The position numbers were made by a program, and so were the translations under genes. A DNA stretch of 53,950 nt from Alphaproteobacteria bacterium (GTDB taxonomy: Bacteria > Pseudomonadota > Alphaproteobacteria > CAAGCB01 > CAG-977), in contig JAFYCE010000062.1 of assembly GCA_017539865.1 (NCBI GenBank), positions 1 to 53,950 of the forward strand, in the 5' to 3' direction. Of this stretch, positions 1 to 53,950 are shown in pieces. Below the pieces are notes generated by a model that worked only from the letters and a program-made list of their open reading frames with translations, was not told where the DNA came from and did not search any database. Each line of letters begins with the position of its first letter. Within the stretch, counting starts at the first letter, position 1.

Positions 1-156
1 ATCAACAACCTGCAGTCCGGTGCCGACAAGTTGACGCTGGCTGACATGAACGAAGAAGGCGCCAACATGTTGGCTCTTCAGACACGTCAGCAGTTGGGCC
101 TCAACTCCTTGTCGCTGGCTTCTCAGGCTGCTCAAGGTGTGTTGCGTCTGTTCTAA
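1..156 (+). CDS. fliC: Flagellin, C-terminal end (partial; gene starts before the window)
   Basis: Frame 1 translates to INNLQSGADKLTLADMNEEGANMLALQTRQQLGLNSLSLASQAAQGVLRLF*, the conserved flagellin C-terminal helix of alphaproteobacterial type. Confidence 0.93.
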   Translation: MNNLQSGADKLTLADMNEEGANMLALQTRQQLGLNSLSLASQAAQGVLRLF

Positions 157-180
157 TCGCTTTAAAGAGCTTACAAAAGG

Positions 181-213
181 CAAAGGCGGGGTTTTCCCCG
201 CCTTTGTTTTTTT
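181..213 (+). terminator. Intrinsic terminator of the flagellin gene
   Basis: CAAAGGCGGGG-TTTT-CCCCGCCTTTG perfect hairpin followed by a T run. Confidence 0.9.
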
Positions 214-219
214 CAATAA

Positions 220-232
220 AATCAAATCGTTA
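220..232 (+). promoter_or_regulatory. IHF-binding-site match
   Basis: AATCAA-ATCG-TTA matches WATCAANNNNTTR exactly, just upstream of the promoter at 257. Confidence 0.45.
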
Positions 233-256
233 TATGCGTTTTTCCATTCATCCCAC

Positions 257-284
257 TTGATTTTCACTTTTTTTCCATTATAAT
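257..284 (+). promoter_or_regulatory. Sigma70-type promoter of ORF 315
   Basis: TTGATT-16 nt-TATAAT; RBS GAGGAG at 301-306. Confidence 0.6.
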
Positions 285-314
285 TATTCTTTCTTTTTCA
301 GAGGAGAAACGGAA

Positions 315-1406
315 ATGGAATTGAATTGGCGTCCCGGAATGCCCAGAAAAGAAGAAAAAGAATTTTTTTCGGATTTCTTGGAAACATTACGCAATAACTA
401 TAATGTGCGTCACCAGCCCAGACTGTTCAATTTCAAATGGCGGAAAGACCCCGAACCCGAACCGTGGCTGCCTGTTTACGACGATATGGTATTAAGCTAT
501 CTGACGCCTAAGGAAATCAAAAAATACGAAGACGCCGGAGAAACTAAAAAAAATATGATTGATCGCGCAAAAAACATGATTTTCGAACAAGCGTGGAACA
601 ATCATAAACCATATGAGGATTTTCAAAACGACTCCGATTTTCTGGAAAAGAAAGAAGCTTTCAGAAAAAACTTCGAAAAAGACCCTGTTTATCACACATT
701 AAGCATCGTCGCGCACAAGGAAAGTTTCCGTTCCGAATATTCGGGGAAACCTGAAGCTTGGGAATATCCGGACGTTCTGGCGGAAATGGCTGAAAAAAAG
801 CGTAACATCCATTTGATGCCCGTTCAATACATGATGAGCGATAGCGCTATCGGAAGAAGATCTTGGGAAATATTGAAAAACAATAAATATTTCATTGATT
901 TCGACGCGGCGGACGATACCGTTTGCAGCGTTGATACGGAAAAGAAAAAAATCACTTTGAACGCTTCCGCTTCAAAAGAGGCTTGTGTTTTGTCATTGGT
1001 TCGTTCTGCCCGTCTTTTGATGCCGGACGAATACAGCAACACATCTTCCGTCGAAGCAACGGAAGCCCGCAAAGCCGATGCCGTATCGGCTCAACTGGCT
1101 TTTGCCGAAGAAATGCGCGTGAAAAATCCGAAAATTCTGGCTGTGTTTAAAGCTAACGGAAATGAATCTTTGTGTGATGCGTTTGATAAAACTTTGAATG
1201 AAACGAACGACTGGGACGCCGCCCGCTCGGCCGCCGTCGACAGCTATTTAAACAAAGTCGCACATGACCGTAAACCGTCTTCGAAAATCATTGCCAGAAT
1301 GTGCAAAAACGTATACGGACTAAGCTATTACATCCCGTCCGGAAGCAATTCAAACGATACTGTTCGCACTGCAATCACGGTAAAAAACAAACAACAGGGA
1401 CGATGA
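315..1406 (+). CDS. Hypothetical protein; degenerate zincin-like paralogue of the 25273 and 50252 proteins
   Basis: 363 aa with RBS. C-half aligns by eye with 25273 (ITLN..LSLVRSAR vs IMLN..NCVHEMTH; EARKADAVSAQLAFAEEM vs RAKEAGAYVQESAFANEI); ends KNKQQGR. Confidence 0.7.
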   Translation: MELNWRPGMPRKEEKEFFSDFLETLRNNYNVRHQPRLFNFKWRKDPEPEPWLPVYDDMVLSYLTPKEIKKYEDAGETKKNMIDRAKNMIFEQAWNNHKPYEDFQNDSDFLEKKEAFRKNFEKDPVYHTLSIVAHKESFRSEYSGKPEAWEYPDVLAEMAEKKRNIHLMPVQYMMSDSAIGRRSWEILKNNKYFIDFDAADDTVCSVDTEKKKITLNASASKEACVLSLVRSARLLMPDEYSNTSSVEATEARKADAVSAQLAFAEEMRVKNPKILAVFKANGNESLCDAFDKTLNETNDWDAARSAAVDSYLNKVAHDRKPSSKIIARMCKNVYGLSYYIPSGSNSNDTVRTAITVKNKQQGR

Positions 1407-1421
1407 TTTTTTTCATACCGG

Positions 1422-1452
1422 AAACGGCGGAATTTTCAGATTCCGCCGTTTT
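1422..1452. terminator. Probable bidirectional terminator between convergent genes
   Basis: AAACGGCGGAAT-TTTCAG-ATTCCGCCGTTT hairpin. Confidence 0.75.
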
Positions 1453-1479
1453 ATCATCGTTTTCCCCGACGAAAAGCAG

Positions 1480-2055
1480 CTAATAGTTCTCTGCCGCGAT
1501 TTCGTAATATTCCTGTTTGTGCAGACAGGCGGGACAGATTTTCGGGGCTTCCGCGCCTTCGTGGACATAACCGCACTTGCGGCAACGCCATTTTTTCGGT
1601 TCCTCACGTTTGAAAACCCGCTCTTTTTGCATATTTTCCTGCAATTTGCGGTATCTCTGCCCGTGAAAGATTTCGGCGACGATCACCGCGCGATACATCT
1701 GCGCGATTTCAGGAAAACCCTCCTTTTCCGCCGTTTCGGCGCACATCGGATAAAGCTCTTTGTATTCGTGTTCCTCGCCTTTCGCCGCGTCATCAAGGTT
1801 TTCCAAAGTCGAACGGATCTGTCCCGCCGGATAGGTTCCCGTTACTTCCAAATCGCCGCCTTCAAGGAATTTGAACATACGCTTGGCGTGTTCCTTTTCC
1901 TGATCGGCCGTTTCCAGAAAAATCGCCGCGATCTGTTGATAGCCTTCCTTTTCGGCGACGCGCGCCCAGTAGGTGTATCGCATTCTGGCTTGCGATTCGC
2001 CCGCGAAAGTCATTAAAAGATTTTTTTCCGTTTGTGTTCCTTTGACAGATTTCAT
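1480..2055 (-). CDS. rbr: Rubrerythrin
   Basis: FAGESQA, EKEHAK, EEHE di-iron ligands; C-terminal rubredoxin-like CRKC...CPAC. Confidence 0.95.
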   Translation of the reverse strand: MKSVKGTQTEKNLLMTFAGESQARMRYTYWARVAEKEGYQQIAAIFLETADQEKEHAKRMFKFLEGGDLEVTGTYPAGQIRSTLENLDDAAKGEEHEYKELYPMCAETAEKEGFPEIAQMYRAVIVAEIFHGQRYRKLQENMQKERVFKREEPKKWRCRKCGYVHEGAEAPKICPACLHKQEYYEIAAENY

Positions 2056-2084
2056 TTGTTTTTCTCTCCTTTAAAGTTAAAAAA

Positions 2085-3857
2085 TCACGGAATGAACGGC
2101 GACAGATAAATCAATCCGTTATCCACTTTGAACATCATTTCGACACCGGCTTCGCGCAACTTTCTTTCGTCCATCAAAGCCTTGTCTTTCAGCCTGATAT
2201 GAACGCCGCCGTCCGCCGCGTGTTCGCCGCTTTCGATGTTGTGTTCGCCCCCCAAAGCTTTTTCGACCGCTTCGGACAGGGAGAACTTCTTTTCCGATGG
2301 AACGGGAATGTCCCGCGAATGTGTCCGCAAGTATTCCTCCATATCGGTTTTCAGATTTTCGGAAGCCGTCCCGAAAACCGCCTGAACGCCGGAACCGACA
2401 CGCATAACGCCGGCCGCCCCCAACGCTTTCAGCTTGTCGTCGGACGCTTTTGAAGGGTCGTTTAAAATCAGGCGCAAGCGTGTGATGCAGGCGTCAAGGT
2501 TCTTGATATTTTCACGGCCGCCGAACGCTTCGACCAATTTTTCAGCCATTTTCATTTTATCGTCATGCCCTGCCAGAGCGGCCGCCTGCGCCATCGGAAC
2601 GACAGAGTCCTCGTCCCGTCCGGGGGTCTTCATGTTAAACGCCGTGATGACAACGCGGAAAACGATGTAATACAAAACGGCGTAAACCGGCCCCAGAATG
2701 AAAACTATCCACGGCTTCGTATCAAGAGCATAAAACAATGCAAAGTCGATCGCGCCCTGCGAAAACGTGTAACCGATATGCGCGCCGACCAGATTTATCA
2801 GCGCAAAAGCCGATCCGACCATAACGGCGTGAATGAAATAGAGCATCGGCGCGACGAACAGAAAAGAAAATTCCAGCGGTTCCGTGATGCCCGTTAAAAA
2901 CGACGTCAACGCCGCGGACGCCATAATGCCGCTGACTTTCAAGCGATTTTCAGGCTTGGCGGTATGCAGAATCGCCAGCGCCGCCGCCGGCAGTCCGAAC
3001 ATCTTGATCAGGAAACCTCCGCCCAAAATGCCGGCCGTCTTGTCGCCTGCGAAAAAGCGGGGAATGTCGCCGGTAACGACTTCGCCCAGCTTGTTCGTGT
3101 AAGACCCGATTTCAAAAAAGAACGGCACGTTCCAGATATGATGAAGCCCGAACGGCAACAACAGCCTTTCAACAAAGCCGTAAGTGGCTCCCGCGACCGT
3201 CGGCGCGCTGTACGCCGCCCACATTGAAAACTCGCTGATTTTTTCCTGAATCGGCGGCCAGAACAGGCTTAAAAACACGCCGAGCACAATCGCCACCAAA
3301 GAGGTAATGATTGGAACGGAACGCTTTCCCGCGAAAAATCCCAAATAAGGCGGCAGCTGGATTCTGTAAAATCTTTTATAGATGTAAGCCGCGACGACGC
3401 CGACGAACAGACCGCCGAAAACGCCCGTTTCAATCGTCTTGATGCCCATATTCGTCGCAACGATTTTTCGGGCGAACGCAACGTCGTAATCCAACGACTG
3501 CGCCAGAACGCCCAACGTTTCCCGACCTTCGGAAACGTGGAACCACAACACGTCCGCCATGACGCCCATTGTCGCCAACATCACGATAAAGCCCGTCACC
3601 GCCGCCAACGCCGCAACACCGTCGTTATCCGTCAGCCCCAACGTCGTACCGATAGCGAAAATCAACGGCATATTGGCAAAAATCACATTGCCGCTTTGAC
3701 TCATGATTTGCGGAATAATTGGCGGAAGCCATGAAATTTCCGCCGTCAACAGTCCCGACCCGATGCCCAAAAGCAATCCCGCAACAGGCAGGACGGCAAC
3801 AGGCAGCATCAGGGATTTTCCGATTTGCTGTAAGAACATAAACACCTTTTTAATCAT
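2085..3857 (-). CDS. ptsG: PTS glucose-family EIICB, with an extra degenerate EIIB-like C-terminal domain
   Basis: [27 protein letters not shown]; [12 protein letters not shown] with the phospho-Cys. Confidence 0.9.
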
Positions 3858-3860
3858 AAT

Positions 3861-6395
3861 TCATTCTCCCCGACCGGATAAAAATTCTTCTACGATTTTA
3901 TGAACGGCAGAGGCCGTTTCCTGCCCGACGGCCAGCCTTGCCAAATCTTCACACCTTGCAAACGACAAAGAACGTATTTGCGCTTTGATAGCCGGAATCA
4001 AAGGCGGCACAACACTTAATTCTTTCACGCCCAGACCAATCAGAACGGGGACGGCTTTTTCCTCGCCCGCCATCGCGCCGCAGACGCCGACCCATTTGCC
4101 ATGCTTTTTCGCCCCCTCAACCGTCATTTGAATCATGCGCAGAACGGCGGGATGCAAGCCGTCCGACAACTCCGCCAACAACGGATTGCCCCGATCGCTT
4201 GCCATAACGTATTGGGTCAGGTCGTTCGTGCCGATTGAAAAGAAATCGACATAAGGGGCTAACACATCCGCCGTTATCGCCGCTGCGGGGATTTCAATCA
4301 TAATGCCCGTTTCGACCGCCGGAGCGTTCATCAGTTCCCGTTCTTCCGCAACGATTTGCTTGGCAAGTTTCAACTCCTCCAGCGTCGTCACCATCGGAAA
4401 CATAATACGGATTTTGGTCTTGTCCGCAGCTTTTAAAATCGCCCTGATTTGAGAGCGAAACAGCGCCTGATGACGCAGACTTAAGCGCAATCCGCGCACA
4501 CCAAGGAACGGATTGGCTTCCTCCGGTTCTTTGATATAGGGCAGTTCCTTGTCTCCGCCGACATCCAGCGTTCTGACAATTACGGATTTATTTTTACCGA
4601 TGATTTCGGCAATTTTACCATAAACGGCCGCTTGCTCCGGTTCGCTTGGCGCTTCCTGCCGGCTCAAGAATAAAAACTCCGAGCGCAAAAGTCCGACCGC
4701 CTCCCCGCCGGAAGAAACGACGCGGCTGGTGTCTTCCGCGCTGCCGACATTGCCCGCGATTTCCAGACGAACGCCATCCGTCGTAATCGCCGGTTCGTTT
4801 CTTTTCTGAAACAGCTCCGCCTGCGTCCGGTGTTCCTTTTCTTTGTGCCGCAGAACGTCTTTTTTTTCTTTTTCATCGGGATTCAAATGCAATTCCCCTT
4901 TTCCGCCGTCCAGCAAAACGGGCGTGCCGTTGATGATGTTCAACACTTTTTCCGACAATCCCGAAACGGCGGGCAACATCATCGAACGCGCCAAAATCGC
5001 CGCATGCGATGACGCTCCGCCAACAACGGTCGCAAACCCCGCCACCTTTGTTTTATCAAGCAAAGCTGTGTCGGAAGGCGTCAGCTCCCGCGTAATGATA
5101 ATCGCATTGTCGGGCAAACTGATTCTTTGTTCCGCCGTTCCCGTCAACAGTCTTAGCACGCGCTTTCCGACATCCTGCAAATCCGCCGCGCGGCCGGCCA
5201 ACAAAGCGTTTTTCATTTCCGAAAACTGCCGCGCCTGCTTGTTGATTGTCTGCTGCCACGCAAAAGCGGCGCTTCGGCCGTCCTCAATCAATTTTTGAGC
5301 GTTTTCAAGCAATTCCGGATCTCCCAGTAATTCCTGATGAGCGATGAAGATTGCGGCTTTATCCGGCTCCGACTTTTTCATCATCTTTTCACTTAAATCG
5401 GCCAATTCATCGGACGCTTCGGACAACGCATTCATCAGTTTTTCCTTTTCTTTGGACGGCGGCGCGCCGAATTCCTCGACATCGAAAGCGGCGTCTTTCA
5501 ACTGAACAGCCACGCCGACCGCCGTTCCCGAAGACGCCGCTATCCCGAAAAACAGATTTTCCCTATCCGCATCTTTTGAAACGTTTTCTTCGATCAAAAC
5601 AGGAGCTTGAGTCAGTTCCTCGCCCAAACCCGTTTCAATCATCGGAATCAGCTTTTTCATCGCTTCGGTTGCGTCATAGCCGTCCGCCGTCAGGCGTACA
5701 TGATCGCCGTTCTTGATATCCAAGGCCATCACGGCGGTCAGACTTTTGGCGTTTGCTTTTTTATCGCCGAAAACCAGTTCGATTTCACAATTAAACCGCT
5801 TGGCCGCATTGACCAGAACGGCAGCGGGACGCGCATGAAGCCCGACCGGATTTTTGATTTCGATCTTCCATGATTCCGTCTTCATCCCTTTAACGGACGG
5901 CATCGGAATGATTTGCGCCTCTTTTTTCAGAGCGACCGTTAAAATTACATCTTTGCCCGCCGTCACATTTTTGTTTGTCATTGCCGTAACGCCGGTTGTC
6001 TGCTCCATATTTGCGACGACGATTTCCGTTAAAAGACTTTTCCCGTTTTTTTCGATGACTTCCGGCTGAAAAGCAATCAGACAATCGCCTTTTCTGACTT
6101 TCTGTCCGACGGACACTTTCAAATCAAAACCGGTTCCTTTCAACAAAACCGTATCCAAACCGACGTGCATCAAAACATCGATGCCCTGCTCCGTCCGCAT
6201 GGTCAGAGCGTGCTTGGACGAATGAATGTTGACGATTGTTCCGTCACACGGCGCGCACAGCATAAACGAGGACGGTGCGATCGAAATACCGTCTCCGATT
6301 GTTTTTTGCGCGAACACCATGTCCGGCACGGTTTCGATCGACTGCGTCTTTCCCGAAACAGGGGCATAAAGTTCCAATATTTTATCTTTAATCAT
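3861..6395 (-). CDS. ptsP: Multiphosphoryl transfer protein EIIA(Glc)-HPr-Enzyme I fusion
   Basis: EIIA LMHVGLDTV; HPr GLHARPA and NAKS; EI SSHAAI, GLLRSEF, RTLDVGGDK, SIGTNDL. Start at 6395 with RBS GGGAGA. Confidence 0.92.
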   Translation of the reverse strand: MIKDKILELYAPVSGKTQSIETVPDMVFAQKTIGDGISIAPSSFMLCAPCDGTIVNIHSSKHALTMRTEQGIDVLMHVGLDTVLLKGTGFDLKVSVGQKVRKGDCLIAFQPEVIEKNGKSLLTEIVVANMEQTTGVTAMTNKNVTAGKDVILTVALKKEAQIIPMPSVKGMKTESWKIEIKNPVGLHARPAAVLVNAAKRFNCEIELVFGDKKANAKSLTAVMALDIKNGDHVRLTADGYDATEAMKKLIPMIETGLGEELTQAPVLIEENVSKDADRENLFFGIAASSGTAVGVAVQLKDAAFDVEEFGAPPSKEKEKLMNALSEASDELADLSEKMMKKSEPDKAAIFIAHQELLGDPELLENAQKLIEDGRSAAFAWQQTINKQARQFSEMKNALLAGRAADLQDVGKRVLRLLTGTAEQRISLPDNAIIITRELTPSDTALLDKTKVAGFATVVGGASSHAAILARSMMLPAVSGLSEKVLNIINGTPVLLDGGKGELHLNPDEKEKKDVLRHKEKEHRTQAELFQKRNEPAITTDGVRLEIAGNVGSAEDTSRVVSSGGEAVGLLRSEFLFLSRQEAPSEPEQAAVYGKIAEIIGKNKSVIVRTLDVGGDKELPYIKEPEEANPFLGVRGLRLSLRHQALFRSQIRAILKAADKTKIRIMFPMVTTLEELKLAKQIVAEERELMNAPAVETGIMIEIPAAAITADVLAPYVDFFSIGTNDLTQYVMASDRGNPLLAELSDGLHPAVLRMIQMTVEGAKKHGKWVGVCGAMAGEEKAVPVLIGLGVKELSVVPPLIPAIKAQIRSLSFARCEDLARLAVGQETASAVHKIVEEFLSGRGE

Positions 6396-6576
6396 AGAAA
6401 TCTCCCGCAAAAAATTTTCTTCAAAGTTTACGGAAAAAATCCGCGCTTTCCCAGACGGCAACAAGGCTATAAACCCCTTGTATACAAAGACTTTTTAAGC
6501 AAAATTTTTATTTGCTTTTCTTTCGCTGCGTTTGCGGGTAAAAATAGAAAAAACAACACTGCGGGATTGCGCCATT

Positions 6577-8043
6577 ATGGAAATCAGAGATAACGCCAAG
6601 TACTTTCGTCGGGAAATTCTCGTCCGCCTGATACGGTCTTTTTTAAAAAACAGGCTTGTTCTGGACGTGGATAAAATCCCCGTTGAAATCCTGCCGATGC
6701 GTCAGGCCGCCTATCGTTGCTGCATCTACAAAGAGCGTGCGATTTTGCGCACGCGCTGTCTGGCCGCTCTGGGCTTTCGGGTCGAAGAAGACGACGAAGT
6801 TACGCCTTTGTCCGAATACGCCCGCCGCGCTTTGAAACGGGAAAAGCCGATTCCGCCCGTTATGACGGTTTTGGATATTGCCTGCAACGAATGCGTGACG
6901 TCGCGCTATGTCGTGACCGAGTTGTGCCAAAGCTGTCTGGCTAGAGCATGCGCTCTGGCGTGTCCGTTCAACGCGATCGACATCAGCAAAGGCCCCGCCC
7001 GTATTGATCCCGACAAATGCAAAAGCTGCGGCAAATGCAAAGAAGCTTGTCCGTATCAAGCCATCATGAAACGCGTCGTGCCGTGCGAGAATGCCTGTCC
7101 TGTCGGTGCAATCAGACGCGGAACGGCGGGACGCGCGGAAATAGACTTTACGAAATGCGTTTCCTGCGGTCAATGCATGCGCGCCTGTCCGTTCGGTGCC
7201 GTTGTCGAGCGCTCTCAAATCATTGACATTTTAAAAGCGATGCTGACGGACAAGAAAAAAATGGTTGCCATGCTTGCCCCTGCGATCGCCGGCCAGTTCT
7301 CGGGAACAGTCAAACAAGTTATTTCCGCCTTACGGGCGATCGGTTTTTCAAGTGTCATTGAAGTCGCTGTCGGCGCGGATATCACGACACGCAATGAAGC
7401 GAAAGAATTCATTGAACGCATGGAAAAGGGCGATGCTTTTATGACGACGTCGTGCTGTCCGGGCTATATTGAAACGGTGAAACGGCACGTCCCCGAACTA
7501 AAAAAATTCGTTTCCGACACGGCGACGCCGATGCACTACACGGCGGAACTGGCAAAAAAAGACCCGCAAGCCGTCACCGTCTTTATCGGGCCTTGCGTTG
7601 CGAAACGGTATGAAGGATTGAACGATCCCCTGATTGATTTTGTGATGACGTTTGAGGAATTGGACGCTTTATTTGAAGCGACGCAAATCAGCGTTTCCGA
7701 CTTTACGGAGGCGGACTTTGACGTCCTGCCGTCCGCGCAGGGACGCGGTTTCGCGGTAACGGGCGGCGTCGCGGCGGCGGTCAATGCCGTTGTCAACGGC
7801 CGTGTCGAAATAAAACCCGTCTGCATTAACGGCATCAAGCCCGCGATGTTAAGACTGTTCAAGACCTATCCGAACGGCAAAGCCCCCGGCAACCTGATCG
7901 AAATGATGACATGCGAAGGCGGATGCATCGCCGGTGCAGGCGTCGTTCGCCCGGCCAAAAAAACAATCAAAGACGTCGAAAAATTTGCCGCCGAAGCGCA
8001 GTCGATTACGCCGGACGAAGAAAAAAATAGAAAGCCTTTTTAA
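6577..8043 (+). CDS. hydA: Monomeric [FeFe]-hydrogenase with ferredoxin-type 4Fe-4S domains
   Basis: H-cluster motifs TTSCCPG, GPCVAKRYE, EMMTCEGGCIAGAG; several CxxCxxCxxxCP motifs. Confidence 0.9.
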   Translation: MEIRDNAKYFRREILVRLIRSFLKNRLVLDVDKIPVEILPMRQAAYRCCIYKERAILRTRCLAALGFRVEEDDEVTPLSEYARRALKREKPIPPVMTVLDIACNECVTSRYVVTELCQSCLARACALACPFNAIDISKGPARIDPDKCKSCGKCKEACPYQAIMKRVVPCENACPVGAIRRGTAGRAEIDFTKCVSCGQCMRACPFGAVVERSQIIDILKAMLTDKKKMVAMLAPAIAGQFSGTVKQVISALRAIGFSSVIEVAVGADITTRNEAKEFIERMEKGDAFMTTSCCPGYIETVKRHVPELKKFVSDTATPMHYTAELAKKDPQAVTVFIGPCVAKRYEGLNDPLIDFVMTFEELDALFEATQISVSDFTEADFDVLPSAQGRGFAVTGGVAAAVNAVVNGRVEIKPVCINGIKPAMLRLFKTYPNGKAPGNLIEMMTCEGGCIAGAGVVRPAKKTIKDVEKFAAEAQSITPDEEKNRKPF

Positions 8044-8084
8044 GCCGCACGTTTTACACGTGACCCGCTTTTTGGAGAGACCCC

Positions 8085-9239
8085 ATGAAGAAAAATTTCT
8101 TTTACAAAAAAACAATAAACGGAGAAAATAAAAAGACATTTATCTTCGGAATACCTTTTTCTTACAAGAAAAAAACGACTGACGGATACATTGATCGCCG
8201 ACTGTTCGGATTATGGAAAGTGAAAAAGAAAGATTGGGAAAAAACATATTATTTTTGCGCCATTCCCTTTTTGAAAAAATCCTTTATAAAAAATAGGCTT
8301 CAAAATCTCGAAAAGAGTTTTCAAAATCTTGCCGAAAAACAGCTTCTCATGTCTCAGCATCTTGCTTCCGCACAGCAGATCCTCAGGGATTTTTCTGTTC
8401 AACAAAATAAAAACATGATAAATATTTTTCTTCAACAAAAAAATGATACAGATTTATTTATTTTACAAAACGATCATATATTATTTGTTTTTTCAAAAGA
8501 AATTTATCTTCATGATAATTTTTTTATTTATAATTATTTTATAAGAAATGATTCCATTGATAAACTCTATAATTTTAGAATTCTCCCTGAAACATGTGAC
8601 CTATATAAAGAACATATCGATGCTTTCAAAAACAAAAATGTCCTGCTTTATAAATATAGCGATCGAATAGGAATTATAAAAAAAACAACAATTACGTACG
8701 AAAACGATGATCTTTTCATAGAGGAAAAATTTTTAGGGATAGAAAATTATGAAGTAGACAACGGTCGAAAATATACAGATATTCCTAAACGTAAAATCAT
8801 ATCCGGAATAACTTTGATGGATTATTTGAAAAACGAAACAGATGAACAACAAAAAAGAATTTTAAAAAATTTTTTCGATTGGCTTTTTGCAACGTATCAA
8901 CATCCGACGGAAAAAGACAAGCTGGACGGAAAACTGATAGATTGCAATCTGGGCAATGTTTTAGTATCAGAAGGAAAATTTCATTTAATCGATCAGGAAT
9001 TTTCTGTTGAATACGGCATATCCAAAGATTTCTGTGTTTGGTATGCCTTAGGGATAAGATGCATATCCTCTCCCTATTACGAATATTTTACGGAATTATA
9101 CGGTTTAAACAAAATTTCTCCTGATGAGCCTCATCCTTTTTGGTTGGAAAATAACGGTATGAAAAAAGCTTATGCTCTTAATCAGAATTTGTTTAATAAA
9201 TATTTTACAGAAGCTTTCCTTATCCCCGAAAGAAATTAA
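8085..9239 (+). CDS. AT-rich hypothetical protein with N-terminal K/F-G-I-P repeats and a kinase-like C-terminal segment
   Basis: 384 aa; repeats KKTFIFGIPF / RRLFGLWKVK / KTYYFCAIPF; IDCNLGNVLV...FHLIDQE resembles a kinase catalytic loop plus metal-binding Asp. Confidence 0.6.
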   Translation: MKKNFFYKKTINGENKKTFIFGIPFSYKKKTTDGYIDRRLFGLWKVKKKDWEKTYYFCAIPFLKKSFIKNRLQNLEKSFQNLAEKQLLMSQHLASAQQILRDFSVQQNKNMINIFLQQKNDTDLFILQNDHILFVFSKEIYLHDNFFIYNYFIRNDSIDKLYNFRILPETCDLYKEHIDAFKNKNVLLYKYSDRIGIIKKTTITYENDDLFIEEKFLGIENYEVDNGRKYTDIPKRKIISGITLMDYLKNETDEQQKRILKNFFDWLFATYQHPTEKDKLDGKLIDCNLGNVLVSEGKFHLIDQEFSVEYGISKDFCVWYALGIRCISSPYYEYFTELYGLNKISPDEPHPFWLENNGMKKAYALNQNLFNKYFTEAFLIPERN

Positions 9240-9280
9240 AAAAGTTCGGGATACTTTGCCCTCAAAATTACAGGCGGCAT

Positions 9281-11152
9281 TTACTTCAGTGCGTCGAAAA
9301 TCCGCCGCGCCAAGGTCGGGCTGATTCCTTCGACTTTTGCAATTTCTTCTGCGTCGACCGCTTTGATCGCTTTAACGGAGCCGAAATGCCGCAACAATGC
9401 TTTTTTGCGTTTAGCACCGATGCCGCCGATAGAATCCAATACCGATACAAGCGTATCGTTACGCCGCTTAATCCTGTGTGTGCTGATGACAAAGCGGTGA
9501 GCCTCGTCCCTTAAACGCTGGATATAGTGCAAAAGCGGATTGTCAAACTCCAGATTCAGCGGAGGACGATCTGCGAAATGAAGCGTTTCCTTGCCCGCGT
9601 TGCGGTCTTCGCCTTTGGCGACGCCGATCGCAACCACGTCGGAAACGTTCAGCTCTTTTAAAACCTCCAAAGCGACTTTCAGCTGAATCGCCCCGCCGTC
9701 AATCAAAATAATATCCGGCAGATTGTTTTCCTCAAGTCCTCTTTTAAAACGGCGGGTCAATACTTCGCGCATCATGCCGAAATCGTCGCCGGGGGTGAAC
9801 GAGTCCCATGAAATGTTGAATTTACGATAGGATTTCTTGTCAAAGCCTTCCGGCGTTGCGACCACCATAGCCCCCACCGCATGCGCCCCTTGGATATGAC
9901 TGTTGTCGTATGTTTCAACACGGCGGACGGGCGTTTTCAAGCCGGCCAATTCCTGCAGCTGTTCCAGCAGATCGGCGCGCGAAGCCCCTTCCATACGTTT
10001 GCGGACAAGCGCCTCTTTCGCGTTCATCACCGCCCGCTCGACCAGACGGCGGCGGTTCGAGCGGACGTTATCGGCGATTTTGACCGCATGCTCCGCTTTA
10101 TCGCTTAAAGCCTGCGCAACAATCCCCTGTTCCGGCAACGACACCGATACAAGGATTTCGTTCGGAACGGCATGCGTCATATAAAACTGGCCGATAAACG
10201 CCTGCAATATCTCTCCGTCCGTCCGTTCCTCCGTTTGAGCAAGAAAAGACGCGAAATTCCCGCAGGACCGCCCGCCGCGATAAAAGAACATCTGCACACA
10301 GCTTTGCCCTTTATCCGTAAACACGGCGGCAATATCGCAATCGGAAATCCCGTCCAAATCGCTGCTTTGGCTCTGAATCTGATTTAAAGCGCGGATTCGA
10401 TCGCGGTAAACAGCCGCTTCCTCATAGCGCATTTCTTCGCTCGCCCGCTCCATTTTTGCGGCTAAATCGGCCTGCACCCGCGTGCTTTTATGGCGCATAA
10501 AATCGCAGACTTGCCCCACTAAAGACAGATATTCCTCCCTGTCGATTTTGCCGGCGCACGGCGCGCTGCATCTCTTAATCTGATGTAACAAACAAGGGCG
10601 CGTCCGATGATAAAACACGTTGTCCGTACAGGAACGCAGCAAAAAAGCTTTCTGCAACACCGCCAGTGTTTCATTGACCGTCAAAGCCGAAGCGAAGGGG
10701 CCGAAATATTCGCCTTTTTTTGTCCTCGCTCCGCGATGTTTCAGCATTTGCGGCCATTCGTCCTTTGTCGTGATCAGGATATGCGGAAAAGTTTTATCGT
10801 CCTTCAGCAGAATATTATAATAGGGCTTCAACTTTTTAATCAGATCGTTTTCCAGCAAAAACGCCTCGGCTTCCGTCTTTGTTTCGATGATTTCGATTCG
10901 CTCGATTTCGGAAATCATGCGTTGAATTCGCATACACGTCCGTTCGGGGTGAGCATAGTTTTCCAAGCGCCGGCGCAAGCTTTTCGCCTTGCCGACATAC
11001 AGGATTTTCCCCTGCCCGTTCAGCATGCGGTAAACACCGGGACATTCGGGAAATAAAGATAAATGCGCGGCCACATACGCCGCCCCTTTCAAGGTTTGTG
11101 CGGATTCGCCGGATTCGGAAAGTTGAAAACCATTGTTTTTTTCATCTATCAT
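9281..11152 (-). CDS. uvrC: Excinuclease ABC subunit C
   Basis: GIY-YIG (PGVYRM..LYVGKAK), YDNSH, LIDGG, RDEAHRF, HhH GIGAKRKKALL; start may be 11152 or 11164. Confidence 0.96.
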   Translation of the reverse strand: MIDEKNNGFQLSESGESAQTLKGAAYVAAHLSLFPECPGVYRMLNGQGKILYVGKAKSLRRRLENYAHPERTCMRIQRMISEIERIEIIETKTEAEAFLLENDLIKKLKPYYNILLKDDKTFPHILITTKDEWPQMLKHRGARTKKGEYFGPFASALTVNETLAVLQKAFLLRSCTDNVFYHRTRPCLLHQIKRCSAPCAGKIDREEYLSLVGQVCDFMRHKSTRVQADLAAKMERASEEMRYEEAAVYRDRIRALNQIQSQSSDLDGISDCDIAAVFTDKGQSCVQMFFYRGGRSCGNFASFLAQTEERTDGEILQAFIGQFYMTHAVPNEILVSVSLPEQGIVAQALSDKAEHAVKIADNVRSNRRRLVERAVMNAKEALVRKRMEGASRADLLEQLQELAGLKTPVRRVETYDNSHIQGAHAVGAMVVATPEGFDKKSYRKFNISWDSFTPGDDFGMMREVLTRRFKRGLEENNLPDIILIDGGAIQLKVALEVLKELNVSDVVAIGVAKGEDRNAGKETLHFADRPPLNLEFDNPLLHYIQRLRDEAHRFVISTHRIKRRNDTLVSVLDSIGGIGAKRKKALLRHFGSVKAIKAVDAEEIAKVEGISPTLARRIFDALK

Positions 11153-11179
11153 ATTGATATTCAATCCTTTTTCACGTTT

Positions 11180-11430
11180 TTAACCGCATTTTAAAAGTTT
11201 TCCCCAAACCTGTGGATAACTCTGTGTAAACGTTTCCCTTACTAACTTTTGATTAAGACTTTTCCTAGCCTTTTTCCTTTTTGCCTATTTTTTAGGCAAT
11301 ACCTATAACCTATTGTTTTTTCAATGTTTTTTATAATCAAGTATTATTTTTAAAAATTTTTTATAACTTTTTCTTGATTTCCTTTTTCGCTTGGAATAGC
11401 TCCTTTCGTCTGTGGATAACTTTGAATAAA
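11180..11430. promoter_or_regulatory. DnaA-box cluster with CtrA-like box, IHF-like site and AT-rich core (DARS-like or oriC-like)
   Basis: Perfect DnaA boxes TGTGGATAA at 11211-11219 and 11411-11419; degenerate boxes TTTTCCCCA 11198-11206, TGTGTAAAC 11223-11231, TTTGAATAA 11421-11429; TTAA-N7-TTAA 11180-11194; TAACCTATTGTTT 11306-11318. Confidence 0.65.
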
Positions 11431-11471
11431 GACAAATGACTCGTTGATATGCAAGGCTTACAGAAAAAAGG

Positions 11472-13346
11472 TCAGAAAAGACTCGTCTTTTTTTCAACCG
11501 TTCCCGTTCCATCGATCTTAAGAATTTGCCCTGAAGCGATCGGACTTTCGGCCAGAAAGCCGACCGTTTCCGCGATTTTCATATTCACGGTTTCATCCGT
11601 CCCCCTTGACGCAATCCGCAAACCGCCGACTTTAAGCCTGTTTTTATACGTTTCCGCCGCCTGAACCAACATTTCCGACAACGCGGACGTTGCCAACACA
11701 TAAGAAGACAATTCATGCGGCGGTTCGTCAAAAACGGAAATAATCGTGCCGGTCCGCCCTTTCGGCAAACTGAGCGAGAAAGAACGCAGCAACATAAACG
11801 GCGCGCGTAAATTGACCGCCATATTCATATCCCATCCCTGTGCCGTTTCCTCTTTCACGAACGCAGCGGCGCGATAAACCAGAACATCCACTGTTCCGTA
11901 TGTTTTGGTTATTGACGGAATCATATCGGCCGTTTCTTCGTATGAATTGAAATCCGCACGGAAATAGGACGCTTTGACATGATATTTCTGCTGTAATTCT
12001 TCGACCAGATGCGTTGCCTGTGCGACGGAAGTATGACAGTGGACGATCACGTTATAACCGTTTGCGGCGAAAACATGCGCAATGGCGCTGCCCGATTTTG
12101 ACGCTCCGCCGGTGATCAAAACCGTTTTAGCGTTGACAGGCGTTTTGGTCGCGACCGGCAAATCCGCAGACTGCGTCAGAAAAGAGGGCAAATCTTCTGC
12201 AGATTCCCTTGGCGGATGCAAAGCTCCGACATCGGCAAAGAAACCGGAAATTCTTTCAGAAGAGGGAACCGGCGCAACAGGTTTGGACAAAGGAACTTCT
12301 TTTACAACGATTTGAGCTTTATCGGATAAAATATCAACCTGTCCCGTAATAATGATTTCTTCCGTTCCCGTTTTAAAAACAAGACGGGCGTCACTCTTAG
12401 CGAGAGCGGAAGCTTCCGTTTTGATTTTCAGGTGTGACAGAATCGACTCGTAAACATTCATGGATGCGTTGCCCGTAACAGTCAAACGGTTTGTTCCGCC
12501 GCCTTCCACTGAAAAGGTCATACCGGCAATCGTCAGATTTTTCCGGTTTTCCAATCCTTCCAAATAAAGAGTGTCTTCGAATTCATCCGGAATTTCCGCG
12601 ACCACGGAGGAAACGGGGATATTTTCACGGGGCAAGGCCACCCCAAAAAGGACTCGATTATCCGTCAACGTTTTAAAATTCCGTTCTCCGATATGCAAAT
12701 TGAAAGACAATTCTTTTTTTTGCGTCGGGATATCAACGAAATCAAGTTTGACAGAAGCCCCGTCCTCTTGAGGGGAAATGAGAAAACGATACTGTCTGTC
12801 CGGATTCAGTTCCGGATACAAACCGGATCCCGCACTGTGGAAAACACGCCCTTGTGCAACAAAGACCCGCCCGCTGTTTGATTGCCAGATTAAAACGGGA
12901 CAAACTGTGGCCGCATCGGCTTCAACAGCGGCTTCAGCTTCGGAACCGTCATCCCGTCGCCAAACGATTTTTCCCTGATTCAGGGCCGGAAACAGATTCG
13001 CTTCGGCGGCCGGCTTTAAAAACTTCCAACATCCGCCGTGTCCGGTTGCGGCTTCTTGAAACCATTCGGCGTTTTTGTTCAAACCATAGCCGTTTTCAAG
13101 AACGAAAAAAGACGGCATTTTACCGTTTAAACGACTGCCTAAAAAAACGGAGCTGACTTTCGGAATCAAAGCTTCCGTTCCGACATTGGAAAACAACGTC
13201 CGGACATCTGAAAATCCGTCTTTGGAAAAGGAATAGAACCCTATCAAATGACCTTTTCCGGCCGCGCTTAAAAAAGTGACCTTGACCGGCGCGCCGTCAT
13301 CAAGCCGTAAAACGGAAGCGTCCAACGAACAATCCCTTTGCGTCAT
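11472..13346 (-). CDS. Fusion of an unknown ~400-aa N-terminal region with a pteridine-reductase-like SDR (degenerate)
   Basis: C-terminal VLITGGASKSG, VHCHTS, RADF, NMAVNLRAPF typical of the SDR found next to uvrC in alphaproteobacteria; catalytic YxxxK reads YVLAT. Confidence 0.65.
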   Translation of the reverse strand: MTQRDCSLDASVLRLDDGAPVKVTFLSAAGKGHLIGFYSFSKDGFSDVRTLFSNVGTEALIPKVSSVFLGSRLNGKMPSFFVLENGYGLNKNAEWFQEAATGHGGCWKFLKPAAEANLFPALNQGKIVWRRDDGSEAEAAVEADAATVCPVLIWQSNSGRVFVAQGRVFHSAGSGLYPELNPDRQYRFLISPQEDGASVKLDFVDIPTQKKELSFNLHIGERNFKTLTDNRVLFGVALPRENIPVSSVVAEIPDEFEDTLYLEGLENRKNLTIAGMTFSVEGGGTNRLTVTGNASMNVYESILSHLKIKTEASALAKSDARLVFKTGTEEIIITGQVDILSDKAQIVVKEVPLSKPVAPVPSSERISGFFADVGALHPPRESAEDLPSFLTQSADLPVATKTPVNAKTVLITGGASKSGSAIAHVFAANGYNVIVHCHTSVAQATHLVEELQQKYHVKASYFRADFNSYEETADMIPSITKTYGTVDVLVYRAAAFVKEETAQGWDMNMAVNLRAPFMLLRSFSLSLPKGRTGTIISVFDEPPHELSSYVLATSALSEMLVQAAETYKNRLKVGGLRIASRGTDETVNMKIAETVGFLAESPIASGQILKIDGTGTVEKKTSLF

Positions 13347-13349
13347 TTT

Positions 13350-14102
13350 TTATCCTTCCGTTCCGTTATGCCTGCTGACATAGGGCAAAAAACGCCTGAA
13401 CAAAACCGTTCCGAAGACATACCATGGAAAATAACGGATCTTGGCGCCTTTTTGAGCATATGCCAGACAGGCTTTTGCGCACGCCTGAGGGTCGATAGGC
13501 TTTTGCCAGAAAGAATAATGCCGTGTTCCGACCGTATCCCAGTCTTCCGCCTTGACCGTCGTGACCGAAACGTGATATTGCGCCATTTGCATTTGGAATC
13601 CCTGCAGCCAAATATGCAGAGCCGCTTTTGTCGAACCGAACGCGTAATTATCCGGCATTCCGTATTCACCGGCGGCAGAGCCTAATACGATAATCTCGCC
13701 GCACGCCTGCTTTTGCAAAACAGCCGCGATTGCCGATAAAAAATAAACTTGGGAAAAATAATTGATTTGGAACATATTTTTGATTTTTCCCAAATCCTTG
13801 CCGCATTCTTTTTGGGTATAAACCGTTTCCAGCGCGGAAAAAACGCTGATGATATTTTTGGAAACGCTTTCGCATTGTTTCGCCGTTTTGGTCAACGAAT
13901 CCAGATTGGCGGTATCCAAGGGTAAAGTCATAACTTCGACTTCCGGATAACGGGCACGCAAGTCATTGGCGGACAAAGCCAGATCTTCGTCTTCCTTTCC
14001 CAGCAAAATCACATCGTTTCCCGCTTTGGCGACCTCACGGGCGAAAGCGCGCCCGATAACGCAAGTCCCTCCCAAAACGACCCAGGTACGTTTATTGTTC
14101 AT
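13350..14102 (-). CDS. DprE2-like short-chain dehydrogenase
   Basis: VVLGGTCVIGRAFA, DLRARY, LGSAAGEYG, NYAFGSTKA; overlaps and follows a DprE1-like gene. Confidence 0.75.
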   Translation of the reverse strand: MNNKRTWVVLGGTCVIGRAFAREVAKAGNDVILLGKEDEDLALSANDLRARYPEVEVMTLPLDTANLDSLTKTAKQCESVSKNIISVFSALETVYTQKECGKDLGKIKNMFQINYFSQVYFLSAIAAVLQKQACGEIIVLGSAAGEYGMPDNYAFGSTKAALHIWLQGFQMQMAQYHVSVTTVKAEDWDTVGTRHYSFWQKPIDPQACAKACLAYAQKGAKIRYFPWYVFGTVLFRRFLPYVSRHNGTEG

Positions 14103-15423
14103 ACTTTTTCTCCCCCGAAAACAGACGGCGACCGAAATCGGAATCAAATTTTTTCTGTGGATCGTACGTATCTCTGGCTTTCAGGAATTTTTCCAGATTT
14201 TTGTACATCAGAACCAAATTGCGCGGTTCCAACAAAGCGTCATCCTGAACGGAAACGCGACCGTTATGTTCACCGGCGATGACAATCAAATGCTTTAAAA
14301 ATTCTTCTATTCCTTTGCGGCGGAAAAAATCAAAACACACTGTATAACCGCGCAGCGCCGCCCCCAAATAAGAAAGCGTATCCTCTTTTGTCAGTACCAG
14401 CTCCGCCCGACACGCGCCGATCCGTGTTTGAGCCAGTTCCGTCAATATTCGCCGCAGCGCCTGCGGCCCCTCCGCTTCGGAAAAGGAAATCTGCAGCTGA
14501 TAAATCCCTTTAGCCGGAAAAACTTGAACATTATCGGAAGAATACAAGAAATTCTCATACGCTTCAATTTTCGTTTTTTTTGTTGCTGTCAAACGATATC
14601 TTAACCGTTTGAACAAAGGGAAAGAGGCTAAACATAAAACGATTCCGGGAAGAATCATTTTATATTTCGGAAAAGAAAAGGTAGAAGCCGGCAACGTTTC
14701 TTTGGTAAAAGAAGCTGTTTTCAAAATGCCGCGCCCCAAAGCATCCAAACCGGCGGAAGTATCAATCCAAAAAGAACAAAAATCCGCTGTTTTACGAACA
14801 GCTTTCAATGTCTCCGCCAACTCGTCCAGATTGGCGATACGCCTTTTTTCCACGGCGACATTTTCTTGCGGCCTTTTTAATAGAGTGATTGAAACCAGAC
14901 TGATAATACCCAGCAATCCCTGCCCGCCGACGACCGCTTTAAACAGCGTATCATTCTCCTTTTCACTGGCGCGAACGGTCGTACCGTCGGCCAAAACGAC
15001 GTCGATCCAGTTGACGGACTTTGCCAAAGACATCCGTTTATGACCGTTGCATCCGATAATGTTTGCGGCGATCGCCCCTCCCAACGTATGCTGTCCGGAC
15101 GCCGACGCCGTTTCCAACATAAATCCCTGCGGTGCGAAAAGTTCCGTAATTGTTTTTAACGTCACCCCCGGCTCACAGACCAGTTCGCCAGTTTGCGCAT
15201 CAAAAGAGCGAATGCAATCCAACCGCTTCATCTGCATGACGGCTCCGCCGGCATTCAACGCCTGATCCGCATAACTGCCGGCGGATCCGCTGGCGACAAT
15301 ACCGTTTTTGCCGACTTGTTCCAGATATTTGGCGATATCTGCGGTACGTTCCGGCCGACAAACCTGTGAAATGCCGGAATTTGTCTGTCCCCGACCGCTC
15401 AGTTTCATTTCATACCAATGCAT
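14092..15423 (-). CDS. DprE1-like FAD-binding oxidoreductase
   Basis: GSYADQALN, FDAQTGELVCEPGV, TLGGAIA, GGQGLLGII, DPQKKFDSDFGRRL. Confidence 0.78.
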   Translation of the reverse strand: MHWYEMKLSGRGQTNSGISQVCRPERTADIAKYLEQVGKNGIVASGSAGSYADQALNAGGAVMQMKRLDCIRSFDAQTGELVCEPGVTLKTITELFAPQGFMLETASASGQHTLGGAIAANIIGCNGHKRMSLAKSVNWIDVVLADGTTVRASEKENDTLFKAVVGGQGLLGIISLVSITLLKRPQENVAVEKRRIANLDELAETLKAVRKTADFCSFWIDTSAGLDALGRGILKTASFTKETLPASTFSFPKYKMILPGIVLCLASFPLFKRLRYRLTATKKTKIEAYENFLYSSDNVQVFPAKGIYQLQISFSEAEGPQALRRILTELAQTRIGACRAELVLTKEDTLSYLGAALRGYTVCFDFFRRKGIEEFLKHLIVIAGEHNGRVSVQDDALLEPRNLVLMYKNLEKFLKARDTYDPQKKFDSDFGRRLFSGEKKYEQ

Positions 15424-15490
15424 GACGCGCCCCTCCGTTAAAACGGAAGTAGTTTACTCGAAAAATAAACAGAATTGAAGAGGTTTAATT

Positions 15491-16513
15491 TTAAGGAAGG
15501 ACACTGTCCAAATACGGCTTAAATGCCGCAGCCAGCGACTTTTCCGGCCGACCGCCCCAAATACGGATGATTTCCGCAGCAGTCAAAGCCGCCAGTTTTC
15601 CGGCGGCAGGCAAGTTCATCCCTTTGGACAGACCATATAAAAAACCGCCGGCAAAAGCGTCTCCCGCCCCTGTGCTGTCCACAACGGACTGGTGATTTTC
15701 GGAAGGAATCGTCGCTATTCCCTGATCGGAAAAGACGCACGCCCCTTTCGAACCGCGTGTCATAGCCAAAACCTGATGTCTGTCAGCCAAAACATCCATG
15801 AAAGAATCCATGTCCGTCACACTGCGATCGATTTCGAAACAACCGCGCACTTCGCGTTCGTTCCCGATCAAAATATCAGCTTGCGTCCGGATCGTTTCAA
15901 TGACTTCTTGAACGGCGACCGCACGAAAATTCAAATCGTGCATATTGAAAGCGACTTTAACCTCCGCCTGTTTTGCCGTATTCAAGGCCATCATAACGGC
16001 TTGACGGGCACGGCGGGAAACAAGCATCTGGCCTTCGATAAACAGGATTTTGGAATCACGGATCGTTTTGACATCAATATCGGCTTCGTCGATTTCTTCG
16101 CAAATTCCCATGTTAAAAGCGAACGTACGGTCGTGATCCGGCGTCACCATCACCAGACAGCGGGCGGTCGCCCGATCGATTTCACGGTCGAAATTCACCA
16201 ACGGAACGCACGACTTGATACCGGCCTTATCGAAAGCCTCCTTGAACTTTTCGCCCATTGTATCTTCGCAGGCCTTTCCGATGAAAGCGGCTTTTCCGCC
16301 CAGTGACGCCACATTGGCCATTGCATTGGCCGACGCGCCGCCCGGAATGACGCGGGATTCCGACAACTCTTTGCGGATTTCGCGCAAAACGGCGATCGGC
16401 AGGACGTTTCCCTGCCCTTTGGTCAGCGAATATTTCTGTAAAAAATCTTCCGTAACATTGGCTACAACATCAACGAAAGCCACGCCGATAGCGGTCACGT
16501 CAAAAGTCGTCAT
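15491..16513 (-). CDS. PfkB-family carbohydrate/adenosine kinase
   Basis: GVAFVDV, PGGASANA, GNERE, DSTGAGDAFAGG. Confidence 0.88.
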   Translation of the reverse strand: MTTFDVTAIGVAFVDVVANVTEDFLQKYSLTKGQGNVLPIAVLREIRKELSESRVIPGGASANAMANVASLGGKAAFIGKACEDTMGEKFKEAFDKAGIKSCVPLVNFDREIDRATARCLVMVTPDHDRTFAFNMGICEEIDEADIDVKTIRDSKILFIEGQMLVSRRARQAVMMALNTAKQAEVKVAFNMHDLNFRAVAVQEVIETIRTQADILIGNEREVRGCFEIDRSVTDMDSFMDVLADRHQVLAMTRGSKGACVFSDQGIATIPSENHQSVVDSTGAGDAFAGGFLYGLSKGMNLPAAGKLAALTAAEIIRIWGGRPEKSLAAAFKPYLDSVLP

Positions 16514-16696
16514 AAGGGAATACTCCGTAAGAATCACGTTATCGGGATTTCTTTATATCGACACAAGATGTAAAAGGCTAGTCAAAAAATAAATAAATTG
16601 TTAAAGCTAGACAAAACGCGACTTTGCGAAAGCCCGTCCGCAGCGTCCGCTTTAATTGAAACGATAAAAAAGTCTTGTATGGAAACGATTCGCCTT

Positions 16697-18958
16697 TTAA
16701 AGCAACATCAATTCCTGTTCGCCCTGTTTTTCCTTCTTTTTGACCGGAGGACGGCAGACGAGCGACAATTTGCCGTTTTTAGCCGCCAATCGAGCCGTTC
16801 CGCCGTGTGTCAGATTTCCGAACAGGATTTCTTCCGCCAAAGGCTTTTTAATCTGCTCCTGAATAACGCGAGCCAAAGGTCTGGCGCCATTTTGCGGATC
16901 AAATCCTTTTTTAATCAGCCAGTCTTTGGTCGAATAGCTGACTTCCAGCGTGATTTTCTTTTCCGCCAAGCTCTTTTTCAATTCGTTCAGGAATTTTTCC
17001 GCGACGCGCCCCATGATTTCCGAATCCAAGCGCGCAAACGGTATCACGGCGTCCAAACGGTTTCTGAATTCCGGCGTGAACAGGCGTTCGATCGCTTCCT
17101 TGTCTTCGTCGACACGTTCCGTCCGACCGAAACCCATCGCGGGTTTTGCCATATCCGCCGCGCCGGCGTTTGTCGTCATAATCAAAATGATATTGGAAAA
17201 ATCGATTCTTTTTCCGTTGGAATCCGTCAGTTTCCCGTAATCCATCACTTGTAAAAGAACATTAAACAGGTCTTGGTGCGCTTTTTCGATTTCATCCAAC
17301 AACAAGACGGCATACGGATGCTGGTCGACGGCATCCGTCAGCAAACCGCCCTGTTCGAATCCGACATACCCCGGCGGCGTTCCGATCAGCTTTGAAACGG
17401 CATGTTTTTCCATATATTCCGACATATCGAAACGCAACAATTCAACGCCCAAAGACTTGGCCAGCTGTCGGGCGACTTCCGTTTTGCCGACCCCCGTAGG
17501 CCCCGAAAACAAATAAGAGCCGACCGGTTTTTCCGGCTCGCGCAATCCCGCACGCGCCATCTTGATTGAAGTCGTTAAAGCCTCTATCGCTTTGTTTTGA
17601 CCGAACACGGTCGCTTTCAGGTCTTTTTCCAAATCACGCAAAGCTTCCGTTTCGTCAACGGAAACCGTTTTAGCCGGAACATGCGCCATCAAAGAAACGA
17701 CTTCTTCAATATCCTGCGCCGTGATTTGTTTTTTCTTGCGTCCCGACTGCAACGTCCGCACCGCACCGGCTTCATCCAAAACATCAATCGCCTTGTCCGG
17801 CAATTTCCTGTCATGCAGATAACGCACGGACAGTTCGACGGCGGCTTTGATCGCTTCCGCCGTATATATCACACGATGATGGCGCTCATATTCATTTTTG
17901 ATACCGCGCAAAATTTCAATCGTTTCGGCAACGCTCGGCTCTTTAATATCGATTTTTTGAAACCGGCGCAAAAAGGCACGGTCTTTTTCCATATGGTTGC
18001 GAAATTCTTTATATGTCGTCGACCCGATACAACGCAAAGAACCGTCCGACAACGCCGGCTTCAACAGATTGGATGCGTCCATTGCGCCGCCCGAAACCGC
18101 ACCCGCACCGACGACCATATGAATTTCATCAATGAACATGATCGCGTTCGGATCGCCTTCCAGCTTATTCAGGATGTTTTTCAGACGCTCCTCAAAATCG
18201 CCGCGGTACCGCGTTCCGGCCAGCAAAGCCCCCATATCCAGCTGATAGATAACGGCTTCGGCCAGCTGCGGCGGCACCTTTCCTTCGACGATTCGCAAAG
18301 CCAGCCCCTCGGCCAGCATCGTCTTTCCGACGCCCGGATCGCCGACCAGCAACGGATTATTTTTTGTGCGCCGGCAAAGAACCTGCATCATCCGGTTCAA
18401 TTCCTGCTGCCGTCCGATCAGTTCGTCCGTCTTTCCCGCCAGAGCTTTTTCATTCAGATTTCGACAATATGCCGCCAAAGCCTCGTCTTCGTCCGAACAG
18501 ACATCATCATCCTGATCAACGCCGGAAACAGTTGAATTGCGGCTCAGAAACGTCACCACGTCCAACTTGGAAAGTCCGTATTTGCTCAACAGATAGACGG
18601 CTTCCGATTCTTCTTCGGAAAACATGGCCACGATCAGATGAGGCGCGATGACAACATCCCGCCCGCTGGACTGAACCTGCAAAGCCGCCCGCTGCAGCAC
18701 GCGCTGAAAAGCGAGAGTCGGGCGGGGATCACGCGGTTCGTTTTTCTGCACCAGATAGCTCAAATCCTTATTGATAAAGGAAATCAGCTCTTTTTCCATT
18801 TCCGGCGCTTTGCGGCAGTATTTGCGGAACAGCGTCACACAATCCGCATCGTCCATAATGGCCAGCAGCAAATGTTCCAAAGTGGCATACTCATGCCCTC
18901 TTTCCGCGGCGAACAATAAAGCTTTTTGTAAAGTTTCCTCCAACTCCGGCGACAGCAT
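16697..18958 (-). CDS. clpA: ATP-dependent Clp protease ATP-binding subunit ClpA
   Basis: Clp N-domain HEYATLEHLLL; two AAA modules GDPGVGKT and GPTGVGKT; downstream of clpS. Confidence 0.96.
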   Translation of the reverse strand: MLSPELEETLQKALLFAAERGHEYATLEHLLLAIMDDADCVTLFRKYCRKAPEMEKELISFINKDLSYLVQKNEPRDPRPTLAFQRVLQRAALQVQSSGRDVVIAPHLIVAMFSEEESEAVYLLSKYGLSKLDVVTFLSRNSTVSGVDQDDDVCSDEDEALAAYCRNLNEKALAGKTDELIGRQQELNRMMQVLCRRTKNNPLLVGDPGVGKTMLAEGLALRIVEGKVPPQLAEAVIYQLDMGALLAGTRYRGDFEERLKNILNKLEGDPNAIMFIDEIHMVVGAGAVSGGAMDASNLLKPALSDGSLRCIGSTTYKEFRNHMEKDRAFLRRFQKIDIKEPSVAETIEILRGIKNEYERHHRVIYTAEAIKAAVELSVRYLHDRKLPDKAIDVLDEAGAVRTLQSGRKKKQITAQDIEEVVSLMAHVPAKTVSVDETEALRDLEKDLKATVFGQNKAIEALTTSIKMARAGLREPEKPVGSYLFSGPTGVGKTEVARQLAKSLGVELLRFDMSEYMEKHAVSKLIGTPPGYVGFEQGGLLTDAVDQHPYAVLLLDEIEKAHQDLFNVLLQVMDYGKLTDSNGKRIDFSNIILIMTTNAGAADMAKPAMGFGRTERVDEDKEAIERLFTPEFRNRLDAVIPFARLDSEIMGRVAEKFLNELKKSLAEKKITLEVSYSTKDWLIKKGFDPQNGARPLARVIQEQIKKPLAEEILFGNLTHGGTARLAAKNGKLSLVCRPPVKKKEKQGEQELMLL

Positions 18959-18960
18959 GA

Positions 18961-19275
18961 CTAGATCCTTTCCACTTCGCAGCGCAACGGATGTTGACTG
19001 CGGCGGGCGGCCTCGATAACTTGCGCGGCCTTCATTTCGGCGACTTCGTAAGTATACACGCCGCAGACGCCGACACCGCCGCGATGAATCTGCAGCATGA
19101 TCTCGGTTGCCTCCTGTGCCGTCTTGTCAAAAAGGCTTTGCAACAAGGAAACGACAAAATCCATCGGTGTAAAATCATCATTCAGCATGATGACCCTATA
19201 CAAAGACGGTTTTTTGATTTTAGGTTTGGTTGCGACCCCTTCCCACGGTTGTTCCTGCAAAGGCTTTTTGGCCAT
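18961..19275 (-). CDS. clpS: Clp protease adaptor ClpS
   Basis: [28 protein letters not shown]. Confidence 0.96.
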
Positions 19276-19410
19276 CTTCGTCTGTCCTTAAAAAATTAGA
19301 ATTGAATCCATTCAATCACGATTTTGTTAAGAAACCGTATGTTATCACATTCTTTACCTTAAAAATATAAATTGATAATGTCTTAAACAAAATTGCCTAT
19401 AATGACCGAC

Positions 19411-20430
19411 ATGTGGATGATGCGCTTTGTTTTATTTCTGGTTTTAACCGTTCTGCCCGTACCGCTTCGAGCGGAATCGTCACGTGTATCCTCCCTGTTG
19501 ATTGAAGCGGAAACGGGACGGGTTTTATTTTCCGAAAACGCGACGGAAAAAAGGTATCCGGCCTCTTTGACCAAAATGATGACACTGTATCTGGTCTTCG
19601 ATGCGTTGGAAAAAGGCGAAATCCAAATGGATCAGTTGTTGACCGTTTCTAAAAAAGCCGCAAGCATGCCGCGTTCCCGCATGGGGCTGAAAGAAAACAC
19701 TACCATATCGATAGAGAATGTGGTTTTTGCGATGATATCCCGCTCGGCCAACGATGCGGCGGTTGTGATTGCGGAAGGGCTGGCGGGATCGGAAGCTTTA
19801 TTCGCCGACAAAATGACGCGTGTCGCCCGTGAATTGGGCATGAAAAACACGCGCTTTAAAAACGCGTCGGGACTGCATAACAAAGATCAGGTCACGACCG
19901 CTCAGGACATGGCGATTCTGTCGATGGCTCTGATTCAGCATTTTCCGGAATACTACAAATTGTTTTCCGTGCGCGGCTTCCGTTACGGCAAACGCTATTA
20001 CGGCAACCACAATCTTGTCGCCCGATTCTACAAAGGCGGAGACGGCCTGAAAACCGGCTATGTGGATGCGTCCGGCTATCATGTCGTCGGCTCTGCCGTC
20101 CGTGACGGCAAACGGCTGATCGGCGTTGTGATGGGGCGTAATTCCGTACGCGAACGGGACAGACATATTTTCAAGTTGCTGGATTCCGGATTTGCCGCTT
20201 TGAAAAACAAAGCCTCAACCATTGACACGCTGACAAACGCGCCGTTTTTCACCCCGATGAAAGAAGAAAAAACCGGTGCCAGCGAAGCCGAGTACAGAGA
20301 AATGAAAATCGCCGCGCAAAAACTGTCCGAGAACCTTGACCGGATATCCTCAATCGAACAAAGTTTGCAAACCGAACAGAATACAAACGTCGTCAAACAC
20401 GCGATCATCGACTGGGGCAAAAAGAAGTAA
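19411..20430 (+). CDS. dacA: D-alanyl-D-alanine carboxypeptidase (peptidase S11)
   Basis: Signal peptide; PASLTKMM (SxxK), SAN (SxN), KTG; start codon uncertain (19402-19420). Confidence 0.9.
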   Translation: MWMMRFVLFLVLTVLPVPLRAESSRVSSLLIEAETGRVLFSENATEKRYPASLTKMMTLYLVFDALEKGEIQMDQLLTVSKKAASMPRSRMGLKENTTISIENVVFAMISRSANDAAVVIAEGLAGSEALFADKMTRVARELGMKNTRFKNASGLHNKDQVTTAQDMAILSMALIQHFPEYYKLFSVRGFRYGKRYYGNHNLVARFYKGGDGLKTGYVDASGYHVVGSAVRDGKRLIGVVMGRNSVRERDRHIFKLLDSGFAALKNKASTIDTLTNAPFFTPMKEEKTGASEAEYREMKIAAQKLSENLDRISSIEQSLQTEQNTNVVKHAIIDWGKKK

Positions 20431-20435
20431 CCGCC

Positions 20436-21395
20436 ATGGAAATGCCCTCCGTTTTAAAACAAAAGCTTGACGTTCTGTCGACGGGACTGAAACAAAACGA
20501 CATCAAACAAAGCGCACGACAACTCAGCTTTCGTTACAGAAACGAAATAAAACGGGGACAGACTCTGATCGGCGGCAAAAATGATTCCGTCGCCTATGCC
20601 GTCAGCCGGATGCCCGCAACATTCGGCGCATTGTCGTTTGTTTTGGAACAAGCCTTCGCTTTGCCGGATTTTGCGCCCGAAACAATGGTTGACGTCGGCG
20701 CCGGCACCGGCAGCGCCGTTTGGGCGGCGTCATGCTTTTTCGACCTGCAAAGCGTCACTTGTCTGGAACGCAGTCCCGACATGCGCGCGGTCGGAGAAAA
20801 ACTGACGGAAAGCGCTCAAAACTTTTTTTCCGCGCCTCCCGTCTGGCGGGATTTTGATTTGATTCGAGATAATATACCGCGGGCGGATTTAGTAACGGCA
20901 AGCTATGTTTTAAACGAATTGAATGAAAAAGACCGCTTGAACGCTTTGTTAAAATTATGGAACGCAACACAAAACGTCCTTGTTTTAGTCGAACCGGCGA
21001 TGCCTGAAAATTTCCGTCATATTAAAGAATACAGAAAAACTTTAATCAGAAACGGGGCTTTCATCACCGCCCCCTGCCCGCATCAAAACGACTGTTTAAA
21101 CGAATGGTGTCACTTCGGTTGCCGCGTTGCGCGGTCGAAACTGCACCGGATTGCCAAAGGCGGCGAAGCGCCGTTTGAGGACGAAAAATTCTGCTATCTG
21201 ATAGCGACGCGCCGGCAATACGATACTGTTGCGCCGCGTGTTTTGCGCCGTCCCGTCATTGAAACGGGCAAAGTCACACTTTCGTTATGCGCGCCCGAAG
21301 GCATAACGGAAAGAACCTTTTCCAAAAAAGACGGAACGGCTTATAAAACCGCGCGTAAAGCCAAATGGGGCGATGTTTTCATTCCCACGGCGTAA
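20436..21395 (+). CDS. Rsm22-family SAM-dependent methyltransferase
   Basis: AYAVSRMPAT, DVGAGTG, APCPH...C...WCHF, EDEKF, ARKAKWGD. Confidence 0.85.
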   Translation: MEMPSVLKQKLDVLSTGLKQNDIKQSARQLSFRYRNEIKRGQTLIGGKNDSVAYAVSRMPATFGALSFVLEQAFALPDFAPETMVDVGAGTGSAVWAASCFFDLQSVTCLERSPDMRAVGEKLTESAQNFFSAPPVWRDFDLIRDNIPRADLVTASYVLNELNEKDRLNALLKLWNATQNVLVLVEPAMPENFRHIKEYRKTLIRNGAFITAPCPHQNDCLNEWCHFGCRVARSKLHRIAKGGEAPFEDEKFCYLIATRRQYDTVAPRVLRRPVIETGKVTLSLCAPEGITERTFSKKDGTAYKTARKAKWGDVFIPTA

Positions 21396-21813
21396 CACTG
21401 TCGACGACAAGGTTTTTACTTTTGCATTTCGGGCAGAGGATCGCATGGCTCATCGGTACTTTTTCCAATACCCGACCGCAATCCAGACAAGTAAACGACG
21501 GCGTGTAATCTCCGTTTTTAAAGATGAAGTGATAGGTAAAACGGTTATACAAACGGGCGCAGTGCGGACAAACGTACGGTTGATGTTCCCATGTTTTTAA
21601 AATGACGGGACGGTGTTCGCGAATCAGCTTGCGGATAAAGACGAGTTCGTGCGGATTATCAACGATATATTGAGAAAAGTTGACGCCGACCTCTTTTTCC
21701 TCTTCGGACGGGAAACTCTCCGTTCCCGACGCCAAATCGGTTTTTCCGATTCCGTACTTTGCTACAAAGCGATAATCGCAATCCGGACAGGACAGAGTTA
21801 TCAATTTTCCCAT
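21379..21813 (-). CDS. Hypothetical double zinc-ribbon protein
   Basis: Four CxxC pairs (CPDC, CPHC, CLDC, CPKC); RBS AGGAGG. Confidence 0.7.
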   Translation of the reverse strand: MGKLITLSCPDCDYRFVAKYGIGKTDLASGTESFPSEEEKEVGVNFSQYIVDNPHELVFIRKLIREHRPVILKTWEHQPYVCPHCARLYNRFTYHFIFKNGDYTPSFTCLDCGRVLEKVPMSHAILCPKCKSKNLVVDSVTPWE

Positions 21814-21965
21814 AACCGCCTCCTTTTGGTCGGGATGAACCTTTTTTCAGTCTGTCACATTTCCCTTTTTAATCAAACAAAAAAAGAAGTCTTTTTTTAC
21901 CGGTTGAAAATGTGCTATACAGGATAAAAATTTTTCTTTCACTTTTACCCCTTACAGGAGGAATT

Positions 21966-23939
21966 ATGGTTGCTCATAAAGATTTAGCGAATGCTCTGCG
22001 TTTTTTGGCCGCGGAAGGCGTGCAGAAAGCCAATTCCGGACACCCCGGCATGCCGATGGGTATGGCGGACGTCGCCACCGTTCTGTTTTCCAAATTCCTG
22101 AAGTTCGACGCGAAAGCTCCGCATTGGGCGGATCGCGACCGCTTCGTTTTGTCCGCCGGTCACGGCTCGATGCTGTTGTACAGCCTGCTGTACCTGACGG
22201 GCTATGAACAGGCGACTTTGGATCAGCTGAAAAACTTCCGTCAGCTTGGTTCCCGTTGTGCGGGACACCCTGAATACGGCCATCTGGAAGGCATTGAAAC
22301 GACGACCGGACCTCTGGGGCAGGGCATTTCCACCGCCGTCGGCATGGCGATCGCCGAAAAGCTGTTGTCGACCCGCTTCGGCAAAGATGTCGTCGATCAC
22401 TACACCTACGTCATCTGCGGCGACGGCTGCCTGATGGAAGGCATTTCCGAAGAAGCGATTTCTCTGGCCGGCCATCTGCGTTTGAACAAGATGATCGTTC
22501 TGTGGGACGACAACAAGATCACGATTGACGGCTCGACCTCCGTCGCGACCTCGACCGACCAGCGCAAACGCTTTGAAGCGAACGGCTGGAACACGGACGA
22601 ATGCGATGCCTACAAGCCCGAAGAAATCGAAGCCGCCATCGCGCGCGCCAAAAAATCCGACAAACCGACACTGATCGCCTGCCATTCCGTCATCGGTTAC
22701 GGCGCGGCCAAAGAAGGCACAAGCAAAGTTCACGGTTCCCCGATCGGCGCGGAAGACCTGTTGGCCGCCCGCAAACGGTTGGGATTTGAATACGCTCCGT
22801 TCGAAGTTCCCGAGGACATTCTGAACGAATGGCGTTCCTTCGGCAAAAAGGGACAAGCCGAACATGAAGCTTGGGAAAAGCGTTTCGCCGGTATGGATTC
22901 CGCCAAAAAGACCGAATTCGAACGCACGGTTCTGAACCACGCCCTGCCCGCCGGCTGGAAAGAAAAAATGCAGGCGTACAAGGAACAGCTGCTGGCCGAC
23001 AAACCGAAAGTCGCCACCCGCAAGGCTTCCCAGATGGCTTTGGAAGTTCTGGTTCCGGCCATTCCGGAACTGCTGGGCGGTTCCGCGGACTTGACCGCGT
23101 CCAACCTGACGAACGCCAAAGCGTCCAAATCCGTGACGCCGGATGATTTCTCCGGCAACTATATGCACTACGGCATCCGCGAGCACGCGATGGCCGCGGC
23201 GATGAACGGCATTTCCCTGCACGGCGGATTCATTCCGTACTCCGGCGCGTTTCTCGTGTTCATGGATTACCTGAAACCGTCCCTGCGTCTGGCCGCTCTG
23301 ATGGGCATTCGCACGATCTACGTTCTGACGCACGACTCCATCGGCGTCGGTGAAGACGGTCCGACCCACCAGCCGATCGAACATCTGGCGTCCATGCGCG
23401 CGATTCCGAACGTCAACGTGTTCCGCCCCTGCGACGTGATCGAAACGGCGGAATGCTGGGAATTGGCGATTGAATCCGAACACACGCCGTCCGTTTTGGC
23501 GCTGTCCCGTCAGAACCTGCCGACCTTGCGCACCAGCGTAAAGGAAAACCTGTCTGCGAAAGGCGCGTATGTCCTGTCCGACTGCGAAGGCAAACGCGAC
23601 GTAACGTTGCTGGCGACCGGCTCCGAAGTCGAAATCGCCGTCAAGGCGCAGGCTCTGCTGGCCGAAAAGAACATCAAGGCCGCCGTCGTTTCAATGCCGT
23701 CATGGGAATTGTTCGACAAGCAGGACGCCGCTTACAAGAAGGCCGTTCTGGGTGACTGCCCGCGCGTTGCCGTTGAATCTCAGGGGGCGTTCGGTTGGGA
23801 AAAATACACCGGCTTCGACGGTGCGATCGTCGCGATGCGCGGTTTCGGAGCATCCGCTCCGGCCGAACAGCTGTACGAACATTTCGGCATTACGCCGAAC
23901 GCTGTCGCCGCCGCCGCGAAAGAATGCCTGAAAAAGTAA
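21966..23939 (+). CDS. tkt: Transketolase
   Basis: [47 protein letters not shown]. Confidence 0.97.
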
Positions 23940-23969
23940 TTTTTGAACCTTAAAGGAGAAGTAAAACAA

Positions 23970-25025
23970 ATGTCTATGATCAGTATGCGTCAGCTGTTGG
24001 ATCATGCCGCCGAATACGGCTACGGCATGCCGGCTTTCAACATCAACAATATGGAACAGATTTTGGCCGTAATGGCCGCGGCGAAGAAAACGAATTCGCC
24101 CGTCATCATCCAAACGTCCAAAGGCGCCCGTTCCTATGCCGGCGATCTGATGATCCGCAACATGGCTGCGGCTGTCGCGGAAATGTATCCCGAAATTCCG
24201 GTGTGTCTGCATCAGGATCACGGTTCTTCCGTTGAAACGTGCGTCACCGCTTTGGGCAACGGCTGGACTTCCGTCATGATGGACGGTTCGTTGAAGGACG
24301 GCAAACCGGCTTCCCACGAATACAACGCCGAAGTGTCCGGCACGGTCGCGAAGTTCGCGCACATGATCGGCGCTTCCGTCGAAGCGGAATTGGGCTGCAT
24401 CGGTTCTTTGGAAACCGGCAAGGGCGAAAAGGAAGACGGTCACGGCTTTGACGGCGCGATCGACAAATCGAAGCTGTTGACCGATCCGGACGAAGCTTAT
24501 GATTTCGTCAAAGCGACGAACATCGACGCTTTGGCGGTTGCGATTGGAACGTCCCACGGCGCGTACAAGTTCACCCGCAAACCGGACGGCGCGATTCTGT
24601 CAATCGACACGATCAAGAAGATTCACGCCAAGATTCCGACCGTCCATCTGGTCATGCACGGTTCGTCGTCCGTTCCGCAGGAACTGCAGGACATGATCAA
24701 CGAATTCGGCGGCAAGATTCCGCAGACCTACGGCGTGCCAATAGAAGAAATTCAGGAAGGCATCAAGTACGGCGTGCGCAAAGTCAACGTCGATACGGAC
24801 TGCCGTATGGCGATGACGGGAGCGATTCGCAAAATCTTTGCGACGAAGCCGGAAGAATTCGACGTCCGCAAGTATATGGGCCCCGCGATGGAAGAAATGC
24901 AGAAAGTCTGCGAAGCGCGTTACGAACAGTTCGGCGCAGCGGGCATGGCTTCGAAAATCAAGCCGATTTCCTTGGCGGATATGGCGAAGCGTTACAAATC
25001 CGGCGAATTGGATCATATGCTTTAA
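23970..25025 (+). CDS. fba: Class II fructose-bisphosphate aldolase
   Basis: HQDHG, VEAELG, IGTSHGAYK, LVMHGSS, KVNVDTD. Confidence 0.95.
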   Translation: MSMISMRQLLDHAAEYGYGMPAFNINNMEQILAVMAAAKKTNSPVIIQTSKGARSYAGDLMIRNMAAAVAEMYPEIPVCLHQDHGSSVETCVTALGNGWTSVMMDGSLKDGKPASHEYNAEVSGTVAKFAHMIGASVEAELGCIGSLETGKGEKEDGHGFDGAIDKSKLLTDPDEAYDFVKATNIDALAVAIGTSHGAYKFTRKPDGAILSIDTIKKIHAKIPTVHLVMHGSSSVPQELQDMINEFGGKIPQTYGVPIEEIQEGIKYGVRKVNVDTDCRMAMTGAIRKIFATKPEEFDVRKYMGPAMEEMQKVCEARYEQFGAAGMASKIKPISLADMAKRYKSGELDHML

Positions 25026-25042
25026 GATTTATATTCTTACTG

Positions 25043-25074
25043 AAAAGCCCTTCCGGAAACGGAAGGGCTTTTTT
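25043..25074 (+). terminator. Intrinsic terminator of tkt-fba
   Basis: AAAAGCCCTTCCG-GAAA-CGGAAGGGCTTTT plus T run. Confidence 0.9.
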
Positions 25075-25210
25075 GCGCTGAAAACATCCGGAAAACGCAC
25101 CGTTTCTGAAGAATTATCCCCCTATACAAAAATAGAACCTTTTTTTAAGCAAGAAATGTTTTTTCCAAAAACAAAAAAAAATTAGAAAAAATAACGTTTT
25201 TCGAAAAATC

Positions 25211-25239
25211 TTTACAAAAAAAATGGAATTGATTATTAT
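25211..25239 (+). promoter_or_regulatory. Sigma70-type promoter of ORF 25273
   Basis: TTTACA-17 nt-TATTAT; RBS AGGAGG at 25263. Confidence 0.55.
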
Positions 25240-25272
25240 TGTTAAAAAAGGTTCTTTTTTTTAGGAGGAAAA

Positions 25273-26427
25273 ATGGGATTTCTTTCAGATTTATTTTCGA
25301 CTTCGAACGAAAACCGCACACGCACCGATATGGAAAAGAAGCTGTTCGTTCTGACGGATGAAAAAACGGGTTCGACCCGCGGGGCGAAAGACAGCGAAAA
25401 AGCGATTTTAAAGGAAGTTTTCGACATCATCGAGGAAGTTCCCGAAACAAAGAAATTATTGGATGAGGTCGCAAAGCAGGGATACAAGTTCTTTTTCCAA
25501 AAGGATACGGGAAACGTCGAAGGATGTTGTTATGCCGATGATAAAGTAATCATGCTCAATCCGACGATTTGCAAAAACACGGCGGAAATAGCCATTAACT
25601 GCGTCCATGAAATGACACACGCCATGCAGGACAAGAATCTGGGGACGATAAATAAGAATAAGTCCTCGTTAAACATGGCGGATCAGCTTCGACTGGACCG
25701 CGCAAAAGAAGCGGGAGCTTATGTTCAGGAATCGGCTTTTGCCAATGAAATTTTAAAGACGCACCCCGAAGTGCAGAAATTCGTCGAAAAGAATCCGATC
25801 TTGATGGCGTACAAGAATGAAATGGAAAAATCCGGCGATAAAAGCAAAGCCGCCGAAAAAACATTCAAACAATGGTACAATCTGGAAGAATACAGACAGC
25901 CTTATGACGATCTGCACGTCAAACACATCATTTTCGATTTGGATCATACGTCGAAAAAGAAACCGGTTTTAACGGAGTCGATGTCGCCCGAAGAAATGAT
26001 TCAGAAATGTATCTATTCTGAAGACCATAAAAAGGCCATTTCCCCTGAAATCATCAAATCGAAGGAAGCGAACGGATTGACCGACAAGGCGGCGGACAAA
26101 TTGCGGATCGTTCAGGAGAACGTCGACAAAATCTGGGGTGTCAAGGACACTTCGTTCGAAAAGATGTTTACGCACGATACGGGCATAACGCACGAAGAAG
26201 CGGCCAAACAGCCCAAACCGAAACAAGCCGAGGAAAAGCCCAAGGAGTCCATGATGGCGACTCTGAAGAAAACGGAACAGACGCAATCGAAGTCTTCGGG
26301 CGGCGCGTCCTTGATGGGAATGTTGGCCGGTATCGCGATGGATCTGGCTGTCGACGCTGCGAAAGCGAAAGTGGCCAACACCGTCAAAACGGAAGTCCTG
26401 AAAGCGGTCAAAGGCAACGACCGTTAA
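25273..26427 (+). CDS. Putative zincin-like metallopeptidase (HExxH)
   Basis: VHEMTHAMQ, with a downstream EAGA glutamate as candidate third ligand; monocistronic; ends AVKGNDR. Confidence 0.75.
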   Translation: MGFLSDLFSTSNENRTRTDMEKKLFVLTDEKTGSTRGAKDSEKAILKEVFDIIEEVPETKKLLDEVAKQGYKFFFQKDTGNVEGCCYADDKVIMLNPTICKNTAEIAINCVHEMTHAMQDKNLGTINKNKSSLNMADQLRLDRAKEAGAYVQESAFANEILKTHPEVQKFVEKNPILMAYKNEMEKSGDKSKAAEKTFKQWYNLEEYRQPYDDLHVKHIIFDLDHTSKKKPVLTESMSPEEMIQKCIYSEDHKKAISPEIIKSKEANGLTDKAADKLRIVQENVDKIWGVKDTSFEKMFTHDTGITHEEAAKQPKPKQAEEKPKESMMATLKKTEQTQSKSSGGASLMGMLAGIAMDLAVDAAKAKVANTVKTEVLKAVKGNDR

Positions 26428-26445
26428 CTGATAAAGCATTTCATC

Positions 26446-26472
26446 AAAAAGCCCCGTTTTCGGGGCTTTTTT
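26446..26472 (+). terminator. Intrinsic terminator
   Basis: AAAAAGCCCCG-TTTT-CGGGGCTTTTT. Confidence 0.9.
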
Positions 26473-26576
26473 ATTATCCGGAACTCAGGAACGCCTTCAA
26501 TCAAGCCCCCTTGCCAAGCTCTTCATGCAAGCCGCTTTTCGATAACAAAATCTTATCCGCATATTTTTACGGCAAC

Positions 26577-26606
26577 AGAAAAGGCGGGAAAAATTCCCGC
26601 CTTTCT
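26577..26606 (-). terminator. Terminator of aspS
   Basis: AAAGGCGGGAA-AAA-TTCCCGCCTTT hairpin immediately after the aspS stop. Confidence 0.8.
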
Positions 26607-26611
26607 CTTTT

Positions 26612-28399
26612 TTATTTCTTTTCAATCGTTTTCGGCAATTCGACCCGAATGTGCAGTTCTTTCAGCTGCTGCGGCGTGACTTCGCACGGCGCTTGCATCA
26701 TCAAATCCTGCGCCATACCGTTCATCGGGAACAGAATGACTTCGCGAATGTTCGGTTCATCGGCCAACAACATCACCATGCGGTCGATACCCGGAGCCGC
26801 ACCGCCGTGAGGAGGCGCACCATACTTGAACGCGTTCAACATACCGCCGAATTTGTGTTCGACGACTTCAGGGCCGTATCCGGCGATTTCAAACGCTTTA
26901 TACATAATGTCCGGTCTGTGGTTGCGGATTGCGCCGGAAGACAGCTCGATACCGTTGCAGACGATATCGTACTGGTAAGCGTTGATTTCCAGAGGATCTT
27001 TATTCAACAAAGCGTCCATTCCGCCCTGCGGCATCGAGAACGGATTGTGCGAAAAGATGATCTGGTTGGTTTCTTCGTCCAGTTCGAACATCGGAAAATC
27101 GGTGATCCAGCAGAACTTGAAGATGTCTTTTTCCAACAATTCCAACTGCTCGCAGATTTTCGTACGAACTTGTCCGGCGAACTTTTCGACTTTGCCTTTC
27201 TTTTCGCAGACAAAGAAGATCACATCGCCGTCCTTGACGCCGACGGATGTTTTGAGGTCGTTGATGCGGTCTTCGTCCAAATTCTTGGCAATCGCGCCTT
27301 TCGGGCCTTCGGTCGTGTAGGTGATGAAACCGATACCGGGCAGTCCGATTTCGCGCGCCCAGGCATTCATCTTGTCGAACCAGCTGCGTGGTTTTGTTGC
27401 AGCCCCCGGAGCCGGAATCGCGCGCACAACGGCGCCGCGTTCGATCGCATTGGCAAAAATGCCGAAACCGGAACCCGTAAAGATGTCGGTGACATCGGTA
27501 ATCAACAACGGGTTGCGCAGGTCGGGCTTATCGGAACCGTACTTCAGCATCGCTTCCGCATACGGAATGCGGGGGAACGGAGCCGGCGTCACTTTGCGGC
27601 CGTTGGCAAATTCTTCAAAGACGCCCTGCAAAACGGGTTCGATGGCGGCAAACACGTCTTCCTGCGTGACGAAAGCCATTTCGAAGTCCAGCTGATAGAA
27701 TTCGCCGGGGGAACGGTCGGCACGGCTGTCTTCATCACGGAAGCACGGCGCGATCTGGAAATAGCGGTCGAAACCGGAAACCATCAACAGCTGTTTGAAC
27801 TGCTGCGGAGCCTGCGGCAGAGCGTAGAACTGGCCGGGGTGCAGACGGGACGGAACCAGAAAGTCGCGTGCGCCTTCCGGACTGGAGGCGGTCAAAATCG
27901 GCGTCTGGTATTCGACGAAGCCCTGTTCAATCATGCGGCGGCGGCAGGAAGCGATGACCTGAGAGCGCAACAGCATGTTTTTATGCAACTTTTCACGGCG
28001 CAAATCCAAAAAGCGATAGCGCAGACGCGTGTCTTCGGGCTGTTCGAAATCGGCGGCGACCTGCAGCGGCAGGATGTCGGCTTCGGACAGAACTTCGGCT
28101 TCCGTTACGGATAATTCGATTTCGCCGGTCGGCAGGTTCGGATTGACGTTTTCCCCGCCGCGCAGAACGACTTCGCCCGTCACGCAAATAACGCTTTCGG
28201 GGCGGCACTTTTCCAACACCTTAAAGACGGGGCTGGAAATATCGACGACACACTGCGTAATGCCGTAATGGTCGCGCAAGTCGATGAAAACAAGATTCCC
28301 GTGGTCGCGTTTGCGATGAATCCATCCGGACAGACGGGCTTGTTTTCCCGCGTCGGAAGCACGCAGCTGACCGCAGGTATGCGAACGATATGTATGCAT
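26612..28399 (-). CDS. aspS: Aspartate-tRNA ligase
   Basis: [35 protein letters not shown]. Confidence 0.97.
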
Positions 28400-28552
28400 G
28401 GAATAAATCCTTTTTTACAGTAAAAAAACAAATCTGTGACATATTGATTTCAGGCGGGGGCGTTGTCAACAGAAATTCTGTTGAATCCGATACAAAATCA
28501 AACTTTGTTTTTCTTTTACCGGCAGCGGAAAAAAGCCTGAAAAATTTTTCGG

Positions 28553-29293
28553 TTATTCTTGATCGTCCGCAGCTGTTTCGTCGATCCGCCCGTCTTCGGA
28601 AACATCGGAATCAATTGAATAGCCGACGGCGCGTACCGTGCGAATCAGGTCTTTTTCACCGCCTTCGTTCATCGCCTTACGCAAACGGCGGATATGAACA
28701 TCGACCGTACGCAATTCAACGTGGATATCCGCCCCCCAGACTTCTTTCAGCAACTGTTCGCGCAAGAAAACATGACGGGGCTTCTCCATCAGATATTGCA
28801 GCAGACGAAATTCGGTCGGCCCCAAATGGACGAAGCGGGAACCGCGGGACACGCGACAGGTAGCCAAATCCATTTTGATATCCTCAAACACCAATTCCCC
28901 TTTGGTTTTTGTGGGTTGGACGCGACGCAGCAACGCTTTGATGCGCGCAATCAACTCCGGAACGGAGAACGGTTTGGTCATATAATCGTCCGCGCCGACG
29001 GTCAAGCCGCGGATTTTATCCGCTTCTTCGCCGCGAGCGGTCAGCATGATGATGGGAACGTTGCGTAAATCGTTGTCGTAACGGACTTGTTTGCAAATAT
29101 CGATTCCGCTCATGCCGGGAAGCATCCAGTCCAATAGAATCAATGTCGGATGTTCGATTTTGATTTCGTTGAAAGCTTTTTGCCCGTCCATAACGAAACA
29201 CGTGTCGAACCCTTCTTTTTCCAGATTATAACGCAGAAGCGTAACGATATCTTCCTCGTCTTCAACGATCATAATTTTATCGGTCATGGACAT
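28553..29293 (-). CDS. phoB: Phosphate regulon response regulator PhoB
   Basis: LLDWMLPGMSG, PIIMLTARGEE, GPTEFRLL, RTVDVHIRRLRKA. Confidence 0.9.
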   Translation of the reverse strand: MSMTDKIMIVEDEEDIVTLLRYNLEKEGFDTCFVMDGQKAFNEIKIEHPTLILLDWMLPGMSGIDICKQVRYDNDLRNVPIIMLTARGEEADKIRGLTVGADDYMTKPFSVPELIARIKALLRRVQPTKTKGELVFEDIKMDLATCRVSRGSRFVHLGPTEFRLLQYLMEKPRHVFLREQLLKEVWGADIHVELRTVDVHIRRLRKAMNEGGEKDLIRTVRAVGYSIDSDVSEDGRIDETAADDQE

Positions 29294-29357
29294 TCCCTCT
29301 TTAAATGATGATTTCCGATTATAATCTAAAGAAACGAATTTGTGTGTTACAAAAAAG

Positions 29358-29999
29358 TTATGACTTCAGTTTTTGAATGTTTTCGGCATATTTTCCGTTA
29401 TTGAAAACGGCGCTGCCGGCGACCAGAACGTCCACACCGGCGTTTTGGCACAATTTTGCCGTTTCGGGATTGACGCCGCCGTCGACTTCCAATTCTATCG
29501 GACGGGCGCCGATCATGGCTTTGATCCGTTTCATCTTTTCCAACTGGGAGGAAATAAAGCTTTGTCCGCCGAAACCGGGGTTGACGGTCATTACCAGAAT
29601 CAAATCGACTTTATCCAACACATATTCCAGAACGTTTTCGGGCGTTGCGGGATTAAGCGAAACGCCGGCTTTGACGCCGAACGACTTGACGTATTGCAGC
29701 AACCGGTCAAGATGTTTATCCGCTTCGGCATGAACGGTGATGATATCCGCGCCGGCTTTAGCGAAAGCTTCGATATAAGGCGTGACCGGTTCGATCATCA
29801 AATGCACATCGAAAACTTTGTCCGTATAGGGACGGATCGCTTTGACAACCGCGGGACCGAAGGTGATGTTGGGAACGAAATGACCGTCCATCACATCGAT
29901 ATGGATGTAGTCCGCGCCGGCATCGGCAACGGCTTTGACCTCTTCGCCCAAACGGGCGAAATCCGCTGAAAGGATACTGGGGGCGATTTTCAAGCTCAT
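29358..29999 (-). CDS. rpe: Ribulose-phosphate 3-epimerase
   Basis: [37 protein letters not shown]. Confidence 0.96.
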
Positions 30000-30148
30000 A
30001 CAAAAGCTCCTCAAAAAAAAGAACTGATTTATTTTAACGGGCTGTTTTGCGAATACAAGGAAAAAGCTTTGTCCGCATGAGTTTTTTGCTTTACGCACGA
30101 AAAGAGAGAACATATATTTTAGAATATGTTTTTTTAAGGATTGTCCGA

Positions 30149-31015
30149 ATGAAACCGAAATTAAAAAAATTTTTGATAAAAGCGGTTTGTTGCTTTATTC
30201 CCTCCCGCCGGCTTCGCATCAAAATCAGAGGGAACTTCGACCGCATTTTTTATTATAAAGCCAAAAAGGCTCTGCTTTTGGCGCCGCAGATTGAAACCGT
30301 CGTTTTAGGGTCTTCGCATGCGCAAAGCGGGTTTTGCGAAACGAAACGGGACATCAATTTAGGCATTTCCTCTCAGGATTTGTATTATTCTTATCAGCTG
30401 TATCTGAAATGCCGGCTGATGTTTTCAAATTTGAAACGGGTCGTTTTGTATTATTCGGATTTTTCCGCCGGATTTGAAGAAGAACGCTCTCATATGATTT
30501 TTGAATCACTGAAATACAACCAGTATTTCGGCATACCGCCGAAAAATCCGATCATATACGCGGAAAAAGGATTGGACACCACTTTGAATTTCGCGCCGTT
30601 TGAAGTAGAAGACCTTTCTTTTGACGATCCGTTTCCGTTCCCTTTTTTTGCCGAAGGTTTAACAACACCAGAAGGCATCAAAGACCGTGTGGAAAAGCAT
30701 TTGAAAAACGCGTTGAGAAACAACAATCAAACGGCGTTCGTCGAAAAATTGATACGAGCCGTAGCGGCGGACGGATTGCAGCTGCTGATCGTCGTTCCGC
30801 CCGTAACGGCGGGATACCTGTCGCACATACCGGCGGATTTGAATGTATTTGAACCGCTGGAAAATGTATTGGCTAAATATAAAGGACAGGTGAAATACCT
30901 GAATTGCTATCGGGACACGGATTTCCTGCAGGAAGACTTTTCCGACAGCGACCATTTGAACCGTCGGGGGGCGGAAAAACTGACCGCGAAGATTCATAAC
31001 GCGTTTCAGGAATGA
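30149..31015 (+). CDS. SGNH-fold hydrolase / O-acyltransferase-like protein
   Basis: LGSSHA (block I Ser) and FSDSDHLN (DxxH); basic N-terminal motif [19 protein letters not shown]. Confidence 0.7.
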
Positions 31016-31020
31016 AACCG

Positions 31021-31287
31021 TTACGGCATCGGCCGATGGGAATGATTGACTTGTCCCGTATGGTGATGAACAACGTGGTGATGTTCTTGTTTGGCGGCTT
31101 TTTCATCTGTGATTTTATTCATATTCACGCTTTTCGTCCAAGCGTAAAAAACGCTCAGCACGCTGACAATCGTATAAGAATACCATGTAAACGTCATTTC
31201 ATTGTCGAACGATGTTCCCGCCCAAACGATAAACATCAGAAAAAAGAAAATCATCACAAAGTTTAAAACGAATTTTCCGAACTGCAT
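31021..31287 (-). CDS. Small two-TM membrane protein with His-rich tail
   Basis: Two hydrophobic segments, then EHHHVVHHHTGQVNHSH; RBS GGAAGGA. Confidence 0.65.
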   Translation of the reverse strand: MQFGKFVLNFVMIFFFLMFIVWAGTSFDNEMTFTWYSYTIVSVLSVFYAWTKSVNMNKITDEKAAKQEHHHVVHHHTGQVNHSHRPMP

Positions 31288-31466
31288 GAAGATCACATCC
31301 TTCCGTTTGGTACTATAATTCTTCGCCGCGCCGGAATAAAGCGAAAATATTCATGATTTTCAAAACGGATACGCCCGATTTCCTGAAAAAAAGATGGTAA
31401 TCGTTTCCGCCTGCTGTTACATTGAAGGAAAAAATTTCCGCATTCTTAAAGGAATCATTTCGACTT

Positions 31467-32972
31467 ATGCTGCGTTTAAAACACCTTCCGATCGACACCG
31501 GTAAAGAAAACATTGCCTTTATCAACAGACGGTGTCCCGAATATCAGACCGAAGACGGGGGCGGTTCATCCAATCGAATTGAAATACACGGCGGATTGCA
31601 GCCGCTGTTTGTCAGCATTTACGTTTGCGACGACGATTCGCTGGTCAGACCCGATGAAATCGCCTTGACCGATCAGGCGTTTCATCTGATCAACATGGCG
31701 GAAGGTTCGGAATTGGCGATTTCGCCTGCGACGGCTCCGGCCAGCATCGATTCCGTACGCCGGAAAATTCACGGAGGCATCCTGAGCGCGAAAGAATACC
31801 GCAGCATTATCACCGACTTGTCAACCTACCGCTATACACCGATCGAACTGGCGGCTTTTCTGGTGTCCAACGCCAGTTTCATGTCCCCGCAGGAAGTCCT
31901 GTCCATGACGGAAGCTTTGATTGAACACCGCCAGCCTGTCAACTGGGGAATCGATTTGGTCGTTGACGAACATTGCATCGGCGGCATTCCCGCCAACAGA
32001 ACGAAAATGATTGTCCTGCCGATAACCATCGCTTACGGATTGTGCATGCCGGGGACGACGACGCGCAGTGTGACCTCCTGTTCCAGCGCGGCGGATGCCA
32101 TGGAAGTCCTGACAAACGTCGAACTGTCCGAAGCCGAAGCCGGCAAAACCGTCAATGAAATCGGCGGATGTCTTGTTTTGGACGGACAACGGTTGGCGAT
32201 GTCCGCCACCGAAGATTTACTGATGAGTTTGGAACGCGCTTTAGGCATCAGCACGCCGCAGCAAATCGTCGCTTCCATCATTTCCAGTAAAATTGCCATG
32301 GGCATCACCCATCTGCTGGTCGACATTCCCGTCGGCAAAACGGCGAAGATACGCACGATGAGCGAAGCGATGAGCCTGCGCAAGCTGTTCGAATACGTCG
32401 GAGATATGCTGTCCATGAAAATCGACGTTATCGTCACGGACGGTTCCGAACCGGTCGGCAACGGCATCGGTCCCGTACTGGAAGCCAGAGATGTCATGAA
32501 AGTATTGCGCTGCCACGAGGATGCGCCGCAGGATTTACGTGAAAAAGCGCTGTTTATGGCCGGAAAGGTCTTGGAATTCGACCCGCAATTACGCGGCGGT
32601 CAAGGATACTATCAAGCGCGTGAAATTCTGGATTCCGGCCGCGCTCTGGAAGTCATGAGTCAGATCGTTCATGCACAAGGCAAACAAACGCCGCCGCCTT
32701 TGGGGCAGCTGACGCGGGATATCACCGCCCCGATGTCGGGCGTCATTTCCGAAATAGACGGACAGCAGCTGAACCGTATTGCGATGACGGCGGGAGCGCC
32801 GCATCAAAAAGGCGCGGGCATCGACTTAATGAAAAAAGTCGGCGATCAAGTCGAACAAGGCGAAGTCCTTTACCGCATCTATTCGTGCAAACCGACCTCT
32901 TTCGCTTTTGCCAACGGGTTGGCGGAAGGAGCGGACGGTTACACGATCATGTCTTCCGGCATCACGTATTGA
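31467..32972 (+). CDS. Thymidine/AMP phosphorylase family protein (DeoA-like, long N-terminus)
   Basis: HCIGGIPANRT, TDGSEPVGNGIGPVLEARDV, AGIDL..KVGD. Confidence 0.85.
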   Translation: MLRLKHLPIDTGKENIAFINRRCPEYQTEDGGGSSNRIEIHGGLQPLFVSIYVCDDDSLVRPDEIALTDQAFHLINMAEGSELAISPATAPASIDSVRRKIHGGILSAKEYRSIITDLSTYRYTPIELAAFLVSNASFMSPQEVLSMTEALIEHRQPVNWGIDLVVDEHCIGGIPANRTKMIVLPITIAYGLCMPGTTTRSVTSCSSAADAMEVLTNVELSEAEAGKTVNEIGGCLVLDGQRLAMSATEDLLMSLERALGISTPQQIVASIISSKIAMGITHLLVDIPVGKTAKIRTMSEAMSLRKLFEYVGDMLSMKIDVIVTDGSEPVGNGIGPVLEARDVMKVLRCHEDAPQDLREKALFMAGKVLEFDPQLRGGQGYYQAREILDSGRALEVMSQIVHAQGKQTPPPLGQLTRDITAPMSGVISEIDGQQLNRIAMTAGAPHQKGAGIDLMKKVGDQVEQGEVLYRIYSCKPTSFAFANGLAEGADGYTIMSSGITY

Positions 32973-33201
32973 CGTCTTTCCACAAATAAACCGCTCCGCA
33001 CGGCGATGAACAGCACTTTCCCGATTGGCAGCAAGAACAACCGCGGCAAGAGCCGCTTTCACGGATGATTTTCCCTTTGCGCTCCCAATGGGACAGCATT
33101 TGCTTTGCCGTATCCGCCGTCAAATCGAATTTCGCGGCCACATCCTGTAAAGAAACTCTTTTTTGTTTTTGAATATATTCTTTTATTTCAAGTAAAATCA
33201 T
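32962..33201 (-). CDS. feoC: FeoC-like winged-helix protein
   Basis: LLEIKEYI..WERKGKI followed by a Cys cluster CRGCSCC..C; downstream of feoB. Confidence 0.85.
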   Translation of the reverse strand: MILLEIKEYIQKQKRVSLQDVAAKFDLTADTAKQMLSHWERKGKIIRESGSCRGCSCCQSGKCCSSPCGAVYLWKDVNT

Positions 33202-35323
33202 CGCCGATTTTCTTTCCCGCAAGCCGCAAACCGGCAATAATCAAAGCTTCCGTTAAAAAAATCCCGACAATCCAGCCTGCCGAATAAGAAACATGCCGGC
33301 TTATAACCGCCGTTTGATAAAACAAGGTGGAAAGCAAATAGGCTTGTGTCGTCGTCCATAAAGCGACAATGCACGCCCATTTCAAACTGAATTCTTTGGC
33401 GACGGCGCCCAAAGCCGACAGACACGGCGTATAAAGCAGAATAAATAACAAATACGCGAAAGCCCCCGTCCGTCCGTCAAAAAACGCTGACAGCCTGTCC
33501 GTTGAAGAATCACCGGCGGCAATGTCGGCATATAAAGCGTCCAACGTTCCGATTAACGCTTCTTTTGCCATAACGCCGGTAAACAGTCCGACCGTCGCCG
33601 GCCAATTTTCTTTGGTAATCCCCATCGGTTCGAAAACCGGCGTGACAGACCGGCCGATAGAAGACAAAACGGAATGCTGCGGCGTTTCGGGAATGTAATT
33701 TCCTTTAAAATCGACCGCATTCATCAAATTCAAAACGACAACCAGAGGAACAATCAGCGCTCCGGCGCGAACAATAAAGCCGTGCAGTCTGTCCCACGTC
33801 CGGACAGCCATATTCTTCAGGGTCGGAATATGATACGGCGGCATTTCCAAAATCAAAGGCACCGGCTTTCCTTTAAACAGAGTCTTTTTAAATAAAACCC
33901 CCGTCAAAACCGCTATTGCGATTCCTATCATATACAGCCCGAAAACCGTTTCCGTTCCGTAATCGCTGAAAAAAGCCGTCGCGAATAACGCATAAACCGG
34001 CAGTCTTGCCCCGCAGGACATAAAAGGCGTCATCATCAGCGTTATCAGTCTGTCCCTTTTGGAAGACAAAATACGCGTTCCCATCACCGCCGGCACGGTA
34101 CACCCGAAAGCGACAATCATCGGCACGAACGCCGTCCCCGGCAATCCCAGCCCCCGCATCAGCTTGTCCATCACGAACGCGCCGCGGGACATATAGCCGG
34201 AATCCTCCAATGCGGACAGAAACAGGAATAAAAAGCCGATCGGCGGAATAAACGTAATCACCGTCGCCACCCCCCGACCGACGCCGGCGGACAGAAAAAC
34301 ATTCAGGCCTTCCGACGCATTCAAACGCTTCAACAGCGCTGAAAAACCGTCCACCAAATATGCGTCTCCGAAACCGGCGAGCGGCTCAATCAGCATATTG
34401 CCCAAAGTAATCGTCCACAAGAACATCAGATACATCATCAGCAAGAAAACGGGAATACCCGTATATTTTCCCAAAGCGATCCGATCCAGCCTTTCCGTAA
34501 TGCCTTGCGACAACCGGTCTTCATGTGTCACCAACCGTTTTGCCATTTCCGTAATGAACGCATAACGGCCATCCGCGATCAGCGTATCCGGTTCCTCTTG
34601 TCCGTTTTTTTCAAAAGAAAGACGCAAGGCATTGACCGTTGATGCGACATCCTGCGAACCGGCCACGCGGATATCCGCGTCCCCGTCCAGCAAATGCACG
34701 GCCAGCCATCGTTCCGACCATCCGTTTTTTTCCGCCGCCGGAGCGATAACGGGCAACAGTTGTTCCGCCGCTGTTTCAATTTCCGGCGGATAGGGAATCT
34801 TAAATGCTTGATTGATAGAGGGAACAGGCTGCAGAATCCTGTTTTTCAATTCTTTCACGCCCTTTGTTTTGGAAGCGATCATCGGTATGACCGGCACATT
34901 GAACAAACGCCCCAAAGCTTCGACGTCGATTTTAATTTTTGCCGCTTGCGCCGTATCCATCATATTCAGCACAAGAATGACGGGCAAATGCATTTCGAAC
35001 AGTTGGACGGTCATATATAAATTGCGCTCCAAATTGGAAGCGTCCAAAATGTTGATAACGCAATCGGGCTTGTTAAACAGCAAATAATCCCTTGCGATTT
35101 TTTCGTCTTGGGAAGTTGCGGATATGACGCTTAAAGAATAAACGCCCGGCAAATCGACGACTTCGATTTTTTTGCCGTCTTTTTCAAAAAAGCCCGATTT
35201 TTTTTCGACGGTCACCCCCGGCCAGTTGCCGACATACTGGTGAGCCCCTGTCAAGGCGTTAAAAATCGTTGTTTTGCCGCAATTCGGATTTCCGATTAAC
35301 GCAACCGTTTTATCAAAAGACAT
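33188..35323 (-). CDS. feoB: Ferrous iron transporter B
   Basis: GNPNCGKT, NWPGVTVE, DLPGVYS, NMMD, EDSGYM, MSCGARLP. Confidence 0.96.
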   Translation of the reverse strand: MSFDKTVALIGNPNCGKTTIFNALTGAHQYVGNWPGVTVEKKSGFFEKDGKKIEVVDLPGVYSLSVISATSQDEKIARDYLLFNKPDCVINILDASNLERNLYMTVQLFEMHLPVILVLNMMDTAQAAKIKIDVEALGRLFNVPVIPMIASKTKGVKELKNRILQPVPSINQAFKIPYPPEIETAAEQLLPVIAPAAEKNGWSERWLAVHLLDGDADIRVAGSQDVASTVNALRLSFEKNGQEEPDTLIADGRYAFITEMAKRLVTHEDRLSQGITERLDRIALGKYTGIPVFLLMMYLMFLWTITLGNMLIEPLAGFGDAYLVDGFSALLKRLNASEGLNVFLSAGVGRGVATVITFIPPIGFLFLFLSALEDSGYMSRGAFVMDKLMRGLGLPGTAFVPMIVAFGCTVPAVMGTRILSSKRDRLITLMMTPFMSCGARLPVYALFATAFFSDYGTETVFGLYMIGIAIAVLTGVLFKKTLFKGKPVPLILEMPPYHIPTLKNMAVRTWDRLHGFIVRAGALIVPLVVVLNLMNAVDFKGNYIPETPQHSVLSSIGRSVTPVFEPMGITKENWPATVGLFTGVMAKEALIGTLDALYADIAAGDSSTDRLSAFFDGRTGAFAYLLFILLYTPCLSALGAVAKEFSLKWACIVALWTTTQAYLLSTLFYQTAVISRHVSYSAGWIVGIFLTEALIIAGLRLAGKKIGDDFT

Positions 35324-35332
35324 TTTCCATCC

Positions 35333-35587
35333 TCAAGCCGCGTCGGAAATCGAAATCAAAGCCGCCTCTTCGCGCCGCAAAGAAATCAAATAACCGCGTA
35401 TTTGAATTTCGACAGGATCCCCCAACGGAGCCACACGCACCACTTTAAAGGGCGTCCCCGGCGTGATTCCCATTGCCAACAACTTTTTACGATAAGAATC
35501 CTTTCCTTTGAAAAAACCGGCGACGACAGCGCGGTCGCCCGCTTTCAATGCCGTAAATCCGTTCAATACGCCTTCTTCTTTTTCCAT
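35333..35587 (-). CDS. feoA: Ferrous iron transport protein A
   Basis: RKKLLAMGITPG, APLGDP, SLRREEA. Confidence 0.93.
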   Translation of the reverse strand: MEKEEGVLNGFTALKAGDRAVVAGFFKGKDSYRKKLLAMGITPGTPFKVVRVAPLGDPVEIQIRGYLISLRREEAALISISDAA

Positions 35588-35726
35588 AAGTTTTCCCAAT
35601 CAAACATTTCTAATGGTCGTATGTTATCACGCTCTAAAAAAAAAGAAAAGCCGTCTTTTGATTCTTGCAAAAAGAAACAGAGTTTTTTAACCTGACTGAT
35701 AATGTTTGTTGATAGCAAGGCGCATC

Positions 35727-37628
35727 ATGCTGATTGAATTGGCTCATTACACTCTTTTGTTTGCTTTAACGGTTGTGGGATTGCAGACGTTTTTGCTTTG
35801 CCCGACGTTATGGTCCGGCGGCTCCGCCGTAACAATCAAGCTTGGATTTCGGGGAATTTTTTTTACGGCCGGACTTTTACTGTTTTCGTTTTTTACGCTT
35901 TTATCGGGTTTTGCGGCGCATGATTTTTCATTAGCCGTTGTTTTTGAAACCTTTGATTCAGGAACATCGCCGTTTTATGCCTTACAGGCTTTTTGTTCCG
36001 CCAGAGAAGGCCTTTTCTTTACGTTCATCATTCTTTTCACGATTGTACTGCTGTCCGGTTTTTCCAAACGCGATCTGGCGACATATCAAGAGCGAGGACG
36101 ATATTTGTTTTCCGGCGGATTTTTGATTTTCTCATGGATTGTTCTGATGTTGGCGACCGCCGATCCTTTCATCCGTATAGAAGATCCCCCCTTTGAAGGA
36201 ATCGGTTTTAACCCCGAATGGCGCCCGCCGCATCAAATCCTTTTCATATTGTTTTCGTTTTTGATGTGCGCCTGCCTGACGGTTTCTTTCATCAAGATGC
36301 TCTGTATTTATTCAAAAGGCCGGCAATTCGTCCGCCCTGTTTTATGTGCAAATTTGATTGCCGCGATTTTAACGGCCTGCGCGTTGGGGATTGAATTGAT
36401 GACCGGTTTTGCGACCGTCGGGAACGGAACATTGTTTCAATGGACGCCGGCAAACGGTCTGTTGTTGTCCGTTACATTGCTGACGACGGGACAAACGGTT
36501 CTGTTGTTTTTTTGTTCAGCCGCTCCGGTTTTCATTAACTGGATTATTTTTTCCTCTTTTCTGGCGACGGTTTTTTCAAACGCCTATTTTTTAACCATTG
36601 AATACAGATTGTTCACCCAATCGAATGAAGAGACTTATTTTCCCAATCCCGTAGCAGCGATTTGCGCCTTAGCGGGAATCATTTGTTTTTTGCTGTTTCT
36701 GAATTCGGTAACCTTGAAAAAAAGATTCAAAGAAATCGGTTTTTCCGTTTTTTCACGGGAAAGCTTTACCGGCTTGGCTTTTGCGGGATTGATGGCAGCG
36801 GCTTTCAGTATCGGTTCTTTGTCGTTATTACCGGCTTTATTCATGTTTTTGCCCGATTTGCCGTTAAGGCTGTTGCCCGCATTAACGCAAAAAACCCTGT
36901 TCATAACGACGGCTTTTTCTTCCGTTTTCTTTTTCATCGCTTGCAGCCGCAAATCGCGCTTGAACGGTTGGGCGGATTTTAATAAAAGAAGCGCAAAAAT
37001 ATTTTCCGGTCTTGTTTTGATTTTGGCTGTTTTTTGTTTTTATGCTTTTCCGGAAGGCGGAAAAATAATCGCTTACACTTTGCCTTCCGTTTTGCTTTTA
37101 GGTGCGTTTGCCGTCCGTACTCCGGTAATCATTCCCTCCTCCGCTTCCGAAGTTCTTAATTTGCTGAAAACCGTTCCGGCAGTCAAATACGGTCTTTTTT
37201 TCTGTGTGACGGGATTCTTTATTTTTTCGGCGATGATCGCTTGCGCTTCGTTGAATCGAACCGAAACGACAACAACGTTAAAACTTCCGGAAACAACGGT
37301 CGGGAATTTTCCCTGTTCCGTTGAACAGATGACGGAAAAAGCGGCGAATGCGTCCGCCCGATACCGTTTGGTTTGTCCCGCTGCGTTGCAGCTTCTGTCG
37401 GGCGATTTGAATTTTCAATGGCGGGAAAACGAACTGAAAGCAAGCTTTTTGCAAACAGAACGTTTTTCAATACGGCTTATCCGGATCGATCAAACCGCGG
37501 AAGATACATTACGTCTGCACGTTTTTCACTATCCGACATTGCAGTCAGCCGGCTCGGGCGTTTTTTTAATTTGTCTGGGACTGTTTTTTTTGCTGTTTTC
37601 CGTTAAAAAGGAGACGGCCGCATTATGA
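35727..37628 (+). CDS. ccmF: Highly divergent CcmF-like membrane protein
   Basis: N-terminus MLIELAHYTL, HDFS, REG, DPF..EGIGFNP align with CcmF; first gene before ccmG/H/I; WWD motif not conserved. Confidence 0.65.
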   Translation: MLIELAHYTLLFALTVVGLQTFLLCPTLWSGGSAVTIKLGFRGIFFTAGLLLFSFFTLLSGFAAHDFSLAVVFETFDSGTSPFYALQAFCSAREGLFFTFIILFTIVLLSGFSKRDLATYQERGRYLFSGGFLIFSWIVLMLATADPFIRIEDPPFEGIGFNPEWRPPHQILFILFSFLMCACLTVSFIKMLCIYSKGRQFVRPVLCANLIAAILTACALGIELMTGFATVGNGTLFQWTPANGLLLSVTLLTTGQTVLLFFCSAAPVFINWIIFSSFLATVFSNAYFLTIEYRLFTQSNEETYFPNPVAAICALAGIICFLLFLNSVTLKKRFKEIGFSVFSRESFTGLAFAGLMAAAFSIGSLSLLPALFMFLPDLPLRLLPALTQKTLFITTAFSSVFFFIACSRKSRLNGWADFNKRSAKIFSGLVLILAVFCFYAFPEGGKIIAYTLPSVLLLGAFAVRTPVIIPSSASEVLNLLKTVPAVKYGLFFCVTGFFIFSAMIACASLNRTETTTTLKLPETTVGNFPCSVEQMTEKAANASARYRLVCPAALQLLSGDLNFQWRENELKASFLQTERFSIRLIRIDQTAEDTLRLHVFHYPTLQSAGSGVFLICLGLFFLLFSVKKETAAL

Positions 37629-38167
37629 AATGGTACGGTTTTATCTTCATCTTTTTAGTCGTTTCCGTTTTTTGCAACCTTTTCTATTCGGTTCGCCTGA
37701 ATTACACGACCGGAAATGCGATGACGGTTAAATCCTTTCCTTTACCTGAAGGGGAACTGGCCATTCTCGGACGTTCGGAAGACGCCGTACTCTCGGCTAA
37801 GACAATGCCGAAACAGCCGCTTCTTTTATTTTTCTTCGCTTCATGGTGCCGCCCCTGTGTAACGGAAGCTCCCGTTATAGCAAAATTGGCTGAAAGACGG
37901 GACGTTCCGTTTATCGGGATTGCCGTTCGCGATGATCCGGAAAAGCTGAGAGCTTTTTTAAAAAAAGCAAAGGAGCCGTATCAATTCGTCGCGCTGGATT
38001 CCCGAACGCAATGGACAGCCGCCATGCACGCCGACTTTTTGCCGACCGCATTCATTCTGGACGGCAACGGCACGGTTGTCGCCAAAATCGACGGCGTTTT
38101 GACTGAAGAGTTCTATTTCAGAACCGTTTTACCGTTTTTACAGGAGCTGAAAAATGAAACGCCTTAA
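37625..38167 (+). CDS. ccmG: CcmG/DsbE-like thioredoxin
   Basis: N-terminal TM; FFASWCRPC; LPTAFILD. Confidence 0.8.
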   Translation: MKWYGFIFIFLVVSVFCNLFYSVRLNYTTGNAMTVKSFPLPEGELAILGRSEDAVLSAKTMPKQPLLLFFFASWCRPCVTEAPVIAKLAERRDVPFIGIAVRDDPEKLRAFLKKAKEPYQFVALDSRTQWTAAMHADFLPTAFILDGNGTVVAKIDGVLTEEFYFRTVLPFLQELKNETP

Positions 38168-38543
38168 GATTTTAAGTTTATTTCTTTTTTTGTTGTTTCC
38201 TTCACAAAGCCTTGCAGACGGCGATCCGTCCGTTGAAACCGAAGCACTGGAAATAGCCGACCGGCTGCGCTGTCTGGTTTGTTCTGACGAAAACATTGAA
38301 ACGGCGCAGGATGAAACCGCCAAAGACATGCGCTTTTTCATACGCCGCCATCTGGCGGACGGCAAAACGCAGGATATGGTTGTACATTTATTATTGGCAC
38401 AATACGGAGAAATGATTTCTTTAGAGGACGCCCCCTCTCCGACGACCGGAAATGAAGAAACGTTTATCGCTCTTTCCTTTTTGTCTTGTTTTGCGGCAAT
38501 GGGCTTTTATATTTTCCGCCGGTCGCGGAATTTCAAAGCATAG
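38154..38543 (+). CDS. ccmH: Cytochrome c biogenesis protein CcmH
   Basis: LRCLVC, AKDMR, QYGE, C-terminal TM. Confidence 0.85.
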   Translation: MKRLKILSLFLFLLFPSQSLADGDPSVETEALEIADRLRCLVCSDENIETAQDETAKDMRFFIRRHLADGKTQDMVVHLLLAQYGEMISLEDAPSPTTGNEETFIALSFLSCFAAMGFYIFRRSRNFKA

Positions 38544-38552
38544 AGGCATATC

Positions 38553-39278
38553 ATGGTTTTGTTTCTGACAACTTTGCTTTTATTGACCATCGGCGCGTTA
38601 AGCTTATTCATCTTTCCGATTTTGCCGCTGAATCGAGGACACGGAAAAGACAAACGGGCAAAGTTGATTTACATTTGTTTTGTTTTCTTTCTTTTCGCCG
38701 TTTTGGTTCCTGTTCTTTACGGATGGCGCGGAAAAGCGTTGATGCCGGATTATCCGCTGGCTTTCCGCGACACTTTGCAAGCGGAAGAAAAAACACACTT
38801 AATGGCTAAAGTCCGCCGAATGGAAAAATATTTGGAAGCCTATTCCGATGATGAGATCGTCTGGCGACATCTGGCACAGGCATACCGTTCGGCCGGTTAT
38901 TACGACAAAGCGGCGACAGCATATCGAAACGCCATAGAATGGGGCATTCCCGAAGACATTTCCGGTTGGCATTCTTTAGCGGAAACGTTGATTCAAGCAA
39001 ACAACGGACGAATCACCGGCGAAGCGCAAAAAGCGTTGGAAAACGTTCTGCGTTATCGGCCGGACGATCCGAAAGCGATTTATTTTCTGGGATTGGCGCG
39101 ACTGCAAAACAAAGAACCGCAAAAAGCGCTGGCGCTGTGGCGGCATCTGGAGCAAACGCTGTCCGGCGAAGATCCGTGGCTGACAGTCATTCACGAAAGA
39201 ATCGCCTTTTTGCAGAAAACATTGCGGACAGATGCTCGCGCCATCAAGCCGCAAGCCCCTCTTCCGGTGATAAAATAA
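38553..39278 (+). CDS. ccmI: CcmI/CycH-like TPR membrane protein
   Basis: Two N-terminal TMs, then TPR helices (WRHLAQAY, AIYFLGLA, ALALWRHL). Confidence 0.75.
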   Translation: MVLFLTTLLLLTIGALSLFIFPILPLNRGHGKDKRAKLIYICFVFFLFAVLVPVLYGWRGKALMPDYPLAFRDTLQAEEKTHLMAKVRRMEKYLEAYSDDEIVWRHLAQAYRSAGYYDKAATAYRNAIEWGIPEDISGWHSLAETLIQANNGRITGEAQKALENVLRYRPDDPKAIYFLGLARLQNKEPQKALALWRHLEQTLSGEDPWLTVIHERIAFLQKTLRTDARAIKPQAPLPVIK

Positions 39279-39286
39279 AAAGGGAA

Positions 39287-41008
39287 TCAAACACCTGCGC
39301 CGGCCGTCGGCAAAGATGCGTTCAAAGTATTTTCCTGACGCAAAACAGCCGCTGTTTCACGGATGCGATCTTCATCGCCGTTCAGACTGAGAATGGTCGC
39401 CGCCGCCAGACGGATGCCGCATTCCTGCGTTTCGGAAATAACCCCCGTCGCCCCCAAACGTACCAATTCCCCCCAACGCGTGTCATCATTGCACCGGATA
39501 AAAACGGGAATGGTCTTGGAAACCTCGCGAACGGCCTGCAATACACGAATTGCGGACGGCAGACCGCTGATACAAATCATGACGGCCTTGGCTTTTGAAA
39601 TGTTGGCGGCCTCCAAGATACGGACATGCCCCGCATTCCCGAACAAATAATCCCTGTTGTTTTTCTTGGCGCGTTCGATATGGGAAACGTCGGTATCCAT
39701 AACCAAAAACGGAATCTCGTTGCGTGTCATCATGCGCGCGGCGGCCTGACCGACCCGACCGTAACCGATCAGCAACACATGATTTTCCAGCTCTTTTTCC
39801 CCGTCGATATCCTCCGGAACAGCGGCATTTTTTGCCGCATCCTGTTCCGCGCGCTCCTTATCCAACCGTTTTAAAACAAAAGAGCTGACAAACGGCGTCA
39901 ACGACATGGATAACGCGATGACAACCTGTAGCATTGAAGAAACCTGTATGCTGATTAAATGGAAATTCTGCGCGGCCAGATTAAACACGACAAAACCGAA
40001 TTCACCGGCCTGACACAAAAAGACGGAAGAAGTCACTGCGCCGCTACGGTCGACTTTCATCCGGCGCTCAATCGCGTAAAGAAGAATGAATTTAGCCCCC
40101 ATAACGCCGATGGTCAGCAAAGCAATTTGAACAATATGTTTCCAAGCATAATGAATATCGATCATCATGCCGACGGACAGGAAGAAAATCCCTAAAAGCA
40201 TGCCGCTGAAAGACGCGATCTCCGCTTCGACTTCATGTCCGAAATCGGTTTCGGCGATCAACATCCCTGCCAGAAAAGCCCCTAAGGAAATCGACAATCC
40301 CGCCATATTCGTCGCCCAAGCCGTCGCCAGAAACGTAAAGAAAACGACCGCTGTGAACGCTTCGGAATTTTTAGTGGAAACGACAATGCGGAACAAAGGT
40401 TTGACCAACATACGGCCTATAACCATAATCAGGGTCACCGCCCCGACCGCCTGCGTAAAAGCTTGCGATAAACTGCCGATTGTCGTAGCGTCCGTTTGCG
40501 CCATACGCGGTAACAAGACCATAATCGGAATAACGGCCAGATCCTGCATCAGCAGAATACCGACCGTTGCACGGCCGGCGCCGGTATGCAGTTCGCCGCG
40601 TTCCTGCATCAAGCGCAAAGCGATGGCCGTGGAAGACATAGCCAAGCCCAATCCGATGATGACGGCTTCGTTCAACGTTCTGTGCATAAAGAAAGCCGCC
40701 GTTCCGATAATGGCCGCCGTCACGAACAGCTGCAAACAGCCGAATCCGAAAATATACAAACGCATGGCTTTGAAGCGGTGAAACGACAAATCAAGTCCGA
40801 TAGTGAACATCAAAAACAACAAACCGACTTCACCGACGTTTTCGGTAACGTCCATATCGTTGATCATCCGCAGACCGTGAGGTCCCAAAACGATTCCGGC
40901 GACAATAAACGCCAGCAAGGGATTGACCTTCAGCCGGAAAAAAATAGGAATGAAAATGACAACGGCTGCTAAAAACGCCAGTATTTCCCAGACTTGATCT
41001 CCACTCAC
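39287..41008 (-). CDS. kefC: CPA2/Kef-type monovalent cation:proton antiporter with KTN (RCK) domain
   Basis: AMSSTA, LLMQD, SLGAFLAG, QAGEFGF, IGYGRVG; GTG start. Confidence 0.85.
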   Translation of the reverse strand: MSGDQVWEILAFLAAVVIFIPIFFRLKVNPLLAFIVAGIVLGPHGLRMINDMDVTENVGEVGLLFLMFTIGLDLSFHRFKAMRLYIFGFGCLQLFVTAAIIGTAAFFMHRTLNEAVIIGLGLAMSSTAIALRLMQERGELHTGAGRATVGILLMQDLAVIPIMVLLPRMAQTDATTIGSLSQAFTQAVGAVTLIMVIGRMLVKPLFRIVVSTKNSEAFTAVVFFTFLATAWATNMAGLSISLGAFLAGMLIAETDFGHEVEAEIASFSGMLLGIFFLSVGMMIDIHYAWKHIVQIALLTIGVMGAKFILLYAIERRMKVDRSGAVTSSVFLCQAGEFGFVVFNLAAQNFHLISIQVSSMLQVVIALSMSLTPFVSSFVLKRLDKERAEQDAAKNAAVPEDIDGEKELENHVLLIGYGRVGQAAARMMTRNEIPFLVMDTDVSHIERAKKNNRDYLFGNAGHVRILEAANISKAKAVMICISGLPSAIRVLQAVREVSKTIPVFIRCNDDTRWGELVRLGATGVISETQECGIRLAAATILSLNGDEDRIRETAAVLRQENTLNASLPTAGAGV

Positions 41009-41108
41009 TTGCGTTCCCCCGAAAATAGAATCCTACTTTTTGTTATAAAATAAATTTGCTAAAAAAACAATAATTTAAAGGGGATAGATGAATTTTTTTC
41101 AAATTGCA

Positions 41109-41137
41109 TTGACGGTTTGCTTTCACTTTGGCATGAT
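41109..41137 (+). promoter_or_regulatory. Sigma70-type promoter of ihfB
   Basis: TTGACG-17 nt-CATGAT; RBS GGAGGT. Confidence 0.5.
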
Positions 41138-41171
41138 GATAAATGATTTTTTTCATCAGCGGAGGTGAACA

Positions 41172-41456
41172 ATGACAAAATCGGAATTGATTGCGCGTAT
41201 TGCCCAACTTAATCCGCATCTGTATCAAAGCGATGCAGAGAAAATCGTTTCTACCATTTTCAATGAAATCTCGGCTTCGCTGGCAAAGGGAAACCGCGTT
41301 GAATTGCGCGGCTTCGGGGTATTTTCCATCCGCACACGGAAAGCGCGCGCCGGACGCAACCCGAGAACCGGTGAAAAGGTCAGCGTCGCCGCTAAAAACG
41401 TTCCGTTTTTCAAAGCCGGCAAAAAGTTAAAAGACCGCCTGAATTCGGAAGATTAA
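41172..41456 (+). CDS. ihfB: Integration host factor subunit beta
   Basis: [30 protein letters not shown]; followed by lapA. Confidence 0.93.
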
Positions 41457-41467
41457 GGACGAAAACG

Positions 41468-41755
41468 GTGAAAATCCTTCATTTTATTTTCAGCTGCATC
41501 GTGCTGTTTCTGACCGTTTCCTTTGCTGTTTCGAACAAGCAGATGTTTCCTTTGACCCTATGGCCGTTTCCTTTTGAAATCCGTTTGCCGGTCAGTTTTA
41601 TTGTTTTGGCTTTTGCTTTACTGTTCTTTGTTTTTGGCGGTTTTTACAGTTGGCTGCTGTCCGTTCCGGTCAGAAACGAACGTTATCAGCAGGCTAAGAA
41701 AATCAAAGAACTGACACAGAAAATCGCAGAATTGGAAACGCCGGAACAGAAATAA
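41468..41755 (+). CDS. lapA: LapA-family (lipopolysaccharide assembly A) membrane protein
   Basis: FAVSN..LWP..P, two TMs and a coiled coil; canonical position after ihfB. Confidence 0.8.
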   Translation: MKILHFIFSCIVLFLTVSFAVSNKQMFPLTLWPFPFEIRLPVSFIVLAFALLFFVFGGFYSWLLSVPVRNERYQQAKKIKELTQKIAELETPEQK

Positions 41756-41828
41756 GATTTCTGTCGCTTTCTTTTTTTGTTTCTGCTAAAAGAATGTCCG
41801 TAAAGAGAATTATAAAACAGGAGCTTCT

Positions 41829-42716
41829 ATGAACTGGTTGACAAGCTATGTGCGTCCCAAACTTCAAAGTTTGGTCGGTACAAAAGAGATTCCGGACAAT
41901 TTATGGGAAAAATGCCCGTCGTGCGGCGCGATGATTTATCACCGCGAACTGGAACAAAGCTTCAACATCTGTCCGCAATGCAACCATCATATGCGTCTGG
42001 ATCCTGAAAAACGGCTGGAGATGATGTTTGACGACGGCGTTTACACACCGATAGAACTGCCCGCAGTCAAAGAAGACCCTCTGAATTTTTCCGATTTGAA
42101 AGACTATACCGACCGGTTGAAAGACGCCCGCAAAAAAACGAAACAACAGGACGCCCTGCTTGTCGCTTCGGGCAAGATGGGCGGAATGAACGTTGTTGTC
42201 GGAATATTCAATTTCAACTTCATGGGCGGCTCGATGGGGACGGCTGTCGGCGAAGGAATCGTCACGGCGGTGGAACTGGCTTTACTGCAGGATGCGGCGT
42301 TGGTTTTGATTCCCGCTTCCGGCGGGGCGCGCATGCAGGAAGGCATTCTGTCGTTGATGCAGATGGCTCGAACGACCATGGCCGTCCGGAAATTAAAAGA
42401 AAAAGGATTGCCGTATTTTGTCATTTTGACCGACCCGACAATGGGCGGCGTTTCGGCATCTTTTGCCATGCTGGGCGACATCGCCATCGCCGAACCGGGG
42501 GCATTGATCGGTTTTGCCGGCGCCCGCGTCATTGAACAGACCATCCGCGCCAGCCTTCCCGAAGGCTTTCAAAAAGCCGAATACCTGATGGAACACGGCA
42601 TGGTCGATATGGTGATAGACCGCCGCAAGATTCGTCAAACGCTGATCAACCTGATGGATATGCTTCGCCATCCTCATCCGGCGACAGCTCCGGTTCCTTT
42701 CGTTCGTAAAAATTAA
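41829..42716 (+). CDS. accD: Acetyl-CoA carboxylase carboxyltransferase beta subunit
   Basis: LWEKCPSC..CPQC zinc finger, FMGGSMG, SGGARMQEG. Confidence 0.96.
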   Translation: MNWLTSYVRPKLQSLVGTKEIPDNLWEKCPSCGAMIYHRELEQSFNICPQCNHHMRLDPEKRLEMMFDDGVYTPIELPAVKEDPLNFSDLKDYTDRLKDARKKTKQQDALLVASGKMGGMNVVVGIFNFNFMGGSMGTAVGEGIVTAVELALLQDAALVLIPASGGARMQEGILSLMQMARTTMAVRKLKEKGLPYFVILTDPTMGGVSASFAMLGDIAIAEPGALIGFAGARVIEQTIRASLPEGFQKAEYLMEHGMVDMVIDRRKIRQTLINLMDMLRHPHPATAPVPFVRKN

Positions 42717-42727
42717 AGAGGTTTTTC

Positions 42728-43921
42728 ATGACACCGACTAAGCCGTTGGCCGGAATCAAAGTTCTGGATTTGACCCGCGTTTTGTCCGGCCCGTATTGCG
42801 CCCAAATGTTGTTGGACATGGGAGCGGACGTTTTAAAAATCGAAAATCCGGCATGGGGGGATGACGCCCGCCTGTTCCAGCCGTTCGTCGGCAAAAAGAG
42901 TCTTTATTTCGAATGCGTCAACGGCGGTAAAAAAAGTCTGACATTGAACTTCAAAAATCCGAAAGCGGTTGACATCCTCAAAAAACTGATTGTTGACGCC
43001 GACATCTTAGTCGAAAACTATCGTCCGGGGATTATGAAAAAGTTCGGCTTGGACTACGAAAACGTCAAAAAAATCAATCCGCGCCTGATTTACGCATCGA
43101 TTTCAGGATTCGGACAAACGGGGCCTGACGCGATGAAACCCGCTTATGACATTTTGACACAGGCGCGCGGCGGCGTGATGAGCCTAACCGGTTATCCGGA
43201 CGGTGATCCGATGATGGTCGGCATATCGTTCAGCGACATGATTGCCGGCGTGTTTGCCGTCACGGCCATTACAACGGCTCTTTATCAGCGGGAAAAAACG
43301 AACGAAGGCCAGCAAATCGACATTTCCATGTTGGACTGTCAGGTTTCTTTGCTGGAAAGTTCGATGATGCGCTACCAATTTTCAAAGGTCGCACCGAAAC
43401 CGGTCGGCTGCCGCCATCCGACGGAAGCCCCTTTCCAGTCGTTCAATGCGTCCGACAGACCGTTTGTCATCGCGGCCATCGGCGATGTGATGTTCCAAAA
43501 GCTTTGCGCTTTGGTCGGTCATCCGGATCTGCCCGCCGACCCGAAGTTTTCATCAACGGCGGCGCGTCATGAAAACCGTGACGAGCTGGCCGTCATCCTG
43601 CAAAAGGAATTTTCGAAAAAAACGGCAAAAGAATGGGTGAGCGCGCTGGAAGGAAACGGCATTCCCGTTTCCTTGATTCAAAATCTGGAGGAAGTCTGCC
43701 AAGACCCGCAAGTCATCGCCCGCCACATGATGATCGATTCCGAAGATCCGGAATTGAAGGACATCAAGCTGATGGCCACGCCGATTAAAATGTCGATGTT
43801 GCCGAATCAGATTTCCCGTCCCGCCGCCCCCGCTTTGGGACAAGATACGGCGGATATTTTGCACAAACTTGGCATGAACGACGACCAAATCCAAGAATTG
43901 AAAAAAGAAGGCGTTATTTGA
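42728..43921 (+). CDS. CaiB/BaiF family (class III) CoA-transferase
   Basis: LAGIKVLDLTRVLSGP, ENYRPG, SGFGQTGP, catalytic D in SFSDMIAG. Confidence 0.92.
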   Translation: MTPTKPLAGIKVLDLTRVLSGPYCAQMLLDMGADVLKIENPAWGDDARLFQPFVGKKSLYFECVNGGKKSLTLNFKNPKAVDILKKLIVDADILVENYRPGIMKKFGLDYENVKKINPRLIYASISGFGQTGPDAMKPAYDILTQARGGVMSLTGYPDGDPMMVGISFSDMIAGVFAVTAITTALYQREKTNEGQQIDISMLDCQVSLLESSMMRYQFSKVAPKPVGCRHPTEAPFQSFNASDRPFVIAAIGDVMFQKLCALVGHPDLPADPKFSSTAARHENRDELAVILQKEFSKKTAKEWVSALEGNGIPVSLIQNLEEVCQDPQVIARHMMIDSEDPELKDIKLMATPIKMSMLPNQISRPAAPALGQDTADILHKLGMNDDQIQELKKEGVI

Positions 43922-43940
43922 TAACGCCTTTTTAATTACA

Positions 43941-43977
43941 AAAAGAAGCCTTCGGATTTTTCCAAAGGCTTCTTTTT
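43941..43977. terminator. Bidirectional terminator
   Basis: AAAAGAAGCCTT...AAGGCTTCTTTT between convergent genes. Confidence 0.85.
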
Positions 43978-44001
43978 CAAGGCAGGAAACGATGTCGTTT
44001 C

Positions 44002-46095
44002 TTAAACAACGCTGAACAGCAGGTCGGAATACGTCGGGAACGGCCAGTATTCTCTGGCAGTCAAGACTTCCGCCATATCGCACGCCGTACGCAATTCCGC
44101 CATTTTTCCGATGACGTTGTCGCGGACGGCATAGGATTTTTCAAAAACGTCAGTAATCATATCGACGCTTTTAACGGCTTGTTCCAATTCGCCGGCGGCT
44201 TTAATGGCTCTGACGGTCAGATCGGACAGTTTTGAAATCGTTTCCGTTTCAAAGGAAGCTTCGGCAATCGGACAGACTTTGTGTTTAACGTCCGCCGTTT
44301 CCGCCAGTTTTCCGATGTATTTTTCGATGGCCGGCAAAATTTCGCGGCGGGACATTTCAAGCATGGTGTTTGCTTCGATCAAAACGGTTTTCACATAGTT
44401 TTCCAAAATGATCTCGCAGCGCGAAGCCAATTCGGCTCGACTGAAAACGCCTTGTTTCATCAGCATGGAAGCGTTCTTTTCATCTAGCGATCTCGGCATG
44501 CAGTCCGGCGTCGTCTTCAAATTGGAAAGGCCGCGCTTTTCGGCTTCTTTAATCCACGATTCATCATAACCGTTTCCATCGAATAAAATGCGTTTGTGGT
44601 TTGTGATTGCGGTTTTCAACAAATCTTTCAACGCTGTTTTGAAATCCGTTGCGTTTTCCAGAACGTCGGCGTATTCGGACAACGTTTCCGCAACCGCCGC
44701 GTTCAGCATGATGTTAGCGCAGGCGATGCTGTTTGACGACCCGAGCATACGGAATTCAAACTTGTTGCCCGTAAAAGCGAACGGGGAAGTCCGGTTGCGG
44801 TCGGTGGTATCGCGCAGGAACTTCGGCAGAGCCGGAACGCCGAACATCATTTCCGTTTTCTTGACGCCGTCAAAGGAGGTGCCGTTTTCGATCGCGTTCA
44901 AGACTCCGGTCAGTTCTTCGCCCAAAAAGATGGAAACGATGGCGGGAGGTGCTTCATTCGCGCCCAGACGGTGGTCGTTGCCTGCTGAAGCGACGGAGGA
45001 TCTCAGCAGATCCTGATAGGTGTCGACGGATTGAATGATCGCGCAAAGGAACAGCAGGAAGCGTGCGTTTTCCGCCGGTGTTTCCCCCGGTTTCAGCAGA
45101 TTGTCGCCGCCGTCGGTCGCCAAAGACCAGTTGTTGTGCTTACCGCTACCATTAACGCCCGCGAACGGTTTTTCGTGCAGCAGGCAAACCAATCCGTGCC
45201 GCAAGGCGACTTTTTGCATCAATTCCATCGTCAGCTGATTGTGATCCGTTGCAATGTTGGCGGTTACAAATATCGGCGCCATTTCGTGCTGCGACGGGGC
45301 GACTTCGTTATGTTCGGTTTTGGCCAGAATGCCCGCTTTCCACAATTCTTCGTTCAAATCGGCCATAAATTCGGCGACACGGGGTTTGATGGAACCGAAA
45401 TAGTGGTCTTCCAATTCCTGCCCTTTCGGCGGTTTTGCGCCGAACAGCGTGCGTCCGGTAAAGATCAGGTCTTTGCGTTTTTTGAACAGTTCGCGATCGA
45501 TCAGAAAATATTCCTGTTCCGGACCGACACAGGGAACGACGCGCTTTGTTGCTTGGTCGCCGAACAGGCGCAGGATCCTCAACGCTTGCGTATTCAGAGC
45601 CTCCATCGAACGGAGCAGAGGCGTCTTCTTGTCCAGAACCGAACCGTCATAAGAACAGAAGGCGGTCGGAATGCACAAAGTTTTGTCTTTTATGAAAGCG
45701 AAGGAAGTCGGATCCCACGCCGTATAGCCGCGCGCTTCGAACGTGGCGCGCAGGCCGCCGGACGGAAAAGAGGAAGCGTCGGGTTCGCCGTGAATCAGTT
45801 CTTTTCCGGAAAATTCCATAATGATACCGCCGTCGGGAGACGGAGAAATGAAGCTGTCGTGTTTTTCCGCTGTCAGTCCGGTCATCGGTTGAAACCAATG
45901 GGTGAAGTGGGTCGCCCCTTTCGAGATCGCCCAGTTTTTCATCGCGTTGGCAACGGGGTTCGCAACGGAAATATCCAAAGGCGCGCCTTCGTCGATCGTT
46001 TTTTTCAGGGAACGGTAAACGTTCGCATCCAGTGACGCTTTCATTGCGCGTTCGTTAAAAACCATGCTGCCGAACAGTTCGGGAATACTCTCCAT
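44002..46095 (-). CDS. glnA: Glutamine synthetase type III
   Basis: [65 protein letters not shown]. Confidence 0.95.
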
Positions 46096-46119
46096 TTTTT
46101 TTCTCCGTAAAAAAAGCAC

Positions 46120-46165
46120 AAAAAAAGACGTATCGAAGGAAAAACCTTCGAGACGCCTTTGTCTC
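46120..46165 (-). promoter_or_regulatory. ANTAR-type hairpin overlapping a leader terminator (attenuator) of glnA-III
   Basis: Minus strand GAGAC-AAAGGC-GTCTC (hexaloop with A1/G4) overlaps the 5' arm of AAGGCGTCTCGAAGG-TTTTT-CCTTCGATACGTCTT plus U run. Confidence 0.8.
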
Positions 46166-46176
46166 AACAGAGCAGA

Positions 46177-46229
46177 GTATTATCCCTTTGAAAAAAAGAT
46201 TGCAAGGATTTTTTTTCGGGTGGTATAAA
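46177..46229. promoter_or_regulatory. Divergent sigma70-type promoters sharing a palindromic -35 (TTGCAA, 46200-46205)
   Basis: Plus: TTGCAA-18 nt-TATAAA with extended TG; minus: TTGCAA-17 nt-TAATAC. Confidence 0.55.
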
Positions 46230-46238
46230 GAAAACAGA

Positions 46239-46297
46239 GAACAATGGCGTTCACCCGACGGGAAATGTATGTTTTCCGCGGATGGGCGTTTTTTTTT
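46239..46297 (+). promoter_or_regulatory. ANTAR-type hairpin overlapping a leader terminator of the GS-I-like/ANTAR/nadE operon
   Basis: GAAC-AATGGC-GTTC (A1/G4 hexaloop) overlaps the terminator GCGTTCA..CGGGAAA..TTTTCCG..TGGGCG followed by T9. Confidence 0.8.
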
Positions 46298-46317
46298 GCA
46301 AGAAACGGAGAACGGCT

Positions 46318-47526
46318 ATGAAATATACGGTGGAAGACGTCAAAAACTATATTCGCGAAGAGGACGTGAAATTCATCCGTCTGGCGTTTTGCGATGTTTA
46401 CGGCACACAAAAGAACATATCCGTCATGCCCGATGAAATCGACCGCGCTTTTACGACCGGCATCGCGTTTGACGCTTCGGCCGTCAAAGGATTCGGCGAT
46501 GAGGCTCATTCGGATTTGTTTCTTAGTCCCGATCCGGCGACTTTGGCCGTTTTTCCGTGGCGTCCCGAACACGGCCGCGTTGTCCGTATGTTCTGCTCAA
46601 TCAAACGTCCGGACGGCAGTCTTTTTGAAAACGACACGCGCTCCATTCTGCAAAAAGCCGTTAAAACGGCGGAGGAAAAGGGCGTTTCCTTTTCTTTCGG
46701 CGCGGAAATGGAATTTTTTCTTTACCTGTGCGACGAAAACGGCGAACCGACTCAAATCCCCTATGACAAAGCGGGATATATGGATATCGCCCCCAAAGAC
46801 AAAGGCGAAAACGTCCGCCGCGAGATTTGCCTGACACTGGAACAGATGGGCTTTCATCCGGAAGCCTCCCATCATGAGGAAGGGCCGGGGCAGAACGAAA
46901 TCGATTTCCGTTATTCCGATCCGTTAGGCGCGGCGGACGACACGATCACTTTCCGCAGTGTCGTCAGAACGATCGCCGCCAGAAACGGGCTATACGCCGA
47001 TTTTTCGCCCAAGCCGCTGACCGACAAACCGGGAAACGGATTCCATATCAACTTTTCGGCTCAAAAAACGGACGGAACGGATGTGACGACTTTCGCCGCC
47101 GCCGGTGTTCTGGATAAATCCGCCGCAATGACGCTTTTTTTGAATCCGTCCGAAAATTCTTACGCCCGTTTCGGAAAAAGCAAAGCGCCGCGTTATATCG
47201 CGTGGTCGGAACAAAACCGCTCGCCGCTGATCCGGATTCCGGCGGCGCAAGGAGAATACCGCCGCGCCGAACTGCGTTCGCCCGATTCCGAAACAAATCC
47301 GTATGTGGCGTTTGCGTTGATGATCCATGCGGGACTGGAGGGAATCGAAAACAAAATGATTTTACCGCCGCCCGCCGGTTTCAACCTGTTCACCGCAACG
47401 CCCGAACAACTGGAACGTTTTGCCGTACTGCCGCAATCGCTTTCAGAAGCCCGTCAAACGGCGGTTTCGTCGGATTTCATTAAAGCAACTCTGCCGGCTT
47501 CTCTGACGGATTCGTATTTGTTGTAA
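46318..47526 (+). CDS. Glutamine synthetase type I-like protein (short)
   Basis: VKFIRLAFCD, GAEMEFF, SHHEEGPGQNEIDF, PKP..GNGFH, NRSPLIRIP, ELRSPD. Confidence 0.88.
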   Translation: MKYTVEDVKNYIREEDVKFIRLAFCDVYGTQKNISVMPDEIDRAFTTGIAFDASAVKGFGDEAHSDLFLSPDPATLAVFPWRPEHGRVVRMFCSIKRPDGSLFENDTRSILQKAVKTAEEKGVSFSFGAEMEFFLYLCDENGEPTQIPYDKAGYMDIAPKDKGENVRREICLTLEQMGFHPEASHHEEGPGQNEIDFRYSDPLGAADDTITFRSVVRTIAARNGLYADFSPKPLTDKPGNGFHINFSAQKTDGTDVTTFAAAGVLDKSAAMTLFLNPSENSYARFGKSKAPRYIAWSEQNRSPLIRIPAAQGEYRRAELRSPDSETNPYVAFALMIHAGLEGIENKMILPPPAGFNLFTATPEQLERFAVLPQSLSEARQTAVSSDFIKATLPASLTDSYLL

Positions 47527-47536
47527 AGGAACATCT

Positions 47537-48118
47537 ATGCAGGCCGAACGCGTCTATTCCGTGCTGATCGTTTCCGCGAATGATAAATTTGCGGACGCTT
47601 TCCGCGCGCGTTTGGATTCCGTTCTTTTCCCCGACATATCCGTTGTTTCGAATGAAGCGGCGGCGAAACGCGCCGTTTTGGATAAAACGTTCGATATCGT
47701 CCTGATAAATTGTCCTTTGCCGGACGCGTTCGGCGACGAATTGGCCGCCGACCTTTGCAGGAAATCGCAGTCTGCCGCGGCGTTATGTGTCAACGCTTCG
47801 ATTTACGACGAAGTCTTTGCCAAAGTGTATTCTTCCGGTGTGTTTGTGCTGAAAAAACCCCTGACGACGGAAATGATCGATCAGGCGGTCGATTGGCTTC
47901 GCACCGTGCGCGAGCGTCTGCGGAAAAATCAGGAAAAGAATGTCAGCCTGCAGGAAAAGATGGAGGAGATCCGCTTGGTCAACCGTGCTAAATGGCTGTT
48001 GATCGATAAATTGAAAATGACCGAAAGCGACGCTCACCGCTTTATTGAAAAGCAGGCGATGAATCTGGGAATCACCAAAAAGGAAATGGCTGATAAAGTC
48101 ATTCGGTCATACGGTTGA
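47537..48118 (+). CDS. ANTAR RNA-binding antiterminator with atypical receiver domain (NitR/AmiR-like)
   Basis: C-terminal EEIRLVNRAKWLLI..MTESDAHRFIEKQAM ANTAR motif; receiver reads DIVLIN rather than D..D. Confidence 0.9.
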   Translation: MQAERVYSVLIVSANDKFADAFRARLDSVLFPDISVVSNEAAAKRAVLDKTFDIVLINCPLPDAFGDELAADLCRKSQSAAALCVNASIYDEVFAKVYSSGVFVLKKPLTTEMIDQAVDWLRTVRERLRKNQEKNVSLQEKMEEIRLVNRAKWLLIDKLKMTESDAHRFIEKQAMNLGITKKEMADKVIRSYG

Positions 48119-48131
48119 AAGGAATGAAAAA

Positions 48132-50036
48132 ATGAAAGACGGTTTTATCAAAGTTGCGGCCGTTACGCCGGAAGTCAAAGTCGCCGACGTCGATTACAAC
48201 AGCCAAACCGTTTGTTCTTATATGGAACAAATCGCGCGGGAAAAAATCAAAGTCGCGGTGTTTCCGGAACTTTGCCTGACCGGCTATTCGTGCCAAGATC
48301 TTTTTTTGCAGGACAGCTTGTCGGAAACCGCGGAAAAAGCCCTTTTGACCGTTGCCAAAAAAAGCGAAAAAATCGACGGCTTGTTTTTTATCGGTTTGCC
48401 GTTGGTCGTTGACGGAAAGCTTTATAATACGGCGGCGGCCGTCAGCCGCGGAAAAATCCTCGGCATTGTTCCGAAAATCCATTTGCCGAACTACAATGAA
48501 TTTTACGAAGCCCGCCATTTCCATTCCGGCAGGAACTTGGATACGGCCGTTCAAATCGGCGGCCGAACTGTTCCGGTCAAAAGCAAGCTGATGTTTTGTT
48601 GTAAAGAAATGCCGTCCCTTAGGATTGCGGCGGAATTGTGCGAAGATTTATGGACGCCGGAGCCTCCGAGCATTGCTCATTGCTTGGCGGGGGCGACGGT
48701 GATCGCAAACCTGTCGGCGTCGAACGAAATCACGGGAAAAAGCCGCTACCGCAGAGAGTTGGTCAAAGGGCAGTCGGCACGGCTGATTTGCGGCTATGTG
48801 TATGCTTCGGCCGGAAACGGCGAATCTACGCAGGATGTCGTTTATTCCGGACATGACATTATCGCCGAAAACGGAACCGTTCTGGCCGAATCGAAAGTCT
48901 TTTCCGAAGGGATTACGGCGGCGGAATTCGACCTGAAACGGCTGGAATCCGATCGCAGAAGAATGACGACTTATGAATCGGAACCGGATGACGACTATAC
49001 GAAAGAGACTTTTTCGCTTGAGGTTGCTGAAACGGAACTGCACCGTTTCATCGATCCGTATCCGTTTGTACCGTCCGATAAATCGGAAAGGGATGTCCGG
49101 TGCGACGAAATCATTTCCATTCAAGCCTCAGGATTGAAAAAACGCTTGGAGCATATCGGTTGTAAACGGGCCGTTATCGGCATTTCCGGCGGGTTGGATT
49201 CCACTCTGGCTTTGTTGGTGACGGCACGGGCTTTTGATTTGCTCGGGCTGGACAGGAAAGGAATTCTGGCCGTCACGATGCCCGGTTTCGGCACGACCGA
49301 CCGCACCTATAACAACGCCGTTTCCTTGATTCGCCGTCTCGGGGCGGAGTTTTCGGAAATCAATATCGCCAATGCGGTCACCGTTCACTTTGCGGATATC
49401 GGACACGACCCGCAGGTGCGCGATGTCACGTATGAAAATTCTCAAGCTCGGGAAAGAACGCAAATTCTGATGGATTTGGCCAATCAAAACAACGGAATCG
49501 TTATTGGAACGGGCGATTTGTCCGAACTGGCGTTAGGCTGGGCGACGTATTGCGGCGATCATATGTCCATGTATGCCGTCAACGCTTCCGTACCGAAAAC
49601 GCTGGTCAGACATTTGGTCGGATATTTTGCGGACACCTGCGGGGAAAAGGAACTTTCGGACACGTTGCGCGACATTCTGGACACGCCTGTATCTCCCGAG
49701 CTTCTGCCGGCGGAAAACGGAAAAATATCCCAAAAAACGGAAGATCTGGTCGGGCCTTACGAACTGCACGACTTTTTCCTGTATCATATGCTCAGAGGCG
49801 GCAGTACGCCTGACAAAATCCGCCGTCTGGCCGAAATCGCCTTTAAAGACAAGTATGCGGACGCCGTTATTCTGAAATGGGAAAAGACATTCTATCAACG
49901 CTTTTTCGCGCAACACTTCAAACGGAGCTGTCTGCCGGACGGCCCGAAAGTGGGATCGGTCGCATTGTCGCCCCGCGGAGATCTGCGGATGCCGACGGAC
50001 GCCTGCGCTTCGATCTGGTTGAAAGAATTGGATTGA
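48132..50036 (+). CDS. nadE: Glutamine-dependent NAD+ synthetase
   Basis: Nitrilase domain FPEL, PK.HLPNY, ELCEDLW; synthetase GISGGLDS, ENSQARER, GTGDLSE. Confidence 0.95.
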   Translation: MKDGFIKVAAVTPEVKVADVDYNSQTVCSYMEQIAREKIKVAVFPELCLTGYSCQDLFLQDSLSETAEKALLTVAKKSEKIDGLFFIGLPLVVDGKLYNTAAAVSRGKILGIVPKIHLPNYNEFYEARHFHSGRNLDTAVQIGGRTVPVKSKLMFCCKEMPSLRIAAELCEDLWTPEPPSIAHCLAGATVIANLSASNEITGKSRYRRELVKGQSARLICGYVYASAGNGESTQDVVYSGHDIIAENGTVLAESKVFSEGITAAEFDLKRLESDRRRMTTYESEPDDDYTKETFSLEVAETELHRFIDPYPFVPSDKSERDVRCDEIISIQASGLKKRLEHIGCKRAVIGISGGLDSTLALLVTARAFDLLGLDRKGILAVTMPGFGTTDRTYNNAVSLIRRLGAEFSEINIANAVTVHFADIGHDPQVRDVTYENSQARERTQILMDLANQNNGIVIGTGDLSELALGWATYCGDHMSMYAVNASVPKTLVRHLVGYFADTCGEKELSDTLRDILDTPVSPELLPAENGKISQKTEDLVGPYELHDFFLYHMLRGGSTPDKIRRLAEIAFKDKYADAVILKWEKTFYQRFFAQHFKRSCLPDGPKVGSVALSPRGDLRMPTDACASIWLKELD

Positions 50037-50181
50037 CTGGGAACTGTCATTCATTTTTCTTTTATTTTTCAATAAGTTGTCGGATTTTAAGTTTCATTCT
50101 TGCCAATCTGGTTTTAACAAGGTTTATTTGCGCGATGCTGCCGTAAAAAGGAAGACGCGAAAAAATTTTTTTCAAAAAAGC

Positions 50182-50210
50182 TTGACAAAAAAATAAAAAA
50201 TAACGATATT
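50182..50210 (+). promoter_or_regulatory. Sigma70-type promoter of ORF 50252
   Basis: TTGACA-17 nt-GATATT; G-rich RBS before ATG 50252. Confidence 0.5.
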
Positions 50211-50251
50211 TACAGTTGCATTTACTTTTTAAAATACAGGGGGGGGTAGAA

Positions 50252-51427
50252 ATGTCGTTCCTTGCAAAAATTTTCGGTAAGAAAAAATCACATACGGAAG
50301 AAAACAAACAGGGGCAATCTGCTGTAACAAATGTTTCCGTAAAGAATCCCGAAGAACGCACTCGTGAGGATTTGGAACGGGATCTGGCTGTCATAACACA
50401 GAAAGATCCTGAAACGGGCGCGCTGATAACCCGTGCCCCCGGAAAAAAAGAGAAATCATATTTAAAACAAACACTTGATTTCATCGAAAAGGTTTCCGGC
50501 GGCAAGGAAATGTTGGACGATATAGCCAAAAAGGGATACAGAATCGTTTTCAGCGAAAAGAAAAATGATGAAAGCAAGGAAAGTTATAGAACCGACAAGG
50601 ACTGGTACAGCCGGTCAGCGATCATGCTTTCCTTGGACAGCCATAAAACGACGCAGGGATTGGCACTTTCCTGCATGCATTTTTTAGGATGTATAAAGCA
50701 GAATGAACAGCTCAAGGCGGCCGGAATAGTGGAAAAGGATTTGAATATGGCCGACCAAATCAGACTGGATCGCGCGCGAACTGTCGCCCGATACGCTCTG
50801 GAAGCGGAACTGGTCGTTCAAATGTCGAAAATCGAACCGAATGATGAAGGCGGGCTGAGCTTGACCCTTCCCTACGGCTTGAAGCAGGTTTTTGCCATAC
50901 ATCCGCCCATAAAAGCGTATGCTCAAGAAATGCTGAACACCGCCGGCGACAGAGGCAAATCCGTTGAAAAAGTGGCGGATTCGTTTTGCGAAGCAACCCA
51001 TGACGTGAAATATTATCGCGACGCCTATGAACAAACATATATCCGGAACATCATAAACGGATTAAACAATTCTCCGGATAACCGGACGGCTCTGCAAAAA
51101 TCGCTGACACCGGAAGAAATGGTGAAGGTCAGCTTTGTCAAACTGTTTCAGAAAAACGTTTCACCCGATTTTCTGAAATCGGAAGAGATGAATTCCCTGT
51201 CCGAAAATGCGCTCAACAAGCTGCAGGCCATATCCGAAGAGTGCGAAAAGGCGGGAATTAAAGACAGATCTTTTAAACAGCTGCATCCGCATGATCTGCG
51301 ATTGTCATATAAAGAAATGAAAAAGCTGACTGCGGCACTGAAAAGAAATAAAAAAGAACAGTCTGCCGAAACGAAAAAACCGGCTAATGCCGCTTTTATG
51401 GCAAAAATCAAACAAGAGGGAAGATAA
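50252..51427 (+). CDS. Paralogue of the 25273 metallopeptidase-like protein with destroyed HExxH
   Basis: LNMADQIRLDRA vs LNMADQLRLDRA; SCMHFLGCIKQ in place of NCVHEMTHAMQ; ends KIKQEGR. Confidence 0.78.
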   Translation: MSFLAKIFGKKKSHTEENKQGQSAVTNVSVKNPEERTREDLERDLAVITQKDPETGALITRAPGKKEKSYLKQTLDFIEKVSGGKEMLDDIAKKGYRIVFSEKKNDESKESYRTDKDWYSRSAIMLSLDSHKTTQGLALSCMHFLGCIKQNEQLKAAGIVEKDLNMADQIRLDRARTVARYALEAELVVQMSKIEPNDEGGLSLTLPYGLKQVFAIHPPIKAYAQEMLNTAGDRGKSVEKVADSFCEATHDVKYYRDAYEQTYIRNIINGLNNSPDNRTALQKSLTPEEMVKVSFVKLFQKNVSPDFLKSEEMNSLSENALNKLQAISEECEKAGIKDRSFKQLHPHDLRLSYKEMKKLTAALKRNKKEQSAETKKPANAAFMAKIKQEGR

Positions 51428-51659
51428 ATCTTTCTTCGGACAACGATCGCGAAGTTTCGGAAATATTTTTAACCGTTTGAAACAAAACGGAAAAAGAACG
51501 ATTTCAACTCTTCTCGATATTATCGGAAACAGCGGCGGATAACAGAAAAAAGTCCTTTGCCATCGGCAAATGCCTCGCAGGGTTCACCGGAAAGCGTTCG
51601 TATTACGAATTGCGTATCCTGCAAAAAAGCCGCCGGAATAAATGATTTCTCCGCTGACA

Positions 51660-51687
51660 AAAGAGCCGCTCGGTTGAGCGGCTCTTT
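51660..51687 (-). terminator. Terminator downstream of the autotransporter
   Basis: AAAGAGCCGCTC-GGTT-GAGCGGCTCTTT. Confidence 0.8.
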
Positions 51688-51732
51688 CATCACTGTCCGG
51701 AGATGGTCTGTTTTTCCGATATGTTCAACAGT

Positions 51733-53950
51733 TCAGAAATTATACCTGACATTGATCAAGCCCGTGTGATCGGTGTAGTGCGATTTAAACTTTCCTTCAT
51801 AGGACAAGCCGATGTCGGTGTTGCCGCCGACTTTGAACGACACGCCGGCACCCAATTCGACACCCCAGCGTTTCATGTTTTTGCTTCGGCCACATAACTC
51901 GAGCAGTTCGCCAGTGTCACCGTCCGGTTTTGGCTGTCGCGACGGAAATCATATGTCAGCGCCAGTTTTGCGTCCGGCGTGATTGTCGTATTGCCGGAAC
52001 GGAAGGATTTTGCCGCTTTCACGCCGCCGACCCATGTCCACGTGTCCAGCGTCTTGCTCGCCATCTTCGCCCCCAACGCGTCTATGTAAGAGCGCTGACG
52101 CACGCTCGTGTAACGCAAGCCGGCTTCCGGCGTCACGATATCGTTCACCGCGTAGCCCGCCATCACTTGGCCCGCAAACGTGTTCGCGCGGTAATCGCTC
52201 TGCAGTCCCGCCAAACGCGTCGTTTCATCGTAACGGGAATGACCGTAGCTCAAAACGCCGTTCACATAGAAGTTATCCGGTTTGTATTCGCCATAGGTAA
52301 AGAACGTGTGCGTGTCAACGTCCGTCTTGCTTCTGGCGGTGTCAATGTCCGTATTCGTATAAGCGTATCCGACGCCTGCCTTGACTGAGTCGTTGACGTT
52401 GTATTCAAAGCCCGCCGCAAAACCGGTCGAATCGGAATCAAACCCGTCGGCTTTGTGCAAATCGGCCTTGTTATACAGACCTTGCGCCCAGACGGAAGCC
52501 GCGCCGGCCGTGTAATCGCCGCCCGAACGGCCTTTGTCCGTCGAGGAGGAACCACCGCCCATACGACCGCCGACAATGTTCATCACCGCGCCAGCATTGG
52601 CAGTCGCCGTCGATGAAGCCGAAGGTGACGCTTCCGGCGTGACTTCACGCAAAAGCTGTTTCAGCCAGACGGGATTTCCCGGGGAAGCGTCCAATAAAGT
52701 GATAATGTTTCTCGCTGCGGCTTTGTGAAACGGAGACAGCATATCGACAACGTCGTCTTCCAAAGCGGCAATCGCTTTTTCTTCATTTCCGGTAATGAAA
52801 AAGCCTTTGTTTCTTAAAACTCTTATTGCCGCTTTACCGGACGACAACAAACGTAAAATATACAAATCTCCGCCTGTCCATCCGCGCAAGGGCCCGACCG
52901 CCCTTGCTTCGTTCACATTAAAGACAGAAGCGGAAACCGCGAATTTGTTTGTATCGTAACCGGCAAAGGAAAAGCCCGTTCCGTCCGTAATATGATACAG
53001 CGTCACTTCATCGCGGGAAACGTCGCTCATATCCAAAGCCAACGTCACGTTCGCCGCCGTTGCCGTAATCATCGGAGCGGTCTTTGCCGCGTCGCTCAAA
53101 GTCGCCTTTAAAATGCCGCCGGTGATGGTTGCCGCTTCCAAAACGCCGGTACCGATGTCCAGCGTTTTGCCGTCGGAAATCAGTATGGATTGTGCGGTCG
53201 TTCGTGCGGCGCGAACGGTCGCATCCGATGAAACGGACGTATCGGGAGCGTTAAAAGTGACGTTTCCCGAACCGAAAGAATATCTTCCGCCGGCAATCGT
53301 TATGCTCCCGCCGGCAGCTCTGAATTCCGTTCCGTTTCGGGCGGAAAACATCATGTTGCCGGACAGATTTAAATTATTTGCAGCTCTGAAGAGAATGGAC
53401 GCGTTAGAAGAAGTATATGTCCCCCCTGTCACCGTTATATCACTTGTATTTGTTGTAAAAACAAGAGAATTTTGGGCATTAACGCTTACATTGTCGGATA
53501 AGCTCAAATTATTCTGAGCGGTAAAACTAACTAAAGCCGTTGCAGAGGAATACGTTCCACCGGTAACCGTCATATCGCCATATGATGTAAAATCAAGACT
53601 AGTGTTGGCATTGACGTTTACATTGTCGGATAAGCTCAAATTATTCTGAGCGGTAAAACTAACTAAAGACGTTTCGGATGAATACGTTCCACCGGTAACC
53701 GTCATATCGTCATTTGATGTAAAATTAAGACTAGTGTTGGCATTGACGTTTACATTGTCGGATAAGCTCAAATTATTCTGAGCGGTAAAATTAACTAAAG
53801 ACGTTTCGGAAGAATACGTTCCGCCTGCTATCGTCATAGCGCCGGCGATTGCTCTAAAATTAAGAGAGCTGTTGGCATTGACGTTTACATTGTCGGATAA
53901 GCTCAAATTATTCTGAGCGGTAAAACTAACATAGGACGTTTCGGATGAAT
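51733..53950 (-). pseudogene. Autotransporter (type Va) with repeat passenger, frameshifted near its C-terminus; 5' end outside the window
   Basis: Beta-domain SVWAQG, GVGYAY, TPEAGLRY. Frame stops at 51873, but the adjacent frame continues NMKRWGVELGAGVSF...GLINVRYNF* to 51733. Confidence 0.8.
53390..53950 (-). repeat. 132-135 bp tandem coding repeat (44-45 aa) in the autotransporter passenger
   Basis: TTGTCGGATAAGCTCAAATTATTCTGAGCGGTAAAA recurs at 53491, 53623, 53755 and 53890; unit LSLSDNVNVNANTSL.F.....TVTGGTYSS....VSFTAQNN. Confidence 0.92.

Follow-up and report, generated by a model that had tools for sequence, protein, structure and literature searches.

The window, by which we mean the whole stretch of 53,950 nucleotides analysed here, belongs to a 1.95 Mb assembly of an uncultured gut alphaproteobacterium and encodes three proteins that, on sequence and profile comparison, are homologous members of the DUF6782 family (PF20573). 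We judge it moderately probable, as a joint reading, that these proteins belong to a lineage-specific, fast-turning-over expansion of DUF6782 and that the chromosomally encoded VirB/VirD4 (type IVA) system secretes them as substrates, which would make the family a new one among type IV substrates. Across the class, DUF6782 tracks type IV systems, and a tail ending in arginine tracks the VirD4 (IVA) kind. In the proposed mechanism, each protein is soluble, measures about 350 aa and has a zincin-like core in which HExxHxxQ is followed some 30 residues later by a Glu, with a conserved Tyr besides. An unstructured, Lys/Arg-rich C-terminal tail would serve as its address label and would dock on VirD4, the final 75 residues of which are hyper-acidic. 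Where the site is intact, the protein would then act as a metalloprotease in a target cell, which may be eukaryotic or bacterial, and the roughly 20 degenerate copies could serve as non-catalytic binders or decoys. The original prediction had already read the three genes as translocated effectors with active and dead members, and a genome-wide HMM, the enrichment of the tail, the presence of virB/virD4 genes and the homology of the most divergent copy all argue for that reading.

Three DUF6782 paralogues and their expansion

The three ORFs, named after their first positions, and the elements associated with them are as follows.

257..284, + strand: sigma-70-like promoter match 5′ of ORF 315 (TTGATT, 16 nt spacer, TATAAT; 10/12; consensus match only)
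315..1406, + strand: ORF 315, DUF6782 paralogue of 363 aa with a degenerate site
1356..1403, + strand: basic tail of ORF 315, last 16 codons, end ...KNKQQGR
25211..25239, + strand: sigma-70-like promoter match 5′ of ORF 25273 (10/12; consensus match only)
25273..26427, + strand: ORF 25273, DUF6782 paralogue of 384 aa with intact HEMTH, Q119, E146 and Y211
25606..25620, + strand: putative zinc-binding/catalytic motif HEMTH (residues 112-116) of ORF 25273
25708..25710, + strand: codon of E146, putative third zinc ligand of ORF 25273
26377..26424, + strand: basic tail of ORF 25273, last 16 codons, end ...LKAVKGNDR
50182..50210, + strand: sigma-70-like promoter match 5′ of ORF 50252 (TTGACA, 17 nt spacer, GATATT; 10/12; consensus match only)
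50252..51427, + strand: ORF 50252, DUF6782 paralogue of 391 aa from ATG with a degenerate site (HFLGC, TVAR)
51377..51424, + strand: basic tail of ORF 50252, last 16 codons, ...PANAAFMAKIKQEGR, near the family consensus

All three reading frames are present where they had been placed, and ORF 50252 has an alternative TTG start at 50216 that would give 403 aa. Annotation of the neighbours (rubrerythrin, a PTS EIIC/B protein, class II aldolase, AspRS, NAD synthetase and an autotransporter) agrees with the description of genes standing alone among housekeeping genes, each being a single insertion; in the three nearest named relatives, the AspRS gene has no positional orthologue of ORF 25273 next to it. 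Each gene had been credited with its own promoter: every ORF is preceded by a 10/12 sigma-70-like match ending 31 to 42 bases 5′ of the start codon, but such sites are no more numerous per region than in shuffled sequence. Upstream of 32 family genes, inspection by eye found ordinary -35/-10 and RBS elements together with likeness between recent duplicates, and no shared regulatory motif. Contigs from RNA libraries leave parts of the window uncovered, such as 26476-26624 in the case of X8.

Membership of DUF6782 is direct for two of the proteins, ORF 25273 and ORF 315 scoring 112.8 and 34.4 bits against the Pfam model, above its curated gathering cut-off of 27. ORF 50252 has no Pfam match of its own and is joined to the family through ORF 25273 and the genome's own family HMM. 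The two had been called clear paralogues, with which their BLASTP alignment agrees (31% identity over 357 columns, E 3e-50; CVHEMTHAMQ over CMHFLGCIKQ and RAKEAGAY over RARTVARY), and a quick tree places them as sisters. ORF 315 had been described as a weaker homologue over the same core; since pairwise BLASTP between it and the other two is not significant, this homology is shown through Pfam and profile-profile comparison, in which its subfamily aligns with the HExxH subfamily over 199 columns (hhalign probability 99.6%, E 2e-24), placing VRSARL under VHExxH and KADA under EADA.

A family size of three proved a large undercount. Iterated HMM searching, which follows the genome-wide check for paralogues originally proposed, recovered 49 family ORF pieces, of which 33 reach 280 aa or more; they take up 46.7 kb, amounting to 2.4% of the assembly, and 33 Pfam DUF6782 matches in the genome lie above the cut-off. 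Every one of 24 sister genomes also has copies, from 13 to 38 each. ORF 315 falls in an 11-member clade found in this genome only among those searched, and no copies of its type were recovered from 26 relatives at E <= 1e-15. No mention of DUF6782 or PF20573 was found in the literature searched.

Genome-wide, 22 copies have HExxH, always followed by an E-A-[D/A/G]-A motif with the downstream Glu, and 21 are degenerate. Within the window the motif states are those originally read from the sequence: ORF 25273 alone keeps HExxH and Glu, and the histidine motif is absent from ORF 315 (RSARL) and ORF 50252 (HFLGC), in which the third-ligand Glu is replaced by K and T, respectively. Across 29 sequences of the HExxH type, H112, E113, H116, Q119, E146 and Y211 are invariant. 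The pattern of HExxH, Glu and Tyr is that of gluzincins. In the predicted structure of ORF 25273, which is confident (pLDDT 84.6, pTM 0.81), HEMTH lies within a helix spanning residues 103-123 and E146 within the next long helix (135-160).

As to the proposed zincin fold, the structural matches are of HExxH and mostly zincin type, but all are weak. Foldseek returned nothing for the ORF 25273 model at E <= 0.001, and its weaker matches, mostly zincins, have E > 0.03. VIA-align ranked highest an HExxH oxygenase domain (8s5f; Z 8.8, rmsd 4.0, 182 residues aligned), followed by a second domain of HExxH oxygenase type (22ob; Z 7.9). Neurotoxin light chains, lethal factor and Wss1 came lower, with Z 5.9-6.5 at 12-17% identity. 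These values lie without exception within the range of chance, the tool itself stating that Z 7-8 is typical of models without a true match.

A terminal-arginine tail and the type IV machinery

The C-terminal letters KNKQQGR, AVKGNDR and KIKQEGR are as first reported. The tail of the family consists of a short Ala-rich, weakly amphipathic stretch with hydrophobic residues spaced i, i+3/4, followed by K-x-K-x-x-[G/S/E]-R-COOH. Among family copies with a true stop, 38/41 end in R and 27/41 in GR, compared with 61 of the genome's 5377 non-family ORFs ending in GR, an enrichment that answers the check originally suggested; over their last 20 aa, family members have an average net charge of +3.4, against +0.8 in other ORFs. 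Degenerate copies bear the tail too, and R is the last residue in 118/148 family representatives in public data. In ORF 25273, the tail comes after disordered residues 321-345 (pLDDT <50) and a long helix of low confidence. At the other end of the proteins, no hydrophobic core of a Sec signal peptide can be seen by eye, as had been noted, and the N-termini MGFLSDLF and MSFLAKIFG read as described, although the N-terminal FLxxLF motif is limited to one subfamily.

The tail is also appended to unrelated enzymes, which marks it as modular. A position-specific scoring matrix of the tail reaches at least 8 bits at 12/5377 non-family C-termini and at 1/5377 internal windows of the same genome; the corresponding count is 0/2272 C-termini in other alphaproteobacteria, whose composition differs and is probably less Lys-rich, a bias that favours the contrast observed. 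Among the non-family carriers are proteins with RelA/SpoT, metallo-beta-lactamase/beta-CASP, peptidase M3, GH77 and HAD domains. PepF is the clearest case: all 22 orthologues in the bacterial family are extended by about 30 residues of variable sequence with R as the last, and a 60%-identical PepF in genome G020 and six outgroup PepF proteins end at ...FVDELE, without the extension. It is odd for injected effectors that several of the carriers (PepF, MalQ, PepN-like and HAD proteins) look like ordinary enzymes of the cytoplasm.

On these sequence features, the tail looks like a candidate signal that directs proteins to type IV secretion. Type IVA effector signals are described as positively charged C-termini recognised by VirD4 (PMC12981334, PMC8740702), and the C-terminal domains of type IV coupling proteins as Asp/Glu-rich and influencing substrate choice (PMC7434980). 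The genome indeed holds the virB/virD4 genes that had been proposed as a check, in a split, rvh-like chromosomal set: virB3 and virB4 on contig C29; two virB8 genes, virB9, a giant virB10 and virB11 on C23; virD4 on C48; and a second virD4 paralogue on C44. The system is conserved in all 24 sister genomes; VirD4 orthologues occur in 24/24 of them at 79-91% identity, and the last 75 residues of all 24 examined contain 27-50 D/E against 1-6 K/R. A complex prediction with residues 125-780 of VirD4 (24-orthologue alignment) and the last 72 residues of ORF 50252 gave a score of 0.00, designated 'no answer', which speaks neither for nor against docking. Because contig C88 carries another VirB/D4 set, which looks mobile and has resolvases on its flanks, the presence of a type IV system is by itself weak evidence. 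Among other systems, no DotH match occurs in the window's own genome, and matches to the type I model TIGR01843 (HlyD type) are all sub-threshold. Type VI secretion was rejected as an export route: TssC is present in this genome, but in only 7/24 sister genomes. Matches to FHIPEP look like a flagellar FlhA split across two contigs. A search for literature on secretion systems of RF32 or CAG-239 found nothing relevant.

The link with type IV secretion is carried by a phyletic comparison of 301 genomes of the class, comprising 20 DUF6782 carriers and 281 non-carriers. A type IV marker, either a relative of this VirD4 or DotH/IcmK, occurs in 18/20 carriers and 34/281 non-carriers; nine carriers have the VirD4 relative, nine have DotH/IcmK, and G046 and G314 have neither. 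Copies ending in R number 47/56 in VirD4-type genomes (38/41 in the window's own genome, 5/5 in G081, 3/8 in G134, 1/1 in G106 and 0/1 in G058), 2/32 in Dot/Icm-type genomes and 0/4 in G046. The G134 figure stands out, that genome having a VirD4 orthologue. In the quick tree, a branch supported at 69% sets apart the copies of the IVB lineage, so that a single change suffices for the IVA/IVB tail contrast; this could accordingly be one evolutionary contrast reflecting shared descent rather than function, and the VirD4-type carrier families may be close kin.

Alternative explanations

If the proteins were to stay in the producer, they would be cytoplasmic or membrane-peripheral peptidases and pseudo-peptidases whose tail acts as a membrane-tethering helix, localisation signal or degron, a purpose also served by the FLxxLF N-terminal helix of one subfamily, and the link with type IV systems would stem from shared ancestry and lifestyle. 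The tails on normally cytoplasmic PepF, GH77/MalQ, HAD and M1 aminopeptidase proteins are in keeping with this, as are the hydrophobic periodicity preceding the Lys residues and the one change on the tree that accounts for the IVA/IVB contrast. We nevertheless regard it as improbable: the last residue is almost invariant in the family and in PepF after highly variable linkers, which points to recognition of a free C-terminus and not to generic membrane affinity; the type IV marker is concentrated among carriers; and non-syntenic single-gene insertion with species-specific expansion suits an arms-race family better than housekeeping. Export might, on the other hand, be aimed at rival gut bacteria, the proteins being antibacterial toxins comparable to the Xanthomonas X-T4SS effectors and the dead paralogues decoys or immunity-like partners. 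A dense gut community is a suitable setting, DNA matching the window coming from animal gut metagenomes, and a language-model cluster of look-alikes (rank 19, score 0.88), in which 25% of members have X-Tfes_XVIPCD, offers a lead only. This version of type IV export seems rather unlikely, given that none of the three ORFs matches PF20410 (XVIPCD) at E <= 1, that no paired small immunity gene was noticed beside the three window genes and that dead copies bear the export tail as well.

The core itself might belong to another metal enzyme, for instance an iron/alpha-ketoglutarate-dependent HExxH oxygenase acting on peptides. The invariant residues of the 29 sequences form the gluzincin pattern instead, the three window genes are without a precursor peptide or biosynthetic neighbours, and the two best structural matches, though both of this oxygenase kind, fall in the tool's range for chance best hits; we consider such an activity very improbable, even though HExxH oxygenases are known in RiPP pathways (PMC12636437). 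Export through the chromosomal VirB/VirD4 system can be taken one step further, at the level of a tentative proposal drawn from C-terminal sequences: a single family may have been re-addressed between type IVA and IVB systems by swapping its last 15-30 residues only. The IVA label would be a minimal, portable [G/S]R-COOH tail read by the hyper-acidic VirD4 tail and strong enough to export PepF, and the Dot/Icm label would be Pro/Arg-rich and hydrophobic-ended.

Known systems and significance

The Pfam entry PF20573, a 'putative metallopeptidase family' whose cut-off ORF 25273 and ORF 315 pass, provides a name only and, as far as seen, holds neither the expansion and pseudo-enzyme branches nor the terminal-Arg tail and type IV link. 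Like the type IVA effectors Agrobacterium VirF/VirE2, Bartonella Beps and Xanthomonas X-Tfes, for which PMC8740702 and PMC12981334 describe an unstructured basic C-terminus in which Arg residues matter, the window's proteins are encoded in a genome with a VirD4 coupling protein. Unlike Beps and X-Tfes, the three ORFs lack BID and XVIPCD domains; the consensus is sharper, with an exact [G/S/E]R-COOH end, and the putatively translocated set consists of a single fold in about 40 copies in an uncultured gut commensal-type alphaproteobacterium. With the gluzincin toxin proteases (anthrax lethal factor, clostridial neurotoxin light chains) and the minimal zincins (Wss1/SprT, selecase), the family has in common a helix-borne HExxH, a putative Glu ligand on the helix that comes next and a Tyr that is conserved, but it has no receptor-binding or translocation domains. 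The structural matches being in the range of chance, the resemblance is at fold level only and does not amount to membership. Dot/Icm (type IVB) repertoires such as that of Legionella find a parallel in genomes of other alphaproteobacterial families (G097, G170 and G318) in which DUF6782 is multi-copy and DotH/IcmK adjoins a DotG-like gene; the copies there end in Pro/Arg-rich sequence, and one of their last three residues is often hydrophobic, whereas those of the window's genome, which gave no DotH match, have a tail rich in Lys and ending in Arg.

Signals for type IVA secretion are known for being ill-defined, summarised as a 'positively charged C-terminus', and effectors are hence hard to predict outside a few pathogens. 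Dozens of paralogues and several unrelated proteins with a sharp terminal-Arg consensus, together with a VirD4 whose tail is hyper-acidic to match, make signal recognition directly testable. Judged from its gene content, this widespread, uncultured group of gut alphaproteobacteria appears to spend more than 2% of a small genome on putatively injected proteins; if they are injected, its members would be engaging with cells of a host, of protists or of rival bacteria, not living as passive commensals. Repeated loss of the catalytic site in a putatively exported family would also offer a natural system for the study of pseudo-enzyme effectors. Should the re-addressing proposal be true, the tails would represent the cleanest natural type IVA signal consensus yet, and a bacterium taken to be a commensal would have a set of about 50 effectors of which half are pseudo-enzymes.

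The DUF6782 family in the window and its genome

The three reading frames singled out in the original prediction lie where it placed them:

315-1406, ORF 315, 363 aa
25273-26427, ORF 25273, 384 aa
50252-51427, ORF 50252, 391 aa

ORFs 25273 and 50252 are indeed paralogues (31% identity, E 3e-50 by BLASTP), and in their alignment HEMTH stands opposite HFLGC and KEAGA opposite RTVAR. BLASTP detects no similarity between ORF 315 and either of the other two; the distant homology claimed for it is borne out at profile level. ORF 315 passes PF20573 (DUF6782, 'putative metallopeptidase family') with 34.4 bits against a curated cut-off of 27, ORF 25273 scoring 112.8 bits, and in a profile-profile comparison over 199 columns nine sequences of the ORF 315 type match 29 HExxH-type members at a probability of 99.6% (E 2e-24), with VRSARL falling under VHExxH and KADA under EADA. 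The setting is also as described, the neighbours being housekeeping genes together with an autotransporter. Of the promoters proposed, a site matching 10 of 12 positions does lie just upstream of each ORF, but such sites are no commoner than in shuffled sequence. The autotransporter has a passenger made of near-identical repeats of ~45 aa (...NNLSLSDNVNVNANTSLNFT...), and its ORF, which as listed has a TTG start, may extend further:

51873-53906, minus strand, autotransporter, beta-domain at residues 472-667

A family HMM iterated to convergence on the stop-to-stop ORFs of the window's own assembly (1.95 Mb, 131 contigs, 93% complete, 47.9% G+C) recovers 49 ORF pieces, in keeping with the expansion predicted; 33 of them are at least 280 aa long and the shorter ones are mostly cut by contig ends, while the Pfam DUF6782 model finds 33 places above its cut-off. 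The copies, which amount to 46.7 kb or 2.4% of the assembly, stand alone or in tandem pairs and triplets (contigs C113, C60, C86 and C13). The 22 copies that keep HExxH all have E-A-[D/A/G]-A after it, another 21 are degenerate, and the region is missing from six fragments; H112, E113, H116, Q119, E146, A147, A149 and Y211 are invariant in the 29 HExxH-type sequences. One member with an intact HEGTH (C97:6819-7976) carries, after MGKIANIFSGKK, a stretch ...ALAWAIAGATLLSPLNAAAQ resembling a signal-peptide core, and nothing similar occurs in the three window ORFs. NCBIfam holds no model naming these proteins, and a literature search found no paper naming DUF6782 or PF20573.

In the AlphaFold2 model of ORF 25273, built from a 33-row alignment (pLDDT 84.6, pTM 0.81), a small sheet is accompanied by two helices bearing the HExxH motif (103-123) and the Glu (135-160) and by a helical domain; residues 321-345 are disordered, and the protein ends in a long helix of low confidence. 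Foldseek returns no match at E <= 0.001, and its weak rows are mostly zincins (lethal factor, selecase, Wss1, aureolysin, IrrE). Under exhaustive alignment the HExxH domain of the alpha-ketoglutarate oxygenase 8s5f scores Z 8.8, 22ob scores 7.9, and Wss1, lethal factor and the neurotoxin light chains score 5.9-6.5, all within what the program itself warns is the chance range. Given these weak rows and Z values, the predicted fold is consistent with a zincin without a close solved relative.

In a quick maximum-likelihood tree of 70 rows (leaving out own copies below 280 aa and foreign ones below 250 aa or 40 bits), ORF 50252 is the sister of the intact ORF 25273 (support 89), and ORF 315 falls within an 11-member, all-degenerate clade confined to copies of its own genome (support 95), so that, by this tree, the catalytic site was lost at least twice. 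ORF 315-like copies number 13 in this genome and none in 26 relatives at E <= 1e-15. The aspartyl-tRNA synthetase (AspRS) is 94% and 88% identical to those of two 'uncultured Rhodospirillaceae bacterium' contigs and 90% to that of 'Alphaproteobacteria bacterium UBA2903', and ORF 25273 is not found at the syntenic AspRS-adjacent spot in the three closest named relatives. Turnover of the family is, by all appearances, quick.

Near-identical DNA occurs in animal gut metagenomes: half or more of the sampled words are present in each of eight runs, and three of these runs may be the source of the window DNA itself. RNA-library contigs of two sheep-gut studies, which as contigs cannot prove transcription, cover much of ORF 25273 (25273-25662, 25736-25923 and 25901-26390 in run X8; four pieces in run X17). 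In each run the match of one contig to ORF 25273 begins at the ATG, and the sequence ahead of it is different and carries its own GGAGG. This points to the same gene placed in another setting, and other strains seem to have it in different surroundings, the break falling at the start codon.

A basic, Arg-terminal tail

The Lys-rich tail with terminal Arg, noticed on the three window proteins, proves strongly enriched: among 41 family ORFs with a true stop, Arg is the last residue in 38 and is preceded by Gly in 27, as against a Gly-Arg end in 61 of the 5377 remaining ORFs (100 aa or longer). The consensus is roughly N-A-A-F-x-A-K-x-K-Q-x-G-R, and the net charge of the last 20 residues averages +3.4 in the family versus +0.8 elsewhere. 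Among the best 148 of roughly 1840 public family representatives, 118 are R-terminal and 138 have HExxHxxQ.

Scored with a position matrix built on the final 16 residues, 12 of 5377 non-family C-termini reach 8 bits or more, versus one of 5377 random internal windows and none of 2272 C-termini taken from other alphaproteobacteria (76 loci), whose different composition flatters the contrast. Outside the family the tail is carried by, among others, proteins with RelA/SpoT, metallo-beta-lactamase/beta-CASP, peptidase M3, GH77 and HAD domains, and by several that have no Pfam match at E <= 0.01. Judged from these sequences, the tail is modular. The best non-family score (21 bits, ...SLAAFMAKRTGAER) belongs to a RelA/SpoT-domain protein of 229 aa (C26:6166-6852, locus L039), the size of a small alarmone synthetase and a candidate non-protease substrate. 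Three adjacent genes encoding 233-320 aa (C51:50397-53638, loci L040, L057 and L056) all have K-rich ...GR ends and match no Pfam family above its cut-off; they may represent a second, unrelated tail-bearing family.

The cleanest case of this apparent modularity is the peptidase PepF. All 22 orthologues of the tailed form (76-100% identity, four genera) run ~30 residues past the canonical ...FVDELE, through a linker that varies freely, to a final Arg, and the tail is absent from six outgroup PepF proteins and from a 60%-identical copy in genome G020. That the last position is kept while the preceding residues drift argues that it is under selection, and suggests that the free C-terminus is recognised. 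Two paralogues of PepF (peptidase M3) exist in the bacterial family (C57:13263-15158, locus L044, and relatives L145-L164): the tailed one, 76-90% identical between genomes, and a second that is 43-53% identical to it.

Secretion systems and the distribution of the tail

The search for virB/virD4 genes suggested by the original prediction uncovers two VirB/VirD4 sets in the genome:

C88:4000-23999 (locus L059), compact set with two flanking resolvases and an interrupting AAA_14/DUF4143 gene
C29, split chromosomal set, part 1: virB3 fragment, virB4 and five ORFs without a Pfam match, adjoining atpH
C23, split chromosomal set, part 2: two virB8, virB9, a 2187-aa frame with a terminal VirB10 domain, virB11
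C48, split chromosomal set, part 3: 780-aa virD4
C44, split chromosomal set, part 4: second virD4 paralogue, beside a DUF6782 family fragment

Because relatives of the C88 VirD4 turn up sporadically in sister genomes (28-30% rows), its set looks conjugative; the locus resembles an integrated conjugative element. The split layout of the chromosomal set resembles that of the rvh system of Rickettsiales. Its giant VirB10 frame (C23:37366-43926, mostly within L063:7364-11974) matches NCBIfam VirB10 and ComB10 at about residues 1212-1427 of 1536 scanned, with a weak YD-repeat match; its N-terminal 1800 residues precede the VirB10/TrbI end, and sister-lineage versions have 1349 and 1761 aa. A type VI sheath gene, TssC/VipB (C6:1639-2541, 447 bits), is present as well, and type VI secretion was excluded as a general export route because TssC occurs in only 7 of 24 sister genomes, as an accessory trait.

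Orthologues of the 780-aa VirD4 occur in 24/24 sister genomes (79-91% identity), with one of 64% in a second family. DUF6782 is likewise found in all 24, at 13-38 copies per genome; beyond them a single genome from a second family has it, and 15 other families of the class gave no match. In all 24 VirD4 orthologues examined, the last 75 residues are hyper-acidic, with 27-50 Asp/Glu versus 1-6 Lys/Arg. The reviews PMC12981334 and PMC8740702 describe type IVA signals as positively charged C-termini recognised by VirD4, and the review PMC7434980 describes the C-terminal domains of coupling proteins as Asp/Glu-rich and as shaping substrate choice. The basic tail would dock electrostatically on this acidic end of VirD4.

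An even sample of 301 class genomes, assumed identical across the DUF6782, VirD4 and DotH searches, contains 20 DUF6782 carriers, related genomes not being independent in this or in the tail counts. Nine carriers have a VirD4 relative (E <= 1e-60), another nine have DotH/IcmK (type IVB) and two (G046 and G314) have neither; among the 281 non-carriers, 20 have a VirD4 relative and 14, including G066 (flagged unpublished), have DotH, without overlap (34/281). DotH adjoins a TrbI/DotG-like gene in genomes G097, G170 and G318; VirB4 was found in none of these three, and VirD4 in neither G097 nor G318. Arg-terminal copies make up 47 of 56 in VirD4-type genomes (own 38/41, G081 5/5, G134 3/8, G106 1/1, G058 0/1), 2 of 32 in Dot/Icm-type genomes and 0 of 4 in G046. 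[quoted passage not shown] To judge from these counts, the tail follows the type of secretion machine. In the family tree a single branch with weak support has the IVB-lineage copies on one side, which amounts to one evolutionary contrast, not many.

The tail may, alternatively, have a non-secreted role. Export by the type IVA system, the reading originally proposed and still a prediction, is supported by every computational test available, and the observation behind it is confirmed. The main reading, somewhat more likely than not, is that these proteins form a large and new family of type IVA substrates, some of them proteases and others pseudo-enzymes, for which a modular, basic, Arg-terminal tail would serve as the address.

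Follow-up and report, generated by a model that had tools for sequence, protein, structure and literature searches.

Among described systems, the nearest to the locus considered here is glnA-nitR of Clostridium saccharobutylicum, in which the gene of a type I glutamine synthetase (GS-I) is followed by that of an ANTAR protein and antitermination induces the genes of the GS/GOGAT cycle on nitrogen limitation; the mechanism of clostridial NitR is, in the words of the same account, "not fully understood" (PMC6316151). Elsewhere, ANTAR proteins with a pseudo-receiver are described as being controlled by an adjacently encoded, ligand-sensing partner and not by phosphorylation, as for AmiC-AmiR of Pseudomonas aeruginosa (PMC3369931) and, by the same kind of partner control, for NasS-NasT of Paracoccus denitrificans (PMC3795266). 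Their RNA substrate is given as two hairpins, with A1 and G4 in a hexanucleotide loop and a 3' half that overlaps a terminator, and matches to it are reported upstream of glutamine and glutamate synthase genes (PMC3369931). In Bacillus subtilis, the gene of GS lies in one operon with that of a nitrogen regulator, which GS controls by direct binding; the docking site for TnrA and GlnR is formed by the E flap, the D50 loop and the thong helices alpha14/alpha15 (PMC9249791, PMC4335299), of which the latter tie the two hexamer rings together, and glutamine sensing of this type needs Arg62 and Glu304 (PMC9249791). Finally, the archaeal GSI-alpha proteins of Methanosarcina mazei (GlnA1) and Methanothermococcus thermolithotrophicus are active enzymes that are activated by 2-oxoglutarate (2-OG), with no link to an ANTAR protein in the published descriptions cited here.

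The window analysed here comprises 53,950 nucleotides of an alphaproteobacterial genome and lies on contig C31. Within it, a gene for a short GS-I-alpha-like protein of 402 aa (46318..47526, forward strand), read from an MKYTVEDV start that is common to all homologues and assigned from profile matches and alignments, is followed after 10 nt, on the same strand, by a gene for a NitR-type antiterminator of 193 aa, consisting of a pseudo-receiver and a C-terminal ANTAR domain (47537..48118, forward strand; profile matches and alignments). After a further 13 nt comes the gene for NadE (48132..50036, forward strand), by its profile matches the glutamine-dependent form of NAD+ synthetase (CN_hydrolase and NAD_synthase; 869 bits to NF002730); it has no leader of its own and is probably co-transcribed with the other two. 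Divergently to this operon, glnN encodes a complete type III glutamine synthetase (GS-III, 698 aa; 44002..46098, reverse strand) with Pfam matches to GSIII_N (265.6 bits), Gln-synt_C-ter (136.3 bits) and Gln-synt_C (69.8 bits), which is likely to be the catalytic GS under the control of the module. A first-pass annotation of the window had already placed a complete GS-III divergently, and its coordinates for the GS-like and ANTAR pair proved correct on re-reading.

The GS-like protein scores above the Pfam cut-offs for both Gln-synt_N (83.9 bits) and Gln-synt_C (280.5 bits), and reaches 334.2 bits against the GlnA equivalog TIGR00653, which is below the curated NCBI cut-off of 429.15; a second, canonical GS-I in the same genome (contig C100) reaches 463.7 bits. 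Relatives are annotated as 'glutamine synthetase' or 'glutamine synthetase family protein' in their source records. The ANTAR gene is the only one in the genome. The locus resembles glnA-nitR in having a GS-I-type gene directly upstream of an ANTAR gene on the same strand; NitR itself, for which Stutz et al. 2007 is reportedly the source, is compared here by its description. It differs from glnA-nitR in its alphaproteobacterial host, in the appended NadE, and in a GS of only 402 aa that carries Lys in the flap and lacks both Arg62 and the thong.

Both divergent units start with a leader in which a 5' hexaloop hairpin, AA[A/U]GGC, is mutually exclusive with an intrinsic terminator. In the GS-III leader (46117..46167, reverse strand), the hairpin TTGAGAC-[AAAGGC]-GTCTCGA (46167..46148) overlaps the terminator, a site also found as terminator-like by scan, whose stem reaches approximately 46123 and is followed by a T-run; the fold has a z-score of -3.56, equalled by 0 of 200 shuffles, and the leader aligns with 45 others in alignment A5, where both alternative pairings covary. 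In the leader of the GS-like operon (46237..46300, forward strand), the hairpin GAAC-[AATGGC]-GTTC (46239-46252) overlaps a long terminator ending in T9 (46289-46297); the fold has a z-score of -2.68, with 2 of 200 shuffles folding as well, and the leader aligns base for base with the leader of the related locus L006 and with the A5 family. The two hexaloops, AAAGGC (46160..46155, reverse strand) and AATGGC (46243-46248, forward strand), have A1 and G4 as in ANTAR targets. Between the leaders, two back-to-back sigma-70-like promoters are predicted from the sequence (46177..46229), which share a palindromic -35 box, TTGCAA (46200-46205), and have their -10 boxes at TAATAC (46182..46177, reverse strand) for GS-III and at TATAAA (46224-46229, forward strand) for the GS-like operon, with spacers of 17 and 18 nt. 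A consensus promoter scan did not report this pair; among 48 leaders, 39 have a -35-like hexamer no more than 50 nt upstream of the hairpin.

Across the leader alignment, 99.7% of the cells in the hairpin are paired, with two-sided changes in five of seven pairs, and 90% of those in the terminator, with two-sided changes in 10 of 16 pairs (slid controls, 34-59%), percentages that are inflated for the inner pairs by filters demanding a stem and a complementary 3' arm. Since conservation and covariation of this element extend across Clostridia, the leaders and the ANTAR protein very probably constitute an antitermination module of the NitR type. It departs in one respect from the substrate of EutV/EutW, which has two hairpins (P1 and P2), whereas the leaders of the window have one hexaloop hairpin, at their very 5' end; from the inferred -10 box to the terminator, neither these two leaders nor the 46 aligned ones show a second hexaloop hairpin, and a second, non-canonical hairpin element may be present.

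An Rfam scan of 43800-50400 (E<=5) yielded weak, unrelated matches and nothing of an ANTAR or leader type. Covariance model R1, run over the whole genome, gave no further convincing leader; its best additional match, at C61:645-696 (25.7 bits) was rejected, as it precedes a murein-transglycosylase-like gene. Model R2, built from 42 clostridial leaders with those of the window left out, scored the GS-III leader at 28.2 bits and the operon leader at 26.2 bits, but is unspecific: an ordinary terminator after a flagellin-like gene (175-212 of the window) outscores both with 30.3, and the R1 and R2 scores are therefore not used as proof. The 10-nt core CAANGRCGTY occurs four times in the window against 3.4 expected; the core by itself thus shows no enrichment, and the case for the leaders is one of context and structure. 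A regular-expression scan of the genome, with too permissive a pattern, returned 75 matches, mostly noise. Two metatranscriptome runs contain short contigs of 97-99% identity, one set (X1) covering parts of GS-like, ANTAR and NadE and the other (X2) the 5' end of GS-III with its leader, which cannot show transcription, ends or levels.

In the mechanism that we propose, the ANTAR protein would bind the 5' hairpin of the nascent leaders of both glnN and the GS-like-ANTAR-nadE operon and hold it closed, thereby blocking the terminator and allowing read-through when nitrogen is scarce. The first-pass annotation had likewise seen GS-III and the operon itself as gated by the module, which agrees with the matching terminator leaders on both.

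The regulator has a clear ANTAR domain at residues 138-189 (54.1 bits; cut-off of Pfam PF03861, 27.3), to which AmiR also matches in the family profile (E 1.7e-8), and a receiver that scores 27.0 bits against Response_reg (PF00072), under the cut-off of 30.2. Its nearest solved full-length relative is Rv1626/PdtaR of Mycobacterium tuberculosis (PDB 1s8n, E 5.1e-20, residues 10-192), which shares the receiver and ANTAR parts over the full length and retains the acidic pair and the phosphoacceptor Asp; in the family of the window, by contrast, these are Ser-Ala and Asn. Specifically, Asn58 aligns with the phosphoacceptor and Ser13-Ala14 with the acidic, metal-binding pair, while Lys107-Pro108 are kept, so that of acceptor Asp, acidic pair and conserved Lys, Lys107 alone is retained. 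The motifs DIVLIN and VLIVSAND, from which a non-phosphorylatable pseudo-receiver had been deduced at first pass, are both present in the translation, and the alignment bears the deduction out. Asn occupies the phosphoacceptor column in 62 of the 68 ANTAR proteins paired with short GS and in 28 of the 38 paired with intermediate GS, and the acidic pair is present in none of either. Such a receiver cannot be phosphorylated, unlike that of EutV, which is phosphorylated by EutW, and its signal must therefore come by binding.

The most probable input to the regulator would be the co-encoded GS-like protein, acting mainly as a ligand sensor and not as the glutamine synthetase of the cell, and holding or releasing the regulator as AmiC does AmiR and NasS does NasT. 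AmiC and NasS, however, are periplasmic-binding-protein-like sensors, whereas the candidate partner here is a GS homologue; and the regulators held by GS in B. subtilis, TnrA and GlnR, are MerR-type DNA binders with a C-terminal tail, whereas the one here is an ANTAR RNA binder. As a whole, a transferred module of the glnA-nitR type with the GS-like protein as its sensor input is the best explanation of the locus, and one that we regard as evenly poised between right and wrong; that the GS-like protein controls the regulator directly comes just short of this. Among four long ANTAR relatives, none is fused to a GS. A complex prediction from the GS-like alignment A4 and the ANTAR alignment A3 gave scores of 0.01 and 0.01 against a mark of 0.32, and bears neither way on binding.

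The two genes are tightly paired. In 78 of 80 related loci, a GS-like gene of approximately 400 aa ends 0-100 nt upstream of the ANTAR gene, and in the remaining two the contig offers less than 110 nt upstream. Among 301 sampled Clostridia genomes, the regulator (at 130 bits or more) occurs in 87 (about 29%), and a GS-I-type gene lies directly upstream of it in about 78 of these, with five undecidable and four without, as counted by pairing the two match tables by eye. The pair, whose co-occurrence the first-pass annotation had put forward as a check, is functionally coupled by this measure. The four exceptions (G029, G056, G129, G067) have the same pseudo-receiver regulator and no GS-I-type match at E<=1e-40, with the regulator beside GS-III in two of them; a GS-I partner is therefore not obligatory. 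A divergent GS-III, 65-79% identical to that of the window, accompanies the same module in 23 of the 80 loci. L006 is the only one of the 80 in which NadE follows ANTAR, and in Clostridia other glutamine amidotransferase genes occupy comparable places under such leaders, which fits the inclusion of NadE in the circuit as originally suggested. In L006 and many Clostridia, the same leader drives three split glutamate-synthase genes, followed by GS-like and ANTAR. Clostridial GS of canonical length (441-444 aa) likewise have ANTAR downstream and the same leader hairpin upstream.

The GS-like protein retains the metal, ATP and glutamate ligands E130, E132, E187, E194, H243, R284, R301, R306, E318 and R320, as well as the equivalent of Asp50 (D52), all invariant in 56 of 56 family members except E187 (90% or more), as checked on alignments to 4lnf and 8s59. 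Its closest B. subtilis match places it in the GSI-alpha group (E 1.4e-103 to 4lnf). The loops around the active site are nevertheless altered, as the first reading had noted from the N-terminal stretch FDASAVKGFGDEAHSD, which is indeed present in the translation. The catalytic Glu of the E flap (Glu304 in B. subtilis, Glu327 in E. coli) is Lys289, and is Lys in 68 of 68 short GS; 12 residues are deleted after the His243 region; and the protein ends approximately 25 residues before canonical GSI-alpha, without the C-terminal thong, the tail comprising 0-4 residues in 63 of 68 short GS versus about 25-27 in others. In seven GS partners (L139, L140, L141, L105, L127-129), 3-7 of 12 catalytic positions are replaced, which needs at least three independent changes on the tree, yet all seven are intact ORFs beside ANTAR. 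Both genes of the window have been under purifying selection since the transfer, strongly so in the case of the short GS (dN/dS against L006: GS-like 0.048, ANTAR 0.074).

The strongest competitor to a sensor is a working, feedback-insensitive isoenzyme, perhaps activated by 2-OG, in a GS-GOGAT operon, with an autoregulatory ANTAR protein that senses nitrogen otherwise: by a small ligand on its pseudo-receiver, by a PII protein, or by GS-III. This is a serious possibility, although we would not expect it to be the right one. None of the metal, ATP and glutamate ligands varies within the short family; the order of three split glutamate-synthase genes, GS-like and ANTAR, which is the ancestral one, is easily understood as a GS-GOGAT operon that includes a functional GS, and the tight adjacency could mean no more than that an assimilation operon regulates itself; in three of the four named Clostridia genomes, the short GS is the sole GS-I-type gene; and four genomes run the regulator without any GS-I. 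Furthermore, the E304A variant of B. subtilis GS, an active enzyme that is insensitive to feedback, has been substituted for E. coli glnA (PMC7334480), so that activity may survive the loss of the flap Glu, and NasT, another ANTAR protein with a pseudo-receiver, is described as binding c-di-GMP directly (PMC10783516). Against an isoenzyme, however, at least three lineages keep a GS with destroyed metal sites beside the regulator; all 29 sampled genomes with a GS of 650 bits or more (the short form) also have GS-III, versus 208 of 300 overall; the genome of the window has both a canonical GS-I and GS-III, yet holds its short form under strong purifying selection; the altered loops coincide exactly with those on which regulators dock in B. 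subtilis GS; and the protein scores under the curated GlnA equivalog cut-off. The sensor is favoured because of the tight pairing, the invariant replacement of the flap Glu by Lys, the loss of the thong and the three or more lineages with a dead GS, and can be considered partly supported.

As to the signal, the first-pass annotation had proposed that the GS-like protein senses glutamine, in the manner of feedback-inhibited B. subtilis GS, and in response sequesters the ANTAR protein or activates it. A precedent exists in GS, whose partnership with TnrA and GlnR depends on glutamine, and the glutamate- and glutamine-binding residues R284, E130 and H243 are retained. B. subtilis GS, however, is fully catalytic and reads glutamine through Arg62 and Glu304, and the GS-like protein has neither: the former is Asp61, in a position that is Asp, Gly or other, but never Arg, in 106 short and intermediate GS (among short GS, Asp in 47 of 68 and Gly in 17 of 68), and the latter is the invariant Lys289. 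In M. mazei GS, the exchange R66A alone is reported to abolish glutamine inhibition (PMC11957540). The proposal is thus improbable; what is kept instead is the 2-OG pocket. (A charge swap of Asp61 and Lys289 for Arg62 and Glu304 was dropped as a general feature, given the frequency of Gly.)

The family profile has M. mazei GS as its top match (E 2.3e-127), and in alignment to it, using the published contact residues, F19, R21, N33, S/A/T35, R82, R167, R168 and S184 correspond to M. mazei F24, R26, S38, A40, R87, R172, R173 and S189, seven of them contacts and one (A40; S35 in the window) a position that must not clash. Six of the seven contacts are identical in the family and one is conservatively exchanged (S38 to Asn). 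Among 128 GS partners, F19, S/A/T35, R167 and R168 are found in all 128, R21 in 125, N33 and R82 in 124 each and S184 in 123; in B. subtilis GS, three of the pocket positions are Y, E and T, and the two residues there that would clash with 2-OG are Phe and Ser/Ala in the family. All seven catalytically altered partners keep all eight positions. By alignment, then, the 2-OG pocket of archaeal GSI-alpha is kept in the GS-like protein at all eight positions, although the archaeal proteins have a full C-terminus and a flap Glu, and the GS-like protein has neither. As R167, R168 and S184 are conserved even in GS without 2-OG binding, the case rests mainly on F19, S/A35 and R82. With Arg62 absent and this pocket kept, 2-OG would be a likelier signal than feedback glutamine, and ATP and glutamate may contribute through the active site, which is retained; as the actual ligand of the protein 2-OG can be named tentatively, at rather less than an even chance.

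The regulator is found in 3 of 24 other genomes of the family to which the window belongs, in none of 16 other families, and in none of 200 other genomes of the class sample, where one weak match reached 76.8 bits. Window and L006 are nested in a clade of 68 rows with flap Lys (SH-like support 100). This clostridial nesting, together with the patchiness in its own alphaproteobacterial family, indicates at the sequence level that the module was acquired horizontally from gut Clostridia, together with GS-III. What had first been presented as a new circuit is accordingly a clostridial module of the glnA-nitR type, probably brought in by transfer, and its Asn pseudo-receiver a trait of the family. 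Patchiness among relatives, and the loss from the operon of the split glutamate-synthase genes of which L006 has three, would also fit if the module were what is left of a transferred island in decay and no longer had a function in its alphaproteobacterial host; but all ORFs are intact, as are leaders, promoters and ribosome-binding sites, and dN/dS against L006 is 0.05-0.10 at a dS of approximately 0.6-0.7, which makes decay very improbable. Phosphorylation of the receiver by an orphan histidine kinase, which would make this an ordinary two-component ANTAR regulator like EutV, can be set aside almost entirely: Lys107-Pro108 of the receiver fold are retained and a HATPase_c profile search gave ten matches in the genome, some of which will be non-kinase ATPases, but all ten lie on other contigs, none on C31, in line with the early remark that no kinase is nearby, no kinase gene is close to the module within the window, the Response_reg score is under the Pfam cut-off, and the replacement of acceptor and acidic pair is conserved family-wide.

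More generally, it is possible, if rather unlikely, that shortened and dead GS homologues are receptors for 2-OG (and adenylate or glutamate), not enzymes, which bind NitR-type pseudo-receivers and thereby gate antitermination; the extension of their targets to GS-III, glutamate synthase, glutamate dehydrogenase and glutamine amidotransferase genes is to be read with the same reserve. If true, this would add to PII proteins and GS-GlnR/TnrA a third logic by which bacteria sense nitrogen, one acting on RNA. A literature search found no report of binding between a GS homologue and an ANTAR protein, nor an established account of how NitR-type ANTAR regulators perceive nitrogen. If the GS-like proteins are sensors and not enzymes, GS activity is over-counted in the metabolic reconstructions of many Firmicutes from gut and rumen. 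The series from canonical GS through loss of Arg62, then of flap Glu and thong, to loss of the metal site, with the 2-OG pocket kept throughout, offers a concrete and cheap set of proteins for testing how an enzyme becomes a receptor, and the copy in the window would represent the whole switch, RNA leaders included, as a cassette transferable across phyla.

The shortened and dead GS family is itself very large: its members in the Clostridia of gut and rumen number in the thousands, and by transfer it has also reached gut Alphaproteobacteria.

The locus comprises four genes, whose identities are backed by Pfam and NCBIfam matches: a minus-strand GS-III (44002-46098) and, on the plus strand, the gene for the 402-aa GS-I-like protein (46318-47526), that for the 193-aa ANTAR regulator (47537-48118), which begins 10 nt past the GS-like stop codon, and a glutamine-dependent NadE (48132-50036), 13 nt beyond the regulator gene; this is the layout described in the first-pass annotation. 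Both GS domains are present in the GS-like protein, which scores only 334 bits against the curated GlnA model (cut-off 429). The regulator combines an ANTAR domain (54.1 bits in Pfam) with a receiver-like N-terminus (27.0 bits, under the Pfam cut-off of 30.2), in which, by alignment to Rv1626, Asn58 takes the place of the phosphoacceptor Asp and Ser13-Ala14 that of the acidic pair, bearing out the earlier description of a non-phosphorylatable receiver. Similarly, the reported absence of a nearby histidine kinase holds, as all 10 HATPase_c matches of the genome fall on contigs other than the window's. The regulator is the sole ANTAR gene of this genome, a second contig of which bears a canonical GS-I.

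The circuit had been proposed as new at this locus; it is instead a conserved module. The regulator has 5792 relatives at E<=1e-5 among 6025 candidates, thousands of them 193-195 aa long and about 50% identical to it. A one-genome-per-species scan yielded 583 relatives, of whose loci the best 80 were retained. In 78 of the 80, the regulator gene is closely preceded, in the same orientation, by a GS-like gene with 60-66% identity to that of the window, the other two having less than 110 nt of contig upstream of the regulator; 67 of 68 complete GS-like ORFs encode 400-416 aa. Among the same best 80 loci of 583 relatives, GS-III lies nearby in 23, and NadE is found 3' of the regulator only in L006, the nearest related locus. 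Among 301 sampled genomes of the Clostridia, the class of one related locus, 87 contain the regulator with a score of >=130 bits; pairing the match coordinates by eye places a GS-I-type gene directly upstream in about 78 of these, with 5 undecidable (contig ends or an unlisted row). Co-occurrence, suggested as a check on the circuit, stands as adjacency in both samples but breaks down in four of the 87 genomes (G029, G056, G129, G067), which yield no GS-I-type match at E<=1e-40. The regulators of these four (L152, L154, L153 and L155, in this order) keep the pseudo-receiver motif (VSAG..., INxPLPxE), and in two of them a divergent GS-III directly adjoins the regulator; the four offer a natural test of the regulator's dependence on a GS-I partner.

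The GS partners form a graded series across the 128 pairs tabulated, 60 of which were added to cover the lower-scoring tiers and are not random. Canonical forms (n=22; 435-444 aa) have Arg at the position of B. subtilis Arg62 and Glu in the E flap (B. subtilis Glu304), each in 22/22, and a C-terminal tail of mostly 25 residues. Intermediate forms (n=38; 423-446 aa) never have Arg at the Arg62 position, but have the flap Glu in 32/38 and a tail of 18-31 residues, mostly 25 or 27. The short forms (n=68; 400-438 aa), to which the window's protein belongs, also never have this Arg; their flap residue is Lys in 68/68, they have in common a 12-13-aa deletion past the His243 region, and the tail is reduced to 0-4 residues in 63/68. 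They retain every one of the metal, ATP and glutamate ligands. In a FastTree phylogeny of 129 rows, the 68 flap-Lys forms are a single clade with SH-like support of 100. Seven partners (L139, L140, L141, L105 and L127-129) are predicted to be catalytically dead, with 3-7 of 12 catalytic positions replaced, metal ligands included, in ORFs that are all intact and adjoin the regulator gene; on the same tree the dead state requires at least three changes, although L139 and L140 sit on long branches and their grouping may be false. Whatever the tier, the regulators of the 128 pairs have no acidic pair, and their acceptor column is Asn in 62/68 of the short and 28/38 of the intermediate tier, while it is mixed in the canonical tier (n=22; Asp 8, Gly 6, Asn 6). 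At one locus (L093; G197 C1:2277607-2280992), a GS-I gene of canonical score (437 bits) is followed by an intermediate-type GS (597 bits) and then the ANTAR gene, a tandem of an enzyme-like and a partner-like GS.

These partners may act as nitrogen sensors that control the regulator directly. The pairing is near-universal and tightly spaced, and the receiver cannot accept phosphate; the remodelled loops are exactly the ones with which B. subtilis GS docks its regulators, GlnR and TnrA being described as docking on the E flap, the D50 loop and the thong, helices alpha14/alpha15 at the C-terminus (PMC9249791, PMC4335299), and the thong, which joins ring to ring, is lost; GS-III is present in 29/29 sampled genomes with high-scoring short forms; and, above all, dead GS with an intact 2-oxoglutarate (2-OG) pocket are kept beside the regulator. 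Against this, the ancestral operon reads naturally as GOGAT, GS and regulator, with the short form, which retains its full ligand set, as an enzyme; the regulator occurs without GS-I in the four genomes, the search turned up no GS-ANTAR fusion proteins, and a B. subtilis GS with an altered flap residue, E304A, is described in PMC7334480 as a feedback-insensitive variant that has served to replace E. coli glnA. The GS-like protein as sensor is thus a good hypothesis, sharpened but unproven by the data, and we rate direct control of the regulator by it at slightly below an even chance.

If the GS-like protein does control the regulator directly, the signal would quite probably be 2-OG rather than glutamine. 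Its predicted pocket matches that of the archaeal GSI-alpha enzymes, for which the 2-OG-binding residues are described as F24, R26, S38, R87, R172, R173 and S189 in M. mazei, and as F18, R20, R88, R174, R175 and S191, with a small residue at 34, in M. thermolithotrophicus; these align to F19, R21, N33, R82, R167, R168 and S184 of the window's protein, with S35 at the small position. B. subtilis GS aligns with Tyr, Glu and Thr at three pocket positions, those of F19, S35 and R82 respectively, replacements given in the archaeal GS papers as the reason why it fails to bind 2-OG. Each pocket position is retained in 123-128 of the 128 partners, and the seven dead ones keep every position, from which we infer that the pocket is what outlasts the decay of catalysis; as three of its residues are conserved across all GS, the argument leans mainly on F19, S/A35 and R82. 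The glutamine sensing first proposed for this protein is unlikely in its B. subtilis form, in which Glu304 of the E flap, supported by Arg62 in the D50 loop, reads feedback glutamine (PMC9249791, PMC4335299), since these two residues are replaced by Lys289 and Asp61 and the thong is missing; in M. mazei, R66A by itself is described as abolishing glutamine inhibition (PMC11957540).

The antitermination part of the mechanism is well supported, by the anatomy of the leaders and by comparison; by analogy, the module belongs with the clostridial NitR antitermination system described in the review PMC6316151. The 219-nt region between GS-III and the GS-like gene contains two back-to-back promoters, predicted from sequence, with TAATAC and TATAAA as -10 boxes. 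The palindromic TTGCAA at 46200-46205 fits as the -35 of both, leaving spacers of 17 and 18 nt, so that the divergent units may compete for, or share, a single polymerase-binding site. At its predicted start, the GS-III transcript has the hairpin TTGAGAC-[AAAGGC]-GTCTCGA, and that of the GS-like operon the hairpin GAAC-[AATGGC]-GTTC; in both, the loop and 3' half double as the 5' arm of an intrinsic terminator (leader folds with z = -3.56 and -2.68, respectively). Related loci repeat this element, C-AANG(G/A)C-GT plus the terminator that overlaps it. In an alignment of 46 leaders (44 of the 48 that passed the filter, plus the plus-strand leaders of the window and L006, both of which failed it), 99.7% of cells are paired in the hairpin, with two-sided changes in 5/7 pairs, and 90% in the terminator, with two-sided changes in 10/16 pairs, compared to 34-59% in slid controls; the filter demanded a 4-bp stem and 10/12 complementary bases, leaving only the outer pairs free of selection. 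Both alternative pairings covary. The ANTAR substrate described in PMC3369931 has A1 and G4 of the hexaloop in common with the window's leaders, but two hairpins where only one is visible in the leaders here.

The 10-nt leader core by itself is not enriched within the window, and a covariance-model search found no further leaders in the window's genome. Covariance-model scores were rejected as proof of leaders, being insufficiently specific. An ordinary, strong bidirectional terminator at 175-212 (AAAAGGCAAAGGCG...CGCCTTTGTTTTTT), preceded by a gene whose C-terminus we take to be flagellin-like, outscores true leaders and is a warning in this respect.

Classified by the next gene, 48 leaders (46 of the 48 filter hits and two added plus-strand leaders) precede GS-III in 12 cases, a GS-I-type gene in 12, other genes in 22 and none in 2. 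Pfam-confirmed among the others are a three-gene split glutamate synthase (L006), CTP synthase (L020, L061), MurT/GatD (L061) and GMP synthase (L020), behind leaders of the same class at 4597-4653 (-) and 6605-6659 (+) of L020 and 6625-6683 (+) of L061; the regulon thus extends to glutamine-consuming nucleotide and cell-wall steps. The genes 3' of the leader in L024, L038 and L045 are presumably CTP synthase-like, and others presumably glutamate dehydrogenase- and adenylosuccinate synthetase-like, from their N-termini only; L019, L029, L052 and L031 are further clostridial loci in which this leader class precedes other genes. Tandem leaders before one gene occur in L076 (346-471, -) and L052 (3336-3479, -), where they would provide two successive termination checkpoints.

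L006, from a record labelled uncultured alphaproteobacterium, shares the window's layout at 89-98% protein identity. The regulator is found in 3/24 other genomes of the window's family (1/14 in the genus), in 0/16 genomes of other families and, bar one weak match of 76.8 bits, in 0/200 other genomes of a class-wide sample. This patchiness, set beside the 87/301 Clostridia and the position of the window's GS-like protein within the clostridial short clade of the tree, fits a transfer of the module from Clostridia. Relative to L006, the module genes have dN/dS of 0.048, 0.074 and 0.105 at dS of about 0.6-0.7, indicating strong purifying selection since the putative transfer. In L006, three split glutamate-synthase genes (1438-4782) lie between leader and GS-like gene, identified by Pfam as GATase_2 (368 aa), Glu_synthase with 4Fe-4S (503 aa) and GXGXG (245 aa). 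These 3.3 kb are missing at 46300-46318 of the window, where the leader runs straight into the GS-like start codon; for glutamate synthase, the window's genome has only a large GltB-like ORF of conventional type, on contig C115. The complete module also occurs in L012, L036 and L071, in records labelled Coriobacteriales, Chloroflexi and Planctomycetia, which are either further transfers or mis-binned contigs.

Already known are glnA-nitR operons, partner-governed ANTAR pseudo-receivers, GS as a regulator-binding sensor, the 2-OG pockets of archaeal GS and ANTAR leaders ahead of nitrogen genes. Within the literature searched, the primary NitR paper aside, what appears new is the very large family of short flap-Lys GS and the dead GS as constant regulator partners, the pattern of pocket versus active-site conservation in these partners, the leader class with a single 5' hairpin and its regulon of glutamine-using enzymes, and the transfer of the module across phyla.

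Elsewhere in the window, Pfam gives nothing at E<=0.01 for the 403-aa ORF 3' of NadE (50216-51427, +); a 363-aa ORF at 315-1406 seems similar to it in composition. A long ORF on the minus strand (51873-53948), running off the contig end, contains many near-identical repeats of the type 'GGTYSSETSLV.FTAQNNLSLSDNVNVNA'; its C-terminal part, which we take to be autotransporter beta-domain-like, would fit a diderm host. Two metatranscriptome libraries of ruminant gut contain short contigs that are 97-99% identical to stretches of 46401-49523 and 45825-46157; these cover parts of the GS-like, ANTAR and NadE genes and the 5' end of GS-III, and thus point to the presence, rather than the expression, of a close relative in such samples.
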